The notes beneath the pieces were generated by a model. It was not told the DNA's origin, searched no databases, and saw nothing but the letters and a program-made list of their open reading frames with translations. Positions 1 to 64,000 of a stretch of DNA of 64,000 nt are shown piece after piece. Source of the DNA: Halodesulfurarchaeum sp. (GTDB lineage Archaea; Halobacteriota; Halobacteria; Halobacteriales; Halobacteriaceae); assembly GCA_034520565.1 (NCBI GenBank), contig JAXHNL010000002.1, positions 128,001 to 192,000 on the forward strand. The letters run 5' to 3'. Within the stretch, counting starts at the first letter, position 1, and each line of letters starts with the position of its first letter. A program made the translations under genes and the position numbers.

Positions 1-1074
1 GACCATGCCGAAGGTGTCCAGTCCGCCGGTCGCGTTGAGCAGCAGGTCCGCCCCCGAATCGAGTCCCGCAGCGAGGTGGTGCATCGACTCGGCGCCACTC
101 TGCTCGTCGATGGCCTTCGCGTCGGTGGCGGCCCCGTGGCCCCGCGACGGAAGCCCGTAGAAGGTAGCCATCTCGATCATCACCCGCTGGAGCGTCGAGC
201 CGGGTATTCCGGCCGAGACCGCCTCGGCATTTCGGTCGTACATGGTGCTCGCCCGACCGAAGACGACCGGCGTCCCCGGATTGACCAGCTGGACGAGCGT
301 CACCCCGAACAGGGATTCGGCCGTGGCCTGGACGGCCGTCTCCGCGAGGGAGTGAGGAGCCGACGCGCCGGGAATCGCCCCCGAGGAGACCACCAACGGT
401 TGCCCCGCACGGGCGTACTGGAGCATTCCGTCCACGATGGGTTCGTTGAACAGCCTCGGCGAACGCAGGCAGAGGATCGCCAACACGGTCGGCTCCGAGA
501 GGGCCGCTTCGTCGAAAGCGATCCGGGCCATTTCGAGTGACGCCGCGGCTTCGCCACCGCTTCGAGCCGAGCCGACGATCGGCTTGTCCGTCCCCGTAAA
601 CAGCCCCTCCAGGAGTTCGTATCCCACCGCGGGTACCTCCAGTCCACCCGGGTTCCCCGGCAGCGAGTACCCCTCGGGACTCGTGAGATCGTAGCCGACG
701 ACGTCGATCTCGGACTCCTCGTGGGCGAGTTTGACGAGCATCTGGAAGTCGTCCATCGTCGCCCGATGGCGGGCCTCGCCGGGTCGTTTCACGTATCGCG
801 GGCCCCGGGTCGGAGCGATGACCGGCTCGCCGGTTCCCACGGTCACGCTCTTTTCGGGATCGCGGGCCCGCCACCGGAACGTTCCCGGGGCTGTGTCGAT
901 CGCCTCTTCGACGAGGTCGGCCCCAATGGTAACCACCTCCCCGTCGACGGTCGCGCCGGCGGCTGCGAGTGTGTCCCGGGCCGTCTCGTGTTCGACCCGC
1001 ATGCCGTGTTCGGAAAGCAGCTCGATTGCACCCTCGTGAACCGTCCGTCGGGCGTCCGATGAGAGAAGGTCCAT
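1..1074 (-). CDS. Trimethylamine methyltransferase (MttB/MTTB) superfamily protein, non-pyrrolysine; 3' end runs off the window
   Basis: Not in the ORF track. Manual translation from ATG 1074: MDLLSSDARRTVHEGAIELLSEHGMRVEH...TLVQLVNPGTPVVFG...YGLPSRGHGAATDAKAIDEQSGAES, collinear with the MttB-family gene at 52554. Confidence 0.85.
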   Translation of the reverse strand, partial: MDLLSSDARRTVHEGAIELLSEHGMRVEHETARDTLAAAGATVDGEVVTIGADLVEEAIDTAPGTFRWRARDPEKSVTVGTGEPVIAPTRGPRYVKRPGEARHRATMDDFQMLVKLAHEESEIDVVGYDLTSPEGYSLPGNPGGLEVPAVGYELLEGLFTGTDKPIVGSARSGGEAAASLEMARIAFDEAALSEPTVLAILCLRSPRLFNEPIVDGMLQYARAGQPLVVSSGAIPGASAPHSLAETAVQATAESLFGVTLVQLVNPGTPVVFGRASTMYDRNAEAVSAGIPGSTLQRVMIEMATFYGLPSRGHGAATDAKAIDEQSGAESMHHLAAGLDSGADLLLNATGGLDTFGMV

Positions 1075-1113
1075 GCCCCATCCCAGGCGAGCATCGGACA
1101 AGGGTTTTCGGGC

Positions 1114-1431
1114 CTATTTCTGGACGCGGCTTTTAACCCGTTCGACGAGCATCCGGCTCTCACAATCCGGGCAAGACCAGCTGCCAGTCGGACCGAAACC
1201 CATCTCGCCCCAGGCGACCGTTTCGTAGCCACACCGGGGACACTGGAGCTCCCATTCGCCGGGTTCCCACTCCGCGTCCGGGACGTATTCCAGACGAATC
1301 GAGCGGAGACAACCGCCAAAATCACCCTGGCATTGCGTGTTCCCGAGCGTCTGAGGCGGGTCAGACGGGTCGACGTTCCGAACCGGTTGGCGGGTTCCAC
1401 AGACCGGGCACGCATAGACCGGGAGACTCAC
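1114..1431 (-). CDS. Small Cys-rich zinc-ribbon protein
   Basis: CPVC, CxxxxxxC, CPRC and CPDC motifs in 105 aa; start overlaps the stop of the upstream vWA gene (ATGA-type GTGA overlap). Confidence 0.7.
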   Translation of the reverse strand: MSLPVYACPVCGTRQPVRNVDPSDPPQTLGNTQCQGDFGGCLRSIRLEYVPDAEWEPGEWELQCPRCGYETVAWGEMGFGPTGSWSCPDCESRMLVERVKSRVQK

Positions 1432-3335
1432 TCGAAAAGCACCTCCTGGACGAGCTGTCGAAGGGCCCGACGGAGCTGTTCGGTCTCGGGCGGGACGGTC
1501 ACCTGCCGGTGGAACTCGCTTTCCCCGGCAGCCTCGTCGGTCGTGAGATTGACGCCGAGGACTGGAACGGTGAAACGGTTCAGCGCCTCGCGGTAGCGAT
1601 CGGGCTCGGAGGGCCGGCCGTCGGTGACGACGATCACGAACCGATTCCCGTCGGCTCGCTTGAGATACTCCCGGGCGATGTGCAGGGTGTCCGTGAGCGG
1701 CGTTCCACCGCCGACGTCGCCGTGATACAGCCGGCCGGCCGCCCGGTCGACGCTCCGATCGACTGGCTTTGCAAGCCGGACCTCCTTATCGAGGAGTTCG
1801 AGCACGGAGACGTCCACGTCGACTGCTTCGAGGGCCACCGCGAGCATCCCCATCGCCTGTTCGGCAACGCGGACGTGCTGACGCATGCTCCCGGAGCGGT
1901 CGAGCACGAACAGACACCGATGTTCGGTTTCGTCCGGCCGCTCCCGTCGCTGTTTCACCCGTCGGTCGCCGGTCGCGTGTCGGTGGAGTGCGGCCGGGTC
2001 GAGGCGGCCGCGGCGCGTGTTTCGCTGGATCGATCGCTTTCGCTGCTTCTGGAAGCGGTTTTTCAGCACGCGTGCGAGTCGGGTCCCATCCGCCTCGGCG
2101 GCCGCCCGGGTCGGTTCGTGGGGCACGGGATCGTCGGTCGGAATCACGACCCCGTCGCTCTCGAGTTCCGTTTCGGCAGCCGAGACGGCTGCCTGGAGGT
2201 CCTCGAGGGATTCTCGCCGTTCGTCGATCGACCGACCCTGTCGACGTTGGGCCTCGATCTCGGCGGCGAGGTCCGTCGAAAGCTGCTCGTCGAGTGGTGA
2301 TTCGTCACCTGATTCCGCCCCCTCCGAACGGTCGTCCGAACCGGATGAACCGTTCTGCTGCAGTTCGACCTGGTCTCCCGCTGTCGAATCAGCGGGTCGG
2401 TTCCGATCGGCGCGCTCGGCCCCGTCACCGCCGATTTCGATGGCCGGAAGCGGCTCCGTCTCCGTCGAAAGCGGCCCGTGGCTGGCGTCGTCCGGCATCC
2501 CCCAGTGGTTCCCGGCCCAGGCGGCGACCTGCGCGCGGCCGTCGGCGTCGGCTTCGGCGATGACCCCCCGGATCTCGTCGAAACACTCGATTGCGAGCCG
2601 GTTCCGTTCGGTCGGATCGGTCACGCCGGCACGGCTCCGTTTCGTCTCCTCGATCGCCGGCAGGACCGTCGATTCGAAGCGCTCCCGGTCGGCGTCGGTG
2701 TGGAAGTGGTGGCGGTCGGTGGCTGAGTCCAGCAGCTCCGAAAGCGGCCCCGACTCGATCACCGTCCCGTCCATGACCGCGAGCACCGCCGCCTGCGCCA
2801 TGGGGTAGACGAATCCGCCATCCGGATCCGGAATACCGGGTCCGGTAGCCACGAGCAGGTTCCGCCGAACCGTCCGGATCCACTCGCCGTAATTCGGCCA
2901 TCGGTCGCGAATCGTCGCCTCGATTGCGGCGTCCTCGAAGGCGTTCCAGAGCGCCGCGGCGACCGGTCGGTACCCCGCAGCGATCTGTTCGAGTCGATCG
3001 TCCAAGTCGGCAAAGTCGGTGTACTCGAGATGGGTGAGTTCGTGGAGCACCCAGACCCGCTGGACGAGCAGGTGATACTCCCGCTCGGGGTACGCGGTCA
3101 CCGGCTGGAGAACTGGGTCCCCGGAGAGTGTCACGGTCGGTGTGCCATCGGCCACGGTGAGGGTCGCCGGCGGAAACCCCGACTCGATCCTGACCACGAG
3201 GTCCCAGCGACCGGTCCTGATCCGGGCGTCCCGCTGGAGGCGATCGGCCCGGGCCTCGCTTTCTCGCAGCGACGCCGTCTCGGCGTCGAGGTGGGCCGAC
3301 ACGGCCTCGGGGTCGGTCGAGCTGTCGATGTGCAT
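1428..3335 (-). CDS. vWA-domain protein with N-terminal HExxH domain (CobT/NorD-like MoxR partner)
   Basis: LHELTH...NAFEDAAIE N-terminal domain, acidic linker, GRLD, MIDAS DRSGS, GGGTP, VVTDG. Confidence 0.8.
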   Translation of the reverse strand: MHIDSSTDPEAVSAHLDAETASLRESEARADRLQRDARIRTGRWDLVVRIESGFPPATLTVADGTPTVTLSGDPVLQPVTAYPEREYHLLVQRVWVLHELTHLEYTDFADLDDRLEQIAAGYRPVAAALWNAFEDAAIEATIRDRWPNYGEWIRTVRRNLLVATGPGIPDPDGGFVYPMAQAAVLAVMDGTVIESGPLSELLDSATDRHHFHTDADRERFESTVLPAIEETKRSRAGVTDPTERNRLAIECFDEIRGVIAEADADGRAQVAAWAGNHWGMPDDASHGPLSTETEPLPAIEIGGDGAERADRNRPADSTAGDQVELQQNGSSGSDDRSEGAESGDESPLDEQLSTDLAAEIEAQRRQGRSIDERRESLEDLQAAVSAAETELESDGVVIPTDDPVPHEPTRAAAEADGTRLARVLKNRFQKQRKRSIQRNTRRGRLDPAALHRHATGDRRVKQRRERPDETEHRCLFVLDRSGSMRQHVRVAEQAMGMLAVALEAVDVDVSVLELLDKEVRLAKPVDRSVDRAAGRLYHGDVGGGTPLTDTLHIAREYLKRADGNRFVIVVTDGRPSEPDRYREALNRFTVPVLGVNLTTDEAAGESEFHRQVTVPPETEQLRRALRQLVQEVLFE

Positions 3336-3336
3336 C

Positions 3337-4374
3337 TCAGAGTTCGGCGGTGATGGTGTCCCGAATCGTGGCTTTGTCGAGTTTGAGCGTGGCGTGGCCC
3401 ACGAGCACGAGGCGAGCGGCCTCGGCGATCGGCATGAACTCCTCCGCGGACCCGGCCATCTCGACCACCTTCAGGAGTTCCCGGTGGCTGATCGGCGTCT
3501 CGAGCTCGTCCCGGCGGTGGGCCTCGCGGAGGCGCTCGGCGACGGCCGTGAGGCGCTTGGCCGTCTCCGGATCGACGCCCGTCTCCTCGATCAACAGGTC
3601 GGCTTCCTCCTCGGGCGGCAGGTACTCGACCGGCAGGACGACGAATCGCGAGCGGAAGGCGTCGTTCATCTCGCTCGTCCCGGCATACGAGAGCGGGTTT
3701 GCGGTGCCGACGAAGCGGAAAGCGGGATGGATGTACCGACCGAGGTGTTTCTCGGGGTCCCACTCGGTGTCCGGTGGAAGGTCAGTCAGCGTTCGACCGG
3801 TCCCCCTGAGATTGAGTCGCCGACGGCCGGCCTCCTCGCAGATGGCGTGGAGATGCGAGGTGATGTCCCCCTCGGCCATGTTGATCTCGTCGGCGACGAA
3901 GATCCACCCGAAAAGCGCCGCCTTCGCGAGTTCGCCGAGCACGTAGACGGTATCCCCGCCGACGAGGTCCTTCTCCCCGATGAGGTCGAAAACGGTGGTA
4001 TCGGCTCCGAAGTTCATTCGGGTGACCGGCCGATTCGTCTCGCTTGCGAGGGTCAAAACGGCCGTGTTCTTCCCGGTCCCGGCCTCGCCCTCGAGGAGGA
4101 CAGGCTTGTCCAGTTCACCCAGCGCGCGGGCGATGATCTCCTCGGAGTCGCGGCCGCCAGTCATCGCCGTGGGATGGTAGGCCGTCCGAACCGTCGGCAC
4201 CTGCTGGGGGCCCGGCTCGTGGACCGGGAGTCCGTAGTAGGTCGAATCCGTCGGCGGGCCGACGAGGTGGGAGGCGGGATCGACCGTAACGCGGATCCCG
4301 GCGAGATCGTGGTACTCGGCCGGCCGGCGGGCCAGTTCCGAGTCCGACTGCTCACCCGGGGTCTCCCGGGTCAT
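3337..4374 (-). CDS. MoxR-family AAA+ ATPase (CbbQ/NirQ/CobS-like)
   Basis: Walker A GEAGTGKN, Walker B FVADEIN, GTANP.SYAG, AFRSRF; start placed at MTRETPG. Confidence 0.85.
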   Translation of the reverse strand: MTRETPGEQSDSELARRPAEYHDLAGIRVTVDPASHLVGPPTDSTYYGLPVHEPGPQQVPTVRTAYHPTAMTGGRDSEEIIARALGELDKPVLLEGEAGTGKNTAVLTLASETNRPVTRMNFGADTTVFDLIGEKDLVGGDTVYVLGELAKAALFGWIFVADEINMAEGDITSHLHAICEEAGRRRLNLRGTGRTLTDLPPDTEWDPEKHLGRYIHPAFRFVGTANPLSYAGTSEMNDAFRSRFVVLPVEYLPPEEEADLLIEETGVDPETAKRLTAVAERLREAHRRDELETPISHRELLKVVEMAGSAEEFMPIAEAARLVLVGHATLKLDKATIRDTITAEL

Positions 4375-4553
4375 CGGTTCCTCCGGACCCGTAAAGCGGT
4401 CGCTGGCGCCCGTTCCCGCAGATCGGTGTCGTATCGCGGCGATCCGGCCATCGAAATCACGTATACCGGATCTTGGCGCCCACGGATAGAAAGCCTTCGA
4501 CCGGCCGGTGTGTCGTTCGACCCGCTCACCACGTCGACCACCTGCGAATCGCC

Positions 4554-5300
4554 CTAGAGCCGCTTGTTCCACTCGTCGGTCCGGAACTGCGAGTCGGCCA
4601 ACGCTCGCGCCCGCTCAAGGGTCGCTTCCTCGTAGGAGCCCTCGCGGGTGCCGTAGGTCGAATCGAGGGCGTCGATGAGCGACCCGATGATCGCCTCCCG
4701 CGAGCCCTCGACGTGGTCGGTGATCCGGGCGACCCGCTTCTCGGCGGACTTGACGGCCTTGTCCGAGACCTTCTCCTCGCCGATCCGCAGGGCCTTGAGC
4801 ATCCCCGCGATGTCGACGCTATAGCTCATGGTCGTGTGGTGTAACACCGCGTCACCGGACCGGAGTTGGGCCGAGCCGCCGATCTTGCCCTCGGCGTGAC
4901 TGATGTCGTTGAGCGGCTCGTGATACGCCGCGAGCCCGGCCCGTTCGAGGCCGTCGAGCACCCACTCGTCGAGTTTCTCGTAGCTCTCCTCGATGTCGTC
5001 GGGAACGTCCTCGCGGCGGAAGTACATCGAGTAGGTGATGACGTCCCCCGGCTCCGCGAACATCGCCCCGCCGCCGGTGATCCGTCGAACGACGTCGATA
5101 CCATGGCTTTCGACGTAGTCGGTCGCGACCTCGTCCTCGTAGGCCTGAAATCGGCCGAGGGGAATCGCTGGACTGGTCCGGTACCAGAACCGGACCGTCG
5201 GCTCGATTTCGTCCGCGGCGAGCCGATCGAGGAGGACTTGATCGAGGGCGTGATGCATCGGTTCGTCGAACTCGCCCTCGTCGATCAGCCGGACCGTCAT
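4554..5300 (-). CDS. lplA: Lipoate-protein ligase A, catalytic domain
   Basis: VVRRITGGGAMF, ND, KIGGSAQ, LHHTTM motifs. Confidence 0.85.
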   Translation of the reverse strand: MTVRLIDEGEFDEPMHHALDQVLLDRLAADEIEPTVRFWYRTSPAIPLGRFQAYEDEVATDYVESHGIDVVRRITGGGAMFAEPGDVITYSMYFRREDVPDDIEESYEKLDEWVLDGLERAGLAAYHEPLNDISHAEGKIGGSAQLRSGDAVLHHTTMSYSVDIAGMLKALRIGEEKVSDKAVKSAEKRVARITDHVEGSREAIIGSLIDALDSTYGTREGSYEEATLERARALADSQFRTDEWNKRL

Positions 5301-5566
5301 TCCAGGGCCTCCACGGTCACGGTCGCCAGGTCCGCTGCGTCGAAGCCGATGAGTTGGGCGTCGACGGCCTCGATCTCGGCCTGGAGGTCCGGAGTCGAGA
5401 TATCCACGGAATGGCCCTCGATCGCGGCCTCGAGGTCGGCCAGGGCCTCGGGCGGTTCGAGGAAGAAGTCCCCCGTGATCGCGACGTCCTCGATCGTCTC
5501 CTCGTAGGTCACCTCGACTCTGACGAGTTTGCCATCGGGTACCTTGACGGACTCGGTCGCCTGCAT
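5297..5566 (-). CDS. Lipoate-protein ligase accessory (C-terminal) domain, LplB-like
   Basis: KVPDGKLVRV...ITGDFFLEPPEAL; overlaps the lplA start. Confidence 0.8.
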   Translation of the reverse strand: MQATESVKVPDGKLVRVEVTYEETIEDVAITGDFFLEPPEALADLEAAIEGHSVDISTPDLQAEIEAVDAQLIGFDAADLATVTVEALE

Positions 5567-5712
5567 ACTACTGGTCACGGGCTGGCAATTCTTGTACCCG
5601 CCGATCCCGGAAGCGACCGACCGTGCAGTCGGCTGGCCGTGGTGTGACAGTTGATGTCCCACGAATCGCCGCCACCGGAGGATTCATCCCGGAGAACCAC
5701 GGATGCTCGAAC

Positions 5713-5952
5713 ATGCCGGAATCGGAAGTGACGTTGCCGGACCGAGTCACGAGTGACATCGACCGTTTCGTCGAATCGGGGGAGTTCCTGAACTGGGACC
5801 AGGCCGTCGAGGAGCTGCTCACTCTCGGCCTGTCGGCCTACCAGTCCGAGGAGTCGGTCGGACAGGAGGAATCGGTGTTCACCGGGACCGTCGACGACCA
5901 GCAGGACCCCGCGATCGCGGACGACGATCCGGGTTCGGATCGGATGTACTGA
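5713..5952 (+). CDS. Small ribbon-helix-helix (CopG-like) haloarchaeal protein
   Basis: EVTLPDRVTSDIDRFVESGEFLNWDQAVEELL pattern with acidic tail. Confidence 0.65.
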   Translation: MPESEVTLPDRVTSDIDRFVESGEFLNWDQAVEELLTLGLSAYQSEESVGQEESVFTGTVDDQQDPAIADDDPGSDRMY

Positions 5953-5972
5953 ATCGGGAGCGTTCGACCGTT

Positions 5973-6299
5973 TTAGGCGATCGAGACGGTCTCATCCGCC
6001 GACTCGATCAGTGACACCAGTTCGTCCATTTTCGCCCGGGGCCGCAGGTCGTCGGCTTCCATGTCCCGATGGTCAAGACAGCGATCGCAGGCCAGGAGTT
6101 CGCCGCCATCCATCTGGAATTTCCGGATGATTCCGTGCGGGTTCACGTCGTCCCCGGCGGGCTGGTCCGGCGCCTCGACGCCGTCCCCGAGGAGGTAGGC
6201 GGTGACGTCGTGACCGGCCTCGAGGGCCGAATTGCCGAGGTGAAAGCCGTTCCAGACGGGGCCGGGTTCCTTCGTTTCGACGATCAGACAGAGGTGCAT
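5973..6299 (-). CDS. DsrE/DsrF-like family protein
   Basis: AYLLGDGVE, LLACDRCLDHR, ADETVS; 108 aa. Confidence 0.8.
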   Translation of the reverse strand: MHLCLIVETKEPGPVWNGFHLGNSALEAGHDVTAYLLGDGVEAPDQPAGDDVNPHGIIRKFQMDGGELLACDRCLDHRDMEADDLRPRAKMDELVSLIESADETVSIA

Positions 6300-6370
6300 A
6301 GAGAATCGACACGGCCCAGGTCAAAGATAGAATCGGTCGGGGCAACGGCGTCTGGCTCCTCACCGTCCCG

Positions 6371-6745
6371 TTACCGTTCCAGTTCGCGGTCGATCTCGTC
6401 CGGCTCCGGGTTGGCAATCTCGGTTTCGAGGAGCCGCTCCAGTTTGCGTTCGAACTCGTCGTCGGTCAGTTCCCCGGCCGCATACCGGTTCTTCAGCGTC
6501 TCGACCGCGTCATCCTCGGTCTCTGCTTCCGGCACGTCGACCTCCTCGTCCTCCCACCACTCGGCGATGGTTTCCTGATCGCCGAAGGCAAGGGCCGTAA
6601 GCGGCACAACGACGATGTATCCGAGCAGCGTGAACGGAAGCCACCGATCCAGGCCCGTGAACAGGGCCCCCAACCAGACGCCGGTCACCACCACGGAAAC
6701 CACCTGAGTCAGGTTCTCCCGAAGGCGCTCCACCGGTCGGCTCAT
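6371..6745 (-). CDS. Membrane protein with C-terminal SHOCT domain
   Basis: Two hydrophobic helices, then LKNRYAAGELTDDEFERKLERL. Confidence 0.8.
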   Translation of the reverse strand: MSRPVERLRENLTQVVSVVVTGVWLGALFTGLDRWLPFTLLGYIVVVPLTALAFGDQETIAEWWEDEEVDVPEAETEDDAVETLKNRYAAGELTDDEFERKLERLLETEIANPEPDEIDRELER

Positions 6746-6775
6746 ACCCGAACTTCACGGAGGCGGGCCGTAAAA

Positions 6776-8077
6776 TTACGGGGATTTCGTCGCCGCCTCG
6801 ATCGCCCGCTCGAGGTCCACAATAATGTCCGCCGGATCCTCCAGGCCCACGGAGAGCCGGATCATGTCGGGTTCCACGCCCGCGTCCGCGAGTTCACTCT
6901 CCGAGAGCTGCTGGTGGGTCGTCGAGGCGGGGTGAATGATGAGGGTCTTCGCGTCGCCGACGTTGGCGAGCAAACTCGCGAGTTCGGTCGACTCGACGAC
7001 CGTCTGAGCCTCGTCGTAGCCGCCCTCGATCCCGAAGGTGAGCATGCCGCCGTAGCCGCCATCGAGGTACGTTTCGGCGTTCTCGGCGGTTTCGTGGCTG
7101 TCCAAGCCGGGGTAGTTGATCCACTCGACGGCCTCGTGGTCCGCGAGGTACTCCGCGACGATGGCGGCGTTCTCGGAGTGACGAGCCATTCGGAGCGGGA
7201 AACTCTCGAGTTTCTGGAGGGTGACCCAGGCGTCGAAGGGGGACTGCTGGTTCCCCAGGTCGCGGAGGCCCCGAGCAATCGCGGCGTAGGTGAAGGCGGC
7301 GTCGCCGAACCGGTCGGCGAAGTTGACGCCGTGGTAGGCCGGGTTTTCGCCCCCAATTTCGGGATACTTCTCGGCGTGTTCCTTCCAGGGGAACGTCCCG
7401 GCGTCGACGATGACCCCACCGACGGTCGAGCCGGCCCCGTGGAGCCACTTCGTCGTGGAGTTCCAGACGAGGTCTGCGCCGTACTCGATCGGGTTGCAGA
7501 GATACGGCGTCGCGAAGGTGTTGTCCACGAGCAGCGGCGTGTCGTTCTCGTGAGCGATGTCGGCGATCCGCTCGATATCCGGGGTGATCAGGGCGGGATT
7601 GCCGATCGTCTCGATCAGGACGTAGGCGGTGTCCGCGTCGATCGCTTCGCGATACTGGTCGTCCTCGAGCGTGTCGACGAACCGCGTGTCGATGCCCCGC
7701 CGGGGGGCGGTGTGATTCAAATAGGTGTGTGTCCCGCCGTACAGCGAGGAGGCGGCGACGATGTTGTCCCCGGATTCGGCGAGCAGGAAGGTCGTGAGAT
7801 CCAGCGCGGCCATTCCCGAGCCGGTTACCGTCGCGCCGACGCCACCCTCGAGTGAGGCAAGCCGCTCCTGGAGGGTCTCGACGGTCGGATTCATCAACCG
7901 CGAGTACACGTAGCCCGGTTTTTCGAGGGCGAACTGGGCGGCCGCGTCTTCCGCGTCTTCGAACTCGTAGGAGGTCGTCTGGTAGATCGGCGGTGCGCGC
8001 GAACCGGTGGCCGAATCGGACTCCTGGCCCGCGTGAATCGATCGGGTGTAGATCCCGTGGTCGTCTGGTCCTGTCAT
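6776..8077 (-). CDS. metY: O-acetylhomoserine aminocarboxypropyltransferase (sulfhydrylase)
   Basis: PIYQTTSY, YSRLMNPT, DNTFATP, STTKW (PLP Lys), LANVGDAKTLIIHPASTTHQQL. Confidence 0.9.
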   Translation of the reverse strand: MTGPDDHGIYTRSIHAGQESDSATGSRAPPIYQTTSYEFEDAEDAAAQFALEKPGYVYSRLMNPTVETLQERLASLEGGVGATVTGSGMAALDLTTFLLAESGDNIVAASSLYGGTHTYLNHTAPRRGIDTRFVDTLEDDQYREAIDADTAYVLIETIGNPALITPDIERIADIAHENDTPLLVDNTFATPYLCNPIEYGADLVWNSTTKWLHGAGSTVGGVIVDAGTFPWKEHAEKYPEIGGENPAYHGVNFADRFGDAAFTYAAIARGLRDLGNQQSPFDAWVTLQKLESFPLRMARHSENAAIVAEYLADHEAVEWINYPGLDSHETAENAETYLDGGYGGMLTFGIEGGYDEAQTVVESTELASLLANVGDAKTLIIHPASTTHQQLSESELADAGVEPDMIRLSVGLEDPADIIVDLERAIEAATKSP

Positions 8078-8849
8078 CAGTTCGGAAAAGCGGAGACCGA
8101 TGTATAAACCTGACGAATAAAGTTCGTTAGATATATGTTCAATAGTAATATATCTGCGCCGGGTCGTTCCATTCACGACCGGCCAGCTCGATCACGGCCG
8201 GCCAGTGGGGGAATCACCCGTGAGGACCTGATTCCGACGATCAAGTTCGCGGAGAATCCGAACAATCGATTCCGAACTCTTTTCGTCATTCGTCGATGTA
8301 AAACGCGGAAAATCGGACGGCACACCCGCCCCGAAGCGAGGGCCGACCGTAGACACTCCGGTACCAAATAGGGGTTTGCGGCGAAGTATTACCAGTTCAA
8401 TAAAATGTTAGTTTCTCGGACTTTCGGGAGGTCGTCGGTCCATGGCAGCGTTTCACAACTCGACATGAAAGGGCCTGTCGAACACAACTCCCTTGTGAAC
8501 GAAAACGGAACAAAAACACCACATAGTAGCCATATAGACCCAAGAAACAAGTGCTATACTGCCCGACCAAATGATTCTGGAACGACAATTCGACGGATTC
8601 GTCGTCGGATATTCAATAATTTCATGTCCCCACCCACAAAAGACGAAACCCGACTGCGTAGTACTACAATTCCTTTGTTATTGATGTGTTTTCAATCGTT
8701 TATATTCGTTACACTCCAAACAAGCGGCGACGCTGGCATTCTCATCGGTCTCTGTCGACCAACGTTTTTCGATAATTGACGATGATCCCCGAGCGGGTGG
8801 ACGGCACGTCGAAACCAGTTACAACGCAAGTCGAGTCCCCGGAGATCAG

Positions 8850-9350
8850 CTACGAGTTGCGCACGCCGTCGGCCGTGTCAGTACGGTCGGGCGACAGTTG
8901 GCCCTGAGCCATGCAGCTGTCCTCCCAGACGCGATCGTTACAGCGGTGCTTGCAATCGAGCCCCACGAATTCCCTGGCGCGCTCGAGCACTTCGGCCGGG
9001 AGGGCGAAGCTCGCCTCGTAACTTTCCGTTCCCGGTATCTCGACGTCCAGTGTCGACTCGACGAACCGAACGAAGACACACTGTCGCCACTGGAGATGCC
9101 GGGCCATCGAGGCCCCCTTCCGGGTAAGGGAAATCCCGCCGTATGGCTCGTGATCGACGTAACCGGCATCCGCCAGGTGGTTCGTCATTTCGGTCACGCT
9201 GGCCGGGCTGACGTCGAGTCGGTTGGCGATGTGGCTCGGCCGGACCTCGTCCGTCGGCCCATCCACCGAGAGGAGGATGGACCGGAGGTACCGGCCGGCG
9301 TTCCGGTTCGGAAGCTCCTGGACCGGCTCCGGATGATCTGTCAGTCCCAT
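8850..9350 (-). CDS. DtxR/MntR-like metal-dependent transcriptional regulator
   Basis: YLRSI...IANRLDVSPASVTEM...GYVDHEPYGGISLTRKG. Confidence 0.8.
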   Translation of the reverse strand: MGLTDHPEPVQELPNRNAGRYLRSILLSVDGPTDEVRPSHIANRLDVSPASVTEMTNHLADAGYVDHEPYGGISLTRKGASMARHLQWRQCVFVRFVESTLDVEIPGTESYEASFALPAEVLERAREFVGLDCKHRCNDRVWEDSCMAQGQLSPDRTDTADGVRNS

Positions 9351-9353
9351 CGG

Positions 9354-9704
9354 TCAGGTCCCCTCGGCGTCGGTCCGCCAGTACACCCGGGTGCCACCGA
9401 CTTTGCGACGATCAAGCCGATCGGCATCACAGAGATCGTTGAGTTTGCGTCGAGCCCCCTCCGTGGTGCTGTCGAAGTGGGCTGCCACGTCGGTCGTGGC
9501 GATTACCGGCCCTGGCACGCGGTCGAGCAGGTCGAATATCTCCTCCTCGCTCATCCGCTCGACGTACTGGCCGCGTTCGTTTCGTCGCCTCGACCGGTCG
9601 TCACCAGCTCGGCGACGCTTGTTGCCCGTCTTCCCGCCCCTGTGGCCCGTGGAACTGGACTCGGTGTCCGCCCGGGAACCGCCGTGACCCTGCTTTCGGG
9701 ACAT
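9354..9704 (-). CDS. Small winged-helix DNA-binding protein
   Basis: TTDVAAHFDSTTEGARRKLNDL...RKVGGTRVYW; start uncertain. Confidence 0.6.
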   Translation of the reverse strand: MSRKQGHGGSRADTESSSTGHRGGKTGNKRRRAGDDRSRRRNERGQYVERMSEEEIFDLLDRVPGPVIATTDVAAHFDSTTEGARRKLNDLCDADRLDRRKVGGTRVYWRTDAEGT

Positions 9705-9886
9705 ACCTCACACTCTACGGCCGTCGAAGTTAACCGTTTTGGAGGTTCCAAGTGGGTGGGACCAACCGGGGAATCCACGGACCGATTGGGGAACGCTTTT
9801 GCAACCGGGAGACCAATATGAAGGCTGTAAAGAGACAGCTCGGGAGCGGACCGATTCCCGATCAGTCTCGTCTCCCCGAGACATCC

Positions 9887-10312
9887 ATGGCACAAACGAT
9901 CAAGGAAATGGTCTACTCGAGCGTCTCGCCCGAGGAGGTCTTCGAGTCCTTCTACGGGCTCAATCACCGCGAGCGCCAGACCTACGAGACGATCCTGCGC
10001 GCGGAGGAGCCACTCTCCGTGGAGGCCATCGCCGACCGAATGGACTGTTCGCTCTCGACGGCCTACCGCTACGTGGACACCCTGGAGGCCCACGACCTCG
10101 TGCACGTCACCGGACTCTACGGGGGCGACTACCTCAAGTCGGCGTACACCGCCGTTGATCCCGCGGAGATCGCCGAGCACATGTTCGAGTACGTCGATTA
10201 CAAGTACCGGAAATGCGAGCAAAACATCGAGGCGATCGCCGAGCGCACGGGCGACGACGCGGACTGCGAGGAAACCGAGTGGGATCGCCCGGGCACGTTT
10301 CTCTCGCACTGA
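9887..10312 (+). CDS. TrmB-like HTH transcriptional regulator
   Basis: YGLNHRERQTY...LSVEAIADRMDCSLSTAYRYVDTL. Confidence 0.75.
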   Translation: MAQTIKEMVYSSVSPEEVFESFYGLNHRERQTYETILRAEEPLSVEAIADRMDCSLSTAYRYVDTLEAHDLVHVTGLYGGDYLKSAYTAVDPAEIAEHMFEYVDYKYRKCEQNIEAIAERTGDDADCEETEWDRPGTFLSH

Positions 10313-10429
10313 CGGGACGGTCGATCGAACCGGGTCGTCGTTGCTGCCATCGGGTGTCGTTTCGTCTGGTCGAGTCGAGAGATGACAGGAAGTTTTGGGT
10401 ACTGTCAGTGAACGGCGAACACGACCGCG

Positions 10430-11512
10430 TTACACGACTGTGAGCGGAAGTTTCACTGCCGCGAAGATGATGACATAGCGGAGGAAAAAGCCCCCGACCA
10501 GCACCAGCCCGTACTTCAGGACGTAGCCTGCCCGGAAGATGGTATGCCACGTGTGGCTGCGCTCGTCGAGATCCCAGAGCGCTGAAGAGCCAGTCATCAC
10601 GAGCGAGAGCGCGAGCGGCGTGAGCAATCCGAGCCCGACGACGCCGACCCAGAACGGCGTCGAAAACACCGAGTTAAGCGACTCGACGGTAGCCTGACTC
10701 GCGAGGCACTCACTTCGACCCTGGAGGACGCGGTAGAACGTCAGGAGAATCCCGAGTTCGATCACGATGAGCGCGTCGTCGGCCAGGCTGTACTGGTGAA
10801 CAGTCTCGGTGAGGCCGTCGAAGATGGTCGGTATCGCGACCGTGGCTGCCAGGCCCGTCGAAACGCCGCTCATGAGAAAGAGCGGCGGCAGGTAGCTCCG
10901 GTTCCAGAGCGGACAGGTCCACAGGTCCGAGAGGAGCATCGACGTGTAGACGATCACGCCGAGCCCGAGCACGGCCACGAAGCCGCGGACGAACGGGTGC
11001 AATCGCTCCGGCGGGCGGGTGCTGTCGGCAAATCGGTCGAACAGTTTCAGGAGGACGGGTTCGCCGGCGATCCTGACCCACCCGAGGATCCGGCGCGGGA
11101 CGTAACTCCCCGCCGTCTTGCCCCGCTTGTCCGAGCCGAACAGGAGCCAGATCGCATCGACGGTTGCAAGCACCGAGAACAGGACGATGAGCCAGGTCCC
11201 GATCACGAGCCACGAGCCGTAGTTCGTGAAGTTCCACACGAACGTCAGCGCACGGAGCGGCGCGCCGAGGTGATAAAGGAGGGCGGCGGTGCCGACCCCG
11301 ATCGACACGATCGCGAGAATGCCACCCCATCGGGCGGTCTCTCCCCGCGATCTTGCCTCGGCCTCGTCGGCCGTCCGACCCTGCAATACCATCGCCGTCA
11401 TCGAGGTCACGTAGGAGCCGCCGCTCACCCCACCGAGAAAGAGGTAGGTGGCGATGAACAGCCCCCAGTGAACCCGGGGCACCCAGAGGACGCCACTTTC
11501 TGCTGCGACCAT
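10430..11512 (-). CDS. psrC: NrfD/PsrC-family membrane anchor subunit
   Basis: HWGLFIATYLFLGG, HLGAP.R, YTSMLL, PLWN, LFLMSGVSTG, LVLVGGFFLRY. Confidence 0.85.
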   Translation of the reverse strand: MVAAESGVLWVPRVHWGLFIATYLFLGGVSGGSYVTSMTAMVLQGRTADEAEARSRGETARWGGILAIVSIGVGTAALLYHLGAPLRALTFVWNFTNYGSWLVIGTWLIVLFSVLATVDAIWLLFGSDKRGKTAGSYVPRRILGWVRIAGEPVLLKLFDRFADSTRPPERLHPFVRGFVAVLGLGVIVYTSMLLSDLWTCPLWNRSYLPPLFLMSGVSTGLAATVAIPTIFDGLTETVHQYSLADDALIVIELGILLTFYRVLQGRSECLASQATVESLNSVFSTPFWVGVVGLGLLTPLALSLVMTGSSALWDLDERSHTWHTIFRAGYVLKYGLVLVGGFFLRYVIIFAAVKLPLTVV

Positions 11513-11518
11513 CTGTTT

Positions 11519-12142
11519 TTACCCCTGGAACGGAATCGGTGTCTCGACATCCGCGGCCGCCTGACAGGTTTCGTCCGTCGGTGGCTCGACGATGACCGAG
11601 GTCGGGTTCTGCTCGAACCGTCGCGCGGCGGCCTCCGAGGCCAGATCCATCAACTCGCCGATCGGGCCGGCGTGGAGTGCCTCGCCCACGCACTCGTCGA
11701 CGCAGGCGGGTTCGAGCGGCTCGTCCTGGGTGTTTTTCGACTCGGCCCCGGCACCGGCGCCGGGCCCCTTGTCGAGACAGAGGTTGCACTTCTGCATCAA
11801 GCCCTCCTCGCCGTACTGGGGCGCGCCATACGGGCAGGCCCACCCACAGTACCGACAGCCGATACAGTCGTCGCGATTGATAGTGACGATGCCGTCGCTG
11901 TCCCGCTTCTCGATGGCGTTGGTCGGGCAGACGTTCACACACGGGGCGTCCTCACAGTGCATGCAGGAAAGGGAGATATTCGTCTCCTGATAGTCGGGGA
12001 ACTCGCCGGTTGCAACGGTTTCGACCCGTCGCCAGTCGACGTGGCCGGCGTCGACGTCGTGCCGGTTTTTGCAGGCGATCGCACAGGCGTTACAGCCCAT
12101 ACAGGCGTTCGAGTCGAAGTAGAACCCCCACTGCTCGCCCAT
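11519..12142 (-). CDS. psrB: Four-cluster Fe-S electron-transfer subunit (PsrB/DmsB)
   Basis: CMGCNACAIAC, CMHCEDAPCVNVCP, CIGCRYCGWACPYG, KCNLC...PACVDEC. Confidence 0.9.
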   Translation of the reverse strand: MGEQWGFYFDSNACMGCNACAIACKNRHDVDAGHVDWRRVETVATGEFPDYQETNISLSCMHCEDAPCVNVCPTNAIEKRDSDGIVTINRDDCIGCRYCGWACPYGAPQYGEEGLMQKCNLCLDKGPGAGAGAESKNTQDEPLEPACVDECVGEALHAGPIGELMDLASEAAARRFEQNPTSVIVEPPTDETCQAAADVETPIPFQG

Positions 12143-14517
12143 CAGTGTTCACCTCCACGCTTCGAGACGGAAATCGCGATGTGTCTATCGATTTCGCCGG
12201 AGATCGGATCGATCTGGTCTGGCCTGTTCAGTAACATGTTGTTCGCGCCCTCCTCGTCTGCCCGCTTGTCCGCTGTCTCGCCGGTGTCCTGAATGGAGCC
12301 GCGACCGAACCCGTAGGGCTCGACGCTGACGGCCCCGGGACGAATCCCTTCCGTAACCGCTGCCATCAGTTCGGCCTCCCCGTGTTCGGAAGCGATCGTA
12401 ACCATGTCCCCGTGTTCGATACCCCGCGCCTCGGCGTCCTCGGTGTTGATCACGAGGTAGTTGCCGCGGTACTCGTGGTGTTCGAGATCGTAGGATTCGG
12501 CCAGCTGTTCGAGCGGCTTGGAGAGGGCCTGGTCGCCCCCGTGAGAGAACTCAACCGTGCGGGCGTCGATCATCTCCAGGGGGTACTCCTCGGTCAGTTC
12601 GTCGCCGATCGTCCCCGGGGGCACCCACTGTGGCCCGGTCTCGATCTCGGTGCCGACCTCGTCGCTCAGCGTCTCGTAGGCGCCCGTGAGCTTCTTGTCG
12701 AGGTCGAACCAGAACGTATCCGCACCCTGTGCGAAACCGCCCTGTTTCCACTTCTCGTAGCCGAACTCGTCGGTAAGGACGTACGTGTCCTCGGCCTCCA
12801 GGTCCTCGAGGATCAAATCGAGGGCGGAGAGCTGATCGTTTATGTACGCCTCCTTGGAGTCCCAGACGAAGTAGTCCTCGAAGCCCATCGCCCGGCCCAG
12901 CCCCTGGATAATGTCGAAGCCAGACTTGGTGTTCCACTGGGGTTCGATCGCGGCCTTCGAACCGGTGACCCACGTCTCCGTGTTGTAGGCGCCGTAGCCA
13001 CCGGAGCCAAGCATCGGCTTTTCGAGCTGTGAGGACTCGGGGAAGACCACGTCGGCTTTCCGGGCCGTCTCGCTCCAGAACGCGTCGATGCCGATGATGA
13101 GGTCCATCTGGTCGAGCGCGCCCGCCCGGTCCTCGGTGCCCAGCCACTCCTGACTGGCGCCGTCCGTGACCGGATTGCGGTAGTAATAGACCATCCCGTT
13201 CACGACCCCGTCTTCGACCATCTTGGGGACGTTGTTCTGGACGGGCTTGTTGGTGAGAGACGCATACCCCGCGTCGGGGTCGGTCAAGTAGCACATATTC
13301 TCCGCAGCGTTGTCCGGGAGATCGGCTTCACACCCGACCTCGAAGGGGTCCGAGAGGTCCGGCGACCCGAACCAGCGCTGACCACCCGGCCGGTCGATGT
13401 TGCCAACGAGGCCGGTCAGTGCCACGACGTTCTGGGCCGCCTTCTGGTGGTCGGCACTCTGCCCAAGCCCGGTCCAGGAGGTGATCGCGGCCTGCGGGGC
13501 GGACCGACCGAAGCCCGTCGCGACCTCGCGGATGACGTCGGGCTCGAGCCCGGTCTTCTCGGCCGCCCATTCCGGCGTTTTGTCGGCAACGGCCTCCCGG
13601 TAGGCCTCGAACCCGTGGGTGTGATTCTCGACGAACTCGGCGTCGTAGAGCACCTCCTCGATGATGACGTTGGCCATCGCGAGCGCGAGTGCGCCGTCCG
13701 TTCGGGGCTCGATCGGGAGCCACTTGTCCGACTTCTTGGCGGTCTCCGTGTAGACCGGGTCGATCGTGACGATCGTCGCGCCACGCTCTCTGGCCCGGAG
13801 CAACTGCTTTGCCTCCCACTGGCCGGCGAAGGTCTCGAGTGGATCCCGCCCCCAGACGAGGAGGTACTCCGTGTTCTCGTAGTCGACCCAGCGGATGTTC
13901 CCGCCGCCAAGTCCCATGAGCGTCCCGGTGACGGCCATGGAACCGAAACAGGTCGGGGTCGGATGGGGCATCGAGTTCGGGCAGCCATAGAGGTTCCCGA
14001 AGAGGGTACTGAAGATGCCGGCAGTTCCCCACCCGTGGAACTCGATCAGGCTCTCCGGCCCGTACTCCGCCTTAAACTCCTCGAGGCGGCCGGCGGCGTA
14101 CTCGAAGGCCTCGTCCCAGCTCACGGCCGTCAGGTCGCCGTCTTTCCTGACGTAGGGCTGCTTGATCCGCTTGGGCGAGTAGGCCTTTTCGACCTGTGAG
14201 AGCCCCTTCGGGCAAAGCGTGCCCTTCGTCCCCTCGCCCGCACTTCCGCGCGGGTGGCCATCGATACCGTGGACTTCGGTCGCGATTTCGGACCCGTCCT
14301 GGGTTGCTTCGAGGGTCACCTCCATGCCACAGAGCTTGTGACATTGCCAGCAGTTCCCGTATGCGGTGTGCTCGTTCGACGATTCGCTCTTGGCATCCCC
14401 GGACTGAGCGGCCGTGGCACCGACGCCGGCCGCGAGCGCGCCGGCAGCGGATGCCTTCAAGAGTGTCCGTCTGGTGAGGCCGTCAGTTTCCTCGCGGTCG
14501 GGCTGTGAGTGTGACAT
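12142..14517 (-). CDS. psrA: Tat-exported Mo/W-bisPGD oxidoreductase catalytic subunit, polysulfide/thiosulfate reductase (PsrA/PhsA)-like
   Basis: Tat motif TRRTLLK; FS0 motif CWQCHKLC...LCPKG; Cys at the likely metal-ligand position (HPTPTC); IDP.YT.TA, DGALALA; in an operon with B and C subunits. Confidence 0.75.
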   Translation of the reverse strand: MSHSQPDREETDGLTRRTLLKASAAGALAAGVGATAAQSGDAKSESSNEHTAYGNCWQCHKLCGMEVTLEATQDGSEIATEVHGIDGHPRGSAGEGTKGTLCPKGLSQVEKAYSPKRIKQPYVRKDGDLTAVSWDEAFEYAAGRLEEFKAEYGPESLIEFHGWGTAGIFSTLFGNLYGCPNSMPHPTPTCFGSMAVTGTLMGLGGGNIRWVDYENTEYLLVWGRDPLETFAGQWEAKQLLRARERGATIVTIDPVYTETAKKSDKWLPIEPRTDGALALAMANVIIEEVLYDAEFVENHTHGFEAYREAVADKTPEWAAEKTGLEPDVIREVATGFGRSAPQAAITSWTGLGQSADHQKAAQNVVALTGLVGNIDRPGGQRWFGSPDLSDPFEVGCEADLPDNAAENMCYLTDPDAGYASLTNKPVQNNVPKMVEDGVVNGMVYYYRNPVTDGASQEWLGTEDRAGALDQMDLIIGIDAFWSETARKADVVFPESSQLEKPMLGSGGYGAYNTETWVTGSKAAIEPQWNTKSGFDIIQGLGRAMGFEDYFVWDSKEAYINDQLSALDLILEDLEAEDTYVLTDEFGYEKWKQGGFAQGADTFWFDLDKKLTGAYETLSDEVGTEIETGPQWVPPGTIGDELTEEYPLEMIDARTVEFSHGGDQALSKPLEQLAESYDLEHHEYRGNYLVINTEDAEARGIEHGDMVTIASEHGEAELMAAVTEGIRPGAVSVEPYGFGRGSIQDTGETADKRADEEGANNMLLNRPDQIDPISGEIDRHIAISVSKRGGEH

Positions 14518-14520
14518 CGC

Positions 14521-14742
14521 TTATTCCTCCGGCCCGGCGACCGGCCGCTCGTCGAAGCCGAACTCCTCGACGACCCGGTCGTGAAATCGCTCGTAGAACT
14601 CGGCTTCGGTCAGTTCGCCGGTTCGCAGCTGCTTTGCGGCCTCGCCCATCGCCTTGCCGAGTTCCCGATCGTACTCGGCCGCCGGCTCGGCGATCACAGA
14701 AAGCGGGGAGCTATCCGTCGGTCGTGACTCGTGTTCCGCCAT
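14521..14742 (-). CDS. Small protein resembling the N-terminal domain of haloarchaeal DmsE-type ferredoxins
   Basis: YDRELGKAMGEAA...GELTEAEFYERFHDRVVEEFGFDERP; first gene of the psr operon. Confidence 0.6.
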   Translation of the reverse strand: MAEHESRPTDSSPLSVIAEPAAEYDRELGKAMGEAAKQLRTGELTEAEFYERFHDRVVEEFGFDERPVAGPEE

Positions 14743-14815
14743 GGTGACTTCGGTGACTGCTATTCATCACACACACAAAGACCCGCGAACGGTTCCAATA
14801 ATCTTGTAAGCATTT

Positions 14816-15805
14816 TCAATAGTTACCCACAACCGTCGTAATCGTCGGGAGCCAATAACATGGCATCAAATGGCCGGTAACGGCTGTTTTGTCGTTTGGC
14901 ACTTCCAAACTGCGGGCGTATTTTCCGCCAGTGTCGTGAGTTGTTCGAACAATATTGATCCCGATACCGGTGGCCGCGTCCTTCATCGCCTCGAGGAGGG
15001 TCGGATCGACCGCGCCGTCCGCGTAAATCGTCCGTCGGGGACCGAGCACCCCCACCGATCCGACCACCTCCTCCTCGCCCCCGAAGATGGGGACGCCAAG
15101 ACAGGCGATCTGCCCGTGGTCGGTCACGGCGTATCCCTGTGCCGCGACGGTCTCCAGCCGGGCCGTCAATTCGTCGCGTTCGACCGGCAGTTCGCGGGCG
15201 TACTTCGCGAGCGGACAGTCGAACTCGCAGCCGGTATCACAGGAGAGCAGCCCGTACCGCTCGACGATCGATTCGACCGTCGCCGAATCCATCCCCGAAA
15301 GAATCGACAGCCCCGGCCCGTTGCAGTGGAGATACCGCCGGGTGCCCTGCGAGAGGCGGTTCTTCGAGATGAGGTCGGACGTCGTCCGGGAGTACAGGCA
15401 ATAGCCGTATCCGTGCTCGGGAGCCATCACGGTGAACACGCCCTCGAAGCGATCCGCGAGCGCGTCGATCTTCGGCTTCCCCTCCTCGAACAGGTTGCGC
15501 CCCCGGATCGATTTGTTGCAGACGTCCAGCACCCGGAGCCCGATGGCGAACTCGCCGGAATCGAGTTTCGTCACGTATCCCTCCGACCGGAGCGTACTGA
15601 CGTAATTCGAGGCCGTTCCCTTCGAGACGCCGAGTTCGTCGGCGATTTCGCCGATGGTGGCTCCGTCACGGTCTTTCAGCACCTCGATGAGTTCCAGCGT
15701 TCGCGAGGCTGCCTGTACCGGATTCGTCGGCAGGGCGGCTGGCTGCTGCTGGGGCACCCGGTATCCCTGGTCCGGGTCCATCCCGGCCCGCGGTCGTTTT
15801 GACAT
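14816..15805 (-). CDS. IclR-family transcriptional regulator
   Basis: PVQAASRTLELIEVL...EIADELGVSKGTASNYVSTLRSEGYV, C-terminal effector domain; start uncertain (15805 or 15781). Confidence 0.85.
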   Translation of the reverse strand: MSKRPRAGMDPDQGYRVPQQQPAALPTNPVQAASRTLELIEVLKDRDGATIGEIADELGVSKGTASNYVSTLRSEGYVTKLDSGEFAIGLRVLDVCNKSIRGRNLFEEGKPKIDALADRFEGVFTVMAPEHGYGYCLYSRTTSDLISKNRLSQGTRRYLHCNGPGLSILSGMDSATVESIVERYGLLSCDTGCEFDCPLAKYARELPVERDELTARLETVAAQGYAVTDHGQIACLGVPIFGGEEEVVGSVGVLGPRRTIYADGAVDPTLLEAMKDAATGIGINIVRTTHDTGGKYARSLEVPNDKTAVTGHLMPCYWLPTITTVVGNY

Positions 15806-16138
15806 ACTAAAACGTAGCGAGGGGAGGCATAAATGCGTTCCCAAATCCGGGATTCCGCCGATCGGGAAAAACCGGCAGCAAGCAGCCGAATTGGCTGTCC
15901 GAAGACGACCGTCGTTTTGCATTCCAAAACAAGAGACAGGTCGACGGATCGTCCGTCCCGATCACGTCGCGAACTGGCCACGGGAAGGGCCGATCGGCAC
16001 GTCAAGAAGGAGCATGATTGCAAATAATTCGTTCGTTTGGATGCGTAAAACTTACACTACAGAGCTTTTAGCCCCAAAATTCGGCAGTTTCGTGAGCCGA
16101 CGGTTCGGCAAGCGACCGAAATACCTAGCGATTCCGCC

Positions 16139-16759
16139 CTAGTGGAGTGCCCAGCCCGCCTTTTCGGCCGTCGGGACGATTCCCTCGAACTCCCAGCCCG
16201 CCTCCTCGGCGATTTGTTCCTGTCCCTCGGCCCCGACGAGGACGAGCCTGTCGGAGTGGAACGTGGATCCTTCGGCGGTGACCCGGGACAGTCGCTGGGC
16301 CGGCGAGGCCGCCCCGTTGAAGAAGTCGACGTCGACGCCGTTGCGCCGGAGGAAGGTGTTGATCGTCGGCGCGTCGGCCTCGCCGACGACGCCCACCCAG
16401 TCGGACCAGGACCGCGCCTCGGAAACCACGGCGGCCGGGTTCTCGAGCTGGGTCAGCGCGGCCAGGGTGAAGGCGGTAGTCAGGTCGTGTGCGTCGGGTT
16501 CCTCTGCCTCTTCCTCCTCGGTCGGTGCCTCACAAGATTCGCCACCGGAATCGACGGCCGGTTTCTCCCCCTTCGATTCCGGGACGCCTGGCATCTGGCT
16601 GCCCGAACTTGTGTTCGCGTTTCCCGCCTCCCGGGCGTCGGGTTCGCTGGGTTCCTCGGGAGACTCGTCTTCGCTGGGCACGCCCGGCATCGGCGCGCCG
16701 CCGTCAGTTCGGACTGGACGACCGGCGGTCCGTCCGTCGTCGCGGGCATCCGGGTTCAT
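16139..16759 (-). CDS. Conserved haloarchaeal hypothetical protein with low-complexity acidic N-terminus
   Basis: LTTAFTLAAL..LENPAAVVSEARSWSDWVGVVG...DFF...AEKAGW. Confidence 0.65.
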   Translation of the reverse strand: MNPDARDDGRTAGRPVRTDGGAPMPGVPSEDESPEEPSEPDAREAGNANTSSGSQMPGVPESKGEKPAVDSGGESCEAPTEEEEAEEPDAHDLTTAFTLAALTQLENPAAVVSEARSWSDWVGVVGEADAPTINTFLRRNGVDVDFFNGAASPAQRLSRVTAEGSTFHSDRLVLVGAEGQEQIAEEAGWEFEGIVPTAEKAGWALH

Positions 16760-16830
16760 GTCACCGCGTACTGGATAAGCGCCTATTATCTTGCTGGTCG
16801 CGAGAAGCCCAACCGGATCTGGACGAGCCA

Positions 16831-17199
16831 TCAGAACGGGGGTTCCGTCGTTCCGCCGTCTTCGCCTCCCGCTGGTCCGTCGACGCCGTCAAGCCTGCCC
16901 GACAAGTTGTCCTGTTCGAGCTGGAAAAAGCGCTCTCGCTGGGCGTCGGTCATGGTCGTGATCTCGGCCTCGAAGGACGCGCCGGTTTCCTCGACCGCCT
17001 CGCGAAGTCGCGAGACGAGGATGGTCTTGACCTGGTCGGGGATGTTCAACATCGGGAGCGCGAGCGTGACCGTCGCGGCCCTCCCGTCGAACTCGATGGC
17101 GGCGATCATCCCCAGATCGACGAGGGTCGCGTCGATCTCCGGATGGGTGACCGTCTCGACAGCCGCTTCGACCGCCTCCGCCGTCGGTTCGTCTGGCAT
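16831..17199 (-). CDS. DUF59/SufT-like Fe-S assembly domain protein
   Basis: VTHPEIDATLVDLGMI; start placed at MPDEPTAE. Confidence 0.7.
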   Translation of the reverse strand: MPDEPTAEAVEAAVETVTHPEIDATLVDLGMIAAIEFDGRAATVTLALPMLNIPDQVKTILVSRLREAVEETGASFEAEITTMTDAQRERFFQLEQDNLSGRLDGVDGPAGGEDGGTTEPPF

Positions 17200-17317
17200 G
17201 TCTCGATGTTGGGAAAGCGGCGGTGAATAGTTACTGGTTGCCCGCTGCAGTCCCCCGGTCGTGGGTGTATCGCGGGAATTCTCAAACCGAGCAACGGCCG
17301 AAACCGGTCCCGCCGAC

Positions 17318-17764
17318 TCACTCCGAGAGATTCCCCATCCACCCGATCTCCAGGTCCTCGATCGGCGGCCCTTTCGGCGCGTAGGGTTTGATATCGAGGA
17401 CCGGCGTCCCGTCGACGAGGTCGAGGTTCGAGACCGACAGCCGCGTTCCATCGATTCCGTCGAGGGCGAGAACCGACTGACCGATCGCGTTCGGTCGGGA
17501 GGGACCGGAGGTGGCGAAAATCCCGACCGGCGCTCCCTGGCCGAGCGGGCGGACCTGCAGGCGTTTTCGATCGACGAGGTGAAGATGAGTGATCGCCGTG
17601 ACGTGTGAGAACTCCTCGAGCCCCACGAGCCCCGGCTCGTATTCTGCCTCGAGAACGATCGACCCCGACGCTTCGACCGGCGTATTGCCGGGACGAGGCA
17701 CGTCTGCCGGATCCTCGAACGGCGACTCGACCACCCCGATCGGGCTGAACGTGACCGGCTTCAT
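17318..17764 (-). CDS. tsaA: tRNA t6A37 methyltransferase TrmO/TsaA family
   Basis: PIGVVESPF, GLEEFSH, GIFAT.GP.RPNAIG.S, LDLVDGTPVLDIKPY. Confidence 0.85.
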   Translation of the reverse strand: MKPVTFSPIGVVESPFEDPADVPRPGNTPVEASGSIVLEAEYEPGLVGLEEFSHVTAITHLHLVDRKRLQVRPLGQGAPVGIFATSGPSRPNAIGQSVLALDGIDGTRLSVSNLDLVDGTPVLDIKPYAPKGPPIEDLEIGWMGNLSE

Positions 17765-18039
17765 ACTGGAGAATTTGCTGACGAACGGTTAATTCTTCGG
17801 CTCTCCGTTGCCACGCGCAGCGGGCGATGAAACCACAGGCGACACCACCCCCCGCTGACATCGGGGTGTCGGCTTGCTCGAAATAACAACTCCTTTAGGA
17901 GGGTGAACGAACGTTCAAGCCGAGAAGCGATGGAGCGGTGCCAGGTCCCACGGAGAAATCGGCGTTGCGGTGACGGTTCCCTCCCCACGGAAAGTGGTAC
18001 CGATACCACGTCACTTCGCTCAAGCACCGTCGTGAGACC

Positions 18040-19482
18040 ATGAGGGGGAAACGGCCGATCGGGGCCATCAAACGCGCACTCGACACCGTCTTCCGCACCG
18101 AGGAGGACCTCGAGATGCTGACTGGGTCGATCGGAAAGCCGCTGTTCTTCCTCTCCCTGCCCCTGGTGCTAACCAACCTTCTCCAGAGCGCCTACAACAT
18201 TGCCGACACCTTCTGGTTGGGCCAGTACGGGACGAACGAACTCGCGGCGATCAGTTTCGCCTGGCCGCCACTGTTCCTGCTAATGATGCTGGGGATGGGG
18301 GTCGCCGTAGCCGGGAGCGTGCTCGTCGCTCAATACACGGGTGCGGGGAAGGAACGGACCGCCGAATACTCGGCCGCACAGACGATCACCTTTGCCGTGC
18401 TCGCCTCCGTCGTCATCGGCTCGATCGGCTACCTGATGGCCGGACCGTTGATCGGCGTTCTCGGGGCGGCGCCCGAGGTACATCCGCTCGCGACGGGGTA
18501 TCTCCAGGTCGTCTCGATCGGGTACGTGTTCATGTTCGGGTTCATGGTCTTCAACTCGGTCATGCGGGGGTACGGTGACACCGTTACGCCCATGCTGGTC
18601 ATGGCCGCGACGGTGGTTTTGAACATCGTCCTTGACCCGTTCCCGATCTTCGGGTGGGGACCGTTTCCCGAACTGGGAATCCTCGGTGCGGCCTACGCGA
18701 CGATCTTCTCCCGGGCGGTGGGACTCGCGATCGGGATGTACGTCATGCTTTATTCGAGCCGTGGCATCACGATCCACCTCCGGGATACCATCCCCGACCT
18801 GGCCTTTTTCCGCCGGATCGTCCGAATCGGTGCTCCGGCCGCCGTCGAGGGGGTGAGCCGAGCCGTCTCACAGAACCTCCTCATGATCGTCGTCGGCTGG
18901 TTCGCGACCCCGATCGTGGCGGGATTCGGGATCGCAACGCGGGTGTTCTCGATCGTCTTCACGCTGGGCGTCGCCGTCGACCGGGGCGTCGAAACGATGT
19001 CCGGGCAGAACCTTGGGGCGGAGAAACCCGACAGAGCCGGGTCCGCCGCCCGCATCGCTGCGATCGGGCTGTTCGTCTTCCTGTCGGGAATCGGTGCGGT
19101 CCTCTTCGTCGGCGCTGTGCCGATCTCTGCCCTGTTCACCCCCGATCAGGCCGTCATCGACGCCTCCGCCGAATTCATGCGGTGGGTCGCCCCAACCCTC
19201 GGATTCATCGGACTCATGCGGGCCTATTCGGGCAGTTTGCGAGGAGCCGGGAAAACGCTGACCGTGGCGGCGATCGCCGTCCTGATGATGGGCGTCACGC
19301 GGTTTCCCCTCGCCTGGATTGCCGCCTCCATCATGGGCGAAACGGGTATCTGGCTCGCCTTCGGCGCCTCGAACGTCGTCGGCGGTCTCGTCGCCTACCT
19401 CTGGTATCAGCGGGGGACGTGGCGGAACGTCGACCTGACCGAGCAGGAACCCGACCTTCCGGTAGAGGAGGTTCCGGAGTAA
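18040..19482 (+). CDS. MATE-family efflux transporter
   Basis: LTGSIGKPLFFLSLP, YNIADTFWLG, RGYGDT.TP, NIVLDP, GQNLGA; about 12 TM. Confidence 0.9.
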   Translation: MRGKRPIGAIKRALDTVFRTEEDLEMLTGSIGKPLFFLSLPLVLTNLLQSAYNIADTFWLGQYGTNELAAISFAWPPLFLLMMLGMGVAVAGSVLVAQYTGAGKERTAEYSAAQTITFAVLASVVIGSIGYLMAGPLIGVLGAAPEVHPLATGYLQVVSIGYVFMFGFMVFNSVMRGYGDTVTPMLVMAATVVLNIVLDPFPIFGWGPFPELGILGAAYATIFSRAVGLAIGMYVMLYSSRGITIHLRDTIPDLAFFRRIVRIGAPAAVEGVSRAVSQNLLMIVVGWFATPIVAGFGIATRVFSIVFTLGVAVDRGVETMSGQNLGAEKPDRAGSAARIAAIGLFVFLSGIGAVLFVGAVPISALFTPDQAVIDASAEFMRWVAPTLGFIGLMRAYSGSLRGAGKTLTVAAIAVLMMGVTRFPLAWIAASIMGETGIWLAFGASNVVGGLVAYLWYQRGTWRNVDLTEQEPDLPVEEVPE

Positions 19483-19631
19483 CTCGCCGCCGATCACGCC
19501 AGTCGTGAAACGTTCGAGAAATCAGGAGCGCCATTCACGGGATCAGCAGTGTTCCGTTCGCGGAACCGATTTTGTGTTGTTCGCGAACTCAGCACAACTC
19601 CTATTACCGATCTCCCACCAACGTATCGTCA

Positions 19632-21557
19632 ATGGCTCACGAAGTGACGGTGTCTTTCGATCCCTGGGAGGTGGCGGTTGCCGTCGAGGCCGGCGAGACG
19701 ATTCTCGACGCGGCCGAAGCGGGAAACGTCGGAATCGAGGCTCTCTGTGGCGGGAACGGGTTGTGTGGGACCTGTGCGGTACAGGTCGACGGAGCGGATC
19801 CCCCACTCTCCCCGCTCGATCCGGACGAGGAAGACGTCCTCGACGCCGAAGCCATCGCGGACGGTTACCGACTCGGCTGTCGAGCGGCCGTCGAGGGGGA
19901 TCTCTCGGTCTTCGTCCCCGCGGCCTCACGGAGCGAGGGCGAGATCGTGATGACGGAGGGCCAGGAGATCGACTTCGAACACGATCCGGCCATCCGCCGG
20001 TACCAGCTCACGGTTCCCGCGCCGACACTCGAAGAGACACTCCCCGATCGCGAACGGCTCATCGACGGGCTAGCGGCGGAGTACGACCTCGCGATCACCG
20101 ACGTCGACATGGAAGCGCTCACCACGCTCCCGTCGACGATCCGGGAAGGCGAAACGGACAACGAATTTCGAACAACCGCGACCGTGTACAGTGGCGAAGA
20201 AATTCTGGGCGTCGATCCGGGTCGGCCCGGTCACGCCTACGGCCTTGGGATCGACATCGGGACGACCACCCTCGCGATCTATTTGTTGGATCTCCAGTCC
20301 GGCGAGCAGGTGGCCGTGGACTCCAAGCTCAACCCCCAGAGTACCCACGGCGGGGACATCATCAGCCGGGTCCAGTATGCGAGCCAGGAACCCGGCGGGA
20401 AGGCCGAACTTCAGGAGGAGATCCTCGGAGCGATAAACGACAGCATCGCCGAGGTTGCCTCGACGGCCGACATCGACCCGACGGACATCTACGAGGCCGT
20501 CTTCGTCGGCAATACCGCCATGCATCACCTCTTTTTGGGGATCGACGCCGGTCCCGTCGCGGCGAGTCCGTACGTCCCCGGCGCCCAGTCGATTCTCCGA
20601 ACGACGGCGAGAGAACTCGACCTCGACGTGAACCCCTCCGCGTCGGTCTCCTGGCTGCCGATCATCGGCGGCTGGGTGGGGCCGGATTTCGTGGCCGACC
20701 TGCTCGTCGCCGGCGTCCTCGACCGGGAGGAGACCGTCCTTGCCATCGACATCGGGACGAACGGCGAGATCGCCGTTTCGGGGCCCGAAAAAACATACGT
20801 CGCCTCCGCACCGGCAGGCCCGGCACTCGAGGGGGCAGAGATCACTCACGGCGTGCGAGCCAAACCGGGCGCGATCGAGACGGTCAGCCTGGAGCCGGAG
20901 ACCTGGGAGCCCGAATTGGGGATCATTGGTGACGAGCCGCCGATGGGGATCTGTGGCTCGGGGATTATTGACGTCGTGGCCCAGCTCTTTCTCGTCGGGG
21001 CGATCAACCGTCGGGGCCGGCTGATCGACCCGGAGGAGGGGCAGGGTCGGATCCGCGAGACCGAGGATGGCGATCGGGAGTTCGTGCTCGTAGAAGCAGC
21101 CGAGGCAGACATCGACGAGGATATCGTCGTCTCCCAGGAAGATATCCGGGACATCCAGAACGCGAAGGCCGCGATCCAGACCGGCTCTCACGTCCTGCTC
21201 GAGGAGGCCGGTATCGAGTCCGTCGACACGCTCGTCATGGCTGGCGGCTTTGGCAATTACATCGATCCCGAGTCGGCGAAACTCTTGGGCCTCTATCCGG
21301 AGGTCGACGTCGACGACGTCGAGTTCCTCGGGAACGCGGCGGGGTACGGGGCGATGTACGCCCTCCTGAACGAGGGAGCCCGCGAGGAGGCCGAACACAT
21401 CGTCTCGGCGGTCGAATACGTCGAACTCGCCGCCTGGGAGGGCTTTCACGACCTCTTCATGGGCGCGATGTACCTGCCCCATCGGGAGTTCGATCGGTAT
21501 CCCGGGGTGAAATCGAAAGTCGAAGCGGCCCGTGGGGGTCCGATCGACGAGCTCTGA
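19632..21557 (+). CDS. ASKHA-domain reductive activator of corrinoid proteins (RACo/RamA/MtoD-like)
   Basis: N-terminal 2Fe-2S motif CGGNGLCGTC...RLGC; DIGTTT, NPQ..GGDIISR, DIGTNGE, AGPALEG, GICGSG, AGGFG, GNAA. Confidence 0.9.
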   Translation: MAHEVTVSFDPWEVAVAVEAGETILDAAEAGNVGIEALCGGNGLCGTCAVQVDGADPPLSPLDPDEEDVLDAEAIADGYRLGCRAAVEGDLSVFVPAASRSEGEIVMTEGQEIDFEHDPAIRRYQLTVPAPTLEETLPDRERLIDGLAAEYDLAITDVDMEALTTLPSTIREGETDNEFRTTATVYSGEEILGVDPGRPGHAYGLGIDIGTTTLAIYLLDLQSGEQVAVDSKLNPQSTHGGDIISRVQYASQEPGGKAELQEEILGAINDSIAEVASTADIDPTDIYEAVFVGNTAMHHLFLGIDAGPVAASPYVPGAQSILRTTARELDLDVNPSASVSWLPIIGGWVGPDFVADLLVAGVLDREETVLAIDIGTNGEIAVSGPEKTYVASAPAGPALEGAEITHGVRAKPGAIETVSLEPETWEPELGIIGDEPPMGICGSGIIDVVAQLFLVGAINRRGRLIDPEEGQGRIRETEDGDREFVLVEAAEADIDEDIVVSQEDIRDIQNAKAAIQTGSHVLLEEAGIESVDTLVMAGGFGNYIDPESAKLLGLYPEVDVDDVEFLGNAAGYGAMYALLNEGAREEAEHIVSAVEYVELAAWEGFHDLFMGAMYLPHREFDRYPGVKSKVEAARGGPIDEL

Positions 21558-21662
21558 GGCTACAAAAATATAAGTGCTCTTCGAGCGAAATTAACTCGTA
21601 CAGAATCCGAGAAGTGCTTGGAACTCCCGCCGGAAAGACACCGAACACACACGACAGAGACC

Positions 21663-22952
21663 ATGACAGACGAATTCGACGTAACACTGGAGAACTGGGA
21701 ACAGGGGAAGGGAATCGACTTCGAGGACGAGGCGGCTCGCGAGGCCTATCAGGCGCGGGCGGGCCGGCTGGCCACGGCGATCCGCGGGGGCACCCCCGAC
21801 CGCATTCCGACGGTCTTGAGCGCGACGTTTTACCCGGTCTTCCACGCCGGGATCACCCCCGAAACCGCGATGAACGATGCGGCGAAGCTCGCTGCGGCAC
21901 TCGAGGAGACTGTCACCGACCTCGAGCCGGACGGCCAGCAAACCACGGCCGCACTGTTGCCCTCCGCGAAGATGCTCGACATGTTGGACTACAAGCTCTA
22001 CGCGTGGCCAGGCGACGGTGCCTCGCCCACAACTGGATACCAGGCGTTGGAAGACGACTACATGGGAACCGACGATTACGAGCACTTCGTTCGTGATCCA
22101 ACCGACTTCTGGCTGCGGGAGTACATCCCCGAAATCGTCGGCGCGCTCGACGGGTTCAGGCAGTTGCCCAAATTCACCGACCTCGTCGAGATTCCGAACA
22201 TCCACTTCATGGCGATGATGTTCGGACTCCCGGAGGTCCAGGAGTCCCTGGAGACGCTGATGGAGGCCGGCGAAGAGGCCCTTCGATGGCAGGAGATCGT
22301 CGAAGGACGAGCCCAGAACATCATCGAACAGGGGTACCCCCGCTCATTCGGTGGCTTCTCCAAAGCACCCTACGACGTGATCGCCGACACGCTCCGGGGG
22401 ACCCAGGGGGCGTCGATGGACCTCAAGCGCAAACCCGATGAGCTGCTCGAGGCGACCGAATCGCTGATTCCGACGATGATCGACATGGGGATCCGATCCG
22501 CCCACGGGGCAGGCAATCCGCTCGTTTTCATCCCGCTTCACAAGGGGGCCGACGGCTTCATGTCGGAAGCGGAGTTCGAGGACTTTTACTGGGGGCCACT
22601 TCGACAGGTCATCGGCGGTCTCACCGATGTGGGCCTCGTCCCCTGGCTCTTCGCGGAGGGTGGATACAACAACCGCCTCGACGCCATCTCGGACCAGCCC
22701 GACGGGAACATCGTCTGGCAGTTCGACCGGACCGACATGGTCGAAGCCAAAAAGACCCTCGAGGGGCAGGCCGCAATCGCCGGGAACGTCCACAGTTCGT
22801 TGCTCAACACCGAGACGCCCGAAGACGTCACCGAGTACTGCGAGGAACTGATCGCGGACGTCGGCCCCGATGGGTTCATTCTCGCACCGGGCGTGGCTCT
22901 CGACGAAGCCGAACCCGAGAACGTCCGGGCGATGATCGATTCGGTGAAATAA
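21663..22952 (+). CDS. UroD-fold methyltransferase, MtvB/MtoB-like MT1 (copy 1)
   Basis: PDRIP, WPGDG, APYDVIADTLRG, FIPLHKGADGFMS..EFEDFYW, FAEG, IAGNV, GFILAPG, PENV; adjacent to RACo and corrinoid genes. Confidence 0.75.
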   Translation: MTDEFDVTLENWEQGKGIDFEDEAAREAYQARAGRLATAIRGGTPDRIPTVLSATFYPVFHAGITPETAMNDAAKLAAALEETVTDLEPDGQQTTAALLPSAKMLDMLDYKLYAWPGDGASPTTGYQALEDDYMGTDDYEHFVRDPTDFWLREYIPEIVGALDGFRQLPKFTDLVEIPNIHFMAMMFGLPEVQESLETLMEAGEEALRWQEIVEGRAQNIIEQGYPRSFGGFSKAPYDVIADTLRGTQGASMDLKRKPDELLEATESLIPTMIDMGIRSAHGAGNPLVFIPLHKGADGFMSEAEFEDFYWGPLRQVIGGLTDVGLVPWLFAEGGYNNRLDAISDQPDGNIVWQFDRTDMVEAKKTLEGQAAIAGNVHSSLLNTETPEDVTEYCEELIADVGPDGFILAPGVALDEAEPENVRAMIDSVK

Positions 22953-23099
22953 GGGGCGCCCACGCTTCTTTAGTCCTGTCGAGTTCACGCGGGGGACGGA
23001 AACACTCCGTGCCATCACGGACGTTTTCCCAAAAGCTGAATTGATAAAGCGAAAGTAAAACTGCGTATATCGGAGTTTAGCGGGCTCGAGGGCCCAAAA

Positions 23100-23105
23100 T
23101 TATAA
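23100..23105 (+). promoter_or_regulatory. Probable TATA box for the corrinoid protein gene
   Basis: TTATAA preceded by an A-rich stretch, about 35 nt upstream of ATG 23138, in otherwise GC-rich DNA. Confidence 0.4.
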
Positions 23106-23137
23106 TATCATTGTATTCCAATATATAACGGAGTTCG

Positions 23138-23803
23138 ATGTCACAAGAATTCGTAAACGCACTGGCCGATCTCGAGGAGGAGCGAGCGATCGAAATAGCC
23201 GAAGCACGACTCGAGGCGGGTGAGGACCCCCTCGACGTGCTCGACGATCTGAAAAAGGGAATGGGCATCGTCGGTGATCGGTACGCCGACGACGAGTACT
23301 TCATTCCCGACCTGATGTACGCCGGGGAGATCATCGAACAGATCTCCGAGCTGCTCCAGGACCAAATGCCCGAACAGGAGGATGAGTCGATCGGAACCGT
23401 CGTCCTCGGGACCGTCAAGGAAGACATCCACGACATCGGCAAGGATCTCGTCTACTTCATGTTCGACCTCAACGGCTTCAACGTCGTCGACCTCGGCGTC
23501 GACGTCCCGATTCAGGACTTCGTCGACGCCGTCGAGGAGCACGATCCCGAAATCGTCGCGCTCAGTGGCTTCCTCACCGCCGCCTTCGACTCGATGAAGG
23601 AGACCGTCGAGGCACTCGAGGAAGCAGGACTCGTCGAGGAGTTCGACGAGGACGGGATCCGCGATGGCACGAAGGTCATGATCGGCGGGGGCCAGATTAC
23701 AGACGACGTCCGGAATTACGCCCGGGCCGATGGCTTCGAAACCGATGCGCCAGCCGGGGTTACGCTCGCGAAGCAATGGACGGAAGCGAAAATGGAGGCC
23801 TGA
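23138..23803 (+). CDS. Corrinoid (B12-binding) protein, MttC/MtoC-like (copy 1)
   Basis: Cap domain GM.IVGDRY...YFIPDL; DIHDIGK (DxHxxG), LGVDVP, KVMIGG. Confidence 0.92.
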   Translation: MSQEFVNALADLEEERAIEIAEARLEAGEDPLDVLDDLKKGMGIVGDRYADDEYFIPDLMYAGEIIEQISELLQDQMPEQEDESIGTVVLGTVKEDIHDIGKDLVYFMFDLNGFNVVDLGVDVPIQDFVDAVEEHDPEIVALSGFLTAAFDSMKETVEALEEAGLVEEFDEDGIRDGTKVMIGGGQITDDVRNYARADGFETDAPAGVTLAKQWTEAKMEA

Positions 23804-23805
23804 TC

Positions 23806-25104
23806 ATGGCAGCACAAACTCGATCCGGACCGACCCTCGAATCGTGGATCGAGGGCGAGGAAATCGAATTCGTGGACGAAAAAGCAAAAGCCGACTATCA
23901 GAAGCGGGCCAAACGGTTCGCCGACGCGATTCGTGGCGACCAGCCCGACCGGGTCCCGGTCAATCTGCTCAGTACGTTTTACCCGGTCCTGCACGCCGGG
24001 CACACGCCGGCCGAGGCGATGAACGACGCCGAAATCCTCCAGGATTCGTTGCTCACCTTCGTCGACGACCTCGATCCCGACGTGTTTCCGTGGGCGCTCC
24101 CGACGGTCCCATCGGCAGCGGCGCTGGAAACCGTTGAGTACCAGGGCTTCGACTGGCCGGGGGACGGCTCCGCCCCGGAAACGGTCTATCAGGCAAAAGA
24201 GCAGGATTACATGACCGTCGAGGATTACGACGCCTTCCTCAAAGACCCGTCAGACTACCTCCTCCGGGGCTACCTTCCGGAGACGTTCGGGACACTCGGG
24301 GGGATGGCTCAGTTCCCAAAACCCATCAACCTCACCTTCGGGATCGCCGGCGTCCATCCGTTCCTCCTGCCGTTCGGCCTCCCGCCAGTTCGTGAAGCAC
24401 TCGAAACGTTACTCGAGGCCGGTGAGGAAGCGATGGCCTGGCAGCAAGCCGTTGGAAGCACGGTCGCGGAGATCCAGGCCAGTGGCTATCCCCAGAGCTT
24501 CGGTGGCATTACGCTCGCCCCCTACGACATGCTTGGAGACATGCTGCGAGGGACCCGGGGCATCATGAGTGACCTCAAACGTCGGCCGGATCAGTTGCTC
24601 GAGGCGATCGAGCGGATCACTCCGCTGGCCATCGAAAACGGCATCGTCTCGGCCAACGTGGTGAACAACCCGCTGGTGTTCATCCCGCTTCACAAGGGGG
24701 CCGACGGGTTCATGTCTCCAGCGGAGTTCGAAGAGTTCTACTGGCCGTCGCTGCGAGCGGTCATCGAGGCCCTCCTCGACTTGGATCTCGTGCCGTGGCT
24801 CTTTGCCGAGGGGTGCTACGAGACCCGGCTGGAGACGATCAGTGATCTGCCCGAGGGGGATATGGTCTGGCACTTCCAGGACATCGACATGGGCCGGGCG
24901 AAGGACCTCCTGGGCGATCAGGCGTGTATCGCAGGCAACGTGCCGACGTCGCTCCTGAACACCCGAGAACCCGAAGCCGTCACGGAATACTGCGAGGACC
25001 TGCTTTCGACGGTCGGGACCGAGGGGTTCGTCCTGGCCCCCGGCGTCGGCCTCGACGAGGCAAAGCCCGAGAACGTCGAAGCGATGTTCCAGGCCGTCAG
25101 ATAA
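23806..25104 (+). CDS. UroD-fold methyltransferase, MtvB/MtoB-like MT1 (copy 2)
   Basis: Paralog of 21663: PDRVP, WPGDG, APYDMLGDMLRG, FIPLHKGADGFMS, IAGNVP, PENV. Confidence 0.75.
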   Translation: MAAQTRSGPTLESWIEGEEIEFVDEKAKADYQKRAKRFADAIRGDQPDRVPVNLLSTFYPVLHAGHTPAEAMNDAEILQDSLLTFVDDLDPDVFPWALPTVPSAAALETVEYQGFDWPGDGSAPETVYQAKEQDYMTVEDYDAFLKDPSDYLLRGYLPETFGTLGGMAQFPKPINLTFGIAGVHPFLLPFGLPPVREALETLLEAGEEAMAWQQAVGSTVAEIQASGYPQSFGGITLAPYDMLGDMLRGTRGIMSDLKRRPDQLLEAIERITPLAIENGIVSANVVNNPLVFIPLHKGADGFMSPAEFEEFYWPSLRAVIEALLDLDLVPWLFAEGCYETRLETISDLPEGDMVWHFQDIDMGRAKDLLGDQACIAGNVPTSLLNTREPEAVTEYCEDLLSTVGTEGFVLAPGVGLDEAKPENVEAMFQAVR

Positions 25105-25174
25105 TCTTTAGGTCCCTTGGAGTTCCACTTTTTGGAGGACCATACCGGGAAATTAAAAATCGAGAGTCGGTTCG

Positions 25175-26504
25175 TTACTCCTGGCGGGAGAGTCGCAACC
25201 CGTAGACTGCAGCCAGGAACGATGCTACAAACATCGCCGCTGCCAACAGCAATGCTTCGCCATACCCGCCAAAGAAGTCCGCCATGTACCCGAAGAGAAC
25301 AGGCCCGATGGCAAGCCCGGCCCCCACGGAAAACGCGTTGATGTAACTCATCACCATACCGACGTTCTTGCGTCCGAAGAGGGCCGGAACGGCAGCAAAG
25401 TGAAGGATCGGTTGCCCGGGCGTGATGAGAAACAGGATCACGCCGACGACGTAGACCATCAGCAGATTCGAATACGTGAAGTAGAACACCACAAAAATGA
25501 TTGCAGCTAACAGGTAATTTAACCTGAGTGCTCGCGCACGGATCCCCGAGTCTGTCCATCGCCTCCCCCCAGCCCAGCGCAGCAACAATGCCGACGACAC
25601 CGGACATCGCGAAGAAGGTGGGGACAGTGTTACTCGCAATGGTGTCCGGATTGTGGCCGGTTTGACTGAGACCGTCGATCAGGATTGTTGCAATGTTCTG
25701 CAGGAATCCCATGTAGGCAGCGGCAGCGAAAAACATCGCGACGAAGAGTACCCAGAACTTCGCGGTCCTGGCAGCTTCGCCGATGGTGTACTCGCCCCGA
25801 TCGATGTCCGACTCGGGTTCGGCCTCCGGTTCTTCGTCCGATTCGTCCGAGGTTTCGACTTCGAGTTTTCCCGATTCGATCTCCTCCTGCGTCGGGTTTC
25901 GCCACAGCGCGAACCCGAGGACGGCCGTCGCCACGCCACCGGTGGCACCCATCGCGAGAAACACGTCCGCCCCGAATCCGAAAAAGGTGATCAGGAACGT
26001 CGCGAACGGAGCCAGCAGTAATCGTCCGAGGGCTCCACCGAGATTCCCGATTGCCATCGCCCGACCGAGACGGTCACCCCGAAACCATCGGGAAACGGTC
26101 GGGTTCGCCGCCCCCTGTGCCATCCCGGCACCGACGCCGACGATAAAACTCCCCGCGTACCAGGACCACTTTGCCGTCGCCCAATCGTCGGTCGCGAACA
26201 TCACGCCGATGAGCACGAATCCGGCAAAGAACAGTACCGCCGCAAGCCCCAGTGGAACCTTCGGATTATCCATCCAATCGAGAATCGTCCCGGCGATCGG
26301 GGGTCCGATAACCATCGTCCCCACACTGAGTGCAGAGGCACCGATCGCTATTGGCCCGATCACGTCGATGCTAAAGGAGTCTTGAATGAACGGAAACCAA
26401 ATCGACCAGATGCCGGACACTGTGAGCAGTGCTCGAAAAGCTGTTCCTGAGATGGGGTAGTACCATCTCTTATCCGCACCAACACCCTTGTTGAACAATC
26501 CCAT
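25175..26504 (-). pseudogene. MFS transporter with a 1-bp frameshift near 25540 (pseudogene or sequencing error)
   Basis: N-part to ...AMDRLGDP lies in ORF 24918..26504; C-part RALRLNYLLAAIIFVV...GPVLFGYMADFFGGY lies in ORF 25175..25639. Confidence 0.7.
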
Positions 26505-26725
26505 TGTCCATTAATTTCCTTTAATTTCCTTAGATATATAGTTTATCCTCACCATAAATTGGGTATCTGAAGGTGTATTTCCGGCATAAACCGTGATTAT
26601 CGGATCAAAGATCGACATTTACTCGATCCAAAACTACACTATCTAATTCCGATTTGTGCTATTTTCAACAAATTAATAATGGAAATGCGGGAGATATTGA
26701 AATGATTTTCAGTCGAGAGCTAAAG

Positions 26726-27312
26726 ATGGCACATTTCGGTCAGGACGGTGTCGGCCCTGATAGAAGGTGGTTTTGCCCGATTTCCGGACGGACGTTCAGG
26801 TTCTTCCTTGCGTCCCTCGGAATATGGTCCCTCTTTTTCCCCATACATTATGGACGAATTTAGTCTCGAAGTAGTCACTCCGGTTGCTATCGACTCGTCA
26901 ACAGCGGGTGTCGGAGTAATGGTTCTGGGACCGCCAGTTTCTGAGACAGTTCTCGATAAAATAAAAGCCCCAAAGTTCCTCCTTAGAGCTTGCTGCGGTT
27001 GTCTTCGGCGGAGACGCCCTCCTATTGGCGTTACTGTTGAATGTAGACACCTAGACAACGGCAAGTGGTACTGGTACCTCCTCCTGGGTATCGGTGCCGT
27101 GATGTTCCTCTTCTTCGGTGGTGAACCAGTGGTCAACGTCTCCACGGTTCCACATCTCTTCGCCAGTCCAAACATTGAAATGGAAATGGTTTCCTCAACG
27201 CGTTCTCGGTAGGCACGAGAATTGTGCTCGGTCCAACGGTGATGGCCTATCTATCAGACTTTACCGGATCATACATGTGGCCGCTCGTTTTGGCGCTCCT
27301 ATTACGGTTTGA
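26726..27312 (+). pseudogene. Degraded MFS transporter paralog (frameshifts plus large internal deletion)
   Basis: GVGPDRRWFCPISG..FRFFLASLGIWSLFFP / YIMDEFSLEVVTPVAI...GPPVSETVLD / KWYWY then jumps to C-terminal-like VPHLF; collinear with both ends of the 26504 MFS. Confidence 0.7.
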
Positions 27313-27454
27313 ATCGACTAGATTGCCCGGTATGGGATATTATGCGAGCCGTTGAAAATCCGCTCAGTTTTTTTCGTCATATGAAATAGCAGAAGATTAC
27401 ATCCCGGCAATAATTGTCGATAGAACTAAGAGGAGATGAATGTAAGCAAGTAAC

Positions 27455-28768
27455 ATGGGTCAGACTTACGACCTGAAGAACCATCCGTCAGGAGGCGAAT
27501 TGTGGCAAAAATGGGAATCAGGCAGCGATATTGATTTTGTTGACGACGAAGCTCAAGAAACTTACCAACGTCGAGCAACACGGATCCGTAAAGCGATCGA
27601 ACTCAAGGAACCCGACAGGATTCCGGTCCGCTTGGGGGCCGGCTTTCTCGCCGGCCACCTAGCCGACGTGACCTTCGAGGAGATGATGTATGACGCGGAA
27701 AAGGCGAAAAAGGCCATGCGACAGTATAAGGCCGAATTCAAACCGGATCTGAACCCGGTCACGCCACAACCCAGCGGGGAAATGCTGGACACGCTTGGAG
27801 TCGAGTTCTATGACTGGCCGGGGGATGGTCTCAAAGAAAACGTGGGGTATCAAGCGCTCGAAGACGAATACCTTCCCCCCGAGGAGTACGACGAGTTCAT
27901 TGCCGATGTCGAAGGGTGGATGTTGAAGAAATACATGCCGCGGGTGTTTTCCAATCTCGAGGGACTACAGCACCTCCCACAGTTTCTCAGTACGATAGAA
28001 CTCCCCTTCCTCGGCCCCACGTTTTCTGCGTTCGCTAATCCCGATCTTCAGGAAGCGCTTCAAACGTTGATGGAAGCAGGAGAGCAAGGGGCTGCATGGG
28101 GTCAAGAAGTCGGTTCAATAGCTGCAGAAGCAAACGCAGAGGGATTCCCATCAGGTCTGGGAGGGTTCGGAAAGGCCCCCTTCGACATCATTGGAGACAC
28201 GATAAGAGGTACCAGGCCAACGATGGTTGATATGCGTAAACGTCCGGAAAAACTCAAGGAGGCTACGGAAGCTCTCGTCCCTCACGCAATCAAACAGGCC
28301 GTCGGAGGGCCTCTCGCTTCAGGCACACCAATGAACATCTTCGTCCTCCACAAAGGCGACGACTCGTTCATGTCGAAGGAGGATTTCAAGGAGTTCTACT
28401 GGCCGACACTCAAGAAAGTCGTCGATGCGGTCATCGATCGTGGAATCGTTCCCTGGATGTTCGCGGAGGGACGGTATAATGAACGATTAGAAATCGTTGC
28501 AAACGATCATCCCGACGGTCCGATTGTTTGGTACTTCGATAAGACCGATATGAGGCGGGCCAAGGAAATTCTCGGTGACAAAGCGGCCATCGCTGGCAAT
28601 GTCCCCACCGATATCATCAAAACTGGGGATCCAGAGGATGTCGAAGCCTACTGTAAAGATCTTATCGAAGACGTGGGCCCGGAGGGCTTCATTCTCACGC
28701 CCGGTGTGACAGTTTATCGGGCCCCACCCGAAAACCTTCACGCGATCATCGATTCCGTTAAGGAGTAA
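27455..28768 (+). CDS. UroD-fold methyltransferase, MtvB/MtoB-like MT1 (copy 3; visibly lower GC)
   Basis: PDRIPV, YDWPGDG, KAPFDIIGDTIRG, FVLHKGDDSFMS..FKEFYWPTL, FAEG, IAGNVP, PENL. Confidence 0.75.
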   Translation: MGQTYDLKNHPSGGELWQKWESGSDIDFVDDEAQETYQRRATRIRKAIELKEPDRIPVRLGAGFLAGHLADVTFEEMMYDAEKAKKAMRQYKAEFKPDLNPVTPQPSGEMLDTLGVEFYDWPGDGLKENVGYQALEDEYLPPEEYDEFIADVEGWMLKKYMPRVFSNLEGLQHLPQFLSTIELPFLGPTFSAFANPDLQEALQTLMEAGEQGAAWGQEVGSIAAEANAEGFPSGLGGFGKAPFDIIGDTIRGTRPTMVDMRKRPEKLKEATEALVPHAIKQAVGGPLASGTPMNIFVLHKGDDSFMSKEDFKEFYWPTLKKVVDAVIDRGIVPWMFAEGRYNERLEIVANDHPDGPIVWYFDKTDMRRAKEILGDKAAIAGNVPTDIIKTGDPEDVEAYCKDLIEDVGPEGFILTPGVTVYRAPPENLHAIIDSVKE

Positions 28769-28983
28769 ATCTACGCACTCGGAGGGGGTTTTTCGATATC
28801 GTGAGGGAGGAAGCCGAAAGTAATCCCCTAATTGATTGCCTTGTTTTATCCTGTCCGTGGTTACTAAACGTCAAAGCTTACCCTCGAATACTGTTCGCTG
28901 ATTTCCCCAATTCCGAGCCCATCATCAGTGGGATCGGGCAGTCAAAGAACGGACTACTCCCAAAGTCGGATAGCGATCTTTGA

Positions 28984-30004
28984 CCGTCTTGGCCCCGTCG
29001 ATATCCCGGCAACGTCGGCGATATTCTTGGCTACGAAGTGTACGACTGGCCCGGAAATGGCCTCACAGCAGACATGGGTTTCCAGACGAACGAAGGCGAG
29101 TACATGAAAGCCGACGAATACGACGAGCTCATTGCGGACCCCATCCGGTACATGCTGACGAAGTGGTATCTCCGGGCGTTCGACGAGCTCGAGGGACTCG
29201 CCCAGTGGCCGCTTACGACGTACGCGACCGAGTTGACCCTGTTGCCGTTCGAGACGACCGTGTTCGGCACCGAACCGATGCAGCAGGCCCACGACGCCCT
29301 CAAAGAGGCCATCGAGGCGACCCTCCAGTGGAATCAGACCGTCGGGGCCGTTCAGATCAAGGGGAACATGCAGAGATACCCGTCGACGGCGGGTGGGATC
29401 GGAAAGGCGCCCTTCGACGTGCTCGGTGACACCCTTCGGGGGACCCGCAACGTCATGATCGACATGCGAAAGCGTCCGGAGGAGGTAAAGGCCACGGCAG
29501 AAGCGCTCGTTCCAGAAATGATCCAGATGGCCATCGAGGGGCCAAAGCAATCCGGCCTGCCCTTCACGATGTTCGTCCTGCACAAGGGGGCTGACAGCTT
29601 CATGTCCGATGCGGACTGCCGCGAGTTCTACTGGCCGACGCTCAAGATGGTGATGCAGGCGGTCATGGACGAGGGCATCGTCCCGTGGATGTTCGCCGAG
29701 GGAAGTTACGAGGGCCGTCTGGACCTGATCGCGGAAGACCAGCCCGACGGCAAAGTCGTCTGGCACTTCGATCAGACCGACATGGCCCTGGCCAAGGAGA
29801 AACTCGGCGACGAAGCCACGATCGCGGGTAACGTTCCGACTGGCTACATCAAGACCGGCACGCCGGGAAAAAGTGCGGACCTACTGCGAAGACCTCATCG
29901 AGAGCGCCGGACCAGAGGAGTTTTTGCTCACGCCCGGCGCGACGGTCTATCGCGGTCCGGAGGAGAACCTTCAGGCCATCATCGACACGGCGAAGAACGC
30001 GTAA
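28984..30004 (+). pseudogene. UroD-fold methyltransferase copy 4, 5'-truncated and frameshifted
   Basis: Homology begins at ...DILGYEVYDWPG after an in-frame TGA at 28981; about 100 N-terminal aa missing; shift near 29865 restores EKVRTYCEDLIE...TPGATVYRGPEENLQAIID with TAA ending at 30004. Confidence 0.75.
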
Positions 30005-30082
30005 ATCGGTCACGGACAGTTTTCTGATTGAACCTCAAGAAATCCGACACCGTCGAGGTCGGGAAAGGCCGAGGCGGAGTCG

Positions 30083-30931
30083 CTACCTGGACCGGATGTG
30101 ACCGAGGAAGCGTTTTGCGTAATCGTCACGCCCCATCACCAGATCGGCGATCAGTACCGTCTCTCTGGTCTCCCCGGGGTTCAATATCGGGACGTTCAGT
30201 CCCGCCTCGATGGCCATCGCGAGGTACAGGTTGTTGATCCGGTCCCGTTCCGGCATCTCGTAGGAAATGTTGCTCAGGCCCAGCGTGATGTTGTTCCCGA
30301 ACTCCTCCCGAATGGTTTCCATCGCGGTGAGGACGTCCAGCCCGGCATCGGAATCCGTAGAGAGGGGATAGGCCAGTGGGTCCAGGATGACGTCCTCGCG
30401 ATCGACGCCGTACTCGTCGGCCTGTTCGAGGAGCGCTTCGGCGAGTTCGATCCGTCCCTCGGCCGATCCCGGCGGGCCGGACTCGTCCATGGTGAGACCG
30501 ACGACGGCAGTGTCGTACTCCGCGACCAGCGGGAAGATCGTCTCGAGTGAGGGGCCCTCCATGCTGACGGAGTTCACGATCGGTCGGCCCGGCACGACCT
30601 CAAGGGCCGCCTCCAGCGCGTCGGCGTCGTCGTAGTTCGTGTCGATGACGATCGGCACGTCGACTGCGTCGGCGACGGTCTCGACGGCCATCGGCAGGAC
30701 CGTCTCCTTGTCGATGCCGTCGGCGTCCACGTTCACGTCGATCAGGTCGGCTCCGTTCTCGACCTGTTCGAGGGCCAGTTCCCGGACTGGCTCCATGTCC
30801 TCATTCTGCAGGGCCACGGCGAGATCGGACTCCGGTCGGGGATTGATCCGCTCGCCGATGATCCTGACCTGTTCCGTCCGGTCGATCCGAACGGTCTCCT
30901 CCGTCCCTTCGACTTCAGTCACTACTGTCAT
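30083..30931 (-). CDS. Methyltetrahydrofolate:corrinoid methyltransferase (AcsE/MetH pterin-binding domain; MT2)
   Basis: IIGERIN, QVENGADLIDVN, IVIDT, IVNS, ILDPL, GLSNISY.MP.R..IN. Confidence 0.85.
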   Translation of the reverse strand: MTVVTEVEGTEETVRIDRTEQVRIIGERINPRPESDLAVALQNEDMEPVRELALEQVENGADLIDVNVDADGIDKETVLPMAVETVADAVDVPIVIDTNYDDADALEAALEVVPGRPIVNSVSMEGPSLETIFPLVAEYDTAVVGLTMDESGPPGSAEGRIELAEALLEQADEYGVDREDVILDPLAYPLSTDSDAGLDVLTAMETIREEFGNNITLGLSNISYEMPERDRINNLYLAMAIEAGLNVPILNPGETRETVLIADLVMGRDDYAKRFLGHIRSR

Positions 30932-31171
30932 GCTACATGTCGAAACCACTCAACCAGATTCTATAAGGATTGTGTTATCCCTGATCCGACCACGGGATAA
31001 TTTGGCAAAGTCAGCGCCAATCGGTTAGTGCCAATGTAAGTCCCAGTCAACCCGATAACGAACAATTTCAGTTGTGTAAGAACAATCAAATCTGAATAAT
31101 TCGGGCCATATCGGCCCTCTACCCCGGAATCTTTAAGGAATAACCAATCCTCATTTTAACCTGGATCACCG

Positions 31172-31828
31172 ATGTCCGATGAATTCGTACAAGCGTTAGC
31201 CGATCTCGAAGAGGACCGAGCGATTGATATGGCCAAAGAGCGCCTCGAGTCGGGTGAAGACCCCCTCGATGTCCTCGATGACTTGAAAAAGGGGATGGGC
31301 ATCGTCGGCGATCGGTACGCCGACGACGAGTACTTCATTCCCGACCTGATGTACGCCGGGGACATCATCGAACAGATTTCCGAACTCCTGCAAGAGGAAA
31401 TGCCTGATCAAGACGACGAGAACATCGGAACGGTTGTCCTCGGCACCGTCAAGGACGACATCCACGACATCGGCAAGGATCTCGTCTACTTCATGTTCGA
31501 CCTCAACGGCTTCAACGTCGTCGACCTCGGCGTCGACGTCCCGATTCAGGACTTCGTCGACGCCGTCGAGGAGCACGATCCCGAAATCATCGCGCTCAGC
31601 GGCTTTCTCACCGCCGCCTTCGATTCGATGAAAGAGACCGTCGAAGCCCTCGAGGAAGCCGGACTCGTCGAGGAGTTCGACGAGGACGGCGTTCGTGACG
31701 GCACGAAGGTCATGATCGGCGGCGGGCAGATCACCGACGACGTCCGGAATTATGCCCGCGCCGACGGGTTCGAAACGGACGCTCCGAGTGGTGTGACACG
31801 AGCCAAAGACTGGCTCGGCGTCGCCTGA
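31172..31828 (+). CDS. Corrinoid (B12-binding) protein (copy 2)
   Basis: DIHDIGK motif; nearly identical to 23138..23803. Confidence 0.92.
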   Translation: MSDEFVQALADLEEDRAIDMAKERLESGEDPLDVLDDLKKGMGIVGDRYADDEYFIPDLMYAGDIIEQISELLQEEMPDQDDENIGTVVLGTVKDDIHDIGKDLVYFMFDLNGFNVVDLGVDVPIQDFVDAVEEHDPEIIALSGFLTAAFDSMKETVEALEEAGLVEEFDEDGVRDGTKVMIGGGQITDDVRNYARADGFETDAPSGVTRAKDWLGVA

Positions 31829-32081
31829 GTGCTCATTCGACCTGCTGTCGCGATTCCGCGTCCCGATTTCTGAGCGAGAGATGGCCGCTGAACCGTCCCC
31901 GACGGAGTGGCTGTAACAAGGGATTTTCGCGCCGGAGAGACCATCCGAAGCGGGAATTGCCGGCAGGTTTTTCTCCCTCCCAATAGAATCGCACACTCGT
32001 GGTATCCGATGGGTAGCTCGCACTCCGATGCACAGTGGAGCGTACAGTGTATGAACCGCCCCAGCACGAGGTGTCCGTGAG

Positions 32082-33286
32082 ATGGCCGAGGACTATCCCA
32101 CCCGACGGTGGGCGATCCTGGGCCTCGCCTGGGCAGTGTTCTTCTCGATGGCAATGGCGTGGTACATCATGCCAACACTCCAGCCGGATATCCTGAAGCT
32201 GTACGGCATCACGGGCAGCCAATTCCAGCTCGCGTTGACAGTGCCGTTCGGCGTCGCGGCCGTGCTTTCGATTCCCGGCGGGATGCTTGCCGACCGACTC
32301 GGGATCAAACGGGCCGCCAGTCTCGGAATGGCCATTTCGGGGCTGGGTTTCCTCGCTCGGTCCCAAACGGGCGGCTTCCCGGTGTTGATGGGCTCGATGC
32401 TCCTGGTCGGGGTTGGACTCGGGATGGTGATGCCGAACCTCCCGAAGCTGGTCAGCATCTGGTTCCCGCCGAGCGAGACCGGGCTCGCCACCGGGATTTA
32501 CAACACTGGACTGATGGGGGGCATCTCGACCGGGATGATCGTGGCCCCGTTCCTTCCCGGCTGGCAGACGGGAAACCTCCTGCTGGGCGGTATCGTCCTG
32601 GTATTCACGGGTGGGTTCTTCGTTGTCGTCAGGGACACGCCACCGGAAAGGAACTCCCGCCAACGAATCTCGTCGAAGGGCTCCAGCACGCCGTTCGCAG
32701 TAAGAATACGTGGGTCGCGGCGTTCGCGGTTTTCGCGGGGCTCGCCGGCATGGTCGCCATTCAGGGTGAACTGCCGGTCGCCCTCTTCGAGGAATACGGC
32801 ATCGCCCCGGCCACGGGTGGACAGATCGCCTCGCTCATCACCTACGGGGGAATCCTGGGGTCGCTGACGATTCCGACGATCGCCACCAAGCTGGACCGCC
32901 GGAAAGCCGTTCTCGTCACCGCAGCCGTCGGGTTCGGCGTCGTCGAGTTCCCGGTCTGGTTGACCGGCAACACCTCGATCCTGTTCATCGGGACCGCAGT
33001 CGCCGGGTACCTCGCCGGCGGGGCACTCCCGATCATCATGGAGGTCCCGACCTGGTTGCCCCGGGTCGAAAGCGATCCGGTCGAGGCACAGCACGTCGGC
33101 GGTGCCTCCGGCCTGATGACGGCAATGATGAACCTCGGAGGGTTCATCGGACTGCCGTTCATCGTGGGCCCGATCATCGACATGCAGGGCTACACGATCG
33201 GCTTCCTCGTCGCCATGATCATCTTCTCTTTCCAGGGCATCCTGGGCATCTTCTTCACGCTTCCCGAGTTGCACCCCGAAGAGTGA
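32082..33286 (+). pseudogene. MFS transporter with a 1-bp frameshift near 32646 (pseudogene or sequencing error)
   Basis: N-half GGMLADRLGIKR...WFPPSETGLATG...RDTPP; C-half GKELPPTNLVEG...GPIIDMQGY in the other frame (ORF 32108..33286). Confidence 0.75.
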
Positions 33287-33340
33287 TTCGAGCGTACCCG
33301 GTTGCGGCAGTTTTTTACCACGAGATTAGAAACGAATTGT

Positions 33341-34162
33341 ATGAACGGGATCGTCGCCTGCGAGACGTTCTATCCACACCTCGGCCGGATCGACCCGGAC
33401 GCGGAGGTCCGCTATATCCCCCAGTGGTACCACGAATTCCCCATTCACACCCCGGAATCGGAGCGTGCCCACGAGCTGCTCCAGGACCGAATCGACGAAC
33501 TCGAAGGAGAGGGCGTCGACCGGGTGACAGTGCTGTATTCCGACTCCGCTGCGCTCGAGGGGCTCGTCACCGAAACGGTGCCACTCCACGTCTATCGCGG
33601 CGGCGACTGCATCGAGATCTTCCTTTTCGGGGAGCCCAGGGGCCCGGGCGAGGAACGGAAGGACGGCGGCACGTACTACCTGACGAGGGGATGGATCGAC
33701 GTCGGCGTGGATTCCTACAAGGTGTATCACGCATACGCGGGAAAACTCGATGAACTGCGGGAGCGATTCGATCAGGCCGAACGGGCGGATCCCGAAATGC
33801 GAGTCTCGTGGCCGGAGAGCCAGAAAATCTCGCAGGCCGCCACACGGAGCGAGTCGATGCGAACCGATCCGGCTGCCATACTCCGGACCGTGATCGACGC
33901 CTACCGGCACGTCGTCCTGATCGATAACGGCGAATTGCAGCCGTTTCACCACGAGTACGCCGAGTCGTTCAGAACCTTCTTAGCCGAGACCATCCCGGAA
34001 GACGGCCCGAGAGACACGGATCTGACGGTCGTCGACGGCCAACTCGAGACGCTCCGAACGGTGCTCACGTCCCCCGATTCCGCGTCCGACGTGCTGACCC
34101 TGGAACCGGGCACGCCCGTCCCGAAGGAACCTGGATTCAGGCCGGGCCCCCAGCACCACTGA
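33341..34162 (+). CDS. DUF1638-like protein (often adjacent to corrinoid methyltransferase genes)
   Basis: GIVACETF, HE.P, LQDRIDE, VLY, DCIEIFL, GTYYLTRGW, IDNG. Confidence 0.65.
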   Translation: MNGIVACETFYPHLGRIDPDAEVRYIPQWYHEFPIHTPESERAHELLQDRIDELEGEGVDRVTVLYSDSAALEGLVTETVPLHVYRGGDCIEIFLFGEPRGPGEERKDGGTYYLTRGWIDVGVDSYKVYHAYAGKLDELRERFDQAERADPEMRVSWPESQKISQAATRSESMRTDPAAILRTVIDAYRHVVLIDNGELQPFHHEYAESFRTFLAETIPEDGPRDTDLTVVDGQLETLRTVLTSPDSASDVLTLEPGTPVPKEPGFRPGPQHH

Positions 34163-34292
34163 GCGGACGCGTTCGGTAAAGACGAACGGTTTTGGCAGGG
34201 CATGACATCGACTTCCGGTGTCGATACCACCGCCAAACAGGCCCAAAACCGACCGGGGGAACGCTTTTCATCCAGCCACGAGAGGAACAAAT

Positions 34293-35078
34293 ATGGCTCA
34301 CGCACCCATCGGAGCTGTCGACCGCCTGTTCGACATCATCGAAACGATTCAGGTGCGAGACGGGGCCGGCGTCTCGGAACTGGCCGAAGAGTTGGACATG
34401 GCAAAAAGCACGGTGCATGGCCACCTCGCGACGCTCAAAGAACGGGGGTACCTCGTCCAGGACGAAGCAAGTCGGTACCACCTCAGTCTCACGTTTCTCA
34501 CCCTCGGCGGCGCCGTTCGACAGGTACGAACGATCTACAGCCACGTCGAACCGCTCCTCGCGGAAATCGCCAGCGAAACTGGAGAGAGCGTGAATTACGT
34601 GATCGAGTCCCAGGGGAAAATGACCTTCGTCGGGTCGGTTCTCGGCGAGGAGGGAATCAGGACGGAGGTCGACGTCGGCTTTCGGACCGATCTCCATACG
34701 ACGCCGGAGGGGAAGTTGGTCCTCGCCCACCTCCCCGCGTCCCGGCGACGGGAGTTACTCGACGAGATCGAGTTTCCCATCGGTAACTCGGTCGGGCGAG
34801 CTGCATTTACGGCCGAACTCGACGAGATCCGGGAGGCAGGCATCGCCTACGGAAACGAGACCATCGTCAAAAACGTCTCCACGGTCTCGGTTCCGGTGAT
34901 CGACAACGAGGACATCTTCTACGGGGCGATCGTGGTGGCCGGCCCCTCACTGCGATTCACGCAGGATCGCGTCGAGTCGATCAAAGAGACGCTCCAGTAC
35001 AAGGTCGGAAAACTGAACATCGACCTCACGTACGAAACTCAGGAGTCGGTCGTCGAAAACCGTCTCGAGACCCAATAA
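34293..35078 (+). CDS. IclR-family transcriptional regulator
   Basis: GVSELAEELDMAKSTVHGHLATL, ETGESVN, LHTT..GKLVLAHL. Confidence 0.9.
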   Translation: MAHAPIGAVDRLFDIIETIQVRDGAGVSELAEELDMAKSTVHGHLATLKERGYLVQDEASRYHLSLTFLTLGGAVRQVRTIYSHVEPLLAEIASETGESVNYVIESQGKMTFVGSVLGEEGIRTEVDVGFRTDLHTTPEGKLVLAHLPASRRRELLDEIEFPIGNSVGRAAFTAELDEIREAGIAYGNETIVKNVSTVSVPVIDNEDIFYGAIVVAGPSLRFTQDRVESIKETLQYKVGKLNIDLTYETQESVVENRLETQ

Positions 35079-35173
35079 TCGCGAAGTACATATTTCCTAA
35101 CAACCGTAATGTCGTTACGAAATACCCATACGACCGGTATCTTCTTGTAAGCCGCGACAGTGGTCCCGACATA

Positions 35174-37097
35174 ATGGTTCAATCGACCGCGGAACGACCG
35201 CAAATCGACGTCTCCGTGGAAAACATCGGCGGCATCTCCGAAACCGAGGTCAGTCTCCCGGCAGGGGTCAGCGTCCTCGAAGGGGAAAACGCGACGAACA
35301 GGACCTCGTTTCTCCAGGCGATCATGGGCGCGCTCGGAAGCGACCAGCCTTCCCTGAAGGCTGACGCGGATTCGGGGCGGGTTGAACTGCAGATCGGCGA
35401 AGAAACCTACACCCGAGCGTTCGAACGGACGGGGACCGGGGTCAGAACGAGTGGCGACCCCTATCTCGAGGATCCGACACCCGCCGATACCTTTGCGTTC
35501 CTTCTCGAGGAGAACCCCGCGCGGCAGGCGGTCGTCCGTCGGACAGATCTCAGATCGGTCATCATGGAGCCGATCGACACGACGGCGATTCGGGCCGAAA
35601 TCACGCAGAAGCAGGCCCGAAAGCGCAAACTCGACGAGCGGTTGGCCGAACTCGACTCGCTCAGAAACGAGCGGCCCACACTCACCGAGGAAGCCACCCG
35701 GCTCGAGACGGAACTCGCGGAGAAGCGCGATGAACTCCAATCGGTCCGCGAGGAGATCGAGGGGGCCGAAGTGGACCTCTCGGAGACGAAAGAGACGAAA
35801 GAGGCGATGGAATCGGCCCTCGAGGAGGTCCAGCGGCTCCGCTCGGAACATGCGTCCGTCACGGATCGTTTGGCGGCAGAGCGGGAGAGTCTCGCCGCCG
35901 CACGATCGGAGCGGGAGGAGTTAGCCGCCGAACTCGAATCGGCGCCGGAAGCAGTGGCGGACCGGCGAAACGAGATCGAAGGGCGGATTTCGACGCTCCG
36001 CAGCGAGCAGTCCCGGCTCGAATCCACGGTGAGTGAACTCCAGAACCTCGTGCAGTTCAACGAAGACCTCCTTGAGGGCGAGCCAGGGGCTCTCGCAGAT
36101 CTCCGGGAAACCGGGGACGCCGTGACGGATCAGCTGGTCGGTTCGGATTCGGTGACCTGCTGGACCTGCGGATCGGTGGTCGAACGCTCACAGATCACCG
36201 AGACTGTCGAACGGCTCCGCGAGCTTCGGGCCGACAAACTCGACCGGACGAGTGCGATCGAGACGGAGATCGGAGAGCTGACCTCGGAGGTCGAAACCCT
36301 CGATCGGCGCCGGGAGAAACGCCAGGAACTCGAAGCCGAACTCGATTCGATCGACCGGGAGATCACGTCCCGATCGGCGACCATCGACGATCTCGAGGAC
36401 AAACGAGAACGCCTCGAAGCGGAGGTGGAAGCAGCGGAGGCGGACCTCGAGTCCCGGGAGTTCGCCAGCCGGCACGACGAACTCCTCGAACTCCATCAGC
36501 GAGCCAACCGGCTCGAACTCGAAGTCGAACGACTCGAGTCCGAAGCGGGCGGACGTCGAATCCGAACTCGAATCGATCGAGGAGCGCCTCGACCGACAGG
36601 CCGATCTGGCGGCCGAGCGCGAAACGGTTACCGAGGAACTCACCGAATTGCGGACCCGCGTCGAGCGGATCGAGGCCGAGGCCGTCGAGGAGTTCAACGA
36701 TCGGATCGCGGAAATCCTCGAGATCATGGGGTATTCGAACATCGCCCGGATCTGGATCGAGCGCACGGAGGGAGGAACCGGGGACGAATCCACGTTCCAG
36801 CTCCACGTCGTCCGGAACGATTCCTCGGGGATTGCCTACGAGGACACGATCGACCACCTCAGCGAGAGCGAGCGCGAGGTGACCGGGCTCGTCTTCGCCC
36901 TGGCCGGGTACCTCGTCCACGAGGTGAGCGAGACGGTGCCGTTCATGCTGCTAGATTCCGTCGAGGCGCTCGACAGCGAGCGGATCGCCCACCTCGTCGA
37001 GTACTTCGAGGACCACGTCCCGTACCTCGTCGTCGCCCTGCTCCCGGAGGACGCCCGGGCGCTGGACGATCGCCATCACCGCATCACGGAGATCTGA
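35174..37097 (+). pseudogene. sph: Archaeal SMC-like Sph protein, 1-bp frameshift near 36544
   Basis: ENIGGI, GENATNRTS, coiled coil, CWTCGS; C-terminus HLSESEREV...PFMLLDSVEALDSERI...YLVVALLPED in a second frame. Confidence 0.8.
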
Positions 37098-37100
37098 TCG

Positions 37101-37709
37101 ATGACCGAGGACGGACCCGGTCCGGGTCGCCCCAGCAAGGTCGCCCGCGTCATCGAGACGTACGATCTCGATGGATTGGGAGCGGAACTCGAGGCGGCAT
37201 GGACCGCACCCGAAAGCGAACGGCAGAGCCTCCGCGAGCTGGCCGAACTGGTCAATCGCCGCGTCGTTCGATCAGTTCTCGAACGGGCGGGCGACCGACC
37301 GTTACCGGGCGAGATCACGACGGTCGTCGAAGCCCTCGCCGGGGAAACCGACCGTGCGACCGAGCGGGACGTGGCGAATAGGCTCGAGAATCTCGGTCTG
37401 GAAAAACCGGAATTGGTGGGGGACATGGTCTCCTACCAGGCCGTCAGGACCTACCTGCAAAGCGTTCGCGGCGCCGAGTACGAGCCCCCGCCGAACGATC
37501 CGACGGAATCGGCCCGGGATCGCATCCAGGGGTTGCAAGGCCGCCTCCGGGCCGTGACCAAGGGCCAGCTCGACGGGCTGGCCGAACGGGACGAGATCTC
37601 GCTGGGCGCGTCTCGAGTCCTCGTTCAGGTCCAGGTCTACTGCGAGGACTGTGGCCGTCAGTTCGACGTGGACGAACTACTCGAGCGGGGCGGCTGTGAC
37701 TGCGAGTAA
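37101..37709 (+). CDS. rdfA: Rod-determining factor RdfA-like protein
   Basis: SKVARVIETYDL, SLRELA...N, VSYQAVRTYL, CEDCG...GGCDC; directly after sph, as in Haloferax. Confidence 0.8.
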   Translation: MTEDGPGPGRPSKVARVIETYDLDGLGAELEAAWTAPESERQSLRELAELVNRRVVRSVLERAGDRPLPGEITTVVEALAGETDRATERDVANRLENLGLEKPELVGDMVSYQAVRTYLQSVRGAEYEPPPNDPTESARDRIQGLQGRLRAVTKGQLDGLAERDEISLGASRVLVQVQVYCEDCGRQFDVDELLERGGCDCE

Positions 37710-38183
37710 CCGAATTTGCGACCAGTTGTACTATCGTTCGGATATTCCCCCTCCCCCTTGGACAGAAATGGTTTTTGGCAAAAGACAGACGCCCGTACGA
37801 GTGGTTGCCTATTGTGAGGAATGTGGCCGTTCGACTCCAGACCCACCCGCACCGATTCAAGAGCGATGGGAGGGGAGACCCACCACAGCCAGGCGCGTGT
37901 TCTGAAATTCCTGATACAGCCCATACCTCCCTGCATTCGATTCCATTTCGTCCAACAGGTTGATCCCCTCTACAGACATCTTAGAACGCCACTTGATCAG
38001 CTGCTATTTCAACTGGAAAGAGACAAATTCTCACAACGTATCGGGGGGGGAAACACTCCGTGATAGGATTTATATCCGTAAAATTAAAATTAGTTGTCAC
38101 ATATTTTATGTGCTGATGAGTTCCAAACGAAACAAGGGATGTGGTCCCCGAAGCTGGTGCTGCACCATTCAGTATATCCCCCC

Positions 38184-39515
38184 TCACTTACACAGTGCCG
38201 ACTCGACGACCTCGAGTGGATGGCGGATCTCGTAGCCCGTCCCGTGTTCCATCTGGGACGCGCAGGTCGGACACTCGGTGAGTCCGGTCTCGCCCGGCAC
38301 CTGTTCCATGTGCTCGAACATGTCCGCCCCGATTGCCATCGAGGTCTCGTAGTGCTCGTCCTTCCAGCCGTAGGTCCCCGAAATTCCCGAGCAGGAGTCG
38401 CCCACGTCCGCCGCCTCAACGCCGGCGAGGTCCGCGAAGAGTTCGACCGGCTGGCCGTCGAGTCCCTGGTCCCGTGCGTGACAGGGGGCGTGGTAGGCGA
38501 GGGCTCCGTATGCTGCCTCGCTCACCTCGGCCGCCGCGAGTTCGTCGGCCACGTCGGTCTTCGTCCGGAGGAATTCGAGTGCCTCCCACGTGTTCTCGGC
38601 CAGGGTTTCGATTCCCGACAGCTCGAACAGCTCCGAATACTCCTGGCGCAACGCCATCGAGCAGGACGTACAGCTCGTGATGACGCTGTACCCCGCTTCG
38701 ACCGCGTCGCCCAGGGAATCGACGTTCACCGCGGCGTGCCGGCGGGCGTCCGCGAGCATTCCGTTGGCGAACATGGGCGTGCCCGAACACCGCTGTTCGG
38801 GGACGACGACCTCGTATCCGAAGTGCTCGAAGACCCGGACCATCGCCTTTCCCACCTCCGGCGTGTTGTAGTTGGCATAGCAGCCGTGGAAGTAGGCGAC
38901 TTTCAGGTCCGCGTCCGGATCGTGCCCCAGCCGTTCGCGACGTTCGCGAGCTCGGACCCTCGATTCAGCAGCACCACCGCGGCCCTCCCACCACTCCCTG
39001 AAGGTCTCGGTCGCGAATTCGGGGAACTCCCGTTCCGCCGTGACACCCAGCGTACGGTCGAGGAGCCACCGAACCGGGCCGAATCCCATGACGGCGTTTG
39101 CCAACCGTGGCAGCTTGCTGGCCAGCCAGGCGGAGGTTCGATAGTTCGCGAGCAGTCGGTTGCGCCAGTAGGTCCGGCTCAACTTCGAGAGATCGCTCCG
39201 CACGTATTCGGCGCGGGCCTCGTTGTGCATCTCTGAGAGGGGAACGTCCGAGGGACAGGACGAATCACACCGCATACAGTTCGAGCACTCCATGATCGAG
39301 GGATCGATCGACGGCTCCCCGTCCCGGGAGAGACGCCACTGCTCTGGCCCCTGAAATTTCGGCCCCGGAAACGAGTCCTCGACGGCCGCGACCGGGCAGT
39401 TCGTATCGCAGGTCGAACAAGCGTAGCAGTCATCCGAGCCCGGTCGGAGATCGACCCGATCGCCGGACGTATCGATGGGACCGATCCCCGGTTCGGGTGG
39501 CTGCGAATCGCTCAT
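38184..39515 (-). CDS. glpC: Anaerobic glycerol-3-phosphate dehydrogenase subunit C
   Basis: CYACSTCDTNCPV, FPGPKFQGPE, CSNCMRCDSSCP, YFHGC, CSGTP, YHAPCH, TECPTC. Confidence 0.9.
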   Translation of the reverse strand: MSDSQPPEPGIGPIDTSGDRVDLRPGSDDCYACSTCDTNCPVAAVEDSFPGPKFQGPEQWRLSRDGEPSIDPSIMECSNCMRCDSSCPSDVPLSEMHNEARAEYVRSDLSKLSRTYWRNRLLANYRTSAWLASKLPRLANAVMGFGPVRWLLDRTLGVTAEREFPEFATETFREWWEGRGGAAESRVRARERRERLGHDPDADLKVAYFHGCYANYNTPEVGKAMVRVFEHFGYEVVVPEQRCSGTPMFANGMLADARRHAAVNVDSLGDAVEAGYSVITSCTSCSMALRQEYSELFELSGIETLAENTWEALEFLRTKTDVADELAAAEVSEAAYGALAYHAPCHARDQGLDGQPVELFADLAGVEAADVGDSCSGISGTYGWKDEHYETSMAIGADMFEHMEQVPGETGLTECPTCASQMEHGTGYEIRHPLEVVESALCK

Positions 39516-40762
39516 GTCGCCTCCTCCCCCGCCAGACGGCCGGCGAGTGCTCCAGTCGCGAGACTGATTCCGGTTCCGGAACCCGAGGCGGCAAAATCGA
39601 ACCCACCAATGACGCTGCCGGCGGCCCGGAGGTTCTCAAACTCCGGCACCCCCGCCGCCGACCGGGGTTTGAGCTGCTGGTCGACGGAAACGCCGAACCG
39701 AGCGTAGGGCTGCTCGCCGTACCGGTCCGCGACGGACCAGTGTGTCCGGTCGTCCGGGACCGGAACGTGGCAGTCGAACACCGGCTCCCGAACGGCCTCC
39801 CGATCGGCTTCGAGTCCGGTGCCCACGAACCCTCCGGTGGCGAGCACGAACGAGGACGCGGTGTGGGGAATCCGCTGGCCGTTCCGGTTCACCGTGACTG
39901 ACGTGATCCTGTCCTCGTCAGCTTCGAAATCGACGACGGCGTTCTGGACGACGGCCACGCCCGCCTCGCGCAGCGCACGCCGAAACAGCGTCTCGAGACG
40001 GATTCCTGGCAGGCTCGGTGGGCCCGTCGGCACCTCGAACACGTCCGCATCGAGGGTGGTGGCAAGTTCGGTGAGGATCTCCCCGGCGCCCGTCGGTACG
40101 GAGCACGGCCGGGAGCCCCAATTCGCGGCTCGCCACGGTGGTGGGTCGTGATCTGGTCGGCGAGTTCGGCTCGAGCGTCCCCGTCGTCGATATCGAGTGC
40201 ATGGGCGTACCGAGCTCGCCTTCCTCGCATCCGCCTGGAAGTCGAGTGGAAAGTCCACGGTTACCCCACGGGTCTCGAAAGGAACGCCTGCAGCCGCCAG
40301 GTGGGCCGCGGCGGAGGGGGCGTCGAAGTCCACCAACCCCTTGAACCCGACCAGCAACACGTCCCGGTCGTCGCTCGCGAGGCCCGGGGCGACGCTGGCC
40401 GGGTAGCGGGCAGTCGGTTTGACTGTCCCGCCGTGAGTCGGGACGAGCGCGTTGCGGTCGGTGTGGCCACCTCGATAGGCGTCACCCGTAACCGCGTCGA
40501 ACCGCCGCAAGCCCGCTCTGAGGCCTGCCTCGCCGACGATCGAATAGGGGTGTTCGGCGGGGAGCGTGTCGATTTCCTCGAAGGGATTCGCCACGAGGTC
40601 CCCGTCCACGTACCCGAGAACGTCGGCGAGGCCGGTCGCCTGGCGGAGCGTACTTTGCTTTTTCCTCGCCAATCGCACGGAGGCCCCTTCCTCGGCCGCA
40701 GCGAGCGCGGCGGTCATGCCGGCGATCCCTCCGACGACGAAGACGTCGTCCTCAATCGCCAC
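39512..40762 (-). CDS. glpB: Anaerobic glycerol-3-phosphate dehydrogenase subunit B, with compensating frameshifts at about 40095-40230
   Basis: GTG start MAIEDDV; [35 protein letters not shown]; the central RYAHALD...LGLPAVL segment lies in the two other frames. Confidence 0.8.
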
Positions 40763-42467
40763 GGCGATCACCCGGATTGGGGTCGACCGGCTCATCGCCG
40801 GACCCGTCGTCGAACGCCGCCCAATCGACGAATTCGCCGGTGCGGGCCGGATCCCGATCCTCGTTCATCGTGGTTCGAAAGTGCGCGTCGTTCAGCATGA
40901 CCTGGGCGAGCTGGGTTCCCCAGAGCGCGTGGCGCTGGCCCTTCCACCGCTCTGCACGGAGTTCATCGAGCGCTTCACGAGCCGTTTGCTCGTCGTACTC
41001 CCGGTGCAATTCGGCGGCAAGACGATGTCCACAGCGACCGCCCTGACAGTTCCCCATCGAGGCCCGAGTGCGGATTCTGACCGCGTTCAAGTCCGAGCCC
41101 ACCCCCTCGATGGCGTCCTGGATCTCCGCCCGGGTCACCGCCTCACAGTTACAGACGACCGGGTTCGGGTCTACGTCGGCCAGGACGGCCTCGGTCCGGG
41201 ATCCCAGCCGCTCGGTGCTCCGTCGGGCGACGGGCGATCGGAGGCCGAAGCGGTCCATCGCTTTGTCCAGGTCGCCGGGGCGTTCGCTTCCCGGGAGCGG
41301 TACAGAAGCCGTGTCGCTCGTCGCTTCGACCCCCAGTTTCTCGCAGACGTGATCCCCGACTACCTCGGCCATCAGCCGGTAGGTGGTGAGTTTGCCGCCG
41401 ACAATGGTCGTCAGGCCTGCCGTGTCGTCCCGGGTCTCGTGGTCGAGGACGAAGTAGTCCCGGGTGATGTCACTGGAATCGGCCGTGCCGGTTTCCGGCG
41501 GCTCGTAGAGCGGCCTGACGCCCCAGTAAGAGCGAACGGTCCGGGCGTCCCGAATCCCAGGAACGAGTTCGCTCAACTCCGCGATCAGGAGATCGACCTC
41601 CCACTGGGCTTCCGGGTAGGCGTCGGGATCATCCACCTCCACGTCGGTCGTTCCCAGGATCGCTGTCGTCTCGTGTGGGACGACGATATCGGCGTCGCCC
41701 TTGGGCCGGCAGCGGTTGATGACGGTGTCGACGGGACGAGAGTTGAGCACCGTCATGGCCCCCTTCGACGGGCGGACGGCGACGTCGATAGCTGCAAATC
41801 CCGCGATCTGTCCGGCCCAGGCGCCAGCGGCGTTGACGACGTGGTCCGCCCGGATCTCTTCGAGTTCGTCGTTCGTCTCTTCCACGCCGTGACCCGGTTT
41901 CGGCTCGTGAGCGACGACGGCTCCGACGACCGCCTCGTCTTCCACAACGAGATCGACGACCTCGGCGTGGGTGAGAATGCGAGCCCCGTTCTCCTCCGCG
42001 TCGACGGCGTTTGCCACGCAGAGTCGGAAGGGATCGATGGCTGCGTCCGGGACGGTGATCGCCCGTTCCACGGCCGGATCGAGTGCCGGTTCGACCGCTC
42101 TCGCTTCCTCGCCGGACATGACTTCGACCGGAATTCCACAGTCCCGACACGCGGCCACCTTCCGCTCGAAGTACGCCCCGGAGTCCTCCGTTCGCTTCAC
42201 GAAGAGGCCGCCGGTATCCTCGATGCAATGGCCCGCGATGTCACGGAGGATCCGATTTTCCGCGATGCACTCCCTGGCGCTCTCCGGGTCGGAGACGGCA
42301 TAGCGGGCGCCGGAGTGGAGCAGGCCGTGCATCCGGCCGGTCGTCCCACTGGCGAGCGTGCCAGATTCAACGAGGGCCGCGTCGACGCCACGACGGGCGA
42401 GATCGCGAACGAGGCCGGTGCCAGTCGACCCGCCCCCGATCACGAGGACCGCCGTGGAGTGTGCCAT
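40752..42467 (-). CDS. glpA: Anaerobic glycerol-3-phosphate dehydrogenase subunit A
   Basis: [49 protein letters not shown]. Confidence 0.92.
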
Positions 42468-42611
42468 TCGTTCGTGTGCACTCTGTTCGTGTTCTCCCTT
42501 AAGGTTACGCAAGCCGGTGTCGTCCGGGGATCGGAGCCACCGTTTCTCCCCGGCCGGTCCGGGCACGACCGGACGAACGTTTAACAGGTCCGGAGGGATA
42601 CTCACGAGAAA

Positions 42612-42920
42612 ATGGCGACCCAGGCCGTCTTCTTTGACGACGAGTTCGACGTCGTCCTGGCGGACGACGACGTCGACGGGGAGTCAAAGCCCAGCCCAGT
42701 CCCCTACCGTCTGGCGGCGGAATCGATCGGTATCGAACCCGCAACCGCCATCGCGGTCGAAGACTCCCATCATGGCGTCGAGTCGGCCGTCCGGGCGGGA
42801 ATGGAGTGCATTGCACTTTGCGGGGCCGGCAACCGCGAGTCGGACATGTCTGCAGCCGACGCGATCGTCGAAGATGCGGCGGCGCTCCGGAAGTTGCTCG
42901 AGGCACGGTTCTCGAGTTGA
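42612..42920 (+). pseudogene. HAD-superfamily hydrolase with in-frame internal deletion
   Basis: Start of motif I (AVFFD) fused directly to the C-terminal FD......SKPSP..Y / VEDS..GV..A..AGM region; the rest of DxD and the cap are missing. Confidence 0.65.
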
Positions 42921-43341
42921 GTGACGATCATCAGCTCAGGACAAAACACTCAGTCAAAGTGAACCTCCAGTGTGAGCCCGTCTTCCCTCATTCCCCGTGA
43001 GTTATCAAATTATTTCTCCGAGCGATTTCATAATTTTACAAAATAGATTTATTTTAGTTAATAACCAACCAATTTAGTTAATTTCAAATTATCCAGTAAA
43101 AGTATAGTTTATTCGATTTTAATCCTGTTTTTCGTTATCTTTCCAAATATATCATTGATTTATTTCCATAATTACATTTAAAATTGGTTATTGTCGATAC
43201 AGTATTAAGTTAGATGCTATATGTATCTGAAGTCATATTATTTAATTATTCAGTCATATATATAATTTGAACACAATAAATTCCGTCCTCGTCACCGGCC
43301 CCATCGGTGAACTTTAAGAGGTGTCACAGCGTGGATCGCCT

Positions 43342-43524
43342 ATGGCTCGAAAGGTGGCAAAACGAGACGGCTGGAAACCGTTCCTGGTAATTGCCGCCGC
43401 GGGAGCGGCCGGGATCTACGTCGCCTCGACGCTCTCGATCGACACGATCACGAAGACCGCGGCGATGGCCATCATCGGGATCGTCGTGGTCGCCGCCTAC
43501 GAGTATTTCGTCGGGTGGGGCTGA
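43342..43524 (+). CDS. Small two-TM membrane protein
   Basis: 60 aa, two hydrophobic helices, typical high-GC codon usage, TTTAAG upstream. Confidence 0.55.
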   Translation: MARKVAKRDGWKPFLVIAAAGAAGIYVASTLSIDTITKTAAMAIIGIVVVAAYEYFVGWG

Positions 43525-43527
43525 GAA

Positions 43528-44949
43528 TCAGTACTGCATGCCGCCACTGAAGGGCGGTTCGGCGTCCGATGGCAGGGGAGTCTCGTAGCTTCGCTTGCCC
43601 GTCGCCGATTCGAACTCTTCGGTCGCCGCTTCGAGTCGATCAGGTGACGTCATGAGGTCATACGCCGTCCCGGCGAGAACCTTCGCGGCGTACGGAACCG
43701 TCCGCAGGCCGAACCCACCGCTGGCGGCAGTGGCCTGCCAGGTGTGGGCCCGCGCTCCCACAGGCCACGAGGCGACACGGAACTGGGCGGTCGGGGCGAT
43801 CCAGCTCACGTCACTGACGTCAGTCGAGCCCATCATGAGCGGCGCGGCGTCAGTCCGCGAGAACGGTTCGGCAGCGAGAGATTCCCCCTCGACCGCCTCC
43901 CGCACGTCATCTGGAAGGTCGTCGAGGCGCGTGAGTAACGTCTCCGTATCGATCGTCTCGTGGAGTTCGGCGGCGAACTCCCGGTCCTCCTCGTCATAGG
44001 GAATCGGCCCGATATCCTGCATGTTCTCCCACATGAGATCCGCGATCGAGTCGTTCGTGAGGAGTTCCCACGCCCCTGTCACGTAATCGCGCTCAACGCC
44101 AGTTTCGGTCATGAGAGCCGCCCCTTCGGCGATGTTGTCGACACGATTCGTGAGGTTCTCGACCTGGGGACGGGTCGGTGATCGGATGAAGTACCAAACC
44201 GTTGCCTCGGCCGGGACCACGTTCGGCGCACCGCCACCTTCGGTAATGGTGTAGTGGATGCGCGCCCGGTCAGGGGCGTGTTCGCGGAGATATTCGACGC
44301 CCGTGTTCATGAGCTGGACTGCATCGAGGGCGCTCCGGCCCGCTCCCGGAGCCATCGCCGCGTGTGCGGGACTCCCCTTGAACGTGTACTTGATCGAGTC
44401 GACTGCGAGAGAACTGGTCCGCTGGGGACCGGTTACGTCGGCTGGATGCCACGTCAGTGCCGCGTCGAGGTCGTCGAACGCTCCCGCCCGGGCCATGAAC
44501 ACCTTCCCGACGATCGTCTCCTCGGCGGGCGTGCCGTAGAAGCGAACGGTGCCCTCGATCTCGCCGCGGTCGATCGCCTCGGCCAACGCCATCGCCGCGC
44601 CGATGCCTGCGACGCCGAAGAGGTTGTGACCGCAACCGTGTCCCGGTTCGCCGACTTCGACGGCCTCCCGCGTCGTCGAAGCCATCTGAGAGAGTTCCGG
44701 GAGGGCGTCGTACTCGCCGAGAATCCCGATCGTCGGCTCGCCGGTGCCGTAGGTCGCGGTGAACGCCGTCGGCATGCCGCCGACGCCACGCTCGGTAGCG
44801 AAGCCGGCGTCTTCGAGTTCTTCGCGGAGCCGGTTCGCGGCGTATTCCTCCTCGAGTGCGATTTCGGGGTGGTCCCAAATATCACTGGCCAAAGCCCGAA
44901 ATTCGGCACCCCGATCGTCAATAGATTCAAAAACGCGAGATTTTGACAT
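43528..44949 (-). CDS. abgB: M20 amidohydrolase, AbgB (p-aminobenzoyl-glutamate hydrolase B)-like
   Basis: GEYDALP, GHGCGHNL, GTPAEE, GKVFMAR, WHP, GRSALDAV, GSTDVSDVSW..PT, HTWQ. Confidence 0.8.
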   Translation of the reverse strand: MSKSRVFESIDDRGAEFRALASDIWDHPEIALEEEYAANRLREELEDAGFATERGVGGMPTAFTATYGTGEPTIGILGEYDALPELSQMASTTREAVEVGEPGHGCGHNLFGVAGIGAAMALAEAIDRGEIEGTVRFYGTPAEETIVGKVFMARAGAFDDLDAALTWHPADVTGPQRTSSLAVDSIKYTFKGSPAHAAMAPGAGRSALDAVQLMNTGVEYLREHAPDRARIHYTITEGGGAPNVVPAEATVWYFIRSPTRPQVENLTNRVDNIAEGAALMTETGVERDYVTGAWELLTNDSIADLMWENMQDIGPIPYDEEDREFAAELHETIDTETLLTRLDDLPDDVREAVEGESLAAEPFSRTDAAPLMMGSTDVSDVSWIAPTAQFRVASWPVGARAHTWQATAASGGFGLRTVPYAAKVLAGTAYDLMTSPDRLEAATEEFESATGKRSYETPLPSDAEPPFSGGMQY

Positions 44950-45136
44950 TCCTGAATGGAAGTGGACAGCCGTAAATGAATATTTCGAAGCGGGAATTTC
45001 TGGCGGAAAACACGGCCGGCTCCGACGCGAAAACTCTGAGAAGGAACTGTTACCGGGCCATGGACACCAGTTTCGTAGATCGTCCCGAAAAGCGGCAATC
45101 GTAACCCCTTTATCGAACGTATTGCTATCATTTATC

Positions 45137-46438
45137 ATGGGCTCAGATGACATACCCCAACCGCGAGATCTGCTGGTGTTGTTGCCGACCGACCGGGACC
45201 GCGACAAGCTCGGGGACCCACCGGAGGAGTACGAACTCCACTGGTTCGAGGACGAGAACTTCGATTACCCCCAACCGGGCCCCGAGTTCGACATGGTCGA
45301 GTACACGGAACGGGCCTCCGAGTACGTCATGAGCGAGGACATCGATGGCGTGCTTTTCTCCCACGACGTGGCAAACCTCGTTGCCGGGGTGCTCGTGGAC
45401 CGGCACGACCTGCCGGGGCCACCACTCGAGTCGGTCTTCCTCGCCGATCACAAGTACTACTCCCGGAAGAATCAACCAAACGTGCCGTGGTTCGATTACA
45501 TCGACATGGAAACCGGCGAGTGGGGCGATCTGGACGTCCAGTTCCCGGCGTATCTCAAACCACCGTACTTGACGCTAACCCTCCTTCAGTACCGGGTCGA
45601 CAATCAGGAGGAGTACGATGAAGCTATGGAGGTCATCAACCGAGATCTGTCGAAGTACACCGGCCCGTTCAAGGATTTCTTCGAGGCCTACGTGGATACC
45701 GAGAAGTACCCGCTCGCGGCGAAAGACACCATGCTGGTCGAGGAGCCACTCGAGGACTGGACCCAACACTGTGTCGAGGGGTGGATCGATCCCGACGGGG
45801 AGATCCATATCTGGGCCATCTCGGACCACAACTACTACGACGGGAACGAACTCGCCATCGACAACTACTCCACCCCGTCGACGTTGCCGAGCGAGGATCA
45901 GGCAGAGTTGATCGACATCGCCAAGGATGCCATCGTCCAGCACGGCTACGAACACAGTTTCTTTAACGTTGAGGTCTTCAAGCTTGAGGATCGGCACGTC
46001 ATCACCGAGGTCAACGGTCGGACGGCGTCCGTGTGGGAGCCACTCTACCAGGGGGCCTTCGACACCTCGGTTTACGAGGGGATCATTCACCTCGCCGCCA
46101 ACAACCCCGAGCGGACCGCGGCAATCGCCCCGGATTGGCAGCCCGACCCGAACTACGACATGATGGGTGCCCAGTTCCACGTGGTCACCTTCGGCGAAGG
46201 ACCAGCCGAGCAGTACGTTGATTTCGACTATCTCGACTCCTCGGAGGTGGACACGGACATCGAGGTGTTCGTCGAGCCGGGCGACGAGATCGAACAGACC
46301 CGGACCAGCGGGTTCTGGGTGGCCCGCTTCAACCTCTTCGGCGAGGACTACGAGGCGTTGGTCGACCGGGCCGACGAAATCCGGTCGGACATCCTCAAGC
46401 AGCCGGAGGAATCACCGGAACCCGATCGGTACACCTGA
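45137..46438 (+). CDS. ATP-grasp domain protein
   Basis: DHKYYSR, FPAYLKP, LVEE, FFNVEVF, ITEVNGR. Confidence 0.75.
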   Translation: MGSDDIPQPRDLLVLLPTDRDRDKLGDPPEEYELHWFEDENFDYPQPGPEFDMVEYTERASEYVMSEDIDGVLFSHDVANLVAGVLVDRHDLPGPPLESVFLADHKYYSRKNQPNVPWFDYIDMETGEWGDLDVQFPAYLKPPYLTLTLLQYRVDNQEEYDEAMEVINRDLSKYTGPFKDFFEAYVDTEKYPLAAKDTMLVEEPLEDWTQHCVEGWIDPDGEIHIWAISDHNYYDGNELAIDNYSTPSTLPSEDQAELIDIAKDAIVQHGYEHSFFNVEVFKLEDRHVITEVNGRTASVWEPLYQGAFDTSVYEGIIHLAANNPERTAAIAPDWQPDPNYDMMGAQFHVVTFGEGPAEQYVDFDYLDSSEVDTDIEVFVEPGDEIEQTRTSGFWVARFNLFGEDYEALVDRADEIRSDILKQPEESPEPDRYT

Positions 46439-46450
46439 ATCGGCACCCGG

Positions 46451-47086
46451 TCAGTCGAGATATTCCATCGCCTCCTCGTCGCTCACCTGTTCGAACTGCT
46501 CGTAGAACTGGCCGACGGCCCGGAACTGACTCGGTGTCTCAAGACAGACGACCTCGTCGGCCATGTCCTCGAGGGCCGCAATCGTGTCCGGCGGGCCCAC
46601 CGGAACGGCTACGACGATCCCGGCCGCCCCGGCCGCCGCAAGCATCGCCAGACACGCGCGGAGCGTCGAACCGGTGGCGACACCGTCGTCGACCACCGCA
46701 ACACGTCGACCGTCGAGGTCGGGTGGTGATGCCCCGTCGCGGTATCGGTCGGCTTTCGTCCGAGCGGTTTCCGCCTCGCGTTCACGCTCGCGCTCGAAAT
46801 ATGCCTCGCCGGCACCCGTCCGGCCGACCGCCGACTCGTTTCGCCAGACGCTGCCGTCGCTCGCAACGGCGCCGATGGCGTATTCGGGATTGTTCGGGGC
46901 ACCGATCTTCGAGGCAACCACGATGTCGAGTGGGGCCCCCAACGCGTCGGCAACGGCTCGACCGAGTGGCAGCCCGCCCCGCGGAATGGCCAGAACGATA
47001 TCCACGTCGATTCCCCGTTCTCGAAGGGCCTCCCCGAGCTGTTCGCCCGCGTCAGTTCGATCGGTGAATCGCTTGACCGGGGACAT
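46451..47086 (-). CDS. Phosphoribosyltransferase-family protein
   Basis: FTDRTDAG, PRGG, KIGAP.NPE, VVDDGVATGST, AVGQFY..F.QVSDEE. Confidence 0.9.
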   Translation of the reverse strand: MSPVKRFTDRTDAGEQLGEALRERGIDVDIVLAIPRGGLPLGRAVADALGAPLDIVVASKIGAPNNPEYAIGAVASDGSVWRNESAVGRTGAGEAYFEREREREAETARTKADRYRDGASPPDLDGRRVAVVDDGVATGSTLRACLAMLAAAGAAGIVVAVPVGPPDTIAALEDMADEVVCLETPSQFRAVGQFYEQFEQVSDEEAMEYLD

Positions 47087-47249
47087 TGCCTTCACCCGGG
47101 GCTACGGCCCCGCCGATCATAACCTGACTGGCGAATGCGGGCGAATCGAAAAAGCACCGATCACCACCCTGTTCCAGCCATCGAAGTATCACCGAACCAC
47201 CGACGAGTCAACCAAGGGAATATAATCCACTCCGCCTCGAACGACCGGC

Positions 47250-47921
47250 ATGGACGTGATCTGCCACCGGGCCTGTCCCGCCGGGGGCCCGGAGAATTCG
47301 CTCCCGGCCGTCCGCGCTGTGCCCGACTGGGTGGACATGGTCGAAGTCGACGTCCAGCGATGTGCGAGCGGGGAACTGGTCGTCTTCCACGACCGGGTGC
47401 TGGATCGCGTGACGGCTGGAACTGGCGCCATCGCTGGAACCGACTGGAAAGACCTGGAGGAACTGCAACTGGAGGGAACCGACGCAACTGTCCCCAGGCT
47501 TGCGTCCCTCATCGAGGCACTTCCACCGGGAATCGGACTCAACGTCGAACTCAAACACGCCGGCATGGCGACCGATCTCGCCCCGATCCTGAAAGCCGTG
47601 GATCGGAAGGTGCTCGTCTCCTCGTTCGTGCCCCAGGCGATCGTCCCGCTTTCCAAGCGGGGGTTTCAAACGGCCCACCTGATACAGCCGGATCAATCCT
47701 CGAGGTGGGAGAGTGAGCTGGCAGCCGCCGAATCGGTCGGGGCCGAAGCCGTCCACCCGCACTTCGAGGCCGTCGATTCGGCAGCCATCGAGGCGGCACA
47801 CGACCGCGGGCTGGCCGTGAACGCCTGGACGGTTCCTGACGAATCGACGGTGAATCGGCTCCGAGAAGCCGGTGTCGACGGCGTGATCGTCGACGACTGG
47901 CGGCTCGTCGAGTCGGCGTGA
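47250..47921 (+). CDS. Glycerophosphodiester phosphodiesterase (UgpQ/GlpQ family)
   Basis: HRA, PENS, EVDV, HD, NVELK, SSF, AWTV, GVDGVIVD. Confidence 0.85.
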   Translation: MDVICHRACPAGGPENSLPAVRAVPDWVDMVEVDVQRCASGELVVFHDRVLDRVTAGTGAIAGTDWKDLEELQLEGTDATVPRLASLIEALPPGIGLNVELKHAGMATDLAPILKAVDRKVLVSSFVPQAIVPLSKRGFQTAHLIQPDQSSRWESELAAAESVGAEAVHPHFEAVDSAAIEAAHDRGLAVNAWTVPDESTVNRLREAGVDGVIVDDWRLVESA

Positions 47922-47998
47922 AATTCGGGGTCGAACGAGCTTCCCTCCGGCAACCGCCCCAACTCTCTTGTCGAGAGCCCGACTCTTCGATGTCGGGC

Positions 47999-48700
47999 AT
48001 GGCCGAGCACCTCTACACGGACCACCCGGACCTCTACGACGCCATCCAATCGGGGTGGGATTACGACCGAGACGTCTCGTTCGTGCTCGACGCGTTGGAG
48101 CGACACGGTGTGGATGGTCGCCGGCTGCTCGAGATTGGATGCGGAACCGGCGAACACACCTGTCGATTCGACAGTGCGGGCTTCGAGGTGACTGCGGTGG
48201 ACAAGTACGAAGGCATGCTGGATCGTGCTCGGGAAAAGTGCGACCTAAACTATCGCCAGGACGCGTTGCCAGCGCTCTCCGTCGGGGGTAAATACGACAT
48301 TGTCGTCGCCATTCGGGGCGTCATCAACCACGTCCAGCCGGATGCCCTCGAACCAGCAATCGGCGCACTTGCCAGCCGGGTCTCGAATGGCGGGATCCTC
48401 GTGTTCGACAACGCCCCGCTTCCGCCGGGGGGCAACGAACCTGCACTCGACGTTGGGGCGACAGACGCGGGTCAGTACGTTCGAGTCGCCCATCACGCCC
48501 CGGCGGGTTCGGGGACCCTCGACTGGCGGGCGGTCACCTTCACCTCGGACGGTGAATGTTTCGTCAACAGCCGGAAAATGACGCCGTTCGCCGATGGAGC
48601 CATAACTGAGGCACTGGCACAGCACGGGCTCGAGGTCGAAACTCACGACGGCTATGGAGCGGGCGATTCCCGGACTGTGTTCGTCGCGCGTCAGAAGTGA
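47999..48700 (+). CDS. Class I SAM-dependent methyltransferase
   Basis: LLEIGCGTG, VTAVD...ML..AR, GGILVFD. Confidence 0.85.
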   Translation: MAEHLYTDHPDLYDAIQSGWDYDRDVSFVLDALERHGVDGRRLLEIGCGTGEHTCRFDSAGFEVTAVDKYEGMLDRAREKCDLNYRQDALPALSVGGKYDIVVAIRGVINHVQPDALEPAIGALASRVSNGGILVFDNAPLPPGGNEPALDVGATDAGQYVRVAHHAPAGSGTLDWRAVTFTSDGECFVNSRKMTPFADGAITEALAQHGLEVETHDGYGAGDSRTVFVARQK

Positions 48701-48789
48701 TTACCATACTGCACGTCTCTTGGCCCGGCTTTTCGGCCAATCGGACTGGATCCAATGCCATTTTCCCGCGGTCACCCGTCTGTCCGACC

Positions 48790-49578
48790 ATGAACGGCAT
48801 TCTGGATCACGTAATGGTCCGCGTCGCAGACCTCGAAACATCCCTGGACTGGTACCGAACCCACCTCGAGTACGAGGAGAAGGACCGCTACGAAGGGGAG
48901 GACTTCACGATCGTCTATCTCGGCCCGCCGGATCTACACCCGGACGGCGCCATGCTCGAACTGACCCACAACGAGGGCGAAACCCCGGAGATCGGGGACG
49001 CGTGGGGCCACGTCGCGGTTCGGGTCCCGGAAGGGGAACTCGAGTCGGCCTACCAGCAGTTGCTCGACGGCGGCGTTTCGGACTACCGCGACCCGGAATC
49101 CTGCGGCGGTAACTATGCGTTCGTCAAAGATCCGGACGGCCACGAGATCGAGCTCGTGACCCGAAAGGAGGGGGAGATGTGGAGCCTCGATCACACGATG
49201 ATTCGGGTCGAGGACGCCGATCGGACCATCGGCTTCTGGGGGCGGAAGTTCGAGTACGAACTCGCCGGTCGGTGGGAGGCCGACACGTTCGCGAACTTCT
49301 TCCTCGAACCGGCGGATTCCGCCCCGGAAGCGATGGCGGTCGAGTTGACCTACAACTACGACGGGCGGACCTACACGCACCGGGACGGTTGGGGCCATCT
49401 GGCGGTTCGAGCCGACGAGCTGGCGGCCGACTGGGAGACCCTGATGACTCGGGAGGCAGAAGCGTACCGACCACCGGTCGAGAACGACAACCGGTACGGA
49501 TTTACGAAAACCCCGGACGGCCACGAGATCGAGGTACTGGACCGGGATCCGGAAAGCAAGTCGCTGTTTCCGTTTTAG
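48790..49578 (+). CDS. VOC/glyoxalase (lactoylglutathione lyase-like), two-domain
   Basis: Duplicated LDH.M.RV, ELT.N, WGH.AVR, K.PDGHEIE. Confidence 0.85.
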   Translation: MNGILDHVMVRVADLETSLDWYRTHLEYEEKDRYEGEDFTIVYLGPPDLHPDGAMLELTHNEGETPEIGDAWGHVAVRVPEGELESAYQQLLDGGVSDYRDPESCGGNYAFVKDPDGHEIELVTRKEGEMWSLDHTMIRVEDADRTIGFWGRKFEYELAGRWEADTFANFFLEPADSAPEAMAVELTYNYDGRTYTHRDGWGHLAVRADELAADWETLMTREAEAYRPPVENDNRYGFTKTPDGHEIEVLDRDPESKSLFPF

Positions 49579-49611
49579 GTGAGCGGAATCGGTGCTCGTC
49601 AGGAGCGGCGC

Positions 49612-49771
49612 GAGAAGTGGGCTCGGGCAGGCGAACCGGAACCAGACGTGCTCGCTCACCTCCGTTCGCTGCGCGCGACTGATAGGGCTCGACTCCACGT
49701 CACCAATTACGAACGCCATCCCAGACGAAGCGACACGCAACGCGGTCGCTTCGTCGTGGGAGTAGGAGAAA
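49612..49771. repeat. tRNA-associated repeat element with a degenerate copy of the tRNA 3' end and an 11-bp hairpin
   Basis: gagaagtgggctcgggc (49612) vs gagaaatgggctcgggc (49766); perfect inverted repeat gacgaagcgac 49724-49734 / gtcgcttcgtc 49745-49755. Confidence 0.6.
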
Positions 49772-49843
49772 TGGGCTCGGGCGGAGTCGAACCGCCGTCT
49801 CGTCCTTGTAAGGGACGCGTCATAACCACTAGACCACGAGCCC
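49772..49843 (-). tRNA. tRNA-Val (TAC)
   Basis: GGGCTCG TGGTCTAGTGGTTATGA...CGTCC-CTTACAA-GGACG...GGCGG TTCGACT CCGCC CGAGCCC A; cloverleaf, no encoded CCA. Confidence 0.95.
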
Positions 49844-49952
49844 GGTAGGCGTACAAACCGACCCCACGGCAAAAACCTTTGTCGATCCACCGCGCCCGAC
49901 GGAAACAAATCCACCTGTCTTATTATGCAGCGAAAACAACCGAAAAACTAGC

Positions 49953-51998
49953 ATGGCAACAACCAGTGGCGGCGAACTGGACCCGCAAAAGTCCATCTGC
50001 CCGTTCTGTGGGGTGGGCTGTGGACTCACGTACAACGAAGACAACGGCAAAGGCACGGGCTGGGAGGCATCGGTCAATACCCGGGGCGAACTCTGTCCCA
50101 AGGGCGCAGCGGGGTTCGAGATGCTCGACGCCGACGATCGGCTCACCCAGCCGATGGTCCGGGAGAACGGCCACCTCGTCACCGCCTCGTGGGACGAGGC
50201 CTTCGACCGGATCGCCGAGAACTTCTCCGAAATCGTCGAGGAACACGGGCCGGAGGCCCTGGGCTTCTATGCCTCGTCGAACTGCACGAACGAGGAGAAC
50301 TACCTCCTCCAGAAGATCGCCCGGAAGATCGGCTCGAACAACATCGACAACTGCGCGCGTCTCTGTCACGCCTCCACGGTGGCCGCGATGGCCGACCGTC
50401 TGGGCGTCGGCGCGATGACCAACACGACCGACGACCTCGGCGAGGCTGACGTGTACCTCGCCTGTGGGGCCAACCCCGCCGAACAGCACCCGGTCATCTT
50501 CAACTCGCATCTCGGCCCGGCCATCCGGGACGGGACCGACCTGATCCACGTCGATCCCCGCGAGAACCAGACGACTCGCCAGGCCAGTCAGCACGTCCCG
50601 GTCACGCCGGGCTACGACATCCCCGTGCTGAACGCGATGGCGAAGGTCATCCTCGATGAGGGGTTGTACGACGAGGAATTCGTCGAGGAGCGCACCGAGG
50701 GCTTCGAAGCCTTCGAGGCACATCTCGCCGACGTCGACGTGAGCGAGAACGCCGAACTGGCCGGCGTCGAGGAATCGACCATCCGGGAGGCCGCCCGAAC
50801 CTTCGCCGAGGCCGAGCGGGCCGCCGCATTCACCGGCATGGGCATGAGCCAGCACAAGTACGGGACGGACAACGTCCACGCGCTGATCAACCTCGTGTTA
50901 CTCACCGGGAACATCGGCAAGCCCGGAACTGGTGTGAATCCGCTCCGTGGCCAGAACAACGTCCAGGGAGCCGGTGACATCGGTGCGAGCCCGAGCTCGC
51001 TTCCGGGTTACCAGTCCGTCGAGGATCCCGAGGTTCGGGCCGACTTCGAGGACGCCTGGGGTTTCGAGCCGCCGGCCGAACCGGGACTCACTGAGGTCGA
51101 GATGAGTCACGCGGTGGGCGAGGACGTCTTCGGTCTCTACGTCTTCGCGGAGAACCCCGCGATCACCGAACCGCACTCCGGCCGGATCGAAGCGGAACTC
51201 GAGGAGGCCTTCCTCGTCGTCCAGGACCTCTTCATGACCGAGACCGCAGAATACGCGGACGTGATCCTCCCGGGTAGCGCCTGGGCGGAGAAAACCGGGA
51301 CGGTGACGAACACCGACCGCCGGGTTCAGATGATGCGCCAGATGCGTGACCCGCCGGGAGACGCGAAGACCGATCTGGAAATCATCCAGGAGTTCGGGCG
51401 GCGGATGACCGACCTCGACGTCGAGTACGACGACGCCGAGGCCGTCTTCGAGGAACTCACCGACGTCAGTCCGATCTACGCGGGCATGTCCTATGACGGC
51501 ATCGGGGAGAGCTACCAGCGCTGGCCCTTCTACGAGGGTGCGGAAGCGGGTGTGGACGTCCTCCACGAGGACACGTTCTACAGCGGCTCGAAAACCGCCG
51601 AATTCGCCGCCGTGGGCCACATCCCGCCGGGCGACGAGGTCGAGGAAGGCGAGCTCGTCCTCACGACCGGGCGTGTGCTCCAGCACTTCAACAGCGGGGC
51701 CATGTCCCGCCGGACCGAGACGCTCATGCGCATGCGCGGGGAGGACACCCTCGAGATGCACCCGACCGACGCCGAGGAGCGGGGCATCGAGGACGGCGAC
51801 TGGGTCGTCGTCGAGAACGAGCGTGGCGAGGTCGAAGTCGAGGTCGCCGTGACCCCGGCGATCACCGAGGGAACAGTCTTCATGACGTTCCACTACGCCG
51901 ACCCGCTCGTGAACACGCTCACCGGCGATTACCTCGACCCGGTGGCGAAGATCCCCGAGTTCAAGCACAGCGCTGTCTCAGTCTCGTCCGCCGAGTAG
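49953..51998 (+). CDS. fdhF: Formate dehydrogenase alpha subunit (FdhF-like, Cys, no Tat signal), copy 1
   Basis: CPFCGVGC...LCPKG, NEENY..QK, DNCARLCHAS, PLRGQNNVQG, TNTDRRVQ, KIPEFK. Confidence 0.9.
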   Translation: MATTSGGELDPQKSICPFCGVGCGLTYNEDNGKGTGWEASVNTRGELCPKGAAGFEMLDADDRLTQPMVRENGHLVTASWDEAFDRIAENFSEIVEEHGPEALGFYASSNCTNEENYLLQKIARKIGSNNIDNCARLCHASTVAAMADRLGVGAMTNTTDDLGEADVYLACGANPAEQHPVIFNSHLGPAIRDGTDLIHVDPRENQTTRQASQHVPVTPGYDIPVLNAMAKVILDEGLYDEEFVEERTEGFEAFEAHLADVDVSENAELAGVEESTIREAARTFAEAERAAAFTGMGMSQHKYGTDNVHALINLVLLTGNIGKPGTGVNPLRGQNNVQGAGDIGASPSSLPGYQSVEDPEVRADFEDAWGFEPPAEPGLTEVEMSHAVGEDVFGLYVFAENPAITEPHSGRIEAELEEAFLVVQDLFMTETAEYADVILPGSAWAEKTGTVTNTDRRVQMMRQMRDPPGDAKTDLEIIQEFGRRMTDLDVEYDDAEAVFEELTDVSPIYAGMSYDGIGESYQRWPFYEGAEAGVDVLHEDTFYSGSKTAEFAAVGHIPPGDEVEEGELVLTTGRVLQHFNSGAMSRRTETLMRMRGEDTLEMHPTDAEERGIEDGDWVVVENERGEVEVEVAVTPAITEGTVFMTFHYADPLVNTLTGDYLDPVAKIPEFKHSAVSVSSAE

Positions 51999-52045
51999 GC
52001 AAGTAATACGCGCCTTTTTGTCACCCGCGGCAGAACCGGGTTTCG

Positions 52046-52450
52046 ATGGCGAAGGACTACCAGATACTCGAGCCCGATTCGATTCCGGAGACGCCGTTTC
52101 CCGAATCCGGAGTGACCCATCGCAAACTCACTGGCGAACTGCGTGCCCAGGAGATGCGGGTCAACCAGGTCACCGTCGACCCGGGCGAGGTCGTCGGCTA
52201 TCACAGCCACAAGCGACAGGAGGAGATCTACGTCTGTCACAAGGGGCCCGGAGAGGTGTACGTCGACGGCGAGCACCTCGAGGTTCCCGAGGGAGGGATC
52301 GTACGGATCGGCGTTGATGTTCCACGACAGGTGCTGAACACCGGCGATTTCCCCACCGTGTGGATCATGTTCGGAGCCCCGCCGATCGGAACCCGCGAGG
52401 ACTACGGCGAATACGAGGTAAGCGATGGGGGTTACGGCGAGGAACCGTAA
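52046..52450 (+). CDS. Cupin-domain protein
   Basis: YHSHKRQEEIY...G...VDGE...EGGIVRI. Confidence 0.8.
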   Translation: MAKDYQILEPDSIPETPFPESGVTHRKLTGELRAQEMRVNQVTVDPGEVVGYHSHKRQEEIYVCHKGPGEVYVDGEHLEVPEGGIVRIGVDVPRQVLNTGDFPTVWIMFGAPPIGTREDYGEYEVSDGGYGEEP

Positions 52451-52553
52451 CCGAAGCGGCTGGACGATCTGGGATCGGTTGTCGGTACCGGCGAAAGCCG
52501 GGCGACATCAGGTATACTTAACTGGCGAACCGTCGATAGTCCGTTTGTACGCT

Positions 52554-54017
52554 ATGAGTCTCGAATTCGATCTCGAAACACAGCAGACGCCGTATATCGA
52601 CCGCCTCGACGAGGAGGCGCGTGACGCCATCCACGAGGCCTCGATGTACATCATCGAAGAGCTGGGCATTCAGGTCAAACACGACGAAGCGGTCGAGTAC
52701 TTCGAGGAGGCCGGTGCGACAGTCGAAGACGAGTATCTCGTGAAGGCCGACCGCTCGTTGATCGAGGAGAACGTGGAGAAGGCCCCGGAGTCGTTTACCC
52801 TCCACGCCCGTAACCCCGAGAACAACCTCGAAATCGGCGGCGAGGACACCTTCCGCGCGCCGGGATACGGTGCCCCGAACATCCGGACCTTCGAGGACGG
52901 CCGGCGAAGCTCGACGGTCGCGGACTACGAGCTGTTCATGAAGCTGGCCCAGCAGGAAGACGTCATCAACTCGACCGGCTACAACGTGGCCGAGCCGACC
53001 GACGTCGACCAGGAGGTCAAACACCTCGAGATGGTCAAGCGGTCCCTCGAGTTCACCGACATGCCGGTCATGGTCTCGACCTACGGCCAGAACAGGACGG
53101 ATGCCAACCTCGAGATGGTGGGGATGGTCGTCGAGGATCCGGACCTCTCGAAGACGTATGCCGCCGGGTTGGTCAATACCGTCCCACCGCGGACCCTGGA
53201 CAGCGCGATGACCGGCGGGCTCGTCGGCCTCGCAAAGCAGGGCCAGGCGCCAGTCGTCTCCTCGTTCATCCAGGCCGGGGCATCCGGCCCGGGCACGATG
53301 GCCGGCGCGGTCGCGCTCGCGAACGCCGAAAACCTGATGGGTATCACTCTCGCACAGTTGATCAATCCCGGAAACCCCGTCGTCTACGGGGTGCCAGCCT
53401 CGAACCTCGACATGCGCTACGGTTCGCTCTCCATCGGCAGCGCCGAGTCCGCCCTCTTTGCGAACTTCGCCGGGACGATGGGTCGATACTACGGCGTCCC
53501 CGCGCGTGGCGGCGGCGGCCTGACCGACTCGAAGACGGTCGACTACCAGGCCGGGTTCGAGTCGATGCTGGTCAACATGGTCGCGGAGTTCTCCGGCGTC
53601 GACTTCATTCTGCACTCGGCCGGCATTATCGAATCCTACTCCACGATCTCTCCCGAGAAGTTCGTCCTCGACGCGGAAGCCATGCGCTTCCTCGACCGAT
53701 TCCAGGATGGCTACGTGATCAACGAGGAAATGCTCGCACTGGACATCGTCGAGAAGATCGACCCCGACGATCACTTCCTCGGCGAGTCCCACACCCTGAA
53801 GTTCGCTGGCAAGGACTTCCTCATCCCGGAACTCGTCGACAAGCGCTCCCACGGAGACTGGAAGGACGACGGCGAAAAGACCGCCTTCGAGATGGGCCAC
53901 GACAAGGTCCAGGAACACCTCGAGGCCTACAGCAAACCGGAACTCGACGAAGACATCCAGGCCGAACTCGACGCCTACGTCGAGGAGGAGGCCGCCCGAA
54001 TCATGGACGAGGCCTGA
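52554..54017 (+). CDS. mtgB: Non-pyrrolysine MttB-family methyltransferase, MtgB (glycine betaine:corrinoid MT)-like
   Basis: APESFTLHARNP, APGYGAP, NLDMRYG..SIGS.E, PARGGGGLTDSKTVDYQAGFES (Leu at the Pyl-equivalent site), LHSAGIIESY...EKFVLD. Confidence 0.75.
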   Translation: MSLEFDLETQQTPYIDRLDEEARDAIHEASMYIIEELGIQVKHDEAVEYFEEAGATVEDEYLVKADRSLIEENVEKAPESFTLHARNPENNLEIGGEDTFRAPGYGAPNIRTFEDGRRSSTVADYELFMKLAQQEDVINSTGYNVAEPTDVDQEVKHLEMVKRSLEFTDMPVMVSTYGQNRTDANLEMVGMVVEDPDLSKTYAAGLVNTVPPRTLDSAMTGGLVGLAKQGQAPVVSSFIQAGASGPGTMAGAVALANAENLMGITLAQLINPGNPVVYGVPASNLDMRYGSLSIGSAESALFANFAGTMGRYYGVPARGGGGLTDSKTVDYQAGFESMLVNMVAEFSGVDFILHSAGIIESYSTISPEKFVLDAEAMRFLDRFQDGYVINEEMLALDIVEKIDPDDHFLGESHTLKFAGKDFLIPELVDKRSHGDWKDDGEKTAFEMGHDKVQEHLEAYSKPELDEDIQAELDAYVEEEAARIMDEA

Positions 54018-54411
54018 TCGGCACCGATCGGGAGATCACCTGTTCTTCGCGGTCTCGTCTCTATCGAAACGCCGAATGCAGCCATGGCTGAGTCCGACAA
54101 GACCGACCGGACGGGACAACCACAAATCCGCCCAATATATCAAGAATACTACTATCGGATAAAGGCCCGACCAGACGGGTCGGAAAACCGCTTTACGTCG
54201 GGACGGCGCTTCCGTCGAAAAATCCGCTCGTGAAGGAAACGGCCATTTCAGCCCGTGCTATGTTGTTACAAACCATATTCGAATCTCCGCACGGCTGGAC
54301 GGTGGTAATCGAACACGGCATCACAGCCGCCGAAACCTGGACGAACGGCCGTCGTCCTATCAAGCAAGATGAGTAGATTAATGTGGGGATGCGGCGAACT
54401 AACGTAGTGAT

Positions 54412-56115
54412 ATGTCCTCGGAACCAGAGACTGACTACGAGATCGCACAATCCGTAGACGAGAAACCGATTTGGGAGGTCACCGAACCCTTCGGGCTCGA
54501 CAAAGACGACCTCGAACTGTACGGTGACTACAAAGCCAAGATCAGCGAGGAGGCCATCGACGACCTCCTCGAGGGGGACAAGGAGGACGGTGACGTCATC
54601 CTCGTCACCGGCATGACGCCCACACCGATGGGCGAAGGGAAGACGGTGACCTCCGTCGGCCTGGGCCAGGCACTGAACCACATCGGCGAGGAGGCGATGA
54701 TCGCAATCCGCGAACCCTCGCTGGGCCCGGTCTTCGGAATCAAGGGCGGCGCGGCCGGCGGCGGCTGGTCGCAGGTCCTGCCAATGGAGGACATCAACCT
54801 CCACTTCACGGGCGACATTCACGCCCTGACGGCCGCTCACAACCTGATCTCGGCGATGCTCGACGCCCACATCTCGAAGGGCAACGAGCTCAACATCGAA
54901 ACGACGAGCGTCGCGTGGCCGCGCGCGGTCGACCACAACGACCGGGCCCTCCGCCAGACGATCGTCGGCGCCGGCGAATCCGCCGGTGTCACCCGGATGG
55001 ACGAGCACGTCCTCACCGCGGCCTCGGAACTGATGGCCATCCTCTGTCTCGCGGAGGACGTCGAGGACCTCAAAGAGCGCATCAGCCGCATCATCGTCGC
55101 CTACGACGAGGACGGCGACCCTGTCACGGCCGGGGACATCGAAGCCGCCGGCGCTTCGGCCATCCTGCTGCGGGACGCCCTCCGACCGAACGTCGTCCAG
55201 ACGATCGAGGGGACCCCCGCCCTGGTCCACGGCGGCCCGTTCGCGAACATCGCCCACGGAACGAACTCGCTGATCGCGGACTACGTCGGCAAGAAGATGG
55301 GCGATTACCTCGTCACCGAGGCCGGCTTCGGCTCCGCCCTCGGCGGGGAGAAGTTCCTCAACGTCGTGAGCCAGCTCGGCGACATCGAGCCAAGCACCAT
55401 CGTGCTGGTCGGCTCGGTCCGCGCCCTGAAGTACCACGGTCAGGACATGTGGCCCTTCGAGGGCCAGGAGGCCCTCCAGGAGGAGGACGTGGAAGCCGTC
55501 AAGGCCGGCTTCGAGAACCTCGACAAGCACGTCGAGAACCTCACGCAGTTCGGCCTGCCGGTCACCATCGCGATCAACCGCTTCCCCACGGACACGGACG
55601 CGGAGATCGACGCAGTTCGGGAGCACTACGAGGACGTGGACGACGTTCGCGTGGCCGAGTCCAACGTGTTCGGCGACGGTGGCGCGGGCGGCGTCGAACT
55701 GGCCGAGAAGGTCGTCGAGTCGATCGAGGAGTCCGAGGGCGAATTCCAGCCGCTCTACGACCTCGAGGACTCCCTGAAGGAGAAGATGGAGGCCGTTGCG
55801 ACCAAGATCTACGGTGCTGACGGCGTCAACTACGTCGGGAGCGCCGAGGAGGACATCGCCCAGCTCGAGGAGATGGGCCTGGATAACGTTCCGGTCGTCA
55901 TGTCCAAGACCTTCCACTCGCTCAGCGACGACCCGTCAAAGAAGGGCGCCCCCGAGGGCTGGACCCTCGACGTCCGCGAACTCTACCCCTCTGCAGGTGC
56001 CGGATTCGTCGTCGCACTCACCGGTGACGTCATGACCATGCCCGGCCTGCCTGCCCGGCCGGCCGCCGCCGACATGGACATCGAGCCCGACGGCACCATC
56101 TCCGGCCTGTTCTAG
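54412..56115 (+). CDS. fhs: Formate--tetrahydrofolate ligase
   Basis: TPTPMGEGKT, REPSLGPVFGIKGGAAGGG, NLHFTGD, HGGPFANIAHG, TEAGFG, MTMPGLP. Confidence 0.97.
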   Translation: MSSEPETDYEIAQSVDEKPIWEVTEPFGLDKDDLELYGDYKAKISEEAIDDLLEGDKEDGDVILVTGMTPTPMGEGKTVTSVGLGQALNHIGEEAMIAIREPSLGPVFGIKGGAAGGGWSQVLPMEDINLHFTGDIHALTAAHNLISAMLDAHISKGNELNIETTSVAWPRAVDHNDRALRQTIVGAGESAGVTRMDEHVLTAASELMAILCLAEDVEDLKERISRIIVAYDEDGDPVTAGDIEAAGASAILLRDALRPNVVQTIEGTPALVHGGPFANIAHGTNSLIADYVGKKMGDYLVTEAGFGSALGGEKFLNVVSQLGDIEPSTIVLVGSVRALKYHGQDMWPFEGQEALQEEDVEAVKAGFENLDKHVENLTQFGLPVTIAINRFPTDTDAEIDAVREHYEDVDDVRVAESNVFGDGGAGGVELAEKVVESIEESEGEFQPLYDLEDSLKEKMEAVATKIYGADGVNYVGSAEEDIAQLEEMGLDNVPVVMSKTFHSLSDDPSKKGAPEGWTLDVRELYPSAGAGFVVALTGDVMTMPGLPARPAAADMDIEPDGTISGLF

Positions 56116-56293
56116 GCCGCGTCGATATTGCTGCGGGTTTTCTCGTTTGCTGGTTTCGAGAGCCGGTTTTTCCAATTTCGTGCGGCCTGACCAAGCCCGC
56201 AGCCAGAGCCGGCGACAACCCCCCGCTGCCGAAGCTTATTAATCGTCTGACTCCAACTTCCGCCGAACCCGGGTCTCCGGGATTACACGTACC

Positions 56294-58366
56294 ATGAGCA
56301 CTGAGGACGATTCGGTCAAGACGATCTGTCCGTATTGTGGAGTCGGCTGTGGGCTCAAAATCGAACCGGGCGAGGAGCCCGGGTCGGTGAACTTCAAACC
56401 GTGGTTCGACGCGCCGGTCAACGAAGGCGCACTCTGTGTCAAGGGGAGTGCCGCCGTCCAGCACGTCGACCACGAGGACCGGCTTACAGAGCCACTCATC
56501 AAAGAGGACGGGGAGTTCCGCGAGGCGACGTGGGATGAGGCCATCGCTCGCGTCGTCGAGGAACTCGAATCCGTCCGCGAGGAATACGGCCCGACGGCGG
56601 CCGGCTTTTTCGCCTCCTCGCAGGTGATGAACGAGGAGAACTACCTGATGCAGAAGCTGGCCCGGCGATACGGATCGAACAATATCGACAACTGCACCCG
56701 ACTCTGTCACGCCTCCACCGTCGCCGCATTGCGGGACAGTCTCGGCACGGGCGCGATGACCAACAGCATGGCCGACCTAAAAGAATCCAGTGACGTCTAC
56801 TGGATCCAGGGGGCAAACCCGGCCGAGCAGCACGTCATCGGCCACTCGAAGTACTTCAAACAGGCCGCAAACGAGGGAACGACGGTCATCCAGGTGGACC
56901 CACACGAGAACAAGACCACGAAGTCCGCGGACGTCCACTTGCAGGTCAAGCCGGGAACGGACATCCCACTCTTGAACATCGTCCTGAAGACGATCCTCGA
57001 GGAGCAGCTGTACGACGAGGAGTTCATCGCGGAGCGAACGAAGGGCTTCGAGACCCTGGAAACCGAACTCGCGGACTTCGACGTCGAGGCGGCCGCCGAA
57101 ACCGCCGGCGTCGACGCCGAGGCGATCAAGGAAGCCGCCCGAACCTTTGCCGAAGCCGAGAACGGCGCCATCTTCACCGGGATGGGAATGAGCCAGAAGA
57201 CCTGTGGCACCGACAACGTCCAGAACCTCATCAACCTGGCCCTGATCACGGGCAATCTCGGCAAGCCGGGGACCGGAATCAACCCGCTTCGCGGGCAGAA
57301 CAACGTCCAGGGGACCAGCGACGTCGGGGCGCTTCCCAACGTCATGCCGGGGTATCGCGAGGTCGAGGATCCGGACGACAGAGCCGCCGTGGCCGACGTC
57401 TGGGGCTTCGAACCGCCAGCGAAAAACGGCCTGACCAGTCTCGAGGTGACAGAGGCGGCCGGCGAGGAGATCCAGGCCCTCTATGTCATGGGCGAAAATC
57501 CCGTCCTGAGCGATCCGAACTCGAATCACGTCGTCGAAAACCTCCAGGAACTGGAGTTCATGGTCACCCAGGACATCTTCATGACCGAGACCGCGAAGCT
57601 CGCGGATGTCGTCCTGCCGGCCACCTCGTGGGTCGAGCGCGGCGGGACGGTGACGAACACCGACCGCCGGGTCCAGCGCATGCGGGGGGCAGTCGACGTG
57701 CCAGGCAACACACGCCACGACTTCGACATCCTGAGCGAGATTGGCACCCGGATGTTCGGCGAGGGCTTCGACTTCGACGGTCCGGAGGCGGTCTTCGAGG
57801 AACTCCGCGAAGTCGCCCCCATCTACGCCGGCCTCACCTACGACCGGATCGGCGAAACGGGCATGCAGTGGCCGGTTGAAAGCGAGGAGGACGACGGGAC
57901 CCAGTACCTCCACAAAGAGGAGTTCCCCACGGAAGACGGCCTCGGGAAGATCCGGGGGGTTAGCCACCAGCCACCGGCCGAAGTCGAGGACGAGCAGTAC
58001 CCGCTGGTGCTCACGACCGGCCGCATCGAGGAACACTACAACACCGGCGAGATGAGCCGGCGCTCGGAGAACCTCATGCGGCAGACCGAGCACAACTTCA
58101 TCGACATTCACCCCGAAGACGCCGAAGCGCGGGGCATCGAGGACGGCGATATGGTCCAGTTGACGACCCGCCGTGGCGAAATCGACGTGGCCGCGAACGT
58201 AACCGAGGCCACCAAACGGGGAGTCGTCTGGACGACCCCACACTTCGAGGACTCGCCGACGAACCAGGTGACAAACGATGCGGTGGATCCGGTCGCAAAG
58301 ATCCCCGAGTTCAAGGTCGCGGCCGCGACGATCTCCGTCGACGTCGCAAATTCCGGTGCGGACTGA
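56294..58366 (+). CDS. fdhF: Formate dehydrogenase alpha subunit (FdhF-like, Cys, no Tat signal), copy 2
   Basis: CPYCGVGC...LCVKG, DNCTRLCHAS, PLRGQNNVQG, TNTDRRVQ. Confidence 0.9.
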   Translation: MSTEDDSVKTICPYCGVGCGLKIEPGEEPGSVNFKPWFDAPVNEGALCVKGSAAVQHVDHEDRLTEPLIKEDGEFREATWDEAIARVVEELESVREEYGPTAAGFFASSQVMNEENYLMQKLARRYGSNNIDNCTRLCHASTVAALRDSLGTGAMTNSMADLKESSDVYWIQGANPAEQHVIGHSKYFKQAANEGTTVIQVDPHENKTTKSADVHLQVKPGTDIPLLNIVLKTILEEQLYDEEFIAERTKGFETLETELADFDVEAAAETAGVDAEAIKEAARTFAEAENGAIFTGMGMSQKTCGTDNVQNLINLALITGNLGKPGTGINPLRGQNNVQGTSDVGALPNVMPGYREVEDPDDRAAVADVWGFEPPAKNGLTSLEVTEAAGEEIQALYVMGENPVLSDPNSNHVVENLQELEFMVTQDIFMTETAKLADVVLPATSWVERGGTVTNTDRRVQRMRGAVDVPGNTRHDFDILSEIGTRMFGEGFDFDGPEAVFEELREVAPIYAGLTYDRIGETGMQWPVESEEDDGTQYLHKEEFPTEDGLGKIRGVSHQPPAEVEDEQYPLVLTTGRIEEHYNTGEMSRRSENLMRQTEHNFIDIHPEDAEARGIEDGDMVQLTTRRGEIDVAANVTEATKRGVVWTTPHFEDSPTNQVTNDAVDPVAKIPEFKVAAATISVDVANSGAD

Positions 58367-58405
58367 GCCCAAAGGGTTAGTATACCCCTCTTCCAATCGG
58401 GAGAC

Positions 58406-58747
58406 ATGAGTGAGGTTCCGGACGCCATCGACAACGTCGACAACCGGTTTTTCAAACGGGGGATGGTGGTGGCCATCCTGTACGCGATCGTCGACGTCCT
58501 CATCCTGACCGTCGGTGGCCCGTTCGTGTTTTTCCGCCTGATCGGCGTGGTCGCCGCGTACTATGCGACTCGCGACATCATCGTGCTCAGGGAAGCCGGA
58601 CTGGAGTGGGGAAAGACGCGGTATGCGATCCTCGTGTTCGTGGGCATCGGGGGCTTTCTCGGCTATTTCTACTACGCATGGCGGCGAACGGTCCACCTCA
58701 GGGGAATCGAAATCGAGCCCGAAGCGGAATCGACCGAGGAGAAATAA
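58406..58747 (+). CDS. Small membrane protein
   Basis: Three hydrophobic segments, acidic tail. Confidence 0.6.
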   Translation: MSEVPDAIDNVDNRFFKRGMVVAILYAIVDVLILTVGGPFVFFRLIGVVAAYYATRDIIVLREAGLEWGKTRYAILVFVGIGGFLGYFYYAWRRTVHLRGIEIEPEAESTEEK

Positions 58748-58748
58748 C

Positions 58749-59477
58749 TCAGTCCCGAATTTCGACCAGCGGCTCCGCCGAATCGATGAGCCGCGCCAGG
58801 GCGACTCGCTCGGCGCGACTCCACTCGAGCACCCGGTCGGCGATCCCTCGGGCCGTCGCCAGATCGTCCTCGTCGTCGACCTTGTTGAGCACCGGCACGT
58901 ACTCGGCCGAACCGGGAACGTGCTTCTCGGTTCCCTCGGGGCTGGAAAGCACGGTCGCCACGTCCTCGACCCCGATCGTCTCCCCACGCTCGAGGCCGGT
59001 CAGGGCCGTGACTCGCTCCGGGCGGTGGACGAACTCCTCGGTCAGCGGCTTTCCCACGACGTGGGTGCTGACCAGTCCCAACACGCGATCCGCCCCCGGG
59101 GGAATTCGGGGCTCGTCCTCGCCCGGCGCTTTGAACTCGCGGTTTCGGGCCCCGTCAGCTTTGACCAGGACGGCGTCCGGAACCGGACTCGCAGCGATTT
59201 CCTCGATGGCTTCCAGGTCGTACCCGAGATACCGGGCCTCCTCGAACCCGGGAACCAGTCCGACGGGCCACTCCTCGACGAACGGCAGGACCGAGACCGG
59301 ATCTGCGGTCTCGTGCAGTTCGGCGACGTGTTCGTCAAATCGCGGAATGCGGACGGCCGTCGTGACCACGGCGCGATCGAGTTCGTTCCCGACGGTGTAC
59401 AGCGTGCTCTTCTTGCCGCCGGCACCGACCACGGCGGTCAGCCCCGAATCGAGGCCGAGTTCCGTGACGTACTCCAT
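58749..59477 (-). CDS. yqeC: YqeC-like selenium-cofactor/molybdenum hydroxylase accessory protein
   Basis: VVGAGGKKSTL, VTTAV, VKADGAR.R.FKAP...EP.IP, VHRPE, VLNKVD. Confidence 0.8.
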   Translation of the reverse strand: MEYVTELGLDSGLTAVVGAGGKKSTLYTVGNELDRAVVTTAVRIPRFDEHVAELHETADPVSVLPFVEEWPVGLVPGFEEARYLGYDLEAIEEIAASPVPDAVLVKADGARNREFKAPGEDEPRIPPGADRVLGLVSTHVVGKPLTEEFVHRPERVTALTGLERGETIGVEDVATVLSSPEGTEKHVPGSAEYVPVLNKVDDEDDLATARGIADRVLEWSRAERVALARLIDSAEPLVEIRD

Positions 59478-59533
59478 GGGCCTGCTATCGCGGGCTGGCC
59501 AATAAGCCCCCCGACAGCCGCGACCCGAACTGA

Positions 59534-60490
59534 TTATTCGCTCTCGACGGCGATGAGACTGCCGACCGATTCCCCCTCCATCACCGTCGACCCGCGCTTG
59601 AGCGAGAGTAACATCCCGTCCCGGCCCGCGGTGACGGTCTGTAAGCGCTCGTAACTGGTCGGGTCGAAGACCTCGCCGATCTCGGTCCCCGCCTCGAGGT
59701 GATCGCCCACGGAGACGGCGTTCGAGCGGAAGAGCCCCGACTCCTCGGCGAAGATGGCGGTCTTGTCCCGCCCCACCGTCGGGTTCGTTTGCTCGACCGG
59801 CAGGTCCAGGACGTCGAGTTCGGCGAGGACGTTCTCGATCCCGGCGACGCCGGTCTCGACGGCGGACTCGACGATCTCCCGGCTGTGAGCGAGTTCCGGC
59901 GTGATGGCCGGAATCCCCGCCGCCGCGGCAACCTCCCGAAGCTTGCCCTGCTCGCCGGTTTCGGAATCGACACCCGAGCCCTCCGCGACGAGCAGGTCGA
60001 CGCCGAAGGCGTCGGCCAGTTCGCGCGAGCGGGTATCCTCCGGGGTGAATCGGGTGTGCGAACACATGTAGGGGCCGCCCGTGTGAAGATCGACGATGGC
60101 GTCGGCCCCCATCGCCCGGTCCCAGAGACTGTCGACGAGCCGTTCCATGAGCGTTCCATCAGGATCGCCCGGCCAGAGCCGGTTCATGTTCGAGTTGATC
60201 GCGTCCAGCCGCGTCGGGGCCATGTAGACCCGATGATCGAAGGCAAAGGGATTCGCGACCGGGACCGCGAGCACCTCCCCGGCAAGCGGGCGACCCGCGA
60301 GCCGGTCGTGAAGCCGCCTGAGCACGGCCGCCCCGTTCACTTCGCCCCCGTGCTGGAGCGCTTGGAGGTAGACAGTGGGACCCGGTTCCACACCCCGGTA
60401 CCGGTGGAGGAGCGTCTCGACCGTGCGCCCGGAGGGCAGTCGGGCAAGCGGCACCGATTCGACGGTGTGCGTGCGAGTCCGGTCGGGCAT
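59534..60490 (-). CDS. Succinylglutamate desuccinylase/aspartoacylase (M14) family protein
   Basis: QHGGEVNG, VPVANP, NMNRLWPG, IVDLHTG, ITPEL, biotinyl-like tail. Confidence 0.85.
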   Translation of the reverse strand: MPDRTRTHTVESVPLARLPSGRTVETLLHRYRGVEPGPTVYLQALQHGGEVNGAAVLRRLHDRLAGRPLAGEVLAVPVANPFAFDHRVYMAPTRLDAINSNMNRLWPGDPDGTLMERLVDSLWDRAMGADAIVDLHTGGPYMCSHTRFTPEDTRSRELADAFGVDLLVAEGSGVDSETGEQGKLREVAAAAGIPAITPELAHSREIVESAVETGVAGIENVLAELDVLDLPVEQTNPTVGRDKTAIFAEESGLFRSNAVSVGDHLEAGTEIGEVFDPTSYERLQTVTAGRDGMLLSLKRGSTVMEGESVGSLIAVESE

Positions 60491-60649
60491 GGCCAAGAGT
60501 CGACTGCCAACCGCCTTGAACGTTCATATCCGACAGTTCGATCGCCCAGTGGGCCATCGAGCCGAATCCCGCAGTCACGAACTGATACGGGCCAAAACGA
60601 CTTCGTTCAATTACCTTTTGTATCGTCATCGTGTACCACGGGCATACAC

Positions 60650-62602
60650 ATGACCGAGGAGTCGCAGGTTACGTTCTATCCCTGGAAGAAGACGATCGAC
60701 GTGAAGCCCGATACGACCCTTCTCGATGCAGCCGAAAACGCAGGGGTGAGCATCGAAGGGCTCTGTGCCGGTAACGGCCGCTGTGGGACGTGCAAGGCGA
60801 TCATCGGCGAGGGGGATGAGTACCTCTCCCCGGTCACCAAGGCAGAAGAGCAGACACTCTCCACCAAACAGCTCGAGGACGGCTACCGTCTGACCTGTCG
60901 CGCGAAGATGGCCGAATCCGGCTCGGTCGACGTGACCGTTCCACCGGACTCCCAGAAGACCGCTGGCATCGTGCTCACGGAGGGCCACGAACTCGAGTAC
61001 GCCATCGATCCCGTCGTCAAGAAGTACCACGTGGATCTGCCGCTCCCGTCGCTATCGGACAACCTCGCGGACTACGAGCGGATCGGGGAGGCCCTCGAAA
61101 GGACCTACGACCTCGAACTGGAAGCCGTGGACTACGAGGCCCAACGGGAACTCCCGAACCGGATGCGCGAACGGGAGAGCGAGGACCGCCTGGAGGCCAC
61201 CGCAACCGTCTACGACGGAAGGGAACTCATCGACGTCGAGCCCGGGCTCTCCGAGACCGCCTACGGGCTGGCCATCGACCTGGGCACGACCACCGTCGCG
61301 ACGTACCTCGTGAACCTGAAAAACGGGGAAACCGAGGCGGTCAGCTCGCAACTCAACCCCCAGACGAAGCAGGGCGGGGACATCATGACTCGAATGCGGT
61401 ACACGCGCCGGAACGACGACGGTCGGGAGGAACTCAAAGCGGAAATCCGGGACGGGATCAACGAGACCATCGAGGAGGTCGTCACCGAGGCCGACATCGA
61501 GCGCGAGAACATCTACGAGAGCGTCTTCGTGGGCAACACGGCGATGCATCACCTCTTCTTGGGCATCGATCCAGCCTACGTGGCCGGCTCCCCCTACGTG
61601 GCCGCTCGGGAAGCCCCGATCGAGGTCAAGGCCCGCGAACTCGGCATCGACATCAACGAGTCCGGATACGTGTACTGGCTCCCGGTCAGCGGCGGATGGG
61701 TCGGCCCGGACAAGGTATCCGTGCTCTTGGTCGCCGGCCACTACAAGGAGGAGCCGACCACGGTCTGCATCGACATCGGAACGAACGGCGAGATTTCGGT
61801 GGGCAACGAGGACGAAATGCTCGTCACCTCCGCGCCGGCCGGCCCGGCCCTCGAGGGCGCGGAACTCCGATACGGGGTCCGCGCGCAGGCCGGCGCGATC
61901 GAGACGTTGTGGATCGATCCGGAGACGCTCGAGCCCGAGTACGAGACCATCGATGACGAGCCGCCCAACGGTATTACGGGGTCGGGCGTGATCGACGCGC
62001 TGGCCCAGCTGTTCGAGGTCGGCATCGTCGACCAGCGCGGGAAGTTCCGCGAGGAGGTGCTCGACCATCCACGGGTTCGCGAGAACGACGACGGGGAACT
62101 CGAGTACGTCGTCGCACCCGAGGCGGAGGCCGCCCTCGCGGAGGACATCGTGCTCACCCAGAACGACATTCGCTCGATCCAGATGGCCAAGGCCGCGATC
62201 CAGGCCGGGACCCGCGTGCTCATGAGCGAACTCGACATCGACAACCCGGACCGGGTGCTCATGGCCGGGGCCTTCGGGAACTACATCGATAAAATCTCCG
62301 CGATGACGATCGGCATGTACCCGGATATCGACCCCGACGACGTGATCTCACTCGGGAACGCCGCGGGCGTCGGCGCCAAACTCGCCCTGCTCGATAAAGA
62401 GCGACGGGCCGAGGCCGTCAGGATCGTCGACGAGGTGGAGTACTTCGAAATCGCCGGCACGGACGTCTTCCAGGAGAACTTCATGGAGTCGATGTATCTC
62501 CCTCACCAGGACTTCGACCTCTACCCGCACGTCAAAGAGCGGGTACAGAAGAGCCGGGAACTCGAGGCGGCACGGCTCGAGGCAGCTGAATCGGAGGACT
62601 GA
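60650..62602 (+). CDS. ASKHA-domain corrinoid activator (RACo), copy 2
   Basis: CAGNGRCGTC...RLTC; DLGTTT, DIGTNGE, AGPALEG, AGAFG; paralog of 19632. Confidence 0.9.
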   Translation: MTEESQVTFYPWKKTIDVKPDTTLLDAAENAGVSIEGLCAGNGRCGTCKAIIGEGDEYLSPVTKAEEQTLSTKQLEDGYRLTCRAKMAESGSVDVTVPPDSQKTAGIVLTEGHELEYAIDPVVKKYHVDLPLPSLSDNLADYERIGEALERTYDLELEAVDYEAQRELPNRMRERESEDRLEATATVYDGRELIDVEPGLSETAYGLAIDLGTTTVATYLVNLKNGETEAVSSQLNPQTKQGGDIMTRMRYTRRNDDGREELKAEIRDGINETIEEVVTEADIERENIYESVFVGNTAMHHLFLGIDPAYVAGSPYVAAREAPIEVKARELGIDINESGYVYWLPVSGGWVGPDKVSVLLVAGHYKEEPTTVCIDIGTNGEISVGNEDEMLVTSAPAGPALEGAELRYGVRAQAGAIETLWIDPETLEPEYETIDDEPPNGITGSGVIDALAQLFEVGIVDQRGKFREEVLDHPRVRENDDGELEYVVAPEAEAALAEDIVLTQNDIRSIQMAKAAIQAGTRVLMSELDIDNPDRVLMAGAFGNYIDKISAMTIGMYPDIDPDDVISLGNAAGVGAKLALLDKERRAEAVRIVDEVEYFEIAGTDVFQENFMESMYLPHQDFDLYPHVKERVQKSRELEAARLEAAESED

Positions 62603-62681
62603 CCGACCGGGAACGGTTCCACGACCGGGCGGCCCGGAGGATTGTGCCGAAAAATTCCACGTTCGAGGGGACCCGACGACG

Positions 62682-63590
62682 TTACCGGAAAATCTTGAAC
62701 AGCGGGTGATCGGTGTCCGCGCGGCGACCTTCGCCCATCTGGGCGCCGTAGGCGACGTAGGCGTCGGCGGTGGACATGACCTCGAACATCTCGGCGGCGC
62801 CGTGGACCGGACCGTAGATGTTGAAGTCCGCACCCAGTATCGCGATGACGGAGTTCGCGACGGCCTGGCGGAGCTGCCGTGAGTTCTCCGTGAGCGGGTC
62901 GTTCATCTCCCACTGGATGACCTCGTTGTGGGGCGCACACCCCATCGGGATTCCGTACTCCTTCTTGAGTTCGTGAATGATCTTCGCTACGTAGCCCGAG
63001 TCGGGGATGTCGATGACGCCGGGGTCGACGATCGGCTGGTCGATCCCGGCCTCCTCGGCCACCTCGAGGTTGGCGTCGAGGGCGTTCCGGCGACCGTCGA
63101 TTGACATGTCCGTCGTGTCGATCGAAAGAAGGACCGCCGAGTTGATACCTGACTCCTGAATCGCCTCGATCTCCTCGTCGACTTGCTTGGTGGAGGACTC
63201 GATCGAATTGTAGATGATCTGGTCCTCGATGCCGATTTCGCCGGCGAACTTCGCGGCTTCGGATCGGATCGAGGGGGTCGGCCCGTCCATGAAGATCGGG
63301 GCGTCGGTCGCGTCGGCCATGAACTCGATGTGTTTTTTCAGGGCCTCGGGTGAGTCACCGATGGTGTCGAAGGCCGGTGGGTTCCCGGTCTGCTCGGCCA
63401 CTTCTTCGACCTTCTCGACCGCCTCCATTGCGGCCTCCTCGTCGAACTCGCCGGTCTTCGGGTCGACCTGAACGTCGTCTCCCTTGTAGAAGATGCTCCC
63501 GACCATGAGCGTGGGCGTTTCCCCCGGTTGCCCACCGATCTTCGTGCCGTTGATCTCGTATACGTCTTGCTCCGCCTCGAAGGTGAACAT
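62682..63590 (-). CDS. mtrH: MtrH-family methyltransferase (MtgA/MtoA-like methyl-corrinoid:pterin MT2)
   Basis: MFTFEAEQ...IGGQPGE.PT...GSIFY, IYNS, GCAPHN, GADF..YGP; no other mtr subunits in the window. Confidence 0.85.
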   Translation of the reverse strand: MFTFEAEQDVYEINGTKIGGQPGETPTLMVGSIFYKGDDVQVDPKTGEFDEEAAMEAVEKVEEVAEQTGNPPAFDTIGDSPEALKKHIEFMADATDAPIFMDGPTPSIRSEAAKFAGEIGIEDQIIYNSIESSTKQVDEEIEAIQESGINSAVLLSIDTTDMSIDGRRNALDANLEVAEEAGIDQPIVDPGVIDIPDSGYVAKIIHELKKEYGIPMGCAPHNEVIQWEMNDPLTENSRQLRQAVANSVIAILGADFNIYGPVHGAAEMFEVMSTADAYVAYGAQMGEGRRADTDHPLFKIFR

Positions 63591-63697
63591 CGCTAGGAAT
63601 TCGACTACGAGCCAAGTTAATTCTTCTCAATTTCGTTCGGGTTTCAGGCCGTCAGCCTGCAAATCTTACCGGATACTGGCGGTCTGGTCCGGGCTGG

Positions 63698-64000
63698 TTA
63701 GACGTACTGCTTCCGCCACGCCTCGGTGTCCCCGGCCTGGTTGAACGTGTAGAGGTGGACGGCCTCGATCCCGTAGTCGCCGGTCTCGTAGTACCCTCCA
63801 ATCCCCTCGATGAAATCATCCGGGGCGTACTGGCCCCGGGAGCCGATGAACTGTTTGACGAAGTCGAGAATCCCCGTCGTCTTGCGGAGGTAATTGAGCG
63901 AGTCGCCCACGCCGATTTCTCGAGAGATCTTCAGGAGTCGCTGGTACTTCATGACACCCGGCACGCCGACGATGATCGGCAGAGAGACATCGGCTTCCTC
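63698..64000 (-). CDS. metF: Methylenetetrahydrofolate reductase (MetF-like), 3' part
   Basis: LPIIVGVPG...L..IS.EIGVG.S..YL, HLYTFNQ; 5' end lies beyond the window. Confidence 0.7.
   Translation of the reverse strand, partial: EEADVSLPIIVGVPGVMKYQRLLKISREIGVGDSLNYLRKTTGILDFVKQFIGSRGQYAPDDFIEGIGGYYETGDYGIEAVHLYTFNQAGDTEAWRKQYV

Follow-up and report, generated by a model that had tools for sequence, protein, structure and literature searches.

A gene cluster of the four-component corrinoid-dependent demethylase type in a sulfur-respiring haloarchaeon

The systems closest to the locus described here move methyl groups by way of a corrinoid protein. One of them is Mto, which is found in Archaeoglobus fulgidus (AF_0006-AF_0013) and Methermicoccus shengliensis and is comprised of MtoB, MtoC, MtoA and MtoD together with an MFS carrier; AF_0007 of A. 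fulgidus is MtoB and is induced on 2-methoxyphenol. Bacterial O-demethylases are represented by MtvABC of Moorella thermoacetica, by Odm and Vdm of Acetobacterium dehalogenans and by a system of Desulfitobacterium hafniense. A. dehalogenans also possesses the chloromethane system CdmBCA (PDB 9rui), the methyltransferase of which, CdmB, has been placed among MtoB, MtvB, OdmB and VdmB (Bernhardt et al., 2026). No description of such a pathway in haloarchaea was found in the publications searched, in agreement with an earlier, sequence-only reading of the DNA analysed here; in the paper describing the genus Halodesulfurarchaeum, the word "cobalamin" is absent from the main text and no methylated donor is among those tested.

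The window is a stretch of 64,000 nucleotides from Halodesulfurarchaeum sp. (GCA_034520565.1, contig JAXHNL010000002.1, positions 128,001 to 192,000); the host is a sulfur-breathing, salt-loving archaeon. Between positions 19632 and 35078, Pfam and NCBIfam identify a RACo-type activase, UroD-fold methyltransferases (MT1), two corrinoid proteins, a methyltransferase of the MT2 type, MFS genes, a DUF1638 protein and an IclR regulator (Table 1). These searches confirmed every element listed in the sequence-only reading and the order of the elements, and the layout that it had proposed (MT1, corrinoid protein, THF-type MT2, RACo activase and MFS) is present. Since all four component families are found, the assignment of the cluster to the four-component corrinoid-dependent demethylase type is well supported. 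Two parts of that reading did not stand. Its four MT1 paralogs reduce to three intact genes (MT1a, MT1b and MT1c) and one pseudogene (MT1d), and the MATE pump, although present upstream, is specific to this genome and not a conserved member: no homolog covering at least half of the query occurs in the nine haloarchaeal loci compared (eight distinct places, because L095 and L002 lie on one contig).

Table 1. Features of the cluster and of the downstream C1 genes, in positions of the window
Feature	Position	Strand	Evidence and state
MATE efflux transporter	18040..19482	+	Pfam MatE 208 bits; adjoins cluster
RACo-type reductive activase (2Fe-2S ferredoxin domain and ASKHA ATPase)	19632..21557	+	Fer2, RACo_linker, Raco_middle, RACo_C_ter (288 bits)
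MT1a, UroD-fold substrate:corrinoid methyltransferase	21663..22952 (alternative start 21618)	+	URO-D on C-terminal half only
Corrinoid protein CoP1	23138..23803	+	B12-binding_2 and B12-binding; DIHDIG at residue 96
MT1b, second UroD-fold MT1 paralog	23776..25104	+	URO-D 72 bits
MFS1, oxalate/formate-antiporter-like MFS transporter	25178..26504 (ORF 24918-26504)	-	MFS_1
Remnant of second MFS1-type gene	26741..27361	+	internal deletion, low-GC stretch
MT1c, third UroD-fold MT1 paralog	27455..28768	+	URO-D 78 bits
MT1d pseudogene	28954..30001 (URO-D ORF 29038-30027)	+	5' truncation, early in-frame stop, frameshift ~29865
MT2, methyl-corrinoid:tetrahydrofolate methyltransferase (MeTr/AcsE type)	30083..30949	-	Pterin_bind 93 bits
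Corrinoid protein CoP2	31172..31828	+	B12-binding_2 and B12-binding; DIHDIG at residue 96
MFS2 transporter	32091..33286 (ORF 32108-33286)	+	frameshifted ~32645 as assembled
DUF1638 protein	33302..34162	+	PF07796 51.8 bits
IclR-family transcription regulator	34218..35078	+	HTH_IclR and IclR_C
FdhA, cupin, MTTB-family methyltransferase, formate-THF ligase, second FdhA	49953..58366	+	Pfam

Most likely, methyl groups are stripped from imported organic compounds, handed to folate and then oxidised. The best reading is a four-component demethylase that feeds methyl-THF oxidation coupled to sulfur or DMSO respiration. For the substrate, the kinship of the MT1s points to aryl methyl ethers, the substrates of Mto, Mtv and Odm, and here most likely to aromatic acids or phenols with methoxy groups; for the reading with this substrate we see roughly even odds.

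All four MT1 sequences lack the RQAGR and HxC motifs and carry LHKG and FAEG, as had been read from the sequence, and each contains one to three cysteines, none of which is conserved. An identity as HemE or as zinc MtaA-type (MT2) enzymes, the grouping named in the sequence-only reading as the one that would overturn it, was rejected; profile, trees and motifs place the MT1s with CdmB and MtoB. The profile (A2) scored CdmB at 189.8 bits and the best UroD at 28.3 bits, and MtaA was not listed by this search even at E<=10. For MT1c alone, the best solved relative was CdmB (E 1.4e-31, 112.9 bits). MT1c also aligned over nearly its full length with P0121 (29% identity, E 5e-51), which is an A. fulgidus protein by source naming and is placed at AF_0007 by gene order. 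Two trees place the MtoB-like clade within the MT1 family of the window, apart from an MtaA-like outgroup, on a long branch that raised a long-branch warning; the relatedness of the MT1s to MtvB, OdmB and VdmB, which with CdmB and CmuA were left out of these trees, rests on Bernhardt et al. (2026). The clade to which the MT1s of the window belong is large and uncharacterised, with 223 clusters at E<=1e-30 and genomic loci numbering at least 621. It is frequent in MAGs of Desulfobacterales, Halanaerobiales and Anaerolineae, where one MT1 is often paired with one corrinoid protein; in relatives, MT1 arrays beside one corrinoid protein reach nine copies.

MT1a is the most conserved paralog (83-86% identity to same-genus orthologs and 77% to the ortholog in genome G394) and forms a separate lineage in the trees. 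MT1b shares 54% identity with MT1a and 68-86% with its orthologs. MT1c is atypical in composition, and its nearest relatives are metagenome proteins (69% identity); its AF2 model (pLDDT 87.7) is a UroD-like TIM barrel. His299 and Glu338 (MT1c numbering), which in this model sit immediately after beta-strands 293-298 and 332-337, are invariant in the MT1s of the window, in their relatives and in all five MtoB-like rows, and may have a catalytic role, whereas CdmB carries Trp and Gln there in the profile alignment. The family of the window has a Lys-Gly insert after the His that MtoB and CdmB lack.

The ORF of the RACo-type activase spans 19572-21557, with M21 (19632) as the likely start; the protein scores 442 bits as AcsV-like, under the cut-off of 800 bits, has Cys59/65/68/103 (numbered from 19572) and is 73-81% identical to its counterparts in relatives, where TrmO directly abuts it. 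The two corrinoid proteins are identical at 194 of 218 aligned positions (88%), and both have the DxHxxG motif; the best solved relative of CoP2 is 4jgi (E 3.5e-38), presumably a Desulfitobacterium protein. MT2 scores 248.5 bits with PRK07535 (cut-off 259) and is about equally near to 2yci, the MeTr of C. hydrogenoformans (144.5 bits), and to 4o0q/4o1e (140 bits), which we take to be a Desulfitobacterium O-demethylase MT2. Haloarchaea use folates, and this, with the family of MT2, points to THF as the methyl acceptor. The structure 4O1E served to position methyl-H4F in a model of CdmA (Bernhardt et al., 2026). The DUF1638 gene is found in seven of the nine haloarchaeal loci compared, the others being a truncated locus (L003) and a separate MT1b-CoP locus (L094). 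By analogy with bacteria, in which genetics link DUF1638 to a RamA-like activase (Price et al., 2018), the protein is likely a helper of corrinoid reactivation. The IclR protein (61-74% identity in relatives) probably regulates the cluster; such regulators are common in haloarchaea, so its presence says little about aromatics.

In the mechanism that we propose, a methylated organic compound would be imported by the MFS carriers, and MT1a, MT1b or MT1c, each specific for its substrate, would transfer the methyl group onto Co(I) of CoP1 or CoP2. The Pterin_bind MT2 would then pass it from CH3-Co(III) to tetrahydrofolate, while RACo, probably with the DUF1638 protein, would spend ATP and a low-potential electron on restoring Co(I) when the cobalt has been accidentally oxidised to Co(II). 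Genes for further oxidation lie 20-30 kb downstream of the cluster, namely formate-THF ligase (FTHFS, 802 bits), two FdhA, MTHFR and FolD, the latter two at the end of the window; through these enzymes methyl-THF may be oxidised, yielding ATP and electrons for the respiration of sulfur, thiosulfate or DMSO. If the substrate is an aryl methyl ether, the hydroxylated product would be excreted. An MtrH/MtgA-like gene lies 27 kb downstream of the cluster, and the genome encodes CobS.

The synteny search that had been suggested recovered the cluster in five of 401 Halobacteria, including one Halalkaliarchaeum genome (G394), and it is syntenic in all three other Halodesulfurarchaeum genomes searched. 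G394 has a member in each of the three MT1 paralog lineages. In the published proteome of H. formicicum HTSR1, the soluble cluster proteins are detected: each of the three conditions gave 2-28 spectral counts for HTSR_1705, 1706, 1710, 1711, 1712 and 1715 (Table S11 of that work). Synteny, the membership of G394 and this expression count for the main reading. On the other hand, HTSR1 makes these proteins without an added methoxylated compound, and its two MFS proteins have 0 spectral counts, which count against it.

Sharing of His and Glu by the MT1s and the MtoB-like rows, and not by CdmB, argues for aryl methyl ethers; the low identity to MtoB-like proteins (only 27-29%), the long MtoB branch and the Lys-Gly insert argue against them, and CdmB, which acts on haloalkanes, shows that the superfamily also holds enzymes other than O-demethylases, a further point against. 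The same machinery, working in the same direction, might act instead on some other methylated compound frequent in brines, such as a carboxylate with an S-methyl, an N-methyl or a non-aromatic O-methyl group (for example DMSP, methylmercaptopropionate or methoxy-acids), a possibility that we hold tentatively and at clearly lower odds. The transport genes bear on this choice. MFS1 is homologous to the MFS carrier of the A. fulgidus Mto cluster (AF_0008 position; 30% identity, E 6e-47), the cassettes of relatives contain MFS genes in three of six loci scanned and TRAP DctPQM with SSF in one, and the cluster of H. formicicum has an annotated Na+/solute symporter; together these point to a polar or anionic substrate. 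The TRAP and SSF genes indicate carboxylates generally and not aromatics particularly, whereas the resemblance of MFS1 to the Mto carrier favours aryl ethers. Expression in HTSR1 on yeast extract with no aromatic ether, the uncharacterised state and wide distribution of the clade, and other corrinoid modules beside osmolyte-related genes in this genome would also suit another substrate. However, the sole characterised members that nest in the family in the present trees are the MtoB-type aryl ether demethylases. Known S-methyl enzymes (MtsA and MtpA) are short zinc enzymes of the MtaA type and known quaternary-amine enzymes are of the MttB type, and this genome encodes proteins of each type apart from the cluster. 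If another methylated substrate were used, the large MT1 clade would represent a new substrate class in the UroD superfamily.

All MFS genes of this assembly are broken or doubtful, and the pathway may therefore be impaired in this strain. An intact homolog of 465 aa aligns with MFS1 in two frames, with the change near 25535, and a homolog of 398 aa likewise aligns with MFS2 in two frames; a single additional base is present at 32641/32642 in the related strains of X3 and X4. The MFS remnant noted earlier is real, its fragments being of the same transporter family and matching homolog residues 5-38, 369-406 and 408-464 (GC is 0.511 over 26001-28000). In tblastn, the intact ortholog P0014 matches MT1d only from residue 78 on and in two different frames, the first covering residues 78-380 and the second 372-425; MT1d contains one internal TGA, near its 5' end. 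The frameshifts, the remnant and the dead MT1d count against the main reading, and it is conceivable, if improbable, that in this strain, whatever its role in relatives, the cluster is in decay and has ceased to function. Run X1 supplies independent contigs that cover the pseudogene with 0 differences and confirm it, and around MT1c the GC content is low and the arrangement differs from that in the type strains. The contigs of X1, however, leave 25513-25538 and 32638-32663 uncovered, breaking exactly at the two MFS frameshift sites, so that real lesions, population variants and assembly errors are all possible there, and a genome completeness of 80.68% on two contigs fits some consensus errors. 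Moreover, RACo, MT1a, MT1b, MT1c, both corrinoid proteins, MT2, DUF1638 and IclR are intact, at 54-86% identity to same-genus orthologs, and the cluster genes are intact in cultured relatives.

Hypersaline settings give off methyl halides; a Cdm-like dehalogenase using chloromethane or bromomethane, both emitted by salt environments, would agree with CdmB as the best solved relative of MT1c and with the lack of zinc in CdmB and MtvB, as apparently in the MT1s of the window. Such a dehalogenase is very unlikely here, because the window MT1s and MtoB-like proteins have His and Glu in place of the Trp and Gln of CdmB, because CdmB uses hydrophobic channels without need for catalytic residues (Bernhardt et al., 2026), and because transporters, which a gas does not need, are conserved in the clusters of relatives; haloarchaeal names are also absent from the searchable part of the supplements of the Cdm paper. 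Equally hard to credit is a biosynthetic relay in reverse, in which methyl-THF would methylate the corrinoid protein and this in turn an acceptor, for example homocysteine; the split methionine synthases of roseobacters, which likewise employ RamA-like and DUF1638 proteins, work in that way. In its favour, the split MetH of Phaeobacter requires DUF1638 and a RamA-like protein (Price et al., 2018), in Ruegeria both rise with MtgBCD and one corrinoid protein has both roles, and expression in HTSR1 is constitutive, but the MT1s have no zinc-thiolate site, three diverged paralogs with transporters and a dedicated regulator suit catabolism, occurrence in five of 401 Halobacteria does not suit a housekeeping role, the genome has a separate ORF of 1046 aa that bears a Pterin_bind domain, and H. 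formicicum has an annotated methionine synthase outside the cluster (genus description paper, Figure 6 legend).

Compared with known systems, the cluster has in common with the MtgB/MtgC/MtgA betaine systems and split MetH a module of corrinoid protein, THF methyltransferase, RamA/RACo and DUF1638; their MT1, by contrast, belongs to the MttB family, another TIM-barrel family, and is not UroD-fold. CdmB resembles the MT1s in its long UroD fold with N-terminal extensions and in its missing zinc site, and differs at the positions of His299 and Glu338 and in admitting small hydrophobic haloalkanes via tunnels (Bernhardt et al., 2026). The bacterial O-demethylases share with the cluster a THF-dependent Pterin_bind MT2 (as in 4o0q/4o1e), a small corrinoid protein, several substrate-specific MT1 paralogs and a RACo-like activating enzyme, but their hosts are acetogens or organohalide respirers with the Wood-Ljungdahl pathway and not sulfur-respiring haloarchaea. 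Likeness to Mto extends to the corrinoid protein, the UroD-fold MT1 paralogs, the RACo-type activase, the MFS carrier and the regulator, with MT1 homologous over its full length, His and Glu in common and a homologous carrier. By contrast with Mto, the MT1s of the window fall in another, uncharacterised clade marked by the Lys-Gly insert, DUF1638 belongs to the conserved cluster, MT2 is of the Pterin_bind (MeTr/AcsE) type and would act on THF, whereas that of Mto is of the MtrH type and is thought to use H4MPT, and the electrons would go to sulfur or DMSO respiration.

The domain content of the cluster fits a four-component corrinoid demethylase that would load methyl groups onto tetrahydrofolate (THF), an assignment of system type that is well supported and to which we give a probability of about 0.85. 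Pfam and NCBIfam scans bore out the genes and the order that had been read from the sequence alone, and all four component families of the proposed layout were found by domain scans: long UroD-fold methyltransferases (MT1), small corrinoid proteins (CoP), a pterin-carrier methyltransferase acting between methyl-corrinoid and THF (MT2) and an ATP-dependent corrinoid activase (RACo), which are the components of Mto/Mtv/Odm-type systems. The two corrinoid proteins, which match each other at 194 of 218 positions, possess the B12 cap, the Rossmann domain and the DxHxxG motif expected of a cognate partner in such a system, and the solved relatives of MT2 are MeTr and 4o0q. The MATE pump reported just upstream is present, but the related haloarchaeal loci compared lack it, with TrmO directly abutting RACo instead.

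Coordinates and domain evidence for the genes of the cluster and the adjoining MATE gene
Feature	Position	Strand	Evidence
MATE pump	18040-19482		
RACo-type activase with N-terminal 2Fe-2S domain	ORF from 19572, likely start 19632		Fer2 and three RACo domains (Pfam)
MT1a	21663-22952		UroD-fold
CoP1, corrinoid protein	23138-23803		DIHDIG present
MT1b	23776-25104		UroD-fold
MT1c	27455-28768		UroD-fold
MT1d, fourth MT1 copy	~28954-30001		UroD-fold
MT2	30083-30949	minus	Pterin_bind; PRK07535 248.5 bits (cut-off 259)
CoP2, corrinoid protein	31172-31828		DIHDIG present
DUF1638	33302-34162		
IclR	34218-35078		

By family scores, profile search and motifs, the MT1s group with neither HemE nor the zinc-dependent MT2 enzymes, in line with the sequence-only reading, whose motif observations (RQAGR and HxC absent, LHKG and FAEG present in all four proteins) were reproduced. 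A HemE identity is rejected by TIGR01464 scores of 23.5-31.4 bits, where the cut-off is 303, and by the occurrence of RQAGR in 0/4 proteins; an MtaA, MtbA or CmuA identity is rejected by scores of 18-39 bits against NCBIfam cut-offs of 235-600, and a zinc methyltransferase more generally by the lack of HxC and of any conserved Cys in the four proteins. The solved structure that MT1c matches best is that of CdmB, the chloromethane MT1 of Acetobacterium dehalogenans (PDB 9rui; E = 1.4e-31), with UroD next at ~25 bits; the match to CdmB is distant (112.9 bits, in three stretches). A profile built from 14 MT1 sequences scored CdmB at 189.8 bits and the best UroD at 28.3 bits, and its search of solved structures at E ≤ 10 did not list MtaA. 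The AlphaFold2 model of MT1c (pLDDT 87.7) is a UroD-like barrel, for which a Foldseek search of the PDB returned UroD (TM 0.54-0.70) and MtaA; CdmB was not among the matches listed (PDB library to 2026-04-08). A protein atlas search returned only "URO-D family" clusters.

Four MT1 paralogs had been counted initially; three are intact, and the fourth, MT1d, is a pseudogene that aligns to its intact ortholog from a Halodesulfurarchaeum MAG (P0014) from residue 78 only, with a stop near the 5′ end and a frame change at ~29865 (a TGA inside it was also reported by the genome search). The MFS remnant noticed from the sequence is likewise genuine, a second gene of the MFS1 type surviving as fragments at 26741-27361. 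The two transporter genes, MFS1 and MFS2, each align to an intact homolog (of 465 aa and 398 aa, respectively) in two frames, which join at ~25535 and ~32645. Contigs from public sequencing runs were compared with the window over 24900-33300. In run X1, 96% of the sampled words were present and the contigs were identical to the window; they span MT1d and the MFS remnant with zero differences, and therefore both of these lesions are real. Exactly at the two MFS frameshift sites the X1 contigs break off, leaving 25513-25538 and 32638-32663 uncovered; each frameshift may be genuine, a polymorphism or an error of assembly. One additional base is present at 32641/32642 in related strains in runs X3 and X4. 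Since X1 is perhaps the sample from which the genome derives, its contigs represent an independent assembly, not independent data. The host assembly (1.86 Mb in two contigs) has a completeness score of 80.68%, against rounded values of 98-99% and 2.1-2.2 Mb for the other genomes of the genus, and this low completeness, together with the contig breaks at both MFS sites, hints at either consensus indel errors or real gene decay. The GC content over 26001-28000 is 0.511, against ~0.60-0.67 in most other 2-kb bins. Downstream of the cluster, at 35174-37709, a 735-aa ASRP (SMC-related) ORF is matched by relatives and by the NCBIfam model over residues 1-458 only, and its 3′ end is overlapped by an RdfA ORF, which suggests that the ASRP ORF is over-extended or frameshifted.

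At E ≤ 1e-30, the MT1 family is found in 5/401 genomes of Halobacteria, namely the window's genome, 3/3 other Halodesulfurarchaeum genomes and a genome whose proteins carry the name Halalkaliarchaeum sp. AArc-CO, which belongs to another taxonomic family and is the only carrier among that family's 154 genomes. A phylum-wide profile search turned up weaker full-length relatives in 28/401 genomes, including 17/64 of one family. Within the genus, the order IclR, DUF7124, TrmO, RACo, MT1a, CoP, MT1b ... MFS, MT2, CoP, MT1, MFS, DUF1638, IclR is kept, with the middle part rearranged among genomes, and a shorter core (RACo, MT1a, MT2, CoP, DUF1638) occurs in one further Halobacteriales MAG. Outside the haloarchaea, reference genomes contain at least 621 MT1-family loci, and 223 protein clusters (50% identity) match the family at E ≤ 1e-30. 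When 78 fetched loci, many of them on short contigs, were searched by tblastn with the window's proteins, a corrinoid protein was found in 63, a Pterin_bind MT2 in 31 and RACo in 24; Pfam scans of six loci identified DUF1638 in three, an adjacent MFS gene in three, GntR/UTRA in four, and TRAP DctPQM with an SSF carrier in one. Four loci in MAGs of Dehalococcoidia/Chloroflexota (L022, L066, L071 and L057) have 6-9 MT1 paralogs and a single corrinoid protein within ~20 kb, and at some Dehalococcoidia loci up to 8-9 copies lie beside one corrinoid protein.

Two trees of the MT1s were inferred by quick searches, one of 104 rows (LG+G4; one MT1 kept per non-haloarchaeal locus, other paralogs dropped) and one of 58 rows (LG+C20 PMSF). 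Both were rooted on a short MtaA-like protein of the host's own genome, and the references were this outgroup and MtoB-like proteins, with MtvB, OdmB, VdmB, CdmB and CmuA not included. The MT1s of haloarchaea fall together in a single group, with SH-aLRT values of 100 (first tree) and 82 (second tree), along with two metagenome proteins and one from Hadarchaeota; the adjoining clades come from Ca. Frackibacter, Bipolaricaulota, Thermotogae, Halanaerobiales and Anaerolineae. The group splits into the lineages a, b and c/d, each with a Halalkaliarchaeum member and one or more members from the window's genus; on the evidence of these trees, the MT1 duplications are older than the split of the two genera. 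In both trees an MtoB-like clade nests inside the MT1 family, but on a long branch, for which the first tree gave a warning.

The DUF1638 gene is of a family known from other cobalamin-dependent systems. A Phaeobacter DUF1638 mutant behaves like mutants of the split methionine synthase and of a RamA-like activase, and the two families co-occur (Price et al., 2018, PMC5764234); they have also been described as a cobalamin-recharging module (2025 PNAS paper, PMC12478193). No solved relative of DUF1638 was found at E ≤ 1. The window also carries a C1 island at 49953-63590, which encodes FdhA, a cupin, an MTTB-family methyltransferase, FTHFS, a second FdhA, a second RACo and an MtrH/MtgA-like methyltransferase. 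The domains of this second RACo begin at residue 331 of a 967-aa ORF, and its true start is therefore probably later than that of the ORF. MTHFR and FolD lie at and just beyond the window's end, and CobS is encoded elsewhere in the genome. Given the two FdhA, FTHFS, MTHFR and FolD, methyl-THF from MT2 could be oxidized to CO2, which would yield one ATP at the formate-THF ligase step; formate is already a growth donor for the host genus (PMC5437934). Elsewhere in the window are a polysulfide-reductase-like molybdopterin oxidoreductase operon (10430-14517, minus strand; catalytic subunit, 4Fe-4S subunit and NrfD) and what looks, from its DAO, FAD_binding_2 and CCG domains, like a GlpABC anaerobic glycerol-3-phosphate dehydrogenase (38184-42605, minus strand). 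A separate module outside the window (G000:C2:41573-43389, or L125:5573-7389) places a short UroD protein of the MtaA/CmuA family (379 aa; TIGR01463 164 bits, below the cut-off of 235) beside a corrinoid protein, 1.8 kb from a gene for an OpuAC-type betaine-binding protein.

Spectral counts for H. formicicum HTSR1 in three conditions are given in Table S11 of Sorokin et al. (2017; PMC5437934), in which we matched locus tags by annotation and order. They were 10/21/4 for HTSR_1705 (a "ferredoxin" in the table, here assigned to RACo), 12/28/5 and 5/21/6 for the UroD proteins HTSR_1706 and HTSR_1712, 11/25/2 for MT2 (HTSR_1710), 13/13/6 for the B12-binding protein (HTSR_1711) and 8/11/19 for IclR (HTSR_1715); the two MFS proteins (HTSR_1709 and HTSR_1713) gave 0/0/0 and the Na+/proline symporter HTSR_1708 gave 0/2/0. 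HTSR1 makes the soluble proteins of the cluster without aryl methyl ether substrates. The genus was described as lithoheterotrophic with formate or H2 as the only electron donors; 13 organic donors, none of them methylated, were all negative, and cobalamin is not mentioned in the main text (PMC5437934). Traces of methanethiol were recorded in H. formicicum cultures during sulfur reduction (PMC5437934), and it is tempting to speculate that they arise from reaction of a methyl-corrinoid pool with sulfide.

Literature searches, which took in few subscription journals, found no publication on a corrinoid demethylase system in haloarchaea, in agreement with the earlier statement that no such pathway had been described in Halobacteria. 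From the conservation of the cluster, its expression in HTSR1 and its nearness to a complete folate C1-oxidation route, we predict that methyl groups from organic compounds serve as an extra energy source. If so, Halobacteria would include a new physiological type, and methoxylated or otherwise methylated compounds would have a new sink at salt saturation. Strains with intact clusters are in culture, which makes the prediction directly testable, and the cluster also offers a cultured entry point to a large, uncharacterized MT1 family. As for the substrate, the odds for aryl methyl ethers are about even. Homology to MtoB, a His and a Glu in common with it, an Mto-like MFS and the multi-paralog pattern speak for them, whereas identity to MtoB is low, CdmB sets a precedent for a different substrate, and HTSR1 expresses the proteins without such compounds, all of which leaves the assignment uncertain. 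Another methylated carboxylate is distinctly less probable. The three MT1 lineages lie in a very widespread, unstudied branch of UroD-fold methyltransferases, and, as a tentative proposal, they may act not on lignin-type aromatics but on small methylated carboxylates found in brines and marine sediments, such as thioethers of the DMSP or MMPA type or methoxy-acids. Halodesulfurarchaeum and Halalkaliarchaeum would then be "methyl-respiring" haloarchaea in which folate-bound methyl groups are oxidized and sulfur or DMSO takes up the electrons, and the presence of the MT1 family in Desulfobacterales, Dehalococcoidia, Anaerolineae and Halanaerobiales would point to a demethylation route that has been overlooked there. 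Methyl halides, the substrate class of CdmB, or a biosynthetic role would each claim only a small share of the probability.

The aryl methyl ether reading draws on the comparison with MtoB, the aryl ether O-demethylase MT1. AF_0007 is MtoB, induced on 2-methoxyphenol (Welte et al., 2021, PMC8359953). In the genome G551, the gene order is corrinoid protein, MT1 (P0121), MFS, MtrH-like, RACo, corrinoid protein and MT1, which agrees with AF_0006-AF_0012 of Archaeoglobus fulgidus; P0121, a protein named A. fulgidus by its sources, was assigned to AF_0007 by this order. MT1c aligns with P0121 along nearly its entire length at 29% identity (E = 5e-51). MFS1 shares 30% identity with the MFS encoded at the AF_0008 position (E = 6e-47), to which it is much closer than to its best NCBIfam model (68 bits). 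Mto-like clusters with a corrinoid protein, an MtoB-like MT1, RACo and an MtrH-like protein also occur at L121 (G545), L122 (G458) and L124 (G657). The proteins of these genomes carry the names Methanomicrobium sp. W14, Methanoregula boonei and Methanoplanus limicola; Methanomicrobium sp. W14 has five MT1 genes, each adjoining a corrinoid-protein gene. These Methanomicrobiales are possibly unrecognized methoxydotrophs.

CdmB, a chloromethane MT1 of the UroD superfamily, contains no zinc; its closest characterized relatives are the O-demethylases MtoB (31% identity), MtvB, OdmB and VdmB, and methoxylated aromatics are not converted by it (Bernhardt et al., 2026, PMC13222342). None of the names Halodesulfurarchaeum, Halobacteri, Frackibacter and Halanaero occurs in the searchable supplements of that study. 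His299 and Glu338 (MT1c numbering), which in the secondary-structure string of the MT1c model come directly after the strands 293-298 and 332-337, are invariant in an alignment of three window MT1s, three relatives and five MtoB-like proteins, whereas CdmB carries Trp and Gln at these positions in the HMMER alignment. The replacement of this Trp and Gln, together with the distance of the match to CdmB, argues against a CdmB-type chloromethane MT1. Because His299 and Glu338 are common to the MtoB-like proteins, there is a hint that the window MT1s, in common with MtoB, depend on polar groups for activation of a C-O or similar bond, in contrast to CdmB, which provides a hydrophobic scaffold only.
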